A stretch of DNA of 27,221 bases, taken from NCBI GenBank assembly GCA_041657685.1, contig JBBABK010000001.1, positions 6,227 to 33,447 on the forward strand, written 5' to 3'. This stretch comes from Phycisphaerae bacterium. GTDB taxonomy: Bacteria; Planctomycetota; Phycisphaerae; Sedimentisphaerales; Anaerobacaceae. Each line of letters opens with the position of its first letter. Position 1 is the stretch's first letter. Made by a program: the position numbers and the translations under genes. Below, piece by piece: positions 1-27,221 of the stretch. Below the pieces are notes generated by a model that saw only the letters and a program-made list of their open reading frames with translations, was not told where the DNA came from and made no database searches.

Positions 1-2
1 TA

Positions 3-716
3 CTTGTTCTGATTAAGCCGGACGCGCTGAAAAATTCGCTGACGGGATTTATTTTTTCACAGCTTTCGGAGTTCAATACCGGCGCGCGGTTCGCGGCGGC
101 GAAGATTGTGAACGTCAGCAGATTTATGGCGGAGGAGCATTATCACGAGCACGAGGGCAAGGTGTTTTACGAGTCGCTGCTGGATTATATTACGGGCAGG
201 ATTCATTATTCGGAAGAAGAAAAATGGAAGCGGCGGGTAATCGCGATTGTGTATATGGGGCCTAAGGTGCTGTCGAAGCTGCGTTCGATAGCGGGGCCGA
301 CGAACCCGCATCGTGCGCGTGATGAACGGCCCGGGTGCGTTCGCGCGCTGGGAACGGTTGTGCCGATTATGGACGAAGCGGGCAAGACGATTGATAACCG
401 GCTCGATAATCTGATTCACACGTCGGCGACGTACGCCGATGCGGAGCGGGAGATTAAGCTGTGGTTTTTGCCGCAGGATTTTCCGCCTTTGATGCGGATA
501 TACCCGACAGAGGTTTGTAACAGTCATTATTATTTCAAGGACGGGCGGGTGTATGATACGTACGAGGCGGGCAGTGTGTTTCTGCTGGCGCCGGGTGACA
601 TCGCATGGAAGAGCGATTTGGAAATTCTGCAGAGCTTTCTCGGCGGGCAGCAGGGAATCGGCAGACTGAACTCGGTTGTGGCCAAGTATCTTATCAACAG
701 AGAAGCACAGGTTTAA
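3..716 (+). CDS. ndk: Nucleoside diphosphate kinase-like protein (5' truncated by window edge)
   Basis: The frame is open from base 3: LVLIKPDALKNSLTG...AEEHYHEHEGKVF...LRSIAGPT...PGCVR...NLIHTSATYADAEREIKLWF. This matches the NDK motifs IKPD, HYxEH and NxxH(G/T)S..EI.LWF, with the catalytic His retained. The ORF-track start at 108 is internal. Confidence 0.85.
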   Translation, partial: LVLIKPDALKNSLTGFIFSQLSEFNTGARFAAAKIVNVSRFMAEEHYHEHEGKVFYESLLDYITGRIHYSEEEKWKRRVIAIVYMGPKVLSKLRSIAGPTNPHRARDERPGCVRALGTVVPIMDEAGKTIDNRLDNLIHTSATYADAEREIKLWFLPQDFPPLMRIYPTEVCNSHYYFKDGRVYDTYEAGSVFLLAPGDIAWKSDLEILQSFLGGQQGIGRLNSVVAKYLINREAQV

Positions 717-747
717 CAAATCAGTGTCAGGAAAATGGAGACTCCAG

Positions 748-1986
748 ATGGCTAAGAAAACTGTTGCGGATATCGATGTAAAGGGCAAGAAGATTTTGAT
801 GCGGTGCGATTTCAACGTGCCGCTGGATGATAAGCAAAATATCACGAGCGACGACCGGATAGTCAAGGCGCTGCCGACGATAAAAGCGGTGCTGAGCGGC
901 GGCGGAGCGCTGATTTTGATGAGCCATTTGGGCAGGCCCAAAGGCGAGCCGGACCCGAAATTCAGTCTGGAACCGGTGGCGAGACGGCTCAGCGAACGGC
1001 TCGGCAAAAATGTTATTTTCGCCAATGACTGCATCGGCGAAGACGTGAAGAAAAAAGTCGCGGCACTTGAAGCCGGCGACGTGATGCTGCTGGAGAACGT
1101 GCGATTCCATAAGGAAGAAACAATCAAAGACAAAGCGGCCAAGGAAGATGCGCAGCTTCGCGCGGCGAAAGATAATTTTGCGAAAGAGATTGCGGCGCTG
1201 GGTGACGTGTATGTGGATGACGCGTTCGGGACGGCTCATCGGGATAACGCGTCGATGTACACGGTGCCGATGATGATGGAAAGCAAGCCGAGGGTTATTG
1301 GGTTTTTGATTGAGAAGGAGTTGAAATTTCTCGGTGAGACGGTGAGCAACCCTGACAAACCTTTTGTGGCTATACTCGGCGGAGCGAAGGTGTCGGATAA
1401 AATCGGCGTGATTGAGAACCTGATGAACAAGGTCGATACGATTCTCATCGGCGGGGCGATGGCGTATACGTTCTTCAAGGCGCAGGGATTTAAAATCGGC
1501 AAGAGTTTATGCGAAGATGATTTTCTCGATAAGGCGACGGCGCTTTTGGAGCAGGCGAAAAAATTAGATTGCGAAATAGTGCTGCCGGAAGATTCGGTAG
1601 TCGCCAGGGAAATCAAACCCGGCGCCGAGCACAAGAACGTGCTGAAGGACATCGAGGACGACTGGCTGGGACTGGATATAGGGCCAAAGACGTGCAGGCT
1701 GTTCGCGGAGAAATTAGAAGGCGCAAAGACGATTGTGTGGAACGGGCCCATGGGCGTGTTCGAGACGCCCCCTTTCGATGAAGGGACAAAGGCAGTGGCA
1801 CGGGCGGTCGCGGCTGCGACGGACGCGGGGGCGAGAAGCGTAGTCGGCGGCGGCGACAGCGCCAGCGCGCTGAATAAATTAGGGCTGGCGGATAGAATCA
1901 GTCATATCTCGACCGGCGGCGGCGCGAGCCTGGAATTTCTCGAAGGCAAGAAATTCGTGTGCATCGAAATTCTCGATGAAAAATAG
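748..1986 (+). CDS. pgk: Phosphoglycerate kinase
   Basis: MRCDFNVP, SHLGRPKG, LLENVRF, DAFGTAHR, LGGAKVSDKI, WNGPMGVFE, GGGDS, HISTGGGASLEFLEG. ATG at 748 with GGAG at 737-740. Confidence 0.98.
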   Translation: MAKKTVADIDVKGKKILMRCDFNVPLDDKQNITSDDRIVKALPTIKAVLSGGGALILMSHLGRPKGEPDPKFSLEPVARRLSERLGKNVIFANDCIGEDVKKKVAALEAGDVMLLENVRFHKEETIKDKAAKEDAQLRAAKDNFAKEIAALGDVYVDDAFGTAHRDNASMYTVPMMMESKPRVIGFLIEKELKFLGETVSNPDKPFVAILGGAKVSDKIGVIENLMNKVDTILIGGAMAYTFFKAQGFKIGKSLCEDDFLDKATALLEQAKKLDCEIVLPEDSVVAREIKPGAEHKNVLKDIEDDWLGLDIGPKTCRLFAEKLEGAKTIVWNGPMGVFETPPFDEGTKAVARAVAAATDAGARSVVGGGDSASALNKLGLADRISHISTGGGASLEFLEGKKFVCIEILDEK

Positions 1987-2028
1987 TTGATAGTTAATAG
2001 TGAATAGTCGTTAGTGAGTAGTGAATAG
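1984..2028 (+). repeat. Degenerate heptamer tandem array (TAGTGAA)n, about 6.5 units
   Basis: tagttga tagttaa tagtgaa tagtcgt tagtgag tagtgaa tag. The first unit begins with the pgk stop codon. Confidence 0.9.
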
Positions 2029-2031
2029 CAG

Positions 2032-2058
2032 AGGGCCGGGCGAGCCGGCCCTTTTTTT
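2032..2058 (+). terminator. Rho-independent terminator after pgk
   Basis: AGGGCCGG-gcgag-CCGGCCCT stem followed by a T run. Confidence 0.85.
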
Positions 2059-2140
2059 GTTTTATAATGGAAATACGGCAGAGGGCGAGATAAAATTGGA
2101 AATTGAACAGGGATTCGAAAGCACAAATGTTTTCGAGCGG

Positions 2141-2211
2141 AACCCCCTAATAAATTAGGGGGCTAAATTAAACGGCAGAAGGTGACCCCCGCCTGTGCAG
2201 CGGGGGCTAAA
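2141..2211. repeat. Tandem pair of REP-like hairpins CCCCC-N-GGGGG-CTAAA
   Basis: CCCCCTAA-taaa-TTAGGGGG-CTAAA (stem 2143-2162) and CCCCCGC-ctgtgca-GCGGGGG-CTAAA (stem 2186-2206). Confidence 0.7.
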
Positions 2212-2232
2212 CCGAAATATGACGGGGTTGTT

Positions 2233-2913
2233 ATGAGTGGATTGAGATTGCCGAAGGCTGGGACGGTCGAAGTTGTGCCGTCGATACTGAGCGCGGATTT
2301 TGCGAAGCTGGCCGATGAGCTTGCGCAAGTGAAAGCCGCCGGGGTGAAGATGGTGCATCTCGACGTGATGGACGGGCACTTCGTGCCGAACATTACGATT
2401 GGGCCGCCGGTAATTGCCAAGCTGCGTCAGCACAGCGATTTGGTTTTCGACAGTCACCTGATGATAACTGCCCCGGAACTTTATGCCGAGCAGTTCGTCG
2501 AGGCGGGCGTGAATAATATAACGTTTCATATCGAGGCGGCGAAGGAGCCGGAGAAATTAATTGAGAATTTGCACAAGTGGGGATGCACGGCCGGGGTGAC
2601 GCTCAATCCGGATACGCCGGTCGAGGCGATAAGGAAAATTGCGCCGCTGTGCGATATGGTACTTGTTATGACGGTCGAGCCCGGTTTCGGTGCGCAGGAG
2701 TTTATGCCTGAGGCGGCGAAAAAGGTTATCGAGGTGCGAAAGATTGTGGGGCCTGATATTCGCGTGGAAGTTGACGGCGGGATTAATCCGGAGACTGTGC
2801 CGACGGTTATAAGATACGGGGCCGATACGCTGGTAGCGGGCAACGCGGTATTCGGCACGGGCGACCGTGCGGCGGCGATTGAGGCGATTCGCAAAGCAGC
2901 GGGGATTAGTTAA
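2233..2913 (+). CDS. rpe: Ribulose-phosphate 3-epimerase
   Basis: PSILSADF, HLDVMDGHFVPNIT.G, DSHLM, VLVMTVEPGFGAQ, EVDGGIN, LVAGNAVF. ATG 2233 is preferred over GTG 2182, which lies in a hairpin repeat. Confidence 0.96.
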   Translation: MSGLRLPKAGTVEVVPSILSADFAKLADELAQVKAAGVKMVHLDVMDGHFVPNITIGPPVIAKLRQHSDLVFDSHLMITAPELYAEQFVEAGVNNITFHIEAAKEPEKLIENLHKWGCTAGVTLNPDTPVEAIRKIAPLCDMVLVMTVEPGFGAQEFMPEAAKKVIEVRKIVGPDIRVEVDGGINPETVPTVIRYGADTLVAGNAVFGTGDRAAAIEAIRKAAGIS

Positions 2914-2941
2914 TAGTCATTAGTCGTTAGTGAATAGTGAA
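2907..2941 (+). repeat. Heptamer array (TAGTGAA-type), 5 units
   Basis: tagttaa tagtcat tagtcgt tagtgaa tagtgaa. The rpe stop TAA lies within unit 1. Confidence 0.9.
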
Positions 2942-2970
2942 TGGACGGGGGAGTGGTTTTTTGGTAGAAT
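2942..2970 (+). promoter_or_regulatory. Putative sigma-70 promoter for accD
   Basis: TGGACG-17 nt-TAGAAT between two heptamer arrays. Confidence 0.45.
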
Positions 2971-2978
2971 CCTTACGA

Positions 2979-3021
2979 TAGTGAATAGTCGTTAGTGAAT
3001 AGTGAATAGTATAGTGAATAG
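2979..3021 (+). repeat. Heptamer array (TAGTGAA-type), about 6 units
   Basis: tagtgaa tagtcgt tagtgaa tagtgaa tagta tagtgaa tag, ending 4 nt before the accD ATG. Confidence 0.9.
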
Positions 3022-3025
3022 CAGT

Positions 3026-3868
3026 ATGGGTAAATCGAAGCAGAAGTGGGATGGGTTCAGTATTAAGCCTCGCAGGGAGATGCCCGAGGGGCTGTGGGTT
3101 CGCTGTCCTGGCTGTGAGCATACGATTTATAAAAGCTCGGTCGAGAAGAATATGAACGTCTGTCCGCAGTGCAATCATCATTTTCGGCTTAGCGCGGACC
3201 TGCGGATTCAATATCTGGTCGATGAGGGGACATTCGAGGAAGAACTGGGAGAGATGCGGAGCACCGACCCGCTTGATTTCAAATTTCGCGAAACTTCATA
3301 TAAAGACCGGCTGGAAAACGAGGAACGAAAGAGCGGCTCTATTGAGGCGATAAAAATCGGCAAGGCGTTCATCAAGGGCCGAGGTGTGATATTGGCGGTG
3401 ATGGACCCGAATTTCCTGATGGGGTCGATGGGAGCGGTGGTCGGCGAAAAATTCTGCGCCGCGGCTGAAAAGGCCGCACAGGAAAATCTGCCGTTGGTTG
3501 CGATTATATGTTCGGGCGGGGCGAGGATGCACGAGTCGGTGATTGCGGTGCAGCAAATGGCAAAGACCAGCGCGGCCGTGGCCAGACTCGATGAGGCGGG
3601 CGGGCTTTACATCGCGGTGCTGACGGACCCGACGACCGGCGGAGTGACGGCGAGCTTTGCGATGCTCGGCGATGTCACCATCGCGGAGCCGGGCGCGCTG
3701 ATTGGTTTTACGGGCAGGCGGGTAATAGCCGAGACGATTAAAGTGGAGCTGCCGGAGGGATTTCAGACGGCCGAGTTTATGCTCGAACACGGATTTATAG
3801 ATATGATTGTGGAGCGGAAGAATTTGCGAAGCGAGATAGCGCGGCTGATTGACTACACGAGCAAATGA
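3026..3868 (+). CDS. accD: Acetyl-CoA carboxylase carboxyltransferase beta subunit
   Basis: Zinc finger LWVRCPGC...VCPQCNHHFR, GSMGAVVGEK, SGGARMHES, PTTGGVTASFAMLGD, AEPGALIGFTGRRVI, FQTAEFMLEHGFID. Confidence 0.97.
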   Translation: MGKSKQKWDGFSIKPRREMPEGLWVRCPGCEHTIYKSSVEKNMNVCPQCNHHFRLSADLRIQYLVDEGTFEEELGEMRSTDPLDFKFRETSYKDRLENEERKSGSIEAIKIGKAFIKGRGVILAVMDPNFLMGSMGAVVGEKFCAAAEKAAQENLPLVAIICSGGARMHESVIAVQQMAKTSAAVARLDEAGGLYIAVLTDPTTGGVTASFAMLGDVTIAEPGALIGFTGRRVIAETIKVELPEGFQTAEFMLEHGFIDMIVERKNLRSEIARLIDYTSK

Positions 3869-3919
3869 CGCTTGATGTCACCGGATATTAAAACACTAAG
3901 ACACAAAAACACCAAGTAA

Positions 3920-3968
3920 CCCCGTCACATCCCGATAAAAAACAATCGGGAATGATGACGGGGCTAAA
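3920..3968. repeat. Compound hairpin (REP-like; possible bidirectional terminator between accD and the phosphatase gene)
   Basis: CCCCGTCA-cat-CCCGAT-aaaaaaca-ATCGGG-aatga-TGACGGGG-CTAAA. Confidence 0.7.
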
Positions 3969-3987
3969 TATAGAGGGATTTCAAGTT

Positions 3988-5331
3988 TTAATCGAGAAGG
4001 GCGAATATTGTTTTGGCGATTATGGTGTTGTCGATGTAGGGGCCTCTTATGGGGTCGAGGTTCGATTCGGCGTTTTTGAAAAGCACTACACCCTGGCCTT
4101 TCGAATAAAACGGGACGAGCGAGTTCGTATGGTCGTGGCTGTTGAATTCCAATCCCGGCATTTTGCCCTGACCGAGGTTCGTAATTTCATTCCATTTTGG
4201 GCCGTCTGGTGTGTCGCCGGAGTTGGGGCCGGTGAGGTAGCCGCATTCGTGGTCTGCGGTGACAATCAGCAGCGTATCGCTCCACGAGCTTTTCGCATTG
4301 ACCCAGTTCATCACGGCTTCGACGGCTTTATTAAAATCGATTTGCTCTTCGAGCATTCTGCCGGGCTGATTTTTATGGCTTGCCCAATCGACGGCGCCGC
4401 CTTCAATCATCAGGAAAAATCCGTCGGGGTCATCGTCGAGGATGTTCAGCGCGGCTTTTGACATTTCCGCGAGCGTGGGGACGGAATCGATTAGCGGGAC
4501 TCCGTAAGGCTCGGCTAAAACATTTCCGGAGCGCCCCTGCTGGAGCGTCGGCGAAATTTGCGCTAAGCCGAGGACGCGTTTGGGCGTGTTGCCGTCGGCG
4601 AGAGCGATAAATTCATCGCGGGTTTGCACGAGCGTCCATGGGTCGGGCGTTCCGTCGGCATCGGCATCGGCATCGGCGCCGGCGGTACCGGCGACGATTA
4701 AATCCCATGTGGATTGGCCGCCGACGTAATTGAAATCGTTCGGCTCGGCTATGAGTTTGCCATCGGAGTTGTATAACGGATTGCACGCGCCCATTACGCA
4801 ATCAACCGCGGATTCGAGCAGCATTTGTTTTGCGATTTGTTCGTAGCTGTTGCGAGACTTATTATGTGCGACGAAGCCTGCGGGGGTCGAGTGGCTGATT
4901 GGGACGGTGGTTACGACGCCTGTGGATTTGCCGAGCTGTTCGCAGCGTTCGGTTATATTTTTTACCGGGGCTTTGTTTGGGTCAACGCCGAGATAACCGT
5001 TTTTGGTTTTGATGCCGGTGCTCATCGCGGTGGCCGCTGCGGCCGAGTCGGTATATCCTTGTTTTACATAACCGAAGGACGCCCAGGCGAGTTGCGGCGA
5101 GTATGAGCCTTTTGCGGGGAAGGTTGACATCGCGATACCGAGTGTGAAATCGGTATAGGGCGGGCTGACGGGTTGGCCTGACTGATAAATCGAGGCGGCG
5201 GCAATGTGATTAAAGCCCGAGCCGTCGCCAATCATAATTATTATATTTTTGGGTGCATCGGCTGCGGCGGCTGATGTGATGAAGAAACCAGCGATGAGTA
5301 AGCAGGCGAATTGTTTTGTGTATTTATTCAT
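3988..5331 (-). CDS. phoA: Alkaline phosphatase (PhoA family), secreted
   Basis: IIIMIGDG, TDSAAAATAMSTG (Ser nucleophile), HSTPAGF, FLMIEGGAVDWASH, IVTADHECG, HTNSLVP, and an N-terminal signal peptide. Confidence 0.92.
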   Translation of the reverse strand: MNKYTKQFACLLIAGFFITSAAAADAPKNIIIMIGDGSGFNHIAAASIYQSGQPVSPPYTDFTLGIAMSTFPAKGSYSPQLAWASFGYVKQGYTDSAAAATAMSTGIKTKNGYLGVDPNKAPVKNITERCEQLGKSTGVVTTVPISHSTPAGFVAHNKSRNSYEQIAKQMLLESAVDCVMGACNPLYNSDGKLIAEPNDFNYVGGQSTWDLIVAGTAGADADADADGTPDPWTLVQTRDEFIALADGNTPKRVLGLAQISPTLQQGRSGNVLAEPYGVPLIDSVPTLAEMSKAALNILDDDPDGFFLMIEGGAVDWASHKNQPGRMLEEQIDFNKAVEAVMNWVNAKSSWSDTLLIVTADHECGYLTGPNSGDTPDGPKWNEITNLGQGKMPGLEFNSHDHTNSLVPFYSKGQGVVLFKNAESNLDPIRGPYIDNTIIAKTIFALLD

Positions 5332-5451
5332 AGTTGTCTCCTCAAAGTATTATACAGGTTTTATTGGTCTTATAACAGTTATTGTTGACTTAAATTGGTT
5401 GGCGGGTACACTTTAGGCGTTGATTGACTAATCCATTGTTGTGAGGCTGAT

Positions 5452-5928
5452 ATGAAATTAATTACGAGCTTGGCGGCGGGTATTATCCTTTGCATTATCT
5501 GCTGCGGGTGCGAAATCGAACAGGGGATAACCAAATTTAAACAACCGACCGCGAGTCTTAAAAACGTGCGACTCACACAGGCCGATGCCAACGACGTCAA
5601 GCTGGTGTTTGAGATTCAGGTCGATAATCCGTATTGCGTTTCATTGCCGCTGACGAACATCGATTACAGAATGACCGTCGGCAAAGCGATGCTGATTAGC
5701 GGCGGAGCCGAGGTCGATGCGAAGGTACTGCCGGGGCAAAGTATCGTAGTCGAACTGCCCGCCGATATATCACAGGACGAATTCATACAGACGTTTGGAA
5801 GTTTCAAACCCGGCGCGAAGATTGCGTACGAAGCCGACGTGGGCCTGTTGGTCGATACGCCTGTCATCGGCCCCGTCAGGATGCCGCTGGAAAAGACGGG
5901 AAGCATCGAATCACCCTCAAAAAAGTAA
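5452..5928 (+). CDS. LEA type 2 / WHy domain lipoprotein
   Basis: Hydrophobic N-terminus ending in a Cys (CCGC) lipobox-like site. VDNPY.VSLPLTNIDYRM..G..M..G and the V.LP pattern are typical of LEA14/WHy. Confidence 0.7.
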   Translation: MKLITSLAAGIILCIICCGCEIEQGITKFKQPTASLKNVRLTQADANDVKLVFEIQVDNPYCVSLPLTNIDYRMTVGKAMLISGGAEVDAKVLPGQSIVVELPADISQDEFIQTFGSFKPGAKIAYEADVGLLVDTPVIGPVRMPLEKTGSIESPSKK

Positions 5929-5932
5929 AAAC

Positions 5933-6046
5933 TCTAATCTCTAAACTCTAAATCCTAAATAATATCTAATATCGAAATTCAAATGTTCAAAACCGTTTTG
6001 AGCGTTTTGAAGTTCGTGCTTTGAATTTGTTTAGGATTTAGGATTT
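5933..6046. repeat. Inverted pair of degenerate heptamer arrays (AAATCCT/AATATCT type)
   Basis: Left arm tctaatc tctaaac tctaaat cctaaat aatatct aatatcg aaattca aatgttc. Right arm ttgaatt tgt ttaggat ttaggat tt. Centre caaaac-cg-ttttg. Confidence 0.8.
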
Positions 6047-6545
6047 CTTCGAGTTGGAGCATTTTGGATTTGGTGCGACTGCCGCCGGGTGCACTAAATT
6101 GGCCGATTGAGCCGTCGCTGCGGATGACCCTGTGGCAGGGGATAATCAACGGAAACGGATTGCGGGCTAAAACGCTGCCGACGGCACGAATCGCTTTTGG
6201 ATTGCCCGCTTTTAAAGCTAATTGAGCGTAAGTAATGGTTTGGCGGGGCTTTATCTTTCGGCAGGCGGTTAAAACCGATGCTGAAAACGGCGTCAAACCG
6301 CTCAAATCCAGTTTGACATCCGCAAAATCGTCATCGCAAGTGCCTTGGTAATAAGCCTTTATGCGTTTTTGCAGCGTCGGCATATAGCGGGGAGCATACT
6401 CGGCTGGTCCGAAGGCGGTCGAAAAAAGCCGTTTTAACCGGCCGCAATCGGCTATCGGCAGATGGGCAGCGATGAGTCGGTTATCAGTGCCGACAAGGCC
6501 GAACCAGCCCCAGGCGGTTTTGAAAACGGTGAATCGCAGGTTCAT
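5979..6545 (-). CDS. ogt: Methylated-DNA--protein-cysteine methyltransferase
   Basis: ITYAQLA...GNPKAIRAVG...RNPFPLIIPCHRVIRSDG.IG.F...GG...K..ML.LE, including the PCHR active site. Confidence 0.93.
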   Translation of the reverse strand: MNLRFTVFKTAWGWFGLVGTDNRLIAAHLPIADCGRLKRLFSTAFGPAEYAPRYMPTLQKRIKAYYQGTCDDDFADVKLDLSGLTPFSASVLTACRKIKPRQTITYAQLALKAGNPKAIRAVGSVLARNPFPLIIPCHRVIRSDGSIGQFSAPGGSRTKSKMLQLEEILNPKQIQSTNFKTLKTVLNI

Positions 6546-6654
6546 CACGATATTTTAACGCGGAGCAGCCTGAAATGTAGTGATTTTGTTGACTATGGAC
6601 GAAAAAACTGGTAAAAACTACAGTTTTATCATAATCAGAGAAACGGACCGAAAA

Positions 6655-7725
6655 ATGACTATCCAGCGGCACAGGCAGCGAATTGACGCGATTGACAATG
6701 AGCTTGTCGGACTGCTCAACGAACGCGCGCAGGTGGTTATCGAAATCGGCAAGCTCAAGAACAAGAGCGGCACCGCGATTTATGCGCCCGACCGCGAGAA
6801 GGAAGTGTTCGAGAAGATAAAAGCCGTCAATCAGGGGCCGCTGCCTGATAAAACACTGCTTGCGATTTGGCGGGAACTGATGAGCGGTTCGTTCGCACTG
6901 GAAAGGCCTTTGCGAATCGGGTATCTCGGCCCGCAGGGGAGTTTCAGTCACAACGCGGCTATGCTGAAATTCGGACAGAGCGTCGAGTACGAATCGCTGA
7001 CGGATATACGAAGCATTTTCGACGAGGTGAGCAAGGGACATTGCGATTTGGGACTGGTTCCGATTGAGAACACGACCGGCGGCGGCGTCATCGAGACGCT
7101 GGATGCGTTCGTGGATACGGACGTGAAAATATGCGCGGAAGTTTTTATGTCGATACATCATAATCTTATGGCCAATTGCGAGCTTGAGGCGATTGATAGG
7201 ATTTATTCCAAGCCGGAAGTCTTCGCGCAGTGCCGTAACTGGCTAAGCGCTACGTTCAAGGAGGCCAAGACAATTGCGGTGGCATCGACGGCCAAGGCGG
7301 CGCAACTGGCATCGCAGGAGCAGAATGCCGCGGCTATTGGTTCAGCCATCGCGGCTGAGCTTTACGGATTGAAAGTCATTTGTGAAAATATCGAGGATAT
7401 TACAAATAACATCACGCGATTTTTCGCGATTAGCAAGGAAGACGCAAGGCCGACCGGTGAAGACAAGACGGCGATACTTTTCAGCACGGCCCATAAGGCG
7501 GGCGCGCTGGCTGACGTGCTGGACGTGTTCAAGCAGCACGAAATAAATCTTACGAATATCGAATCGAGGCCGAGCAGGAAGCGTGAATGGGAATATTATT
7601 TCTTTATGGATTTTCTCGGCCATCGGACGGATATGAACGTGATAAGGGGGCTGGAAGCTGCACGCGAGCATTGTTTGCAGCTTTCGATACTGGGCAGCTT
7701 CCCGCGCGCGAAGGAAACGCTGTAG
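6655..7725 (+). CDS. pheA: Bifunctional chorismate mutase / prephenate dehydratase (P-protein)
   Basis: N-terminal R.RIDAIDNELV.LLNERA chorismate mutase domain, YLGPQGSFSH, VPIENTT.G, ENIED...NITRF, and ACT domain INLTNIESRPS. Confidence 0.96.
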   Translation: MTIQRHRQRIDAIDNELVGLLNERAQVVIEIGKLKNKSGTAIYAPDREKEVFEKIKAVNQGPLPDKTLLAIWRELMSGSFALERPLRIGYLGPQGSFSHNAAMLKFGQSVEYESLTDIRSIFDEVSKGHCDLGLVPIENTTGGGVIETLDAFVDTDVKICAEVFMSIHHNLMANCELEAIDRIYSKPEVFAQCRNWLSATFKEAKTIAVASTAKAAQLASQEQNAAAIGSAIAAELYGLKVICENIEDITNNITRFFAISKEDARPTGEDKTAILFSTAHKAGALADVLDVFKQHEINLTNIESRPSRKREWEYYFFMDFLGHRTDMNVIRGLEAAREHCLQLSILGSFPRAKETL

Positions 7726-7735
7726 CATTGGTGAG

Positions 7736-7803
7736 TGGTTAATTAGTTAATTGGTGAGCGATATTATGTCAATTAACCAATTAACCAATTAACAAATTAA
7801 CAA
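7736..7803. repeat. Inverted octamer tandem arrays (GGTTAATT / CAATTAAC)
   Basis: tggttaattagttaattggt ... caattaac caattaac caattaac aaattaac aa between pheA and tpiA. Confidence 0.85.
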
Positions 7804-7817
7804 GATAGGAGTAAGTA

Positions 7818-8579
7818 ATGAGAAAGCCGTTTATAGCTGGCAACTGGAAGATGAATACCGATATTCACAGCGGGCCGGATTTGGTCAGGGCGATTGCCAA
7901 GGGTTTTGCCGAGCTTGATAGAAGCAAAGTCGACGTGGCGGTGATACCGCCGTTCGTGTATCTGACTCAGGTGGTTAACGCGGCCAGAAGTTCGGGCATA
8001 TCAGTCGGCGCACAGGATTTGTACTTCGAGCAGAAAGGCGCGTTTACGGGTGAAATCAGTGCGAATATGATTAAGGACGTCGGATGCAATTACTGCCTGT
8101 GCGGACATTCGGAACGCAGGCACGTAATCGGCGAGACGGACGAACTGATAAATAAGAAGGTGCACGCTGTGATTAAAGGCGGACTTCTGCCGATACTATG
8201 TGTAGGCGAATTGCTCGAAGAGCGCGAAGCCGACAAGACGAAGGAAGTCGTCGAACGGCAGACGCGTCAGGGACTCAAGGGCCTAAGCGCGGAAAAAGTC
8301 GAGGCGGTGACACTGGCGTATGAGCCGGTCTGGGCGATTGGAACAGGCAAGACCGCGACGGCTGCGCAGGCGCAGGAAGTACATAAAATGATTCGGGAAC
8401 TGATAGCCGATATGTACGATGAGTCGCTGGCACAGAGCATTCGCATCCAGTACGGCGGGTCGGCCAAGCCGGACAACGCCGCGGAACTGCTGGGCAACGA
8501 GGACGTAGACGGACTGCTGGTCGGCGGAGCGAGTCTCAAGGCCGATGATTTCCTCGGTATTATCAAGGCGGCAGTATAA
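7818..8579 (+). CDS. tpiA: Triosephosphate isomerase
   Basis: IAGNWKMN, GAFTGEISA, GHSERR, AYEPVWAIGTG, YGGS, DGLLVGGASL. RBS AGGAG upstream. Confidence 0.98.
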   Translation: MRKPFIAGNWKMNTDIHSGPDLVRAIAKGFAELDRSKVDVAVIPPFVYLTQVVNAARSSGISVGAQDLYFEQKGAFTGEISANMIKDVGCNYCLCGHSERRHVIGETDELINKKVHAVIKGGLLPILCVGELLEEREADKTKEVVERQTRQGLKGLSAEKVEAVTLAYEPVWAIGTGKTATAAQAQEVHKMIRELIADMYDESLAQSIRIQYGGSAKPDNAAELLGNEDVDGLLVGGASLKADDFLGIIKAAV

Positions 8580-8630
8580 TTTAAAATCGAATTGAAAAAT
8601 AAAACATAATTAACAGACAAAGGAACGGTT

Positions 8631-9065
8631 ATGGGTTTATTGCTTTGTGAAGTGTCGTTTGTGATGCACGTGGTCTCGGTATTGTGGCTGCTCTCGGCGC
8701 TGCTGCTGATACTTGTCGTCCTGATTCAGAAAGGCAAGGGCGGCGGATTGAGCGGGGCGTTCGGCGGCGGTATGGCCAGCGGGATACTCGGCACAAAGAC
8801 GGGCGACTTTTTGACGTGGGTCACGATAGGCCTGGCCGGTGCGTTCATATTGCTGACGGTGGTAATGGCGAAATTTTACCGGCCATCGCTTTACGGGCCT
8901 GTGGGTGAGCCGCCGATGCAGAGCCAGCCGCTCGAACAGCCGCAGGTGCCGCAGGGTTTGCCGGAATCGGATGCAACGACGATGCCGCAGCCCGGGCCGG
9001 TGGATTTGGGTGCAATGGGTGAGAATGAAGAGATGCCGATGCCGCCCGCTGAGCCGAACCAATAG
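8631..9065 (+). CDS. secG: Preprotein translocase subunit SecG with Pro/Gln-rich C-terminal tail
   Basis: Two TM segments flanking LIQKGKGGGLSGAFGGG...T.DFLT..T, in the conserved tpiA-secG adjacency. Confidence 0.9.
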   Translation: MGLLLCEVSFVMHVVSVLWLLSALLLILVVLIQKGKGGGLSGAFGGGMASGILGTKTGDFLTWVTIGLAGAFILLTVVMAKFYRPSLYGPVGEPPMQSQPLEQPQVPQGLPESDATTMPQPGPVDLGAMGENEEMPMPPAEPNQ

Positions 9066-9110
9066 CTTTAAAGCGGGTACAGGCAAGAAATCCTTTTTTG
9101 GGATTATAAA

Positions 9111-9995
9111 ATGATTAACAGTATGACCGGTTACGGCGATGCGGAAGGACAGCTTGACGGTGTGACGTATATTGTCGAGATTAAGGGCGTCAACAACCGG
9201 TATTTTAAGCCGAGGATTAAACTGCCGGAGACGGTCGCTTTTCTGGAAGAAGAGATTTACGAGCTTCTGCGAAAATGCATCGTTCGCGGCTCGGTCGATT
9301 GTATACTTCGACTGAAAAACGTCTCGGCTGATATGCTCTTTGAAATCAATACAAACGCCCTGACCGTTTATCTCAATAAGTTAAAAGAAGTATCGGCGGC
9401 GACCGGAGTGGAAGGCCCGATGGACGTCGGCGGACTGCTTAACCTGCCGGGGATACTTGAGCCGATGTCACCGGACGAGAAAAAGGCGGTTCGGGTAAAA
9501 GATTTCGTACTCGACCTGACGCGCAAAGCAGTAGAGAAATTCCGGCAGATGCGGCGCACCGAAGGAGCGGAACTGGAAGCGGACCTGCTGAAAAACTGCG
9601 ACGAGATAAAAAATCATCTCGAGAAAATATGCGCGAAAAAAGACGAGGTGCTTCAGCAGTATCACGAAAGACTGCGAGGCAGAGTTGATGAGTTGATGGC
9701 GGGGGTGAATATCAAACTCGACCCGGAGACGCTTTCGCGGGAAATCGCAATGTTCGCGGAGCGCAGCGACATATCGGAAGAAGTAACAAGGCTCGCATCG
9801 CACTTAAAGCAGTTTGCGGACAACTGCAAAATGGACGGGCAGGCGGGTAGAAGGCTGGATTTCCTCGGACAGGAGATGCTGCGGGAGGCCAATACCATCG
9901 CGAGCAAGGCGTCGGATGCCGAGATTTCGCATTGCGTTGTGGATATAAAGTGCTGCATCGACAGGCTCAAGGAGCAGGTGCAGAACGTGGAATAA
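9111..9995 (+). CDS. yicC: YicC/YloC family endoribonuclease
   Basis: MINSMTGYG, EIKGVNNRY, DISEEVTRL.SH, GRRLDFLGQEMLREANTIASK, LKEQVQNVE. Confidence 0.95.
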   Translation: MINSMTGYGDAEGQLDGVTYIVEIKGVNNRYFKPRIKLPETVAFLEEEIYELLRKCIVRGSVDCILRLKNVSADMLFEINTNALTVYLNKLKEVSAATGVEGPMDVGGLLNLPGILEPMSPDEKKAVRVKDFVLDLTRKAVEKFRQMRRTEGAELEADLLKNCDEIKNHLEKICAKKDEVLQQYHERLRGRVDELMAGVNIKLDPETLSREIAMFAERSDISEEVTRLASHLKQFADNCKMDGQAGRRLDFLGQEMLREANTIASKASDAEISHCVVDIKCCIDRLKEQVQNVE

Positions 9996-9997
9996 TT

Positions 9998-10576
9998 ATG
10001 GGTGATGAGAAAAACGGAAAACTGATGATTATCAGCGGGCCGAGCGGCGTGGGCAAAAGCACGATTTGCAAACGGCTCGTTGATGAATATGAGAATGTCT
10101 CACTGAGCGTTTCATTGACGACCAGGCCGAAATCGGAATCGGAAGTCAACGGACAGGATTATTATTTTGTAACTCGCGAGGAGTTCGAGAAAAAAATAAA
10201 CGCCGGCGAGCTGCTGGAATACGCCGAGGTGTTCGGCAATTTTTACGGGACGCCGAAGGACAAGGTCGAGCAGGATTTATCGCAGGGCAAAACGGTGATT
10301 CTGGAGATTGACGTGCAGGGCGCGCGGAAGGTCAAGACACGGCATCCGGAAGTGCTGATGGTTTTCATACTGCCGCCGACGCAAAAGGAGCTTGCGGCGA
10401 GGATGAACGACAGGGGCAGGGACGACGAGCAGACTTCGAGGATAAGGTTGTCGCAGGCGGATGACGAAATAGCGTCGGCGTGGCGGTATTATAATAATAT
10501 GGTTATTAACGAGGACCTCGACCTGGCGGTCGGTGAGGTCGCAAATATAGCGGGACTAAGTAAAAAGGAAAATTAA
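9998..10576 (+). CDS. gmk: Guanylate kinase
   Basis: IISGPSGVGKSTI, S.TTRP...EVNG.DYYF, LEYAEVFGNFYGTP, LEIDVQGA. ATG at 9998 follows the yicC stop. Confidence 0.97.
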   Translation: MGDEKNGKLMIISGPSGVGKSTICKRLVDEYENVSLSVSLTTRPKSESEVNGQDYYFVTREEFEKKINAGELLEYAEVFGNFYGTPKDKVEQDLSQGKTVILEIDVQGARKVKTRHPEVLMVFILPPTQKELAARMNDRGRDDEQTSRIRLSQADDEIASAWRYYNNMVINEDLDLAVGEVANIAGLSKKEN

Positions 10577-10579
10577 AGA

Positions 10580-10807
10580 ATGATTGAAGCACTAAAGAGC
10601 ACGGAAATAGTCAATAAGGTCGGCGGCAGGTTCAAACTTACCGCGCTGGTTCAGAGAAGGCTTCAGGAGTTGCTCAGCGGCAGCAGGCCTTTAATCGAGA
10701 ACACCGAGAATATGACGCAGATGGAAATCGTGGTGCAGGAAATCCTGCAGGACAAAATCACCATCGACGACCAGAGCGGCCTGATAGAAAATCAACCGAC
10801 CCACTAA
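10580..10807 (+). CDS. rpoZ: RNA polymerase omega subunit
   Basis: 75 aa, VGGRFKLTALVQRRLQEL..G, in the canonical gmk-rpoZ-coaBC context. Confidence 0.88.
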   Translation: MIEALKSTEIVNKVGGRFKLTALVQRRLQELLSGSRPLIENTENMTQMEIVVQEILQDKITIDDQSGLIENQPTH

Positions 10808-11367
10808 TGAGCGAACCAGACCGTCAATTCGAAGGCGTTAACGTGCTGCTGGGCGTCAGCGGCGGGGTGGCCGCCTATAAGGCGGTTGACCTTGCGAGCA
10901 GGCTGACGGCTATTGGTGCGTCCGTTAAAACGATTATGACGCAAAACGCCTGCGAGCTTGTCAGGCCCAGGAGCTTCGAAGCGGTTACGAGGTCGGAGGT
11001 TTTTACGAATATATGGTCGCTGCCTCAGGAATATAAAATCGGGCATATCAGCCTTGTCGAATGGGCGAATGTAATCGTCATTGCACCTGCGACCGCGAAT
11101 ATTATCGGTAAAATCGCCAACGGCATCTGCGACGATTTACTAAGTACGATGATGTGCGCCGCTCATAAAAAGGCGGTGCTTATCGCACCGGCGATGAACA
11201 ACAATATGTGGGACAATCCGGCGGTGCAGCGAAATGTAAAAACTATTCGCGAAATGAAATACGAAATGGTCGGCCCTGAAGAAGGAAGGCTCGCCTGCGG
11301 AACGAAGGCAGTCGGCAGGATGTCGGAGCCGCAGGATATCATCCGCAAAATCGCCGAGATGATTTAA
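10807..11367 (+). CDS. coaC: Phosphopantothenoylcysteine decarboxylase (flavoprotein half of CoaBC)
   Basis: LLGVSGGVAAYKA, HI.L..WA.VIVIAPATANIIGKIANGICDDLLST, PAMN.NMW, GRLACG..G.GRM.EP (AVGRMSEP). Confidence 0.92.
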   Translation: MSEPDRQFEGVNVLLGVSGGVAAYKAVDLASRLTAIGASVKTIMTQNACELVRPRSFEAVTRSEVFTNIWSLPQEYKIGHISLVEWANVIVIAPATANIIGKIANGICDDLLSTMMCAAHKKAVLIAPAMNNNMWDNPAVQRNVKTIREMKYEMVGPEEGRLACGTKAVGRMSEPQDIIRKIAEMI

Positions 11368-11393
11368 TGCCGCGCGGGTAACGAGGCAATCAA

Positions 11394-12017
11394 GTGAGCA
11401 AATCGAAAAAGAAACATTTCCTTATCACAGCTGGCGGAACACGGGAATATATCGACCCGGTGCGTTTTATATCAAACGCCAGCAGCGGCAGGATGGGCTA
11501 TGCGCTTGCCGATGCGGCTAAGGCGGCGGGACATAAAGTGACGCTGATTAGCGCATCGGATTTGCAGCCTGGGGTCGGGATTGATTTTGTCGCGGTCGAA
11601 TCGGCGGCAGATATGTTCGAAGCGGTGACGAAATTTTTTGCGAAATGTGACTGCCTGATAATGGCGGCGGCAGTGTCGGATTATGCGCCTGTGGGGGCAG
11701 GCAAGGTAAAAATCAAAAAAGGCAAAACGCAGCTTCTTTTAAAGCTAAAACCCACCATTGATATTTTGAAATGGGCGGGCAAACATAAAAAAGCCGGGCA
11801 GTTCGTCGTCGGTTTTGCGCTTGAAGATAAAGAATTGCGAAAAAACGCGGAGAAGAAATTAACCGGCAAGAATCTCGATATGATTATCGCCAATGAGCCT
11901 GATTCGATATCGGCCGAGCGAACCACGGTACATATCAAGACGCCGAACAGCAAATGGCTCAAGATTCCATCAGCCTCGAAAACAGATATAGCCCGTCAAA
12001 TTATCAGGCGAATATAA
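11394..12017 (+). CDS. coaB: Phosphopantothenate--cysteine ligase (CoaB half)
   Basis: LITAGGTREYIDPVRFISNASSGRMG, MAAAVSDY, VGFALE, K...KNLDMIIAN. GTG start with GAGG upstream. Confidence 0.92.
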   Translation: MSKSKKKHFLITAGGTREYIDPVRFISNASSGRMGYALADAAKAAGHKVTLISASDLQPGVGIDFVAVESAADMFEAVTKFFAKCDCLIMAAAVSDYAPVGAGKVKIKKGKTQLLLKLKPTIDILKWAGKHKKAGQFVVGFALEDKELRKNAEKKLTGKNLDMIIANEPDSISAERTTVHIKTPNSKWLKIPSASKTDIARQIIRRI

Positions 12018-12084
12018 ATCATTCGTTTAAACAAACGGTTTTTTATTCCTGCCGAACCGGTTTAAAGAATCTGCGCAAAAGAAA

Positions 12085-12117
12085 AGCGGCCTTGCACCAC
12101 CCCTTTACAAGGCCGCT
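12085..12117 (-). terminator. Rho-independent terminator of the prepilin-type gene
   Basis: AGCGGCCTTG / CAAGGCCGCT 10-bp stem. A U-rich tail follows on the minus strand (plus strand aaaagaaa at 12077-12084). Confidence 0.7.
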
Positions 12118-12124
12118 CGAATTA

Positions 12125-13189
12125 CTAAGAACTGGCTTTCTTTTCGTTGTACTCGTTTACCAGGAACGCATCTTTTGAACCCCAGGAACCTTGATCATCA
12201 TCACCAAGTGTATCAAGGGATGGTTTGTCAGCATCGGTCGTCTGGCCGAACTGCTTAAATTTCGGGGCATCAGCAGCTGATGCAGCATCGTAATTTGAAG
12301 TCCATCTCTGGTAAATGTTATCGCCTTCGATACCGCAATTGGGGCTCGTTTCAAAACTGACATGACCGTCGACGTAAAGCACGTTCTGGCCTTCACGAGC
12401 GTGCGTTGACGCGTTGCGAACGTTGGACGGGTCATAGAAGCTGTTTCTGACCCATGCGGGTTCCGTATCGTCCGCAGGAATTTTTGTGCCGTTCTTGTTA
12501 ACATAAACACCGACAGCGTTTCTGTCCAAATAGGGATTACGGTCAGCCGCTACGGGACTTGCAGGACTGCTCGAGTTTGACAAAGCGCGACTGATACCAC
12601 TTTCCTGATTTGTAGTATTATTTTTATGATTAAAAGGCATATGATATGAATAGCTGCAATATTCGCCGGGCATCTTTGGAAATCCCATGGTAGCATCAGT
12701 TCCTCCACCAAAATCCCAGGCGTCGGCTAAATTATCTATAGTTGTTTTTTCTGAATCGGACAGTTCAAACACATCGGTGCCCGAATCGGTATTGCAGACA
12801 AATTGTTTTGGCGTGCTGTCGGCATATTTAATCAGGAGGAACCAAGTTGAAGTAATAGTTGCGTCGGCGCCTTCATCTGTGCCAAACGCCAGCTCTTCAG
12901 ATGTTGTGGATGCACTAGTCGACTTAGCCTGCCAATCAGTTATTATCCCTGTGCCGCCCCAATAACTTTTTTTCCCGCCCGAACGCGGGAAATCTCCGTC
13001 ATTGTCCGGGATGTAGACAAGCATTGCTTTGCCCAGACCTGACAGATTTGCGCCGCACATAATACGCGCGGCGAGGCGTCTGACCTGCGCCAGAGCGGGC
13101 ATCAAAATGCCCATCAGCAGAGCAATGATTGCGATAACAACCAAAAGCTCGACCAACGTAAAACCTTGTTTTTGTTTTTGTCGTTTCAT
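12125..13189 (-). CDS. Prepilin-type N-terminal cleavage/methylation protein with H-X9-DG motif (DUF1559-like planctomycete family)
   Basis: GFTLVELLVVIAIIALLMGILMPAL type IV prepilin N-terminus, C..NL..LG.AM..Y, and late HAREGQNVLYVDGHV. ATG 13189 has AGGAG 9 nt upstream. Confidence 0.9.
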   Translation of the reverse strand: MKRQKQKQGFTLVELLVVIAIIALLMGILMPALAQVRRLAARIMCGANLSGLGKAMLVYIPDNDGDFPRSGGKKSYWGGTGIITDWQAKSTSASTTSEELAFGTDEGADATITSTWFLLIKYADSTPKQFVCNTDSGTDVFELSDSEKTTIDNLADAWDFGGGTDATMGFPKMPGEYCSYSYHMPFNHKNNTTNQESGISRALSNSSSPASPVAADRNPYLDRNAVGVYVNKNGTKIPADDTEPAWVRNSFYDPSNVRNASTHAREGQNVLYVDGHVSFETSPNCGIEGDNIYQRWTSNYDAASAADAPKFKQFGQTTDADKPSLDTLGDDDQGSWGSKDAFLVNEYNEKKASS

Positions 13190-13281
13190 CTTCAATGTCT
13201 CCTAAACCCTTTCGAAGAAACCCGCATTTTAAGAGGCCGCTTCTGGACACGATAAAAATTTTAAAATAACTGCTTTTTTAA

Positions 13282-13378
13282 CTGCCGACGGACGGACTTA
13301 AGTTCGACGAGTCTCTTAAGTTAACAGATTTTCGTCCAAAAACGCCTCTTTTAATAGGCCGTCCGGTTTTAACGGCAG
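13282..13378 (-). ncRNA. Candidate structured 5' leader RNA upstream of the prepilin-type gene (unassigned family)
   Basis: Nested complementary segments CTGCCG/CGGCAG, GGACG/CGTCC, CTTAAG/CTTAAG and GCCT/AGGC form a multi-way junction. Identified by eye only. Confidence 0.35.
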
Positions 13379-13676
13379 GAAACTTTCACAATTTAAGCCG
13401 TTGTTTCGTACCGACGTAAAGTATATCATTGTCATCGGCAGGCAGGCTTGAGATATGAAAAACACCTGTAGATATTATGATGGCTAACCTGATTATAATA
13501 TTCTTCGTAATCAGCCATACCTGACAATAATAATCTAACTCTGAATTAACCGTTTGTCAACAAAAATCAGGTTTTTTTTCGGTCGTTCTTAAAAAATATT
13601 GCCGAAACCCTTTTTTTATAATAAAAATAAGCAAAAATCGCTTCATCTTTTAATATAAAGGCTAAAAAAAACAGAT

Positions 13677-15101
13677 ATGGCCGAGCTGAATCTCGAAAAC
13701 GCCAAAAAAATGCTGAAAAACCATCATCAGGAGCACCTGCTGAAATTCTGGGACCAGCTCAATGAATCGCAGCGAGAATCCCTTTTGGAGCAGATAGGCG
13801 AGCTTGATTTGGGCAGTATAGACAAATGGATTAGCGATGTAGTTCTTAATACCGAACCAGTCGCTATAAAAGGCAAAATCGAACCCGCCCCTTATTACCC
13901 GGCTAAGCCTTCGGATAAAACACAGGCAAAATTTTACGCAAAAGCAGCGGCTGCGGGCGAAGAAAAAATCCGCACCGGCAAGGTATCGGCCTTTATCGTG
14001 GCGGGGGGACAGGGAACAAGACTGGGCTTCGACGGGCCAAAGGGCGATTTTCCAATAAGCCCTGTCAGGAACAAGACTTTTTTTCAGTTGTTCGCGGAAC
14101 AGATTAAGGCGGCTTGCCAGAAATATTGCGTCGAACTGCCTTGGTATATAATGACCAGTCCGCTGAATCACGAAGTAACCTGTGATATATTCGAGAAGAA
14201 TAACTGTTTCGGACTCGACCCGTTGAATATTTTTATATTTCAGCAGGGCACGATGCCGAATTTCGGTCCCGACGGCAGAATCCTGCCGGCGGACAAGGCG
14301 ACAATAAGCTGCTCGCCTGACGGGCACGGCGGCAGTATCAAGGCGCTTTACAAGAGCGGCGCGATTGCTGATATGAAAAAACGCGGCGTCGAGTACATCA
14401 GCTATTTCCAGGTCGATAACCCGCTGATAGATATTTTCGACCCTCTGTTCATCGGACTGCATGTGCTGGATGAATCGGAGATGTCGTCGAAGGCTCTGCG
14501 TAAAACAAGCCCGACGGAAAAGGTCGGTAATTTCTGCCTGCTCGACGGCCGAGTCACGGTAATCGAATACAGCGACCTCGATGATGAGCTTGCACATAAA
14601 ACAAAGGACGACGGCTCATACGTTTTCGAGATGGGCAGCATCGCGATACATATTATAAGCGTTCCGTTTGTAGAAAAGCTGAATTCAAAGGGATTTTCAC
14701 TGCCGCTGCACCGGGCGGTGAAAAAAATCGAGTGCATCGACGAGAACGGCAATCATATCGAACCCGACGAGCCTAACGGCATAAAGCTGGAGACGTTCGT
14801 TTTCGACGCGCTGCCGATGGCTGAAAAATCCACGGTTTTGGAAACCATTCGTGAGAGGGAATTTGCGCCGGTGAAAAACGAATCCGGAACGGACAGCCCT
14901 GAATCGGCCCGGCGAATGATGATTGAGAGATGGGCAGGATGGCTGGAATCGGCGGGGATTAATGTGCCGCGAAACGCGGACGGGACGGTGAACGCGTGAA
15001 TCGAAATCGCGCAGGGCTTTGCGCTCGACGGCGATGAGCTGAAAACCAAGGCAGACAGAATACCTGATATCAAACCCGGCGGAGAACTTTATCTGCAATG
15101 A
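13677..15101 (+). CDS. UDP-N-acetylglucosamine pyrophosphorylase (UDPGP type 1 family), interrupted by an in-frame TGA at 14997-14999
   Basis: AGGQGTRLG..GPKG, YIMTS, FQQ..MP, PDGHGG, QVDNPL, EKVG, KLETFVFD, EFAPVKN. The same frame continues after the TGA as IEIAQGFALD...GGELYLQ to a TGA at 15099-15101 that overlaps the next ATG. Confidence 0.85.
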
Positions 15102-15376
15102 GCAAAAACGATATAAGCAGTTATCAGCGCGGCGTGATTAATAATTATTATGCGAATCTCGACGGCATTATGCTGCAAAGGCTCGGCGAGATGGTTACCG
15201 AATTATACCTGGCTGAAACTGACGCGAAGAAAAATCGGCTGTGGGAGCGGGTTCACAAATCGATGCAGAATCTGAAAATCCCCCCTGCAATAATCGAGCA
15301 CATTATGAATAAGCGCGACGTGCAAATTCTCGCAAAAAACCTTAATGATTGGCAGTCATCGAAAAAGCGAAAATAA
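15098..15376 (+). CDS. Hypothetical helical protein (92 aa)
   Basis: Clean ORF with host-like codon usage. ATGA overlap with the extended end of the upstream gene. Motif YYANLD.IML.RL.E.VTELYLA. Confidence 0.8.
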   Translation: MSKNDISSYQRGVINNYYANLDGIMLQRLGEMVTELYLAETDAKKNRLWERVHKSMQNLKIPPAIIEHIMNKRDVQILAKNLNDWQSSKKRK

Positions 15377-15387
15377 CATTACGCGTT

Positions 15388-15648
15388 TTAGTCTTTTGAA
15401 TCTTCGAGCAGTTGACGCAGGTATTTATTTTCCCGCCTTGTGGCTTCAAGGTCGAAAATCTGGTATTTGATGCAGACCCGCAGATAGTCCAGTGATTCCT
15501 GCATCCTGTCCACGCTTTTTTGGAGTTTTTCCCGGTCGTCGCGTGCCTGTTTAGCCAGTTCGGCAAGCTTAGTGCTCTTTGGGCCCATAGGGCCGCCGAA
15601 TTCCTCTACAAGTTCCTGGAGTTTCCTCTCGAGTTTGGATTCCTTCAT
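15388..15648 (-). CDS. Small coiled-coil hypothetical protein (86 aa)
   Basis: MKESKLERKLQEL...LDYLRVCIKYQIFDLEATRRENKYLRQLLE. RBS AAGGAAGG and a sigma-54 promoter upstream support ATG 15648 over the ORF-track start 15891. Confidence 0.8.
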   Translation of the reverse strand: MKESKLERKLQELVEEFGGPMGPKSTKLAELAKQARDDREKLQKSVDRMQESLDYLRVCIKYQIFDLEATRRENKYLRQLLEDSKD

Positions 15649-15693
15649 TCGCCACCTTCCTTTTATCAAAATCTCGCAATAACGGACAAAATG

Positions 15694-15709
15694 TGCAAAA
15701 AACGTGCCA
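15694..15709 (-). promoter_or_regulatory. Sigma-54 (-24/-12) promoter
   Basis: The minus strand reads TGGCACG-TTTT-TTGCA, an exact match to TGGCACG-N4-TTGCW, 46 nt upstream of ATG 15648. Confidence 0.85.
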
Positions 15710-16005
15710 TAAGTAACGTTTTTTTTTACGATGTCGTTCGGTACAATCATTCGGCCTGTCGCCCTGCGGCAGGGTCGTTTAACAGTAATGTTCGTATGAC
15801 CATTTCCGAAACAGCACGATGTGCGGGATATAGTGGTTAGGCACATATGTTTACGAATATAAACATCCACAAACGCCCCTTTTTTGCGCAAGACCCACTC
15901 AGAAGGTTGTTAGAGTTCGTTATTAAACTATGTTGCCGTTTTTAAACAGCATTCATTTATGAATATACTCCTGCGGCGAACAGGGGTTTTTCCTGCCGCG
16001 GGTTT

Positions 16006-16034
16006 TTGACAACGGCTGAATTTTAGACTATAAT
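16006..16034 (+). promoter_or_regulatory. Sigma-70 consensus promoter
   Basis: TTGACA-17 nt-TATAAT, perfect consensus, upstream of ATG 16071. Confidence 0.85.
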
Positions 16035-16070
16035 AGATAGTGAGCCAAAGGGACTTTGAAAGGAATGAAG

Positions 16071-17081
16071 ATGGCCATTTCCAAAAGTGAGCGTCCTGCA
16101 TATCTGAAATGGTATCTAATCGTTGTTTATGTCGCGGTGCCGGTAATTTCGGCATTGTTTTTTTTAACCGATATCTTCGAAACCAACGGAACCGGCGGGG
16201 TCCCGCAAATTGTCTGGGCAGCGGGCGGCATCGTTTTACTGCTGACGGTTATCGTTACCCTGTGGAAGATAAATGAGTTGACCGGGGTGCTCGGCAAAAA
16301 CAGCGAAAGAATCGAAATCCTGACGGAACAGCAGGACAAAAATCGCAGGATGTTCGAACAAATGTCGCAGCAGATGTGCATCAGCGACACGGCCCGGTCG
16401 ATACTTTTCGGGGAAAACGACGCAGCGGCCATACGACAGGCCGTCCTGAATCTTATGCAGAATCAGCAGCAGGCCCAGGCGATGAAAATCATCGATAGGC
16501 TCCAAAGCACGGACCGTTATCACGGACTGGCCGGACAATTACGGGCAGAAGTCGAAACTTTTCAGTCGCCGGAGGAACGCGAAAAAGAAAATCAGATTAT
16601 CGATAACATCGAGACGCTCTTCAAGCACTACAAGTGGCCCAAGGCATCGACTGAGATTGAAAACTTTATCGAGGCGTTCCCTCATTCTCAGCGAGCAAAG
16701 CAGCTTCGGCAGACGCTCGTTGACAGAAAAGAGGAACGTAAAAAAGATTTGCTGAAACTTTGGGACGAGGCGGTCAGGAAACAGGCGACCGAGCGCAGTC
16801 TGGAAATACTGCGGGAACTGGATATGTACCTTACGCCCAATGAAGGACTTGCGCTGCAGGAAGCGGCGCGGGACGTATTTCGAAACAAGCTGCACAATAT
16901 GGGCGTTCAGTTTTCACTTGCTGTGTCGGAAAAACAGTGGAAAACCGCGCTGGATACGGGCCGGCAGATTGTAAGTGAATTTCCGAACAGCAAAATGGCA
17001 CAGGAGATACGTGAGCGGCTCGACGTGCTCGAACAGCGCGTAAACGAAATGCAGCAGCCGATGGGTAAAATCGAAAGCTGA
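16071..17081 (+). CDS. Membrane-anchored hypothetical protein (2 N-terminal TM helices, helical/TPR-like C-terminus)
   Basis: Two hydrophobic stretches followed by charged amphipathic helices (A...I..FI..FP.S..A; FPNSKMAQEI). RBS AAAGGA 6 nt before ATG 16071. Confidence 0.8.
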   Translation: MAISKSERPAYLKWYLIVVYVAVPVISALFFLTDIFETNGTGGVPQIVWAAGGIVLLLTVIVTLWKINELTGVLGKNSERIEILTEQQDKNRRMFEQMSQQMCISDTARSILFGENDAAAIRQAVLNLMQNQQQAQAMKIIDRLQSTDRYHGLAGQLRAEVETFQSPEEREKENQIIDNIETLFKHYKWPKASTEIENFIEAFPHSQRAKQLRQTLVDRKEERKKDLLKLWDEAVRKQATERSLEILRELDMYLTPNEGLALQEAARDVFRNKLHNMGVQFSLAVSEKQWKTALDTGRQIVSEFPNSKMAQEIRERLDVLEQRVNEMQQPMGKIES

Positions 17082-17113
17082 GATTGCTTCGTCGTTTCAC
17101 TCCTGGCAATGAC
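17080..17113. repeat. Short palindromic repeat unit (GAGATTGCTTCG...GCAATGAC type)
   Basis: gagattgcttcgtcgtttcactcctggcaatgac with ATTGC/GCAAT arms. It resembles a widespread intergenic REP-like unit (from recollection, not searched). Confidence 0.55.
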
Positions 17114-17133
17114 ATACGAGATATATTAAAAAC

Positions 17134-17167
17134 AAAAAAACCGCCGGTATGTTCGACCGGCGGTTTT
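17134..17167 (-). terminator. Rho-independent (possibly bidirectional) terminator
   Basis: AAAACCGCCGGT-atgttcg-ACCGGCGGTTTT, with a further A run at 17134-17140, between convergent genes. Confidence 0.85.
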
Positions 17168-17189
17168 GGCGTTACTCAGATCCTACAAA

Positions 17190-17735
17190 TCAATGCAGCT
17201 CGAAAAGAGACTGCGTTTTAATCATCGAAAGCTGGTCGGGATAGGCCGCGAACGAATGTATATGCAGTTCGGTTTTTCTGGCCTCGAAGTCGATATAGCA
17301 GAACGGTTCCAGCCCACCGACTTTGGTATCTGGGAAGTTCACGAAGATGCCGCGGTTGCGTGCGAAGCGTTCGAGGTCTGTATGGCTCTGGCGATACAGA
17401 TTCGCGCTCATCCGCTCAATCTGAAAATCGGTCATATAGCTCATACCCCTGCTCAGCGTGCATTTGTGCGAGCGTGGGCCGCGGAACTGGAATCGCTCGA
17501 CCAGGCCTCGCTGCGGCAACATCTGGCCGGGTGCGCTGACGACTTCGCTCAGACAGATATCCTGGCCGAACACACTGACAACGTGCGTGCAGCCGGTGAC
17601 CCAGATTAGCGCCTCGTACTTTTCAGTCTTTATTTCGCGCTTGGCGTAAATCTGGAACAGCTCCGGATGCAGCGGACGCTGAAACAAGTGAAAGGTCAAC
17701 TCGTCGATTGCGACATTAATCTGTGGTGTTTCCAT
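17190..17735 (-). CDS. DUF2617-like protein
   Basis: L.FHLFQRPLHPELF.IY N-terminal motif and C-terminal H..P..L....TQSLFE pattern, recalled from DUF2617 proteins. Confidence 0.65.
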   Translation of the reverse strand: METPQINVAIDELTFHLFQRPLHPELFQIYAKREIKTEKYEALIWVTGCTHVVSVFGQDICLSEVVSAPGQMLPQRGLVERFQFRGPRSHKCTLSRGMSYMTDFQIERMSANLYRQSHTDLERFARNRGIFVNFPDTKVGGLEPFCYIDFEARKTELHIHSFAAYPDQLSMIKTQSLFELH

Positions 17736-17930
17736 TTATACGGCCCCGTAGGAATATCTCTTGAACTTTGTGCATTATACACTTATGTGCGGTAAATTTC
17801 AAGAGCCTTATCAGTATTGATAAGGGGGTTTGACTGCCTTATAGGACTATTATCGCACAAATGCAGATTTGCAAACGACTAACACATCGCAGGATTTTTA
17901 CGAAAATTTACATCAGGAAAAAAAGTTTTT

Positions 17931-18770
17931 TTAATACTGTTCGCTGAAGAAAGCGGCGTTGATAATCGTCGCGAGGATATCATAAAAGGCGTGTGCCCCG
18001 GCCGTGATTCCGAAGCCGCGAACGGCAAAAACGGTGGCGAAATAAACACCGGCAATTGTGCGAAAAATAAAGACCGAAAATGAGAACGGCGACGACTGCG
18101 AAACCCGGCCGTCGAGAAAAACAAGATGATGATGTGCGCTGAACAGTGCCGCCGAGACAAATATCGACAGGATAATCGCGTTGCTGTGCTCGAGCCGCAG
18201 GACGTCCTGAAAGATAATCATCAGCAGGCTGATTAATATCAGCCGGAAAATAAGCTCTTCATAAATGCCGGCGCCGATACCGGTCACGACGTCGGCCAGC
18301 AGGGAGCGGTCAACTACGAGCGAGCCATTTTGCAAATATACGGCGGCATTGGACGGCGCAGATGAGCTGTTCAAAACCAGGCTCAGCACCAAAAGCGGAA
18401 TCGCGATTAATATGCATTCGACCGTCATCGGGATTACGTCGGTCACGATGAACGACCAGCTCTTTCGGCTGGCAAGCTGCATCCATAAGAGTATGATTAC
18501 CACGAACAAAGGCGGCGCAACCCAGGAAAATTTGCCGCCGAGATTGATGTATTCGAGTCCCTGCTGCAGCCAGACGAACGCGACCACGCGGATTTGCGAT
18601 TTATCGAGCACGTCGGTATTGATGAAGATTGTGCCAAGCTCGTAGAAAATGATGAACGGGAGCAGGAACATCAGCGCGTAAATCGGCCTGCTGGTGCGCT
18701 CGAGGTACGAGTCCTTCGCGAAATTTAGAAGTTGACCGGAACCGAACTTGCTTTTATCTTCCTTGACCAA
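17931..18770 (-). CDS. CPBP family intramembrane glutamic endopeptidase (CAAX protease/Abi)
   Basis: Multi-TM protein with GAGIYEELIFR (EExxxR), FSAHH and GAHAFYD (HxxxD/N). TTG start with GGAG upstream. Confidence 0.88.
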   Translation of the reverse strand: MVKEDKSKFGSGQLLNFAKDSYLERTSRPIYALMFLLPFIIFYELGTIFINTDVLDKSQIRVVAFVWLQQGLEYINLGGKFSWVAPPLFVVIILLWMQLASRKSWSFIVTDVIPMTVECILIAIPLLVLSLVLNSSSAPSNAAVYLQNGSLVVDRSLLADVVTGIGAGIYEELIFRLILISLLMIIFQDVLRLEHSNAIILSIFVSAALFSAHHHLVFLDGRVSQSSPFSFSVFIFRTIAGVYFATVFAVRGFGITAGAHAFYDILATIINAAFFSEQY

Positions 18771-18867
18771 AGCCGAGTTACTCCGTTAAAGCTGGGACAC
18801 TGACGCAAGAGTTTAGTTTATCCCGGCGCGTTTGACAACAATTAACACGGCAAAAACGGACAACTAT

Positions 18868-19530
18868 ATGTCAACAAGAGAACAACTGGACGAAATCTAC
18901 AAATTGCTGTTCGAGCGATTCGGGCCGCAGCACTGGTGGCCCGGCGATAACCAGTTCGAAATTATAATCGGCGCAATCCTCACGCAGAATACAAGCTGGA
19001 CCAACGTCGAAAAAGCAATTAACAATTTGAAAACTGCAGATGCGTTGTCGGCCGATGCGCTTTATAAAATGGATATTGATAGCCTGGCCGCTTTGATAAA
19101 GCCGGCGGGATATTTCAACGTAAAAGCAAAACGGCTCAAAAATTTTCTCGCCTGGCTGTTCGAAGACTATGACGGCAAACTGGAAAATGTTGAACAACTA
19201 TCAACGCAAAGACTTCGCGAAGAGCTGCTCAATATAAAAGGCGTAGGCAACGAGACTGCGGATTCGATTTTGTTATATGCGTTCGAGCGGCCGATTTTTG
19301 TCGTCGATGCGTACACCGCGCGAGTGGCTATTCGTCACGGATTGATAGGAACGGGTTGCGATTACGAACAGTTGCAGCAAACTTTTCAATCGAACCTTAT
19401 TGACGATGTAAAAACATTTAACGAATTCCACGCGCTGCTGGTGAAAGTCGGAAATGAATACTGCAAGCCGAAAGCTCGATGCGAAGGCTGTCCGCTGGAA
19501 CAACTGCCGCATAACCCCGAGCCAATTTGA
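18868..19530 (+). CDS. HhH-GPD DNA glycosylase (endonuclease III-related)
   Basis: FGPQHWWP, GAILTQNTSW.NV, IKPAGYFNVKAKRL, LLNIKGVGNETADSILLYAF...FVVDAY, HALLV..G..YC. Confidence 0.92.
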   Translation: MSTREQLDEIYKLLFERFGPQHWWPGDNQFEIIIGAILTQNTSWTNVEKAINNLKTADALSADALYKMDIDSLAALIKPAGYFNVKAKRLKNFLAWLFEDYDGKLENVEQLSTQRLREELLNIKGVGNETADSILLYAFERPIFVVDAYTARVAIRHGLIGTGCDYEQLQQTFQSNLIDDVKTFNEFHALLVKVGNEYCKPKARCEGCPLEQLPHNPEPI

Positions 19531-21303
19531 TTATGTTTTTACAGCGACCTTGTGCGCCGCTTTGATTCCGTCGGGCAAGTTCTGTTCAGGATAACGCCTC
19601 TGCATCGCCGCGGCTACAAGTCCGACGAACATCGGCTGCGGATTCAACGGCCGGCTCGTCAGGCACGGATGCGCCTGGGTCGCCATAAAAAACGGATGTT
19701 CGGGCAGTTCGAGGATTTGCATAATCGGCTGGTCGGGCGCCTTGCCGCTGAATACCAGCCCCTTGCCTTCGAGCTTTTTAATATATCGCGGGTCGACTTC
19801 ATAGCGGTGGCGAAATCTCATTCGCACGCTTTCGGTTTTGCCGAACAATTCCCACGCGCGGGTATCGCGCCTGACTTCGATGTCCCTGCCGCCCAGACGC
19901 ATATTGCCGCCGAGTCCTTCGATTTTTTTCTGTTCGGGCAGGATGTCAATCACAGGCTCTTTGCAGTCCCGCTCAATCTCGGTGCTGTTCGCCCCGGCTA
20001 ACTGGCATACGTTACGCGCGAATTCGATTACCGCCATCTGGAAGCCGTAACAAATTCCTAAATATGGTAATCCGTTTTCGCGAGCGTATTTGACGCAGGC
20101 GATTTTGCCTTCGGTACCGCGCGTGCCGAAGCCGCCGGGCACGATAATCCCGTCAACTTCTTTTAGCCGCTCTGCGACATTTGAGTCATTGACATCGGTC
20201 GTATCAATCCATTTTATATCGACGTCACTGCCCAGCGCGATGCCGGCGTGTTCGAGCGAATTTATAATCGACGCGTAACTGTCGCGTACGGAAATGTATT
20301 TCCCCGTTATGCCGATGGTGGTCTTGTATTTTAGCGAATCCATCTTATCGGTGAAATCGCACCATCGCGCCCAGGCCTTTCGCTCGTTGCGAAGATTGAT
20401 GCGGTCTTCGATTTTCAATAATCGCAGCACCTCGAAATCAATTCCGCGTTCCCGCAGCATCGCGGGTATCATATAAATACTGGCAGAATCCGGCACCGAC
20501 ATAACGCGTTCGAGCGGCACGTTGCTGTATATGCTGATTTTCTGGCGAACTTTTTCATCGACCGTTCTCGCCGCGCGACACCCAATCATATGCGGCTGAA
20601 CGCCGAGCTGCATCAACTGCTTAATTCCCAACTGCGCCGCTTTTGATTTCTGCTCGCCGAGCGTCTTTGGCTCCATAATGTATGTAAGCGCGACAAAACA
20701 CGCGCTGTCCGGGCCTTCCTCGTACGCAAGCTCGCGCATCGCCTCGATGAAATACGCGTTTTCCAAATCGCCGACCGTGCCGCCGATTTCCACGAACACG
20801 ATATCGGCATCGGTCTCCATCGCGAGGTTTCGCAGCTTGAGTTTCACTTCGCCGGTGACGTGCGGAATCATCTGCACGTCCCTGCCGAGATAATCGCCGT
20901 GCCGCTCCTTGCTGAGCACGGAATTGAAAATCTGGCCGCTGGTCGCGAAATTAGATTTGCTCAGGTTCTGGTCGAGCATCCGCTCGTACGTCCCCAGGTC
21001 CATATCGGTTTCCATCCCGTCGTCGAGCACGAACACCTCGCCGTGGCGGAATGGATTGAGCGTACCGGAATCTATATTAAGATAGCCTTCGAGTTTTATC
21101 GGCGCGACCTTCAGTCCCTTGTCCTGCATCAGCTTGGCAAGGCACGACGAGAAGATGCCCTTGCCCAGTCCGCTCATCACGGTGCCGAGCACGAAGACGT
21201 ATTTCGTCCTGCCTTTGCGATAGCCTTTCGGTATCGGCGAGAAAAATTCGCTTTCCGTACTCGTATCACTTACCGCCGCCAGCAATTCATTATCTTTGCT
21301 CAT
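19531..21303 (-). CDS. pyrG: CTP synthase
   Basis: SGLGKGI, NIDSGTLNPFRHGEVFVLDDG.ETD.DLG.YER, GRDVQMIPHVT, EIGGTVGD.E, KTK-like KSKAAQ, VPGGFG.RG, GIC.G.Q, GGNMRLG, RHRYEV. Confidence 0.96.
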   Translation of the reverse strand: MSKDNELLAAVSDTSTESEFFSPIPKGYRKGRTKYVFVLGTVMSGLGKGIFSSCLAKLMQDKGLKVAPIKLEGYLNIDSGTLNPFRHGEVFVLDDGMETDMDLGTYERMLDQNLSKSNFATSGQIFNSVLSKERHGDYLGRDVQMIPHVTGEVKLKLRNLAMETDADIVFVEIGGTVGDLENAYFIEAMRELAYEEGPDSACFVALTYIMEPKTLGEQKSKAAQLGIKQLMQLGVQPHMIGCRAARTVDEKVRQKISIYSNVPLERVMSVPDSASIYMIPAMLRERGIDFEVLRLLKIEDRINLRNERKAWARWCDFTDKMDSLKYKTTIGITGKYISVRDSYASIINSLEHAGIALGSDVDIKWIDTTDVNDSNVAERLKEVDGIIVPGGFGTRGTEGKIACVKYARENGLPYLGICYGFQMAVIEFARNVCQLAGANSTEIERDCKEPVIDILPEQKKIEGLGGNMRLGGRDIEVRRDTRAWELFGKTESVRMRFRHRYEVDPRYIKKLEGKGLVFSGKAPDQPIMQILELPEHPFFMATQAHPCLTSRPLNPQPMFVGLVAAAMQRRYPEQNLPDGIKAAHKVAVKT

Positions 21304-21327
21304 ATTTTCTTTCTCTACTTATTAAAA

Positions 21328-21426
21328 CCACGAATGAACACGAATTAACACAAATCAATTACAAATTCGAAATTCTAAACCCTAAATCCTAAACAAATTA
21401 AAAATCCGAATATCTAATTTCCAAAC
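21328..21426 (+). repeat. Stacked decamer and heptamer tandem arrays
   Basis: cacgaatgaa cacgaattaa cacaaatcaa (period 10), then aaattcg aaattct aaaccct aaatcct ... aatatct aatttcc (period 7). Confidence 0.8.
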
Positions 21427-21431
21427 ATTTC

Positions 21432-22047
21432 GCCACAGAGTTTTTTATTTATTAAAAGCCACGGAGAACACACTTGTCCCGATGTCTTCTATCGGGAGAG
21501 CTCGCAGAGTAACAAGTCGAGATTTTCTTAACTTTCTAAACCTCTATGGCAAATTCCTCATTCATGCTGAAATCCAGTTTATCATTAGCTTCCTCACTAC
21601 TTTTAATCTTGGACATGATGAGCTTTTCGTCCTTGACATCTTCTTTCAGCTTATCAAGGTCATCTTTAACTCGACTTTGAAAATATTGCTCAAATTCTTT
21701 TCTGGAAAACGCATACAGTCTTTTCATTATCTCTTCGTTGTTTTCTCCAAGTTTTTCCCAACAGGAAACTATTCTATCAAGCACTGAAACCTGAACAGGA
21801 ATTCTGATAACCTCCTCATAAACAGAACATTCTAATACAAATCTAGCCCAATGCTGCGGCTTCTCCTCATAAGGCCGAAGGCCTATGTGTTCAATAAGCT
21901 TGAACTGGTACCTCATACGGTTCCTTTCTGCGGTTCTTCTACCAATTTTTACTTGTGTTTCGGGTTTCATATAGACACCTTCGAGATTTAATTTATTTTT
22001 CTCTGTGCTCTCTGTGGCTATAACATAAATTATTATTTCTCTGTGGC
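21432..22047. mobile_element. Putative non-autonomous cassette bounded by nested GCCAC(A/G)GAG inverted repeats
   Basis: Outer IR GCCACAGAG (21432-21440) / CTCTGTGGC (22039-22047). Inner IR GCCACGGAGAACACA (21458-21472) / CTCTGTGCTCTCTGTGGC (22001-22018). These enclose an AT-rich orphan ORF. No transposase is present. Confidence 0.5.
21536..21970 (-). CDS. Orphan hypothetical protein (144 aa; alternative start 21916), visibly AT-rich
   Basis: Uninterrupted 144-codon ORF, A/T-ending codons unlike neighbours, acidic/basic C-terminus. No motif recognised. Confidence 0.6.
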   Translation of the reverse strand: MKPETQVKIGRRTAERNRMRYQFKLIEHIGLRPYEEKPQHWARFVLECSVYEEVIRIPVQVSVLDRIVSCWEKLGENNEEIMKRLYAFSRKEFEQYFQSRVKDDLDKLKEDVKDEKLIMSKIKSSEEANDKLDFSMNEEFAIEV

Positions 22048-22869
22048 CAATTTATACCGCTTTACAAATTCCGCGTATTGCTCGGCTGTGTCGATACCGT
22101 CGCAGGTGTGTTTTACTTTGGCGACCAATATCGAATAGCCGGTTTCGATTGCGCGCAATTGTTCCAGTTTTTCTATTTGTTCCAATCTGCCCTGCGGCAT
22201 CTTTGTAAACTCTAAAAGGAAATCCCTGCGGTAAGCATAGATGCCGAGATGTCTCAAATACTGATTCACCGCGCCGATTCCATTGGCCTGCCTGTCATAC
22301 GGAATCACCGAACGTGAAAAATAGATTGCCCTTTGGGCATTGTCGCTCGTCGCTCGACGCTCGTCGCTCGTAACGACTTTTACGATATTCGGATTTGCGA
22401 TTTGGTCGGCTGATTCGAACCCGGCGGCGAGTGTCGCCATCGGGGCGTCGGGATTATCAATTAGAAGCTGCGCGACGGTGTCGATATTGGCGGGGTCGAT
22501 TTCCGGCTCATCGGCCTGCAAATTGACAACAATATCATCAGGGTTCAGGGTGCAGGGTGCAGGGTTCAGTTTTTCGTTTTTCCTGTCCCCTGTCCGCTGT
22601 CCGCTGTACGCTGTTTCTATTGCCTCGGCGATTCGGTCGGTGCCGCTGGCGCAGTCGGGGCTTGTCATTATGCATCGTGCGCCGAAGCTCGCCGCGGCCT
22701 GGGCCACTCTTTCGTGGTCGGTCGCGATAAGAACGATATCGGGCAATTTGGCTTTCAATGCCTGTTCGTATGTGTGCTGGATGAGGTATTGGCCGGTATC
22801 AGCGGCGAGAACTTTATTGGCGAATCTCGTGGATTCGTAACGGGCGGGTATGCAAACAATCACTTTCAC
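22033..22869 (-). CDS. kdsB: 3-deoxy-manno-octulosonate cytidylyltransferase (CMP-KDO synthetase) with two repeat-derived insertions
   Basis: IPARYESTRF..K.L, IATD, SGTDRIAE, VNLQADEP, IVKVV, AIYFSRS.IP, HLGIYAYR, LE..EKLEQLRAIE.G, GIDT. GTG 22869 has AGGAG upstream. Confidence 0.95.
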   Translation of the reverse strand: MKVIVCIPARYESTRFANKVLAADTGQYLIQHTYEQALKAKLPDIVLIATDHERVAQAAASFGARCIMTSPDCASGTDRIAEAIETAYSGQRTGDRKNEKLNPAPCTLNPDDIVVNLQADEPEIDPANIDTVAQLLIDNPDAPMATLAAGFESADQIANPNIVKVVTSDERRATSDNAQRAIYFSRSVIPYDRQANGIGAVNQYLRHLGIYAYRRDFLLEFTKMPQGRLEQIEKLEQLRAIETGYSILVAKVKHTCDGIDTAEQYAEFVKRYKLATEK

Positions 22870-22972
22870 GAACCCGAATCTCCTCACTGGCTTTTACCAG
22901 GCTGGGTTTTGACATTTCAGAGACCGCACCGGCCGGGAAAACACGCCGATGCCTCGGTCTAACAGGATACGT

Positions 22973-23001
22973 ATCTTAGAAAAAATAAACCGCCGTGTCA
23001 A
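22973..23001 (-). promoter_or_regulatory. Putative sigma-70 promoter for kdsB
   Basis: Minus strand TTGACA-17 nt-TAAGAT. Confidence 0.65.
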
Positions 23002-23090
23002 CATAACAAAATCAATTAACCGCCGAATGTTAAAAAACCGTCCTAATTATAAGGAAAACGCCTGTTGCACTGAACGCTGCACCTTGTATC

Positions 23091-24137
23091 CTAAAGAATC
23101 AGCATTGCGTCGCCGTAGGAATAAAATCGGTAGCGATTTTCAACGGCGTGGCGATACGCCGAAAGAATATTCTCAAGCCCGGCAAACGCGGCAACCAGCG
23201 CAAGCAGCGTCGAGCGCGGCAGGTGAAAATTCGTAATCATCGCATCGACGATTTTAAATTCATAGCCCGGCAATATGAATATCTCCGTCTCGCCTTCGGA
23301 TGGAGCTATTTGTTTATTATTCGCTGCACTTTCCAGCACTCGAACGCTCGTAGTGCCGACAGCGATAATCCTGCCGCCATTAGATTTTGTTTCGTTGATG
23401 ATTGCGGCATTTTTTCCATCGACGGAAAATTTCTCGCTGTGAATTTTATGTTCTTCGAGCGTCTCGCTTTCGACCGGCTTAAACGTCCCGGCGCCGACGT
23501 GCAGCGTTACGTTCGCGAAATTGACGCCCTTATTTTTTAGCTCACTTATCAATTCATCGGTAAAATGCAGACCCGCCGTCGGTGCCGCGACCGCGCCGCT
23601 GCGATTGGCGTAAACGGTCTGATACCGCTTCTTATCGAGTTGGTCCTGCGTCGCATCGTTATTTCTCTTTATATAAGGCGGCAGCGGCGTAAATCCGATT
23701 CGCTCAAGCACCGCCTCGTAATCGGCTGATTCCACTTTCAAAGTGCATTCGCCGCCCTGTTTTTTTTCAATCAGCTCAGCCTGCGCAAAATCGTTACCGT
23801 CTTTATCTTTGAGAAAAATTCGCTCTCCCGTTTTGATTTTGCCCGCCCCCTTGAGCATTACCAGCCAGCTGCCGTCGGCTGTTTTGTCGAGGAACAGTCC
23901 TTCGAGTTTGGCGCCGGTTTGGCGTCGTGCAAAAAACCGGGCCGGCAGCACCTTTGTATCGTTAATAACCAGGCAGTCGCCTTTTGAGAGGTATTTTGCG
24001 ATTTTGCTGAACCTGCCGTCCTCGAGCGAAGCGTTTTTGCGGTTCAAAACCAGCAGCTTCGATTCGCTTCGCACGTCCGCCGGCTGCTGAGCAATCAGTT
24101 CGGCAGGCAGTTCATAATGAAGTTTATCAGTTCGCAT
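23091..24137 (-). CDS. queA: S-adenosylmethionine:tRNA ribosyltransferase-isomerase
   Basis: YELP.ELIAQ.P, NDTKVLPAR, PLPPYIKR, YQTVYA...GAVAAPTAGLHFT, TLHVGAGTFKPV, VGTTSVRVLE, TNFHLPRSTL, RFYSYGDAM. Confidence 0.98.
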   Translation of the reverse strand: MRTDKLHYELPAELIAQQPADVRSESKLLVLNRKNASLEDGRFSKIAKYLSKGDCLVINDTKVLPARFFARRQTGAKLEGLFLDKTADGSWLVMLKGAGKIKTGERIFLKDKDGNDFAQAELIEKKQGGECTLKVESADYEAVLERIGFTPLPPYIKRNNDATQDQLDKKRYQTVYANRSGAVAAPTAGLHFTDELISELKNKGVNFANVTLHVGAGTFKPVESETLEEHKIHSEKFSVDGKNAAIINETKSNGGRIIAVGTTSVRVLESAANNKQIAPSEGETEIFILPGYEFKIVDAMITNFHLPRSTLLALVAAFAGLENILSAYRHAVENRYRFYSYGDAMLIL

Positions 24138-24289
24138 ACACAGAAGTTATCAGACTATTGCCTCGCAGCCAAAAAAAATTTCACGCACTATTTTTCAGAA
24201 AACCACGTTGGCGAAAATACCTGCAAAGTTCGACCGACCCAAAACCGATTTCAATCGTAGATATTAACAGCTACTATGGAGCATCGATT

Positions 24290-24484
24290 ATGGTTTCGCG
24301 AGATGATTTCGAACAAGCCGCCAGCGCAATAGCACAACTCAACCGCGAAGAATTAGCCAGCCGAATCAAACACTTCCAGGGCCGATTCAAACTCGACTTC
24401 CCGCAGGAATTTCTCAGTTCGCAACCCGTTGACCGTCTTCGCCACATACTTCTCGCGGCCGTTATGACCAAAAAGAAGAACTAA
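24290..24484 (+). CDS. Small hypothetical protein (64 aa)
   Basis: GGAG RBS at 24278-24281 before ATG 24290. MVSRDDFEQAA..I..LNREEL..RI..F.GRFKLDF...FL....DRLRHILLAA. Confidence 0.7.
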   Translation: MVSRDDFEQAASAIAQLNREELASRIKHFQGRFKLDFPQEFLSSQPVDRLRHILLAAVMTKKKN

Positions 24485-24505
24485 CCGGCCGCGTTTCGCA
24501 GCCGT

Positions 24506-26173
24506 TTACCATTTCAGGACCGCACCGGTATCGGCGCTTGTTGCCATCGAAGCATATTTTGATAAATAACCCTTTGTAATCCTCGGCGGTCGAGCCTTAA
24601 AATTCTTTTTCCGCTCGGCAAGCTGCTCATCGGTCAATTTGACGTTTATTTTGTTGGCCGGTATATCGATTTCGATAATGTCGCCGTTTTTCAGCAGGCC
24701 GATTGGTCCGCCGACTGCCGCTTCGGGACTGACGTGTCCGATGCAAGCGCCGCGAGTTCCGCCGCTGAACCGCCCGTCAGTAATCAGCGCGACCGATTCA
24801 CCGAGTCCCGCGCCCATAATATAGCTGGTCGGGGAAAGCATTTCCTGCATACCCGGCCCGCCTTTCGGCCCTTCATAGCGAATCACAACAACGTCACCGG
24901 CTTTTACCTTGCCGCCGAGGATGCCGTCGCACGCTTCTTCCTGGCTGTCGAATATCACAGCCGGGCCGGTATGCCGCAGCATTTTTTCGGAAACGCCCGC
25001 CGATTTGACGACGCAGCATTTCGGCGCGAGGTTGCCGCTGAGAATCGCGAGTCCCCCGGTTTTGGAATAAGCATTGGCCAGCGGCCTGATGCATTTTTCA
25101 TCTTTGATTTTCGCCGAGGCGATATTCTCGCTGATGGTCTTTCCCGTCACGGTCGGGCAATCGGCATTGACCAGTCCCGGCACCTTGCTGACCTCATTAA
25201 GTATCGCGCTGATTCCGCCGGCCGCGTCAACGTCCTCGATGTGATAACTGCTCGACGGCGAGACCTTGCAGATGTTCGGGCATTTTTTGCTGAGCTGGTT
25301 TATGCGTTCGAGACTGTACTCGATACCGGCCTCGCTCGCAATCGCCAGCGTATGCAGCACTGTATTTGTCGAGCCGCCCATCGCCATATCGAGCGCAAAT
25401 GCGTTGTCCATTGATTTAGTGCTGATGATATCCAGCGGTTTTATGCCCTGCTCAATCAATTTAAGAATCTGCGCACCGGCTCTTTTGTAAAGTTCCTGGC
25501 GCTTGGGGTCCACGGCAAGAACCGTCCCGTTACCCGGCAGGGCCATACCAATCGCTTCGCAAAGGCAGTTCATCGAATTGGCGGTAAACATTCCCGAACA
25601 GCTCCCGCAGCCGGGACAGCCGGTATGCTCTAACTGGTCTAACTGTTGTTCGTCGATATTGCCGGCGTTGAATTGCGCGACGCCTTCGAAGACGCTAATC
25701 AAATCGACGGCCTTACCTTCTTTTGTTTTGCCGGCCGCCATCGGCCCGCCGGAGACAAACAGCGTCGGGACATTAGTACGAACCGCCGCCATCAGCATAC
25801 CGGGTATGATTTTGTCGCAATTCGGAATGCAAATCATCCCGTCGAAGCAGTGCGCGTTTATCATCGTTTCGACCGAGTCGGCCACGATTTCGCGCGACGC
25901 GAGCGAATATTTCATTCCCGTATGACCCATCGCGATGCCGTCGCAAATCGCGATTGTATTAAATTCGAAGGGCACGCCGCCGGCGTCGCGAACTGCCTGC
26001 TTAACGACCTTTGCCACTTCGTTAAGATGTACGTGGCCCGGCACGACCTCGCAAAAACTATTGGCAATAGCGACAAAGGGCTTACCCATATCGCTGTCGG
26101 AAAGCCCGCAGGCGTGAAGCAGCGCGCGATGCGGAGCCCGCTGAAAACCTTTTTTGACCATATCACTTCGCAT
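24506..26173 (-). CDS. ilvD: Dihydroxy-acid dehydratase
   Basis: [10 protein letters not shown]...[95 protein letters not shown]. Confidence 0.98.
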
Positions 26174-26309
26174 AGAATTCCTTTCTGTTTCAACATCTCA
26201 AACGGCTTATTCTAACGTTTTTGCCACCCTCGTTAAAGGGAAAATCGCCTTGTCTTGAGCCGTACCCGCTGTATAATTGGGCCGTAAACGAAATAATTGG
26301 AGTCGCAAA

Positions 26310-27221
26310 ATGCAATTGTCGAAATTATACGCAATAGTATACGTCGTCGGTCTTGTGATGTTGATTACCGCTGGCTGCGTGGAGCGAGCCGATACCGCGC
26401 CGAAAGGGCCGGCTGTTTTTCTCACCGTCGATTTTCAGCAGGGCCAAACGCTGAGCTATAAGTTTGTTTCGGAACGTAAAATCCTGACGAACTGGTCGCC
26501 CGACAAAAACGACCCCAAAGGAATAAAGGAATCCGTCGAATCGGTCGAAACCGTCGTCGATTACGAACCGCTCGAAGTAAATCCATTCGGCTTATCAAAA
26601 ATCAAGGCAACTTTCAGAACCGTCGAATCCAAAATGACCGGCACCCGCGGCAAGCACACCGACGCGGTCGATAAACTTAAAGGCAAAAGCTATACGTTCA
26701 CCGTCGGGCCGGACGGCAAAATCAAAAACCGCGATGAGCTTATGGCGATACTTAAAGACGCTGCGCAATCCGCTTTCAGAGATTCCACCAAGGAGCCTGA
26801 TTTACTCGACGACGTGCTCGTCACGCAGTGGTACCTGTGGGACGCGATTACAAGCATCGAAAAGCCGGCACAGGGAATTAAGGTCGGCCAAACTTGGAAA
26901 TCGAATTTAATGATTCCAACTTCTATGGTGCTTCGTGTAGCCCGCGACGTTACATACATACTCGCTGAAGTTCGCCAAACCGAAACCGGCGCGGTCGCCG
27001 TGTTCGACAGCACGTATTCCAAATCCGAAACCAAACCTGACGCGCCGCTGCCTTATGATAAAAGTTTTCGGCTGGCGGGCACGTTCGGATTTTTCCGCGC
27101 GATGTTCAAAGGCTTCAGCATTACCAGCCTCGAAGGGCAGGGACAGGAATTATTCGATATCAATAGCGGCAGGATTATCTCGGGTGAGCAGAATTATAAA
27201 TTTACATTGAAACCCAACGAA
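26310..27221 (+). CDS. Putative lipoprotein, beta-rich (3' truncated by window edge)
   Basis: Open frame from ATG 26310 (GGAG at 26299-26302) to the window end. Signal peptide with lipobox TAGC. Motifs IKVGQTW and G...FDINSG.I. Absent from the ORF track because it has no stop codon in the window. Confidence 0.8.
   Translation, partial: MQLSKLYAIVYVVGLVMLITAGCVERADTAPKGPAVFLTVDFQQGQTLSYKFVSERKILTNWSPDKNDPKGIKESVESVETVVDYEPLEVNPFGLSKIKATFRTVESKMTGTRGKHTDAVDKLKGKSYTFTVGPDGKIKNRDELMAILKDAAQSAFRDSTKEPDLLDDVLVTQWYLWDAITSIEKPAQGIKVGQTWKSNLMIPTSMVLRVARDVTYILAEVRQTETGAVAVFDSTYSKSETKPDAPLPYDKSFRLAGTFGFFRAMFKGFSITSLEGQGQELFDINSGRIISGEQNYKFTLKPNE

Follow-up and report, generated by a model that had tools for sequence, protein, structure and literature searches.

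The window analysed here, a 27,221-nt stretch of DNA from a member of the Sedimentisphaerales (Planctomycetota), carries pgk, rpe, accD, phoA, an LEA_2 gene, ogt, pheA, tpiA, pyrG and kdsB, with short runs of 7-10-base repeats between these genes and inside kdsB (Table 1). The runs are real as judged by Tandem Repeats Finder (TRF), which recovered arrays at or beside all nine places where the initial annotation had claimed at least nine degenerate tandem arrays of period 7-10. TRF reported 10 period-7 rows in the window compared with about 0.6 expected from order-3 Markov shuffles, and 168 period-7 arrays in the whole genome compared with about 47 per 2.14 Mb in such shuffles. When only intergenic DNA was considered, there were 103 real arrays versus 1-5 (about 3) shuffled ones at period 7, 35 versus 3-10 at period 8, 53 versus 6-8 at period 9, 33 versus 6-13 at period 10 and 29 versus 1-3 at period 14. 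The period-7 excess was also present at loci of related genomes (95 versus 7 and 21 versus 4) and was not found at the tpiA loci of other phyla used as controls (9 versus 8). Since the arrays are about 30 times as frequent as in shuffles, they are not the product of plain chance slippage, an outcome that would have counted against a common origin. Independent metagenome contigs match 2850-3792 and 21416-22315 without any difference and the arrays are therefore not assembly artefacts; no clear polymorphism in unit number was seen in these contigs. The arrays are also placed non-randomly with regard to stop codons, as 9% of those in the genome start exactly at one versus 1.8% with random placement. 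The stop codons of pgk, rpe, LEA_2, pheA, ogt and kdsB all contact arrays or arms, those of ogt and kdsB lying inside arms, in agreement with the earlier remark that several arrays begin at or include a stop codon.

Table 1 Repeat features of the window. Positions are counted from its first nucleotide.
Position	Strand	Feature	Evidence or remark
1982-2028	+	Solo TAGTNNN heptamer array, ~6.7 units	TRF period 7, 6.7 copies
2143-2210	+	Two REP-like hairpins (2143-2166, 2186-2210), type stem...GGGGCTAAA	Separate repeat family
2905-2942	+	TAGTNNN heptamer array containing rpe stop codon (TAA 2911-2913)	TRF
2943-2977	+	Conserved core between two direct arrays, with TGGTAGAAT motif	Conserved in same-genus G003, flanking arrays not
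2978-3021	+	TAGTNNN heptamer array in accD leader	TRF; ends 5 nt before likely start codon ATG 3027
3890-3912	+	Weak 8-mer array, 2.9 units, marginal	TRF period 8, score 32
3920-3967	+	REP-like hairpin between convergent accD and phoA, ending in GGGGCTAAA	At least 12 copies, 88-95% identity
5929-6046	.	Gene-less paired module, arms AAAYYCT (5929-5958) and TTTAGGA (6024-6046) enclosing inner hairpin	TRF and RNA fold
7728-7803	+	Gene-less paired module, 8-mer arms GGTTAATT and CAATTAAC, core ~13 nt	TRF, RNA fold
21329-21355	-	10-mer array, GTGTTCATTC-type on coding strand, upstream of pyrG	TRF period 10
21363-21426	-	Solo heptamer arm, TTTAGGA and TTTCGAA units	Homology; TRF 21375-21394 period 7
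21430-21530	-	Downstream arms of 9-mer cassette, CTCTGTGGC-type units; small nested hairpin ~21475-21499	
21536-21970	-	Cargo gene, 144-aa orphan ORF (P0002), co-oriented with kdsB and pyrG	Flanking inverted repeats
21990-22050	-	Upstream arms of 9-mer cassette, GCCACAGAG units, inner and outer	
22342-22371	-	In-frame heptamer array, GAGCGAC x 4.3 on coding strand, KdsB loop B	TRF
22538-22614	-	In-frame two-arm module (ACAGCGG-type arm, A-rich core, CTGMACC-type arm), KdsB loop A	TRF 22538-22569 and 22583-22614

The first three arrays share TAGTNNN units (TAGTGAA, TAGTCGT and TAGTTAA, none of which is TAACTGA). The pgk stop codon (TAG, 1984-1986) forms the first unit of the array at 1982, which is followed directly by an intrinsic terminator hairpin (2029-2062); only the terminator is structured in RNA folding. 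Relatives have different units or none at the pgk-rpe junction. Folding gives no RNA structure for the array in the accD leader (z +1.2), and both rpe-accD arrays are missing at the orthologous place in the same-genus genome G003, which carries TGAATGAAT there. The core between them contains a motif resembling an extended -10 element, from which we infer that it is probably the accD promoter. The arrays at 1982, 2905 and 2978, like most of the 18 copies in the genome, are sense-oriented, contain stops in all three frames and overlap an upstream stop codon or end just before a start codon. Such features could point to cis-regulatory platforms under selection, either as sites for a single-strand RNA-binding protein of the cold-shock or S1 type, with about one protein per 7 nt, or as translation insulators with all-frame stops at junctions. 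The TAACTGA repeats have been described in just such terms and CspB has been reported to bind heptamer repeats with one protein per unit (PMC4679880); in addition, the TAGTNNN arrays lack structure and several genera retain certain arm families ahead of pyrG. However, congeners and many relatives lack arrays at the corresponding junctions, so that the arrays are dispensable, stops in all three frames are equally common on both strands when all co-directional intergenic arrays are counted (20 versus 20), and the units are too diverse for one binding protein. A regulatory role, which would also leave the inverted pairs and the link to cargo genes described below unexplained, is thus improbable. 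The same TAGTNNN family constitutes the upstream arm of four-helix-bundle genes in relatives (L190, L198, L200 and L201).

Two gene-less modules with paired arms lie between accD and tpiA. The module at 5929-6046 begins directly after the LEA_2 stop codon (TAA, 5926-5928) and provides the tail and the stop codon (5979-5981) of ogt. TRF detected its arrays at 5929-5952 and 6030-6046, and the fold of 5925-6055 has a z of -6.9, with none of 200 shuffles folding as well. Its arm family recurs in 8 contigs, including as an arm of a four-helix-bundle cassette on contig C86. The second module fills the pheA-tpiA spacer, with the pheA stop codon (TAG, 7723-7725) abutting the array. Here TRF detected period 8 at 7770-7801, and a degenerate left arm (7728-7762) is visible by eye and in the fold of 7722-7810 (z -3.2). 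This module is present in one same-genus genome (L112) and absent from another (L113), where the spacer is 9 nt; its arms recur with different loops on three other contigs. No convincing family was found in the genome for the marginal array at 3890-3912.

The two elements in kdsB are in frame. At loop B, inserts with differing units are found in 47 of 81 orthologues, and the solved enzyme 1GQ9 has 8 fewer residues there than KdsB. At loop A, where KdsB has 26 residues versus 4 in 1GQ9, homologous inserts of one arm (+8 aa) or two arms (+16-30 aa) occur in 25 of the 81; the fold of 22530-22620 has a z of -4.1. The earlier description of inverted arms around a short core thus applies to three modules, for which the folds predict hairpins, but not to 2905-3021, where the repeats are direct. 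Arrays fixed in position among relatives would have spoken against mobility. The kdsB arrays are fixed in position, though their presence and units turn over, and the intergenic arrays at rpe-accD and pheA-tpiA are not fixed, being absent from a same-genus genome. The kdsB inserts bring to mind the Rickettsia palindromic elements, which Ogata et al. in 2000 are said to have described as in-frame palindromic inserts in protein genes. In both cases a hairpin-forming repeat lies in frame in a housekeeping gene and is translated as an extra surface peptide. In contrast to the Rickettsia elements, those in kdsB are heptamer-periodic, recur with varied units and lengths at two loops shared by dozens of orthologues, and belong to a family that also carries genes.

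Such genes are found at the kdsB-pyrG junction. The 10-mer family next to pyrG has at least 6 copies in the genome and also precedes pyrG in three relatives. The adjacent heptamer arm (21363-21426) shares homology with the C86 arm and, in three genera, with the DNA downstream of a four-helix-bundle gene located at this junction; the latter homology directly shows it to be the remnant of an arm that follows such a gene. Between 10 and 26 contigs in four metagenomes break at 21363. Adjoining this arm is a filled cassette (21430-22050) in which the orphan ORF lies between 9-mer arms. The initial annotation had suggested that the sites could be empty or remnant cassette loci, and this holds for the remnant arm but not for the filled cassette. 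Among 2791 gene spans compared for flanking inverted repeats, the ORF falls within the top 0.5%; it has no significant match in Pfam or NCBIfam. The outer GCCACAGAG unit encodes the last KdsB residues and the stop codon (22033-22035). The same two-tier arm occurs at this place in three relatives with different cargo, and in many relatives the cargo here lies between arms of the CTCTGTGGC-type family. Of the relatives, 22 have an empty junction and 46 a filled one, the cargo being GxxExxY, four-helix-bundle, FRG, ankyrin, GIY-YIG, zinc-ribbon or orphan genes. Every cargo ORF found is co-oriented, and many of the cassettes are bracketed by CACAGAGAA...TTCTCTGTG. Whole modules and their cargo are thus gained, lost and swapped at orthologous sites.

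This junction has similarities to integron cassettes and the minimal mobile elements of Neisseria, where small genes that lack promoters and whose functions are varied or unknown likewise replace one another at a fixed site between conserved genes; tandem cassettes separated by repeat sites, another shared feature, occur here in three relatives (L013, L015 and L048). Unlike in those systems, each cassette has periodic arms at both of its ends, and the sites, instead of being collected in one array, are dispersed among housekeeping operons. No integron integrase was seen beside the kdsB-pyrG site, and the only two tyrosine-recombinase genes found in the genome are on other contigs.

The association of periodic arms with small genes extends beyond the window. 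In this genome, inverted periodic arms enclose every one of the ten four-helix-bundle (TIGR02436) and GxxExxY (TIGR04256) genes, and genes of these two families make up 6 of the top 9 among the 2791 gene spans ranked by flanking inverted repeat. Seven or eight genes are of the PF05635/TIGR02436 type, all with arms and all outside the window. In a sample of 40 four-helix-bundle genes from 20 related genera, 26 have inverted arms when 2 were expected, significance being set above the 95% level of mismatched-flank controls; 23 of the 26 are of period 7, and no significant arms were found for the other 14 sampled genes. A flanking of both gene families by periodic arms, which the initial annotation had put forward, was thus borne out, and a lack of association with variable cargo, which would have refuted a mobile origin, can be dismissed on these counts and on the diversity of genes at kdsB-pyrG. 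The elements described here are located between protein genes, beside tRNA or SRP RNA genes, or in frame within kdsB. Where a cassette of this genome has a gene upstream of its cargo, that gene is co-oriented in 11 of 12 cases.

The unit sequences add to this association. Arm units of the sampled genes include TAGT-, CGTCGCT- and ACTCGAT-types, the families of gene-less arrays in the window and in congeners, and four-helix-bundle or GxxExxY genes have arms of the window families TAGTNNN, GTCGCTC and TTTAGGA. Among free heptamer arrays, 107 of 160 match a resident cassette arm with at most one mismatch (45 expected). Arm unit and cargo protein co-diverge, as protein similarity is correlated with arm-unit distance (Spearman -0.38, with none of 2000 permutations as low); shared descent alone could be a sufficient cause of this correlation. 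It had been proposed that units differ between sites and that structure or period, not sequence, is constrained. The units do differ, but each belongs to a family recurring elsewhere in the genome; since these families co-vary with the cargo protein, the arms are not constrained by period alone.

These data also bear on replication slippage, by which long simple-sequence repeats (SSRs) would arise in place, heptamers being slippage-prone, and small genes would merely land or survive there. In many bacteria, long SSRs are most often heptanucleotide repeats, for which slippage of the polymerase has been proposed as the cause (Mrazek 2007, cited in PMC4679880). Solo arrays here start at a gene's own stop codon, G003 has a possible seed at the orthologous spot, unit number varies among orthologues and target-site duplications are not seen. 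Slippage does not explain, however, why the same unit families are found at many loci and as cassette arms in other genera, why arms occur as complementary pairs, why so many of the sampled cargo genes have arms, why whole two-arm modules are present or absent between congeners, or why the excess is lineage-specific and missing from control loci of other phyla. We regard it as quite unlikely to be the general explanation. The window TAGT arrays are solo, direct and unstructured, a caveat on any cassette reading, and slippage acting on a seed like that in G003 could have produced them where they stand.

We propose, with a probability of roughly 0.7, that small hairpin cassettes occur throughout the order Sedimentisphaerales and that the arrays represent their arms, either in pairs or orphaned. 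The evidence supports most of the 7-10-base runs here being arms of gene cassettes that come and go between and inside housekeeping genes. In a full cassette, one or two small genes without a promoter, which have the orientation of the host operon and code for a four-helix-bundle, GxxExxY, orphan or other small protein, would be framed by a short unit repeated in two inverted runs; this unit is mostly of 7 nt but also of 8, 9 or 10 nt in other families. The window would then hold one full cassette (21430-22050), three gene-less pairs of arms (5929-6046, 7728-7803 and, in frame in kdsB, 22538-22614) and orphaned single arms at 1982-2028, 2905-2942, 2978-3021, 21363-21426 and 22342-22371. The inference of a shared generative or mobilising mechanism is therefore supported with amendments, as none of the three refuting outcomes holds across the sites tested. 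As for movement of the DNA, our guess is that recombination or gene conversion between dispersed look-alike arms may act together with unit slippage; alternatively, a trans-acting factor, maybe the cargo protein itself, may be responsible. No target-site duplication or other signature of transposition was seen at boundaries between filled and empty sites. MITEs were considered and ruled against by the lack of clear target-site duplications and by the unrelated loops of modules that share arms.

Among the closest known systems are the ORF-bearing intervening sequences (IVSs) of 23S rRNA in Coxiella burnetii and Leptospira. The Coxiella IVS has a gene of the same four-helix-bundle family between inverted repeats that form a 28-bp stem and is cleaved by RNase III in vitro (PMC4990558). 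As with those IVSs, S23p/PF05635/TIGR02436 cargo occurs in this genome and its relatives, the gene lies within terminal inverted repeats forming a long stem, and the element would be carried in an RNA transcribed from a host promoter, is distributed sporadically in a way that looks horizontal, and is found repeatedly at conserved sites of insertion (PMC4990558). Terminal inverted repeats with a stable stem are found here (fold z -3.2 to -6.9, with inverted repeats around cargo genes); no PF05635/TIGR02436 gene is in the window, its sole cargo being the orphan. In contrast to the IVSs, none of the 40 sampled four-helix-bundle cassettes of relatives is in rRNA and the window yielded no rRNA, the arms consist of units of 7-10 nt in tandem, one cargo can take the place of another, and gene-less and single-arm derivatives abound. 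By analogy, we tentatively suggest, at somewhat less than even odds and without RNA data for this organism, that the two arms base-pair with each other once transcribed with the operon and that RNase III cleaves them. An insert would then be harmless to its flanking genes and could persist between co-transcribed essential genes, and within kdsB only stop-free, in-frame and weakly paired versions would survive. RNase III genes were found in all 12 relatives searched; none was found in the 84%-complete assembly of this genome.

The cassette reading ties the long-unexplained heptamer repeats of bacteria to a family of small four-helix-bundle genes. The STRR of cyanobacteria, the LSSR of Mrazek 2007 and the TAACTGA repeats of Beggiatoaceae, Cyanobacteria and Bacteroidetes (PMC4679880) are also tandem heptamers and mostly intergenic, overlap upstream stops or end just before starts, contain many stops when read forward and are patchily distributed over the phylogeny, with no known mechanism. 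The arrays here likewise satisfy the definition of LSSR and STRR as tandem heptamers above compositional expectation. They differ in having many unit families rather than one, in their many inverted pairs and in their lineage, the Planctomycetota. The statistical tie to small cargo genes is absent from the TAACTGA paper, in which the term "four helix" appears nowhere (PMC4679880), and no paper describing such heptamer-armed cassettes was found in the literature. The evidence leaves open a further reading, which we consider rather unlikely, that four-helix-bundle and perhaps GxxExxY proteins are sequence-specific partners of their own arms, reading nucleic acid in 7-nt steps and driving the spread or upkeep of look-alike arrays as RAYTs do with REPINs. 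Bearing on it are the presence of each gene's own unit in its flanks, the co-divergence of unit and protein and the over-representation of gene-less arrays with resident units. If true, the heptamer SSRs of many bacteria would be footprints of the four-helix-bundle protein family.

Hairpins of a different kind are stacked with the arrays, as had been noted; they are not part of the same modules but belong to a REP-like family, with 85 GGGGCTAAA hairpins in the genome. No candidate mobiliser is encoded in the window, as stated before; the genome has four Y1_Tnp (RAYT-like) genes, each flanked by CCCC...GGGGCTAAA hairpins and none by heptamer arrays. Periodic modules resemble the REP/REPIN-RAYT system in their dispersed intergenic hairpins, in having a gene between inverted copies of its own repeat and in the far greater number of gene-less doublets than gene-bearing copies, and the paired arms without genes look like REPIN doublets in outline. 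They differ from it in that the genes between the arms are four-helix-bundle, GxxExxY or orphan genes with no known transposase among them, and in that the arms are tandem arrays of variable length instead of one fixed palindrome. A Y1 gene between inverted copies of a dispersed repeat, the hallmark of REP/RAYT, is found for the GGGGCTAAA hairpins only. That the Y1 transposases mobilise the periodic modules is thus very hard to credit. The CCCC...GGGGCTAAA hairpins appear to be an ordinary REP-like family with its RAYT-like genes elsewhere in the genome, and mobilisation by these genes would account only for the three REP-like hairpins of the window.

Tandem Repeats Finder returned rows at or beside all nine of the array sites named in the initial annotation, with sequences that match its description, and ten period-7 rows in the window. 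The large ORFs of the window are all housekeeping genes (ndk, pgk, rpe, accD, phoA, ogt, pheA, tpiA, secG, yicC, gmk, rpoZ, coaC, coaB, pyrG, kdsB, queA and ilvD), and no tRNA genes or Rfam matches were found in it. Its source is contig C1 of a metagenome-assembled genome (318 contigs, 2.14 Mb, 48.6% G+C, 84% completeness) which, judged from relatives of its KdsB and TpiA, is a member of the Sedimentisphaerales (Phycisphaerae, Planctomycetota). The whole genome holds 168 arrays of period 7 and 58 of period 14, compared with about 47 and about 9 in order-3 Markov shuffles. When only the 226 kb of intergenic DNA was analyzed and shuffled by its own order-2 model, the real and shuffled counts were 103 versus 1-5 for period 7, 29 versus 1-3 for period 14, 53 versus 6-8 for period 9, 35 versus 3-10 for period 8 and 33 versus 6-13 for period 10. 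These counts indicate that seven is the dominant period and that the 8-, 9- and 10-nt families are smaller. At least one array is present in 176 of 1285 spacers. The excess is common to loci of related genomes (95 real versus 7 shuffled, and 21 versus 4) and does not show in the tpiA loci of other phyla (9 versus 8). Since contigs of independent metagenomes matched 2850-3792 and 21416-22315 without a difference, the arrays are not assembly artefacts. The earlier suggestion of a constraint on structure or period rather than on sequence needs correction, as unit sequences are not free and each falls into a family represented elsewhere in the genome; no family placement was achieved for the window array at 3890-3912.

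The genome holds 7-8 four-helix-bundle (TIGR02436) and 3 GxxExxY (TIGR04256) genes. The idea that such genes have periodic arms beside them proved correct, every one of them lying between inverted arms with a unit of its own. When 2791 genes and gene pairs were ranked by the inverted repeat in their flanks, with annotation ignored, six of the top nine spans were TIGR02436 or TIGR04256 genes. This gene-flank scan, like a ranked list of pairs, worked better than a strict-score hunt for an inverted partner of every array, which gave only about 16 pairs. An independent sample of 40 four-helix-bundle genes was drawn from 20 other genera of the family. Their flanking inverted repeats exceeded the 95% level of mismatched-flank controls in 26 cases (2 expected), 23 of them with period 7. 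The arms include TAGT-, CGTCGCT- and ACTCGAT-type units; the first two families also occur without a gene in the window (1982-3021 and 22342-22371), and the third does so in congeners. Among 23 cassettes, a greater arm-unit distance went with a lower protein similarity (Spearman -0.38; 0 of 2000 permutations as low), which means that gene and arms are inherited or moved together. This covariation of arm unit with cargo protein is among the things that the window adds. Of the 160 free heptamer arrays in this genome, 107 are within one mismatch of a resident cassette arm (45 expected). The cassettes are also polar: where the cargo has an upstream neighbor, as in 12 cassettes of this genome, that gene has the same orientation in 11. 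None of the 40 sampled genes lies inside rRNA and 4 adjoin tRNA or SRP RNA genes. At L190, L216, L217 and L227, loci from related genomes, four-helix-bundle cassettes are located between two tRNA genes or right after a tRNA or SRP RNA gene on the same strand; these positions indicate that not only mRNAs but also stable-RNA transcripts contain inserted cassettes. At four other such loci (L189, L196, L198 and L199), the contigs stop about 35-140 nt past the four-helix-bundle gene. It seems to be the arms that interrupt short-read assembly; for metagenomes this means contigs that end at arms, and probably also cassette counts that are too low in metagenome-assembled genomes.

Among long simple repeats, tandem heptamers are the most frequent in many bacterial genomes, and we know of no accepted explanation for them. 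The small four-helix-bundle 'IVS proteins' form a very widespread family that, to our knowledge, has no known function. The window and its relatives tie these two puzzles together, in that hairpin cassettes carrying the 'IVS protein' genes have the repeats as their arms. With this connection, the role of IVS-type proteins and the accumulation of heptamers both become testable with defined substrates. The cassettes occupy housekeeping operons and have fixed hot spots at which their cargo is exchanged. They leave behind arms without a gene, and some of these arms are translated, giving an essential enzyme additional loops. For annotation, this means that repeat arms provide pgk, rpe, ogt and kdsB with their C-terminal tails and stop codons. 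Our literature search found IVS reported only within rRNA (PMC4990558) and no paper connecting TIGR02436 or TIGR04256 genes with periodic arms; heptamer repeats have been described without a mechanism (PMC4679880). Plain slippage (Mrazek 2007), as far as its citation in PMC4679880 conveys it, accounts for the growth and shrinkage of arrays and may account for the origin of some solo TAGT arrays, but it leaves unexplained the pairing of arms, the dispersed unit families and the tie to cargo.

The gene-flank scan also flagged a 144-aa orphan, the window ORF 21536-21970 at the kdsB-pyrG junction. The ORF is enclosed by two-tier arms based on GCCACAGAG, which gives the window one filled cassette; the final KdsB codons, with the stop, come from the outer GCCACAGAG unit. 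A comparison of filled and empty sites in relatives had been proposed, and both kinds were found: of 68 relatives with both genes, 22 have a kdsB-pyrG gap of 9-51 nt and 46 have one of 200-2900 nt. The latter gaps contain GxxExxY genes (3), four-helix-bundle genes (3), genes for FRG, ankyrin, GIY-YIG and zinc-ribbon proteins and many orphans, all co-oriented with the operon. Many of these cassettes have CACAGAGAA runs upstream and complementary runs downstream, tandem cassettes are separated by direct CACAGAGAA runs, and a single CCACAGAG motif is kept at several empty sites. In close-pair comparisons, the filled loci L023, L031 and L041 have the same two-tier arm as the window with different cargo, and the native KdsB tail is replaced by the arm. 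The guess that gene-less sites could be remnants is borne out at 21363-21426: this stretch is homologous to sequence 3' of a four-helix-bundle gene at the same junction in three genera, and the window has a gene-less remnant there. The kdsB-pyrG junction is an order-wide hot spot with interchangeable cargo, a finding new from this window. Four DNA metagenomes yielded only short contigs against the window; one low-depth contig joining 21509 to 22051 may represent a cargo-less allele. Neither this contig nor the few further short-sided joints seen within modules are strong enough to be counted.

Both arrays inside kdsB are in frame and without stop codons. Relative to the solved KdsB structure 1GQ9, site A (22538-22614) encodes 26 residues instead of 4 directly before the DIxxNxQxDEP strand, and site B (22342-22371) adds 8 residues in a turn. 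An insert is present at site A in 25 of 81 KdsB orthologues: about 12 have 4 to 8 additional residues, 10 of these being a single 24-nt arm, and 13 consist of two arms and an A-rich core. Site B is occupied in 47 of the 81, with units that vary between orthologues. The self-identity of the inserted DNA is 0.66 at lag 7 versus 0.19-0.29 at other lags. On a KdsB FastTree of about 200 columns, with the insert columns left out, there were at least 21 changes of insert state at site A and at least 29 at site B; these are near shuffled-label values, and a tree of this size overstates changes. The turnover of inserts is clearly high. The insert sites are positionally fixed whereas intergenic arrays are not, which we read as inserts surviving only where the protein tolerates them. 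In-frame arm inserts in two loops of an essential enzyme, across dozens of orthologues, are likewise new from this window.

The pair of arrays at 2905-3021 consists of direct rather than inverted repeats, and the core between them is conserved and contains a TGGTAGAAT motif resembling a promoter -10 element. In the same-genus genome G003, the rpe-accD junction keeps this promoter-like core and lacks both arrays. Synteny with G003, the nearest good genome, is limited to rpe-accD-phoA, and most junctions were therefore compared at the family level. The longest accD ORF begins at GTG 3002 within the repeat array, and its alignment with G003 favors ATG 3027 as the real start. At pgk-rpe, the window has TAGT units, another congener ACTCGAT-type units, one genus TAGT units that occupy the entire spacer, another a 9-mer inverted pair and four genomes no array. 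The paired 8-mer module at pheA-tpiA is present in one congener and missing from another with a 9-nt spacer; further genomes have a single arm in one case and a different pair in another, and the pheA-tpiA arms recur around unrelated loops on three other contigs of the same genome. Arrays touching stop codons, another earlier claim, are borne out in the window, and genome-wide 9% of arrays start exactly on a stop codon versus 1.8% with random placement. This anchoring is a real yet modest bias, partly explained by short spacers. A general function as sense-strand insulators with stops in all frames was rejected (20 sense versus 20 antisense). The TAGT arrays are unstructured (RNA fold z +1.2) and in form match the kind of regulatory platform, bound by single-strand RNA-binding proteins, that has been proposed for TAACTGA repeats (PMC4679880). 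However, the arrays are dispensable between congeners and have three-frame stop content without overall strand bias, neither of which favors such a platform. We identify the solo TAGT arrays as a cassette-arm family, also new from the window.

Paired arms are predicted to form hairpins (RNA fold z -3.2, -6.9 and -4.1). The closest known relative of these cassettes is the Coxiella IVS, where the same gene family lies between inverted repeats forming a 28-bp stem that RNase III cleaves in vitro, with mapped ends inside the stem (PMC4990558). A search for RNA runs turned up none; we propose, at odds of somewhat better than one in three and without RNA data, that arms may likewise pair in the host transcript and be cut. 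Such cutting would free the cargo RNA from that of the operon and would allow an insert to sit between co-transcribed genes without harm. All 12 relatives searched have RNase III genes; none was found in this incomplete (84%) assembly. As for movement of the DNA, no target-site duplications were seen at filled-versus-empty boundaries, and no transposase tied to the periodic arms was found, the Y1 genes of the genome being flanked by GGGGCTAAA hairpins. The simplest account is recombination between look-alike arms together with unit slippage, and the data leave room for the cargo proteins to take part. The 84%-complete genome yielded no reverse transcriptase gene, which argues against a DGR-like or telomerase-like origin here.

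The hairpin modules at 2143-2166, 2186-2210 and 3920-3967 are present as first described, but they are not part of the periodic-array family; they belong to a separate family of 85 ending in GGGGCTAAA. These hairpins flank at least three of the four Y1-transposase genes of the genome, in what looks like an ordinary REP-type (REP/RAYT) system in a Planctomycetota genome. A REP/RAYT system as the explanation of the repeats covers only the GGGGCTAAA hairpins. Three copies of a 41-nt hairpin repeat with regular 174-nt spacing are located at the start of contig C172 (14-52, 188-226 and 362-400); a longer unit repeated in tandem may underlie them.

Locations of Y1-transposase genes in the genome holding the window (G000; C, contig) and of kdsB-pyrG cargo in loci of related genomes (L)
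Feature	Location	Size
RAYT-like Y1 transposase gene	G000 C45:7838-8119	~155 aa
RAYT-like Y1 transposase gene	G000 C117:5277-5543	~155 aa
RAYT-like Y1 transposase gene	G000 C179:2968-3192	~155 aa
RAYT-like Y1 transposase gene	G000 C207:673-966	~155 aa
GIY-YIG nuclease-domain cargo protein, kdsB-pyrG	L029:2247-2624	
FRG-domain cargo protein, kdsB-pyrG	L005:3904-4734	
ankyrin-repeat cargo protein, kdsB-pyrG	L003:3991-5169	392 aa

Outside the listed arrays, 17078-17114 is another multi-copy element, with a 4-40-fold excess of depth and many loose contig ends in two of four metagenomes. The usually fused coaBC is represented by separate ORFs for the flavoprotein (CoaC) half at 10807-11367 and the DFP (CoaB) half at 11394-12017, with 26 nt between them; either a natural split or a frameshift could account for the separation. 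The interior of phoA contains a (TCGGCA) run of 3.8 units at 4655-4677, and the absence of one 6-nt unit from a groundwater metagenome contig is an in-frame slippage polymorphism.

Follow-up and report, generated by a model that had tools for sequence, protein, structure and literature searches.

The interval between kdsB and pyrG in the Phycisphaerae bacterium window (the whole stretch of 27,221 nucleotides that was analysed) is probably a single-gene cassette with repeat arms, one of a family spread across the lineage. The cassette would fill a kdsB-pyrG junction that normally measures 9-51 nt and would give KdsB its last codons, with a passenger gene that appears to be seated right after the stop codon of the host operon gene and read in the same orientation. 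Insertion of such a unit would explain both the splitting of the essential kdsB-pyrG pair and the foreign C-terminus of KdsB.

On the minus strand, kdsB (CMP-Kdo synthetase, 22033..22887; Pfam CTP_transf_3, E 3.6e-48) is followed by the passenger, an open reading frame of 144 aa from its first ATG (ORF144, 21536..21970, taken from the list of open reading frames), and by the downstream junction partner pyrG (CTP synthase, 19531..21303; Pfam CTP_synth_N, E 5.9e-98). The first-pass annotation had described an AT-rich ORF enclosed by two concentric pairs of inverted repeats. The ORF is indeed AT-rich, with a GC content of 0.38 compared with a mean of 0.493 (standard deviation 0.044) for the genes of the genome, and the repeat coordinates proved exact; the repeats are, however, not simple inverted repeats, as the arms consist of heptamer arrays with a 9-nt period plus an outer solitary unit. 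The motif GCCACRGAG occurs four times in the window where 0.29 matches are expected, a number that none of 100 dinucleotide shuffles of the window reached, and all four copies flank the AT-rich ORF, two on each side with the sides mutually inverted.

On the kdsB side (5' arm, minus strand), the outer unit GCCACAGAG (22039..22047) is positionally homologous to an arm of the same-genus genome G002. It is followed by an AT-rich spacer (22019..22038), which contains the kdsB stop codon, and by the inner array GCCACAGAG-AG-CACAGAG with its 9-nt period (22001..22018, the GCCACAGAG copy at 22010-18), both delimited by sequence reading. That the outer arm encodes the end of KdsB had been recognized correctly at first pass: the last codons A-T-E-K-stop come from the cassette outer arm, with A-T-E from the outer unit on the right, then K and the stop codon at 22033-35. 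An A-rich leader lies between the inner array and the ORF. At C302, C290, C140, C178 and C121, too, the composite of this inner array lies shortly before a start codon.

The pyrG-side (3') arm reads on the plus strand as the outer unit GCCACAGAG (21432..21440, from sequence reading and repeat searches), an AT-rich spacer (21441..21457) with a near-identical counterpart in an arm of the C178 cassette, and the inner array GCCACGGAG-AA-CACA (21458..21472, the GCCACGGAG copy at 21458-21466), which faces the 5' arm and pairs with it in the predicted fold. Between the inner left (21458-21472) and inner right (22001-22018) arms, 13 of 15 positions match. Nested in the 3' arm is a 28-nt hairpin module (21473..21500, stem TCCCGAT/ATCGGGA, from sequence reading), which occurs also within a CACAGAG array of contig C17 and has related stems on C30 and C249; comparison with C17 suggests that its insertion has pushed aside the residual array unit CT-CGCAGAG (21501..21509, plus strand, core CGCAGAG at 21503-09). 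Repeat searches located other dispersed short-period repeats in the region upstream of pyrG (21304..21431), namely a CACGAAT array at 21329-48 and words of the AAATCCT/AATATCT type at 21363-21426. In each of the four metagenomes, word depth at 21270-21463 is about 2- to 19-fold over that of adjacent bins.

The arms are a conserved, dispersed repeat family of Sedimentisphaerales and not private to the kdsB-pyrG locus. In its members, an AT-rich spacer separates a GCCACAGAG word from a following GCCACAGAG(NNCACAGAG)n, which has a 9-nt period and an n of 1-3 in the inner arrays of the arms. The pattern GCCACAGAGNNCACAGAG was found in 34 of 41 genera with up to 47 copies per genome, compared with none for the reversed control pattern, and the triple array is present on 104 viral-contig stretches. 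In the genome of the window, CACAGAG words cluster in non-coding DNA and facing arrays enclose three AT-rich ORFs, if the left arm of the window with its one variant unit is counted. Besides ORF144, these are the genes at C2 (PD-Lambda-3-like) and C178 (weak PD-(D/E)xK-like match); counting dozens of further cases in relatives, such arms surround a range of unrelated genes, as the first-pass annotation had anticipated for a cassette. About half of the arrays of this genome stand alone, 8-64 nt upstream of genes with ordinary GC content, and arrays are common in the intergenic DNA of phages, so that a regulatory role fits as well.

On viral contigs, the 16 array pairs spaced at 46-180 nt are all facing and divergent pairs below 500 nt do not occur; gene-less two-armed modules exist with cores of 46-120 nt. 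The two arms share the unit type in 72 of 137 facing pairs, a number reached by none of 5000 permutations of this biased sample, and the co-variation includes the CACAGAT and CACGGAT variants. Ankyrin repeats excepted, the passengers of the kdsB-pyrG junction have no homologue on the 104 array-bearing viral stretches. A Rfam search gave no match at E <= 1, and a literature search retrieved no report of the array sequence nor of Sedimentisphaerales linked with inverted repeats.

An empty kdsB-pyrG junction, which the first-pass annotation had proposed as the counterpart of the cassette, exists in 22 of 69 relatives and measures 9-51 nt; the junction is filled in 45. Arrays flank the filled junctions on both sides in 18 cases and on one side in 14; the remaining 13 of the 45 possess no CACAGAG array, which shows that the hot spot does not serve the CACAGAG-armed element alone, and several of these array-less junctions carry other repeats, GTCATTCCCGCG hairpins or TAGGGTGGGC palindromes. 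Array pairs at the junction are facing in 17 cases, divergent in two and in tandem in two. The passengers belong to at least 25 unrelated families, among them FRG/PDC-S15, SIR2-like, RhuM and DUF5677 proteins and several unannotated families; 61 of 62 are co-oriented with the operon, and facing arm pairs enclose single genes directly behind the stop codon of the host gene. On a KdsB+PyrG tree with 70 tips, at least 14 changes between the empty and the filled junction and at least 44 changes of passenger state have occurred. Between the nearest empty alleles and filled ones, the difference is a replacement of 19 nt and not a clean insertion. With matches to PD-Lambda-3_A (E 4e-41), PDC-S15 (E 5e-34) and SIR2 (E 4e-7), many passengers of the family are defence-type genes, in accordance with the earlier suggestion of a defence or other accessory cargo.

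Members of two passenger families were found at more than one locus, and their homology stops at the arms. The passengers of L016 and L022 are 87.0% identical over 884 nt and those of L018 and L022 77.3% identical over 869 nt; in both comparisons the two ends of the homology lie at most 9 nt from the arm edges and the flanks differ. For L019 and L023 the identity is 77.3% over 948 nt. As pyrG is 73.8% and 72.3% identical in the same genome pairs, the identity of the recurring passenger exceeds that of pyrG (87% versus 74%). This cassette-sized homology bears out the initial description of the unit as a single-gene cassette. Within the genus, homology to G002 extends through kdsB and the right arm to 21987, is absent over the passenger and resumes from the pyrG ATG. 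Behind the homologous kdsB-side arm, the 5'-arm spacer of which is identical to that of the window at 17 of 20 positions by eye count, G002 possesses a SIR2-like gene, and the same genome has a different gene at the site of the C2 cassette. The flanks of the C178 cassette are located on separate contigs in same-genus relatives, which makes an empty-site comparison uninformative for C178. These comparisons show that the content of the units bounded by facing pairs varies from genome to genome and that, behind a conserved kdsB-side arm, two genomes of one genus can have different passengers. The arms may be the sites of passenger exchange or insertion, either through a putative trans-acting enzyme that recognizes the heptamer arrays or through array-to-array recombination.

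With a dN/dS of 0.15 against its homologue P0002, which indicates purifying selection, ORF144 is by this measure a real gene. The 144-aa frame reported at first pass is present; its start has been refined to the conserved Met19 (ATG 21914-16), which gives a protein of probably 126 aa. Profile searches of Pfam, PHROGs, PADLOC and NCBIfam gave no match, just as no motif had been recognized before, an ESM Atlas search gave no usable match and the AF2 model, with a mean pLDDT of 58, is too poor for a fold search. Of the three homologues known in total, two are located at the kdsB-pyrG junction of related MAG contigs as the second gene after a small membrane protein (60% and 53% identity, with KdsB and PyrG of those contigs 73-84% identical to those of the window). 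On the related contig L229, the same nested arms surround the two-gene passenger of membrane protein, which has 194 aa, and ORF144 homologue. ORF144 was not found in 60 relatives searched, three same-genus genomes included. Its homologues at the same junction in two relatives suggest that the passenger has been resident for some time and that ORF144 may be mostly inherited vertically. Such synteny had been named at first pass as evidence against a cassette; it holds for these two contigs, but the arms elsewhere bracket unrelated genes. By association, ORF144 is a candidate accessory or defence gene. A scan for sigma-70-type signals detected no promoter or terminator above the shuffled background at the locus.

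The cassette is identical in contigs of three samples from two studies (X1, X2 and X3) and was partly recovered in X4. The empty or circular forms of the locus envisaged at first pass were not found among the contigs of the four metagenomes, which derive from groundwater and landfill, nor was an inverted form; as the metagenome data consist of Logan contigs only, low-frequency forms would be missed. In one low-depth X1 contig, 21509 is linked to 22051 across a gap of unknown letters. This joint derives most likely from the arms of another organism and is therefore not counted as excision. At the RNA level, the predicted arm-arm duplex has an energy of -46 kcal/mol (z = -8.3) and 32 long-range pairs close the 623-nt unit in its minimum-energy fold; since the NN dinucleotides of the two arms are non-complementary, the stem is broken every 7 bp. 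Upon co-transcription with the operon, the arms would be expected to pair into a stem of approximately 30 bp. Like the stem of ORF-bearing 23S rRNA intervening sequences (IVS), it might be a substrate of RNase III, and cleavage there would limit the harm to the host operon. RNase III was detected in 38 of 40 relatives; the rnc gene was not found in the MAG of the window, which is 84% complete.

With respect to the mobiliser, the presence of Y1/RAYT does not track array number, as G035 (16 arrays), G027 (5) and G067 (5) gave no Y1 match, subject to MAG incompleteness, and Y1 is present without arrays in G025 and G066. A GxxExxY (PDDEXK_3) nuclease is likewise rejected, as it is missing in G009 (42 arrays) and G028 (34 arrays).

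Several other explanations of the locus were considered. It is rather unlikely that the junction is a generic hot spot where foreign genes are exchanged via flank homology, as in the minimal mobile elements of Neisseria, with the arrays as independent small repeats or as regulatory punctuation of host or phage, such as leader, processing or terminator-like signals, that would build up in intergenic DNA of this kind and would not be the ends of units. The array-less filled junctions with their hairpins and palindromes in the same positions, the solitary arrays upstream of ordinary-GC genes, the arrays between phage genes and the synteny of the ORF144 homologues in two related contigs would all agree with this explanation. 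Flank recombination cannot, however, give the same passenger at different loci with homology stopping at most 9 nt from the arm edges, and the higher identity of recurring passengers than of pyrG, the prevalence of facing pairs, most stringently among the short-spaced viral pairs, and the co-variation of the unit type of the two arms also argue against it. Inheritance of ORF144 as a vertical, lineage-specific gene, flanked by ordinary intergenic words by chance, is improbable. While purifying selection and the homologues at the same junction, next to KdsB and PyrG of 73-84% identity, are in its favour, the gene was not found in the 60 relatives, the nearest genome has its SIR2-like gene there within the homologous kdsB-side arm, and L229 shows the same nested arms around two genes; equally, the excess of GCCACRGAG copies and a GC content of 0.38 versus 0.49 for the genes of the genome argue against it.

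Very improbable is an inverton, in which an invertase would flip the segment between the repeats and switch the gene relative to kdsB read-through. The inverted repeats do flank a promoter-poor gene, but the orientation of junction passengers is 61:1, the flipped form is in no contig of the four metagenomes (contigs only), a recombinase gene is absent within 3 kb of the cassette, and it is the passenger content that varies, not the orientation. The chance that the unit is an integron-type cassette or an IS or MITE of a known family is slighter still. It does resemble an integron cassette as a promoterless single gene co-oriented with its neighbours, and a MITE in its terminal inverted repeats, often with TA beside them. 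This frequent TA at the GCC...GGC ends cannot be told apart from the inverted repeat itself. The attC site of integrons is an imperfect palindrome at the 3' end of the cassette with the inverse core sites RYYYAAC and GTTRRRY. In agreement with the first-pass annotation, which saw neither attC features nor an IS-type transposase, the arms are two separate arrays of direct 9-nt repeats without a GTTRRRY core and no transposase is encoded inside the cassette. The best match to the integron integrase TIGR02249 reaches 85 bits versus a cut-off of 265 (genome 84% complete), and the cassettes lie scattered one by one and form no stack next to an attI site. No direct target-site duplication was seen at C1, C2, C178, L016, L022, L019 or L023, none of the cassettes examined has the makeup of a parent element, with a transposase between the same ends, and the passengers of the genome of the window are all different, without a set of near-identical copies. 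An IS630-like element inside the cassette of one relative (L120) has ends unrelated to the arms.

The repeat-armed cassettes share features with several known systems. Minimal mobile elements of Neisseria, reportedly described by Saunders and Snyder in 2002 and by Snyder et al. in 2007, likewise place different whole-gene cassettes between the same conserved genes across genomes, with horizontal turnover and no mobility gene aboard; they are not known to have defining repeats and are exchanged through flanking-gene homology, whereas the present unit is bounded by arms and recurs at unrelated junctions. Like integron cassettes, the units are mostly single promoterless genes of diverse functions, co-oriented and expressed from outside, but they have no IntI, attI or attC, carry a pair of facing arms where integron cassettes have a single recombination site at the 3' end, and are scattered over many operon junctions instead of one stacked array. 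With MITEs, Correia elements and REPIN-RAYT systems they have in common short terminal inverted repeats, a non-autonomous nature, a location at gene boundaries, possible RNA hairpins and many gene-less two-armed copies with 46-120-nt cores, including the inverted doublet of REPINs. In contrast, the present arms are tandem heptamer arrays and not a unique inverted repeat or REP palindrome, no target-site duplication is observed, the cores are unconserved and can be whole genes, and RAYT-like genes do not co-vary with array number. Phage morons, said by Hendrix and colleagues to be defined by their own promoter and terminator, are also single AT-rich accessory genes, often for defence or fitness, between genes that are adjacent in relatives, but the present unit has no detectable promoter or terminator and is bounded by inverted arrays. 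The pdif modules of Acinetobacter plasmids, which Blackwell and Hall reportedly described in 2017 as bounded by 28-bp XerC/XerD dif-like sites, are modules of a single or few genes between inverted recombination sites with the same module in different contexts; here, the sites are not XerC/XerD dif-like and are located at chromosomal operon junctions.

Going beyond the cassette reading, it is possible, if tentative, that the heptamer-array arms serve an undescribed exchange system as recombination sites; the 23S rRNA IVS would then be a specialised offshoot of this element class and ORF144 with its membrane partner a new accessory or defence module. A candidate trans-acting protein would read the 9-nt-phased CACAGAG-type arrays or their single-stranded-DNA foldback, and single, mostly defence-type genes would be swapped at docking sites behind the stop codons of housekeeping operons, with a host range of Planctomycetota and their phages. 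If the arms define the exchange unit, this would be a third route for shuttling single genes beside integrons and transposons, by which genes enter essential operons with very little harm to them. In practical terms, a gene between facing CACAGAG-type arrays can be predicted as a candidate accessory or defence gene, and a search for the enzyme at work could start from the 9-nt-phased heptamer arrays as a defined DNA target.

The closest described relative of the cassette is the ORF-bearing 23S rRNA IVS, the origin of which has been a puzzle since its description around 1990 and which the cassette design recalls (PMC4990558). Known in Coxiella burnetii, Leptospira and others, these IVS have a 28-bp terminal stem, are excised by RNase III and carry tandem heptamers upstream of the ORF, in Coxiella GACAGAT (PMC4990558). 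Both measure approximately 0.4-0.7 kb, are closed by a stem of about 28-30 bp between their terminal inverted repeats and hold a single small ORF in the loop, with tandem heptamers of variable number directly upstream of it (the CACAGAG units of the cassette end 30 nt before the first ATG of ORF144), and both sit within an essential transcription unit without destroying it. On the other hand, the cassette is located between the protein-coding genes kdsB and pyrG and not in 23S rRNA helices 25/45, ORF144 is not an S23p/23S_rRNA_IVP protein (no Pfam match) and cassette passengers are highly diverse, its heptamers have a 9-nt spacing and stand in both arms, and RNase III excision, shown for IVS, is for the cassette a matter of prediction. 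A further link between the two is that 23S_rRNA_IVP genes themselves occur as passengers at the kdsB-pyrG junction of three relatives (L031, L052 and L067).

The kdsB-pyrG interval of the window, which is part of contig C1 of a MAG of 2.14 Mb (318 contigs, 84% complete, GC 48.6%), holds a single-gene cassette with repeat arms that is real and not a product of chance. The family to which it belongs is widespread and apparently undescribed, and no publication describing these arrays was found in the searchable literature. The genes surrounding the cassette, pyrG (19531-21303), kdsB (22033-22887) and queA, are all located on the minus strand, as is the enclosed 144-aa frame, ORF144 (21536-21970). 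GCCACRGAG occurs four times in 27 kb with 0.29 copies expected, a number reached in 0 of 100 shuffles, and all four copies surround ORF144, two per side in inverted orientation, exactly where the first-pass annotation had placed its nested repeats (outer pair 21432-21440/22039-22047, inner pair 21458-21472/22001-22018). The outer right arm indeed encodes the KdsB C-terminus, namely A-T-E, after which come K and the stop codon, and the ORF is AT-rich as described, with a GC content of 0.38 compared to a mean of 0.493 (sd 0.044) for the 2031 called genes of the genome. Contigs of three samples from two studies carry the identical cassette, which a fourth sample yielded in part; among the assembler contigs of the four samples, none showed an empty, circular or flipped form.

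Genome-wide, 50 copies of GCCACRGAG are found, mostly within a composite of GCCACAGAG, a 5-30-nt AT-rich spacer and again GCCACAGAG with one to three NNCACAGAG units. The heptamer CACAGAG shows no overall over-representation in the genome; 86 of its 188 copies fall into the non-coding 12%, 25 clusters contain two or more copies, and approximately half of the genome's arrays stop 8-64 nt before a start codon on the same strand. The 41 genomes compared each represent a different genus of the family; 34 of them contain the 18-mer GCCACAGAGNNCACAGAG, in up to 47 copies, and its backward-read control pattern occurs in none of the 41. Two-armed modules without a gene are common, with non-conserved cores of 46-120 nt. 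Variant unit types (CGCAGAG, CACAGAT, CGCAGAT and CACGGAT) also occur, and within an element both arms tend to be of one type, as in 72 of 137 facing pairs (0 of 5000 permutations reach that number) in a sample biased by the many loci fetched with the CACAGAG pattern. Two GxxExxY (PDDEXK_3) genes of this genome (contig C73, 6552-6902, and contig C235, 2428-2763) are flanked by variant arrays (CGCAGAG; CGCAGAT/CGCTGAT), the downstream arm being the reverse complement of the upstream arm, with co-variation of the arms in unit sequence.

IMG/VR viral contigs also carry the triple array, on 104 stretches and between phage-like genes, and every array pair spaced less than 200 nt on viral contigs is facing (16 pairs, 46-180 nt). 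One of these contigs, IMGVR_UViG_3300031565_000084 (L131/L181/L203; 44.5 kb, GC 0.58), possesses at least 12 triple CACAGAG arrays between genes and a 151-aa ORF enclosed by one facing pair; the array family thus reaches phages and DNA far richer in GC than the window.

Within this genome, facing arrays bracket three AT-rich ORFs, if the window's left arm with its one variant unit (CACGGAG) is counted. The expectation that such arms bracket other, unrelated genes was thereby borne out, as the additional two are a 180-aa gene matching the PD-Lambda-3_A phage-defence model (E 4e-41; contig C2, 11650-12297, between genes of 319 and 516 aa) and a 232-aa gene between scpB and a ybjQ-like gene (contig C178, 2813-3718). 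The latter protein has a weak PD-(D/E)xK match (PDDEXK_5 at E 0.008, short of the Pfam cut-off), and the 3' arm of its cassette and the left arm of the window match almost perfectly over approximately 110 nt.

At this locus one junction is traceable through 69 genomes in empty and filled states, and whole units recur at different loci. Among 80 kdsB loci fetched from different Sedimentisphaerales genomes, 69 hold both kdsB and pyrG. The empty junction that had been sought in relatives exists in 22 of these (gap 9-51 nt), two are intermediate (201 and 232 nt) and 45 are filled (510-3186 nt); the junction is a hot spot. Of the 45 filled junctions, 18 have forward arrays right after the kdsB stop codon and reverse ones immediately ahead of the pyrG ribosome-binding site, 14 have one-sided arrays and 13 no CACAGAG array, several of the last carrying other repeat types. 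Other repeat families, one a GTCATTCCCGCGAAAGCGGGAAT-type hairpin and another a TAGGGTGGGCCTTGGCCCACC-type palindrome, occupy the same positions in the L036-type junctions L042, L054, L067, L077, L079, L091 and L092 and in L089, L095 and L105.

The passengers of the junction are highly diverse and often defence genes. Inserted genes of at least 100 aa form 25 unrelated clusters, including DUF5677, cyclase-like, FRG/PDC-S15, SIR2-like, small membrane, PDDEXK_3 (GxxExxY), 23S_rRNA_IVP, RhuM and ankyrin-repeat proteins and, by sequence motifs only, a GIY-YIG protein and a methyltransferase. Passengers sit behind a stop codon and run in the direction of the operon, 61 of 62 inserted genes having the orientation of kdsB and pyrG. 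On a FastTree phylogeny of KdsB plus PyrG with 70 tips, at least 14 changes are required for the empty/filled state and at least 44 for the passenger state, and sister tips are often unlike, such as L028 (ankyrin) versus L048 (FRG), L066 (cyclase-like) versus L083 (empty) and the window (ORF144) versus L027 (SIR2-like).

Facing pairs of this conserved arm family bound units of differing content. The nearest genome, G002 of the same genus, aligns through kdsB and the whole right arm up to window position 21987 (arm spacer 17/20 identical in a by-eye count from printed sequences), beyond which it carries an unrelated SIR2-like gene, with the alignment resuming only from the pyrG start codon; the passenger therefore differs inside a conserved kdsB-side arm. 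Armed units also recur at other loci, with homology stopping at the arms, as seen for two passenger families in different genera. The DUF5677 cassette of G034 (L022, between unrelated genes) is 87.0% identical over 884 nt to the argF-argD copy of G032 (L016) and 77.3% over 869 nt to that of G024 (L018); both alignments begin and stop no more than 9 nt from the outer margins of the inner arrays, and the flanks are unrelated. An FRG cassette at another locus (L019, G033) is 77.3% identical over 948 nt to one at kdsB-pyrG (L023, G063) and ends at the arms. The highly conserved pyrG shows only 73.8% and 72.3% nucleotide identity in the same genome pairs, so the cassettes are younger than the divergence of the genomes or have been transferred.

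The argF-argD locus is a second hot spot. There (L015/G027, L016/G032, L018/G024), a variable arm-bounded passenger (an HNH_repeat protein, DUF5677 proteins and others) adjoins a conserved GxxExxY gene, with more arrays between genes; L017 (G022) has the same layout with other flanking genes.

Searches of Pfam, PHROGs, PADLOC and NCBIfam gave no match for ORF144 itself, the ESM Atlas yielded no usable hit, and two large protein libraries contain only three homologues. Synteny in relatives, which would speak for vertical inheritance, was found in part: two homologues (60% and 53% identity) occupy the same kdsB-pyrG junction on short contigs. The ORF was not found in 60 relatives. Each of the two homologues follows, with an ATGA overlap, the gene of a membrane protein of approximately 195 aa, the two genes together forming the passenger; in L229 the pair is enclosed by the same nested arms. 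As the alignments begin at Met19, behind a conserved AAAGGAA, the protein is probably 126 aa long; the codon comparison is ungapped over 126 codons with a dN/dS of 0.15, so the gene is real. The AlphaFold model is poor (pLDDT 58). Its associations make ORF144 a candidate for an accessory or defence component, its membrane partner having been lost here.

With respect to known systems, the closest design is the ORF-bearing 23S rRNA intervening sequence, and some features are shared with Neisseria minimal mobile elements, integron cassettes, MITE/REPIN elements, phage morons and pdif modules, but the window cassette is a member of none of these. The defining features of an inverton fail, with all but one passenger co-oriented and no flipped contig seen in the four samples, as do those of integron cassettes and of IS/MITE elements. 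An IS630-like transposase of two ORFs, named from sequence reading only, has inserted inside the arms beside a SIR2-like passenger at kdsB-pyrG in L120 (G008, contig C65), with ends unrelated to the arrays. A serious rival is that the arrays have a regulatory or processing role and that ordinary recombination serves the hot spot. Many arrays are solitary, beside ordinary genes or in phage intergenic DNA, which keeps this rival serious, and a third of the filled junctions do without a CACAGAG array; overall, we consider it rather unlikely.

Passenger exchange or insertion probably takes place at the arrays, which might be read by a protein, as phased heptamers or as their foldback, or might recombine with each other in analogy to cassette exchange between inverted sites. 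The initial proposal of a single-gene cassette mobilised in trans is partly supported: the repeat-armed cassette stands, and a mobilising enzyme was not identified. The abundance of arrays is followed neither by Y1/RAYT genes nor by GxxExxY nuclease genes, and an obligatory part for GxxExxY finds no support in these data. The cassettes examined show no visible target-site duplication, and between the closest empty and filled alleles 19 nt are replaced, with no clean insertion. Within the L050/L074 clade, the stretch of 19 nt missing from filled alleles shares AGAGGAAA with the outer arm and spacer, and some of the empty junctions L039, L051, L057, L058, L064 and L080 have a single (G/A)CCACAGAG-like word in the last kdsB codons; the outer arm unit may be native sequence in part, or it may act as a docking site.

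Neither a promoter of the sigma-70 type nor a terminator could be detected in the cassette, in keeping with expression driven by the host operon. On a read-through transcript, the two arms would pair: the arm duplex has an energy of -46 kcal/mol versus -15.8 +/- 3.6 for shuffles, and the minimum-energy fold closes the 623-nt unit by 32 long-range pairs. For comparison, the intervening sequence with an ORF in Coxiella 23S rRNA is closed by a 28-bp terminal stem, an RNase III substrate, and its ORF is directly preceded by tandem heptamers (GACAGAT; PMC4990558); by analogy, the paired arm stem could be an RNase III substrate. Of 40 relatives, 38 possess RNase III; it was not found in this 84% complete MAG.

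Smaller repeats also populate the locus. A 28-nt hairpin module (21473-21500) breaks up the inner left arm and looks like a second, even smaller dispersed element inserting into arms; its stem, TCCCGAT/ATCGGGA, lies inside a CACAGAG array here and on contig C17, and related stems adjoin arrays on contigs C30 and C249. Two in-frame short-period repeat insertions are located in kdsB (22342-22371 and 22538-22614); KdsB matches in G002 and G006 are split (residues 2-91 and 118-284, only approximately 12 nt apart in the subject), so that a stretch of approximately 26 residues around the second insertion is absent there. The region upstream of pyrG (21304-21431) is composed of further dispersed words, namely words of the AAATCCT/AATATCT type and a CACGAAT array that L046 and L065 also have ahead of pyrG. 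Across 21270-21463, word depth is raised roughly 2- to 19-fold over neighbouring bins in all four metagenomes, and the repeats upstream of pyrG are therefore high-copy across communities.

Follow-up and report, generated by a model that had tools for sequence, protein, structure and literature searches.

How does a run of tandem 7-nt units come to lie, in frame, within the gene of a housekeeping enzyme, and what keeps it there? The question is raised by kdsB, the gene of CMP-Kdo synthetase, an essential LPS enzyme, in a 27,221-nt stretch of DNA from an uncultured Phycisphaerae bacterium (Sedimentisphaerales), the whole of which is called the window here. The source genome is a MAG (2.14 Mb, 318 contigs, 84% complete) in which one copy of kdsB was found, and the relatives of the gene come from Sedimentisphaerales/Phycisphaerae MAGs. 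The ORF list places the CDS at 22033..22887 on the minus strand (284 aa) with a GTG start at 22887. The start of P0001, an identical protein in the public databases, is set 6 residues further in, and 22869 may be the true start. The minus-strand ORF, which reads ...AEAIETAYSGQRTGDRKNEKLNPAPCTLNPDDIVVNLQ..., matched PF02348 (cytidylyltransferase) over residues 10-251 with an E value of 3.6e-48, and in a comparison with the PDB, 13 solved KdsB sequences matched the protein with E values of 1e-45 to 1e-24. The best 32 Foldseek matches of an AF2 model were all KdsB, with TM scores by target of 0.79-0.86, values of 0.84-0.86 being reached with KdsB structures. By homology and predicted fold, the ORF at 22033-22887 is an intact KdsB.

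The repeats form the loop between the helix ending in GTDRIAEA and the strand DIVVNLQ, referred to as site 1. Insert-free orthologs have 18 nt, or 6 codons, at this position, whereas ortholog loop extraction gave a loop-coding segment of 84 nt, or 28 codons, in the window (22537..22620, minus strand; IETAYSGQRTGDRKNEKLNPAPCTLNPD). The conserved flanks of the loop are GTDRIAEA and DIVVNLQADEPEID. On the coding strand, the loop consists, in order, of ATA GAA, (ACAGCGK)4.5, AAAAACGAAAAA and (CTGMACC)4.5. The first array, arm A (22583..22614, minus strand), has the units ACAGCGT ACAGCGG ACAGCGG ACAGGGG ACAGG and encodes YSGQRTGDR; TRF describes it as CTGTCCG x4.6 on the plus strand, with 92% matches. 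The second, arm B (22538..22569, minus strand), has the units CTGAACC CTGCACC CTGCACC CTGAACC CTGAT and encodes LNPAPCTLNPD; it is TCAGGGT x4.6 on the plus strand, also with 92% matches. Between them lies an A-rich spacer of 13 nt (22570..22582, minus strand; coding strand AAAAACGAAAAAC) that encodes KNEK. The spacer, T-rich on the plus strand (TTTTTCGTTTTTC), is itself two heptamers, namely, two units of the A-rich family AAAAAGY, which makes long arrays elsewhere in the genome. An earlier note on this DNA had described facing arrays at 22538-22569 and 22582-22614; direct reading and TRF confirmed both, the second at 22583-22614, and the translation agrees with the one given there. The facing CAGG and CCTG cores seen there are real as well: judged by their units, arms A and B are one degenerate family (CTRWMCS) in opposite orientation, and for this reason the cores face each other and an imperfect hairpin is predicted. 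A 93-nt stretch folds in silico into such a hairpin, with the spacer as its loop (RNA, -29 kcal/mol; z -5.6; 0/200 shuffles as good), and the two-arm module of a relative, L003, has a predicted RNA fold with a z of -6.2. On the plus strand, which is the kdsB template, positions 22542-22566 read GGGTTCAGGGTGCAGGGTGCAGGG and match, at the level of the sequence motif only, the canonical quadruplex pattern G3N4G3N4G3N4G3.

In the protein, alignment with the PDB sequences is interrupted exactly here: query residues 92-117 face 4-5 residues of 1gq9, giving ~22 extra residues. This agrees well with the claim of about 20 additional residues before DIVVNLQ and describes an in-frame loop extension made of repeats. 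The AF2 model has a helix at residues 82-95 and a strand at 119-123, with pLDDT of 48-65 over residues 91-110. In a Rossmann-like sheet, the connection from helix to strand generally faces away from the substrate site. The stretches AEAIETAYSGQR and LNPAPCTLNPDDIVVNLQ correspond to loop-spanning peptides of KdsB.

If the loop is translated, stop codons should be missing exactly where the units fall into frame. In arm B, TGA/TAA at unit positions 2-4 falls in frame in unit 3 only. Indeed, TGA/TAA was present in unit 3 in 0/26 distinct ortholog arrays but in 49/78 of units 1, 2, and 4 (Fisher 3e-9, for arrays that are phylogenetically non-independent). Likewise, the in-frame unit of arm A in orthologs always has CAG, whereas the other units frequently have TAG. 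The units in the window had been called stop-free in the coding frame; this holds for the in-frame unit, the one in stop phase being altered, whereas units 1 and 4 of the coding-strand arm keep an out-of-frame TGA. Moreover, the kdsB loop is in frame in 116/116 distinct ortholog loops. The site-1 loop is thus, as far as codon patterns reveal it, translated as part of KdsB, and the stop-avoidance signature makes its removal at the RNA level unlikely.

What, then, constrains the sequence of the arrays? Heptamer position explained 82% of the variance in column variability and codon position 2%, and third codon positions were not the most variable. The way in which arrays were chosen biases heptamer positions 1, 2, and 6 toward low entropy but leaves the codon-phase result unbiased. 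Since variation follows the heptamer and not the codon, it is the DNA that is constrained rather than the peptide; at the protein level, the only constraints visible in these alignments are that the frame stays intact and that in-frame stops are avoided. Units were more similar inside one array (0.80) than units of the same index across arrays of different species (0.74), which points to homogenization of units inside arrays.

The survey of site 1 covered 120 proteins, together with 80 loci from metagenomes and 80 species genomes. Because the query used to rank the top-80 ortholog sets itself bore the insert, the share of orthologs with arrays is inflated. The loop occurs as a baseline of 6 residues (VADIDV-like), with one arm (14 aa, of the CTRWMCS or RTTCRAA family), with two arms (26-30 aa), or in longer forms (34-40 aa) that have three extra units or nested hairpin pieces. 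On a tree of 108 proteins calculated with the insert columns left out, at least 26 changes of state were counted, 8 of which are forced by well-supported branches. In the nearest relative (L093; 91% identical and syntenic), site 1 is occupied by (ATTCAAA)x4.5. The arm B type NPxPCTLNP is common to the window and its tree neighbors P0003, P0004, P0005, P0008, and P0016, and the two-arm module of the window therefore looks inherited; probably, the two-arm form was inherited inside the clade, and the nearest relative then swapped to (ATTCAAA)4.5. Judged from this distribution, site 1 is a lineage-wide hypervariable hot spot in Sedimentisphaerales kdsB. A relative with a ~97% identical kdsB was seen in the soil run X4, on a contig joining the window from 22618 onwards, and carries (AGAAATC)n on the coding strand in the same loop; this is a third unit family at site 1 among near relatives.

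When filled and empty site-1 loops were compared, neither a residual common sequence nor a target-site duplication was found. The earlier note had assumed an insertion into the loop, but the orthologs show the entire 18-nt loop replaced and not interrupted. Steps in loop length of 7 to 14, 29 to 36, and 15 to 22 aa fit a quantization of 21 nt; in its strict form, this holds only partially, since an array-free loop differs from a one-arm loop by +8 or +9 aa. Three runs from two studies yielded contigs with the two-arm module, which rules out an assembly artifact; coverage of kdsB was incomplete in runs X3 and X4. The kdsB arrays of different MAGs (site 1 of L020, L029, L155, and L173, and protein P0038) enclose a ~24-nt piece, CCTGAGCGAAGTCGAAGGG, that is read in two frames, as PVLSEVEG in L020/L029 and as CPERSRRA in P0038.

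KdsB has a second hot spot (site 2). TRF identified a second in-frame heptamer array, GTCGCTC x4.3, at 22342..22371 (minus strand), which encodes TSDERRATSD and lies in the beta-hairpin loop after VKVV. Among the 161 loci surveyed at site 2, some relatives have the arm A/A-run/arm B module there, in the same reading frame as at site 1. The site-2 loop is as variable as site 1: it has a 6-aa baseline, arrays of 14-15 aa from at least 10 unit families (ACGAGCG, TCGAGCA, ACGAGTC, ACGCAAT, ACGCAGA, and others), two-arm modules of 25-28 aa, and forms of up to 50 aa, the longest of which include nested REP-like palindromes translated as MDSRLRGND. Variants at site 2 were seen in the relatives L005, L013, L054, L059, L076, L144, and L173. 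The hairpin pieces nested in the kdsB arrays of relatives measure 24-33 nt and are always multiples of three.

The arrays are not peculiar to kdsB. With a TRF score of at least 40, the whole genome had 87 arrays of period 7, compared with 8 of period 6 and 11 of period 8, and a second-order Markov control gave 0 of period 7; this excess bears out the idea of one repeat family throughout the genome. In 480 kb of relatives' loci, 57 period-7 arrays were found versus 0 in the control. The arrays are mostly intergenic. Genome-wide, at least 29 sites carry the YAGSGK family, which is CTRWMCS read on the other strand, and most of these sites follow immediately upon a stop codon. Merging gave 197 arrays of period 7/14/21; in the relaxed period-7 list, ~19 lie in ORFs with coding-like flanks, or 16 without the three of kdsB. 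As expected by the earlier note, period-7 arrays occur at alignment gaps in other coding sequences: in-frame arrays were found in ProRS, ValRS, UvrC, WaaA (two), and prepilin peptidase and also in an HNH/AP2 protein, and where checked, they lie at alignment gaps or variable linkers. The kdsB insert is thus not the only coding example, and it is missing from the solved KdsB structures and from the nearest relative, so that the refuting condition of the earlier note does not hold. In 80 relatives (L198-L277), WaaA carries 39 period-7 arrays at two loops, with ~4.6 units and changing families.

Some further observations concern these arrays. The Kdo transferase gene waaA of this genome (L082, G000:C2:3168-4583) has its in-frame arrays at C2 3532-3557 and 3775-3806, so that KdsB and WaaA, both of the Kdo pathway, have two array hot spots each. 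The lengths of period-7 arrays cluster at 24-27 and 30-33 nt, with the peak at 30-33 nt and a sharp drop above 33 nt, in intergenic arrays as well; the distribution does not decay as simple slippage would predict. Loss of mismatch repair was rejected as a cause: MutS is present in 20/21 genomes of the clade, including this one, and MutL_C in 19/21. No C-terminal domain of MutL turned up in this MAG (84% complete), whereas three of three genomes of the same genus have one; most likely, the assembly has a gap there.

Probably, the insert belongs to the long-SSR/STRR kind of repeat, as a composite heptanucleotide simple-sequence array that is tolerated in, and lengthens, the surface loop between helix and strand of KdsB. 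Its composition on the coding strand would be (ACAGCGG)~4.5, (AAAAACG)~2, and (CTGAACC)~4.5. Such arrays could arise and turn over by repeat dynamics, that is, by in-frame replication slippage and by conversion between units, and homologous recombination in the highly conserved flanks may swap entire loop alleles. The arrays would be retained in places where ~10-30 additional hydrophilic residues can be accommodated by a disordered loop that faces away from the active site, and the hairpin would be a by-product of two arrays of the same family lying head to head and not a selected structure. As read from the orthologs, the repeat-made loop of KdsB is rapidly rewritten between related species and is not a classic jumping element.

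An excess of heptameric SSRs, with inverted pairs and fast turnover among close relatives, is known for GGGAATC in Xanthomonas and GGGGAYT in Nostoc (Rehm et al. 2015, PMC4692102), and a report of heptamer over-representation from 2007 is cited in the same paper. The arrays described here share with the heptameric long SSRs of Calothrix/Nostoc (STRR), Xanthomonas, and Nostoc the few-copy 7-nt tandem units and the excess of period 7, the mostly intergenic location, the occasional inverted stem-loop pairs, and the large changes between close relatives. They differ in that they are found in frame in genes of essential enzymes at recurrent loop hot spots, in that the unit family switches between near relatives with the length kept tightly at ~4.5 units, and in their lineage, the Planctomycetota (Sedimentisphaerales). 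None of the papers searched described heptamer repeats in planctomycetes.

Some findings fit slippage less well. The narrow array length (~4.5 units, 30-33 nt) is found also in intergenic arrays, which are free of a frame. In some genomes, arm A/A-run/arm B stands at two non-homologous kdsB loops in the same frame, and therefore the module can presumably be copied as a unit. Finally, scattered insert-free lineages have one and the same 6-residue baseline, which is poorly explained by repeated precise deletion or gain. In view of array length, recurring baseline, and the module at two loops, a process of copying or writing beyond slippage may be at work. In its strongest form, it would be a dedicated DNA-level process in Sedimentisphaerales, and perhaps in other sediment lineages, that writes and homogenizes ~32-nt arrays at fixed hot spots and can copy two-arm modules between sites; repeat DNA of a non-coding type would continually overwrite loops of essential enzymes such as KdsB and WaaA, with selection editing out only in-frame stops. 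We regard such a process as conceivable but doubtful. If it existed, it would be a previously undescribed source of hypervariability in protein loops.

A different account is a small non-autonomous mobile palindromic element, similar to an RPE, MITE, or SDR, that entered the gene as one piece, in frame, and was retained because it is open in that frame. The imperfect palindrome with its 13-nt loop and strong predicted fold, in the window as in L003, would suit such an element, as would the two-arm architecture at two different kdsB loops in some relatives. Small hairpin pieces nested in the arrays of relatives, for example, the ~24-nt CCTGAGCGAAGTCGAAGGG in its two frames, recall the SDRs of cyanobacterial heptamer arrays; a 2008 report by Elhai et al. 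in Genome Res (18:1484; cited in PMC3116915) is said to describe SDRs nested in the heptamer arrays of Nostoc. In this respect, the kdsB arrays of relatives with their nested pieces of 24-33 nt show a likeness only, and nested pieces are absent from the window's own kdsB module. In-frame insertion is documented for RPEs, and palindromic insertions of this kind are known in Rickettsia (RPEs and intragenic MITEs are reviewed in PMC10969869). Like an RPE, the kdsB module is palindromic repeat DNA translated in a housekeeping gene, where it adds a surface peptide compatible with the fold. However, RPEs are multicopy elements of ~150 bp whose families share a consensus and whose peptide is conserved, whereas the kdsB module has 77-84 nt of degenerate heptamers, is single copy in the genome, and has no consensus beyond the 7-nt motif. 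In a regex scan of the 84%-complete genome, the kdsB copy was the only match to arm A/spacer/arm B, and elsewhere in the genome blastn-short matched single arrays only. The idea of one module entering genes in the manner of RPEs therefore found no backing: there was no second two-arm copy, no full-length consensus, and no target-site duplication, and the loop is replaced whole rather than split. Furthermore, unit sequences vary among orthologs and the arms evolve independently, and units that contain stops have no open frame, so that they could not have entered an essential gene unchanged. A mobile element is therefore unlikely.

Alternatively, the hairpin or the template-strand G3N4G3N4G3N4G3 might be a cis-regulatory structure selected for pausing, stability, or replication signaling, with the peptide incidental. 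The strong predicted fold, the canonical G-quadruplex motif at ~22542-22566 of the plus strand, and variation at the level of DNA and not of codons are in line with this, and G-rich heptamer repeats with G4 potential are known in Xanthomonas and Nostoc (PMC4692102). As in the G-quadruplex heptamer repeats of Rehm et al. 2015, at least four G3 runs with short loops are present, as a sequence motif. But duplexes of a module's own arms had -24.4 kcal/mol, compared with -25.1 kcal/mol for pairings with arms of other modules (permutation P = 0.75), which does not indicate co-evolution, and many orthologs have one arm, none, or families that are not G rich, such as ATTCAAA. An Rfam search of 21900-23100 gave no match at an E value of ≤1, which also counts against a cis structure or a known RNA family. 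We consider selection for such a structure improbable.

It is more improbable still that the extended loop is an adaptively selected feature of the protein, for example, an interaction or localization peptide. A similar two-arm peptide pattern (ADSGQRTADRK..KLNAxRYTLNAD) does persist in many species, and part of the loop is modeled at moderate confidence. However, the peptide shifts non-conservatively with every change at a heptamer position (NAERCPLNAD, SAIRYTLSAD, SPIPYPLSPD), an excess of variation at third codon positions was not seen, close relatives have no loop or unrelated peptides, and pLDDT is low.

Phase variation by slipped-strand mispairing, in which the gain or loss of one 7-nt unit would switch kdsB off and on, can hardly account for the array: 7 is not a multiple of 3, so that a slip by one unit shifts the frame, and heptanucleotide switches are known in other bacteria, but each arm has only ~4.5 imperfect units, kdsB is a single-copy housekeeping gene here, the loop is in frame in every ortholog examined, and contigs of four runs held no ±7 variant, the last being a weak argument since contigs drop rare variants. 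Heptanucleotide phase-variable repeats are reportedly found at HMW1A of Haemophilus. The 7-nt unit and the change of frame or expression upon a one-unit slip are shared with such repeats, but those arrays, found at contingency genes, are long and perfect, whereas the kdsB array is short, imperfect, part of a housekeeping enzyme, and in frame in all orthologs. An intein or intron was rejected in view of the small size (84 nt), the lack of a matching domain, and the stop-avoidance signature.

A composite simple-sequence array tolerated in a surface loop, our preferred explanation, has consequences beyond kdsB. If it holds, the dynamics of repeat DNA shape part of an essential enzyme, and selection on the peptide does not: variation follows heptamer position, the unit family switches between relatives only 9% apart, and selection is visible only in the kept frame and the removed stops. 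The loops offer a natural system for determining how much arbitrary sequence an enzyme loop can absorb and a route to what makes heptamer arrays of fixed size, a question as old as the first observation of heptamer excess in bacteria. On the practical side, array loops inflate the length variation of orthologs and can introduce errors into the alignment, gene calling, and strain typing of planctomycete MAGs.

The kdsB module had also been likened to intergenic two-armed modules. This likeness found no support, the intergenic modules using other unit families and often being direct and not inverted. In the window, intergenic AATAGTG/ATTAGTC arrays rich in TAG/TGA are found directly after gene ends at 1982-2028, 2905-2942, and 2978-3021. 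Within 2905-3021, two direct arms surround a core of ~40 nt, so that not all intergenic "two-armed" modules are inverted. At G000:C199:3045-3142, in turn, a perfect inverted pair (AAAATCA x4.7 and ATTTTTG x4.6) surrounds a GC-rich, terminator-like hairpin (GAAATCCCGACTTCGTCGGGAT).
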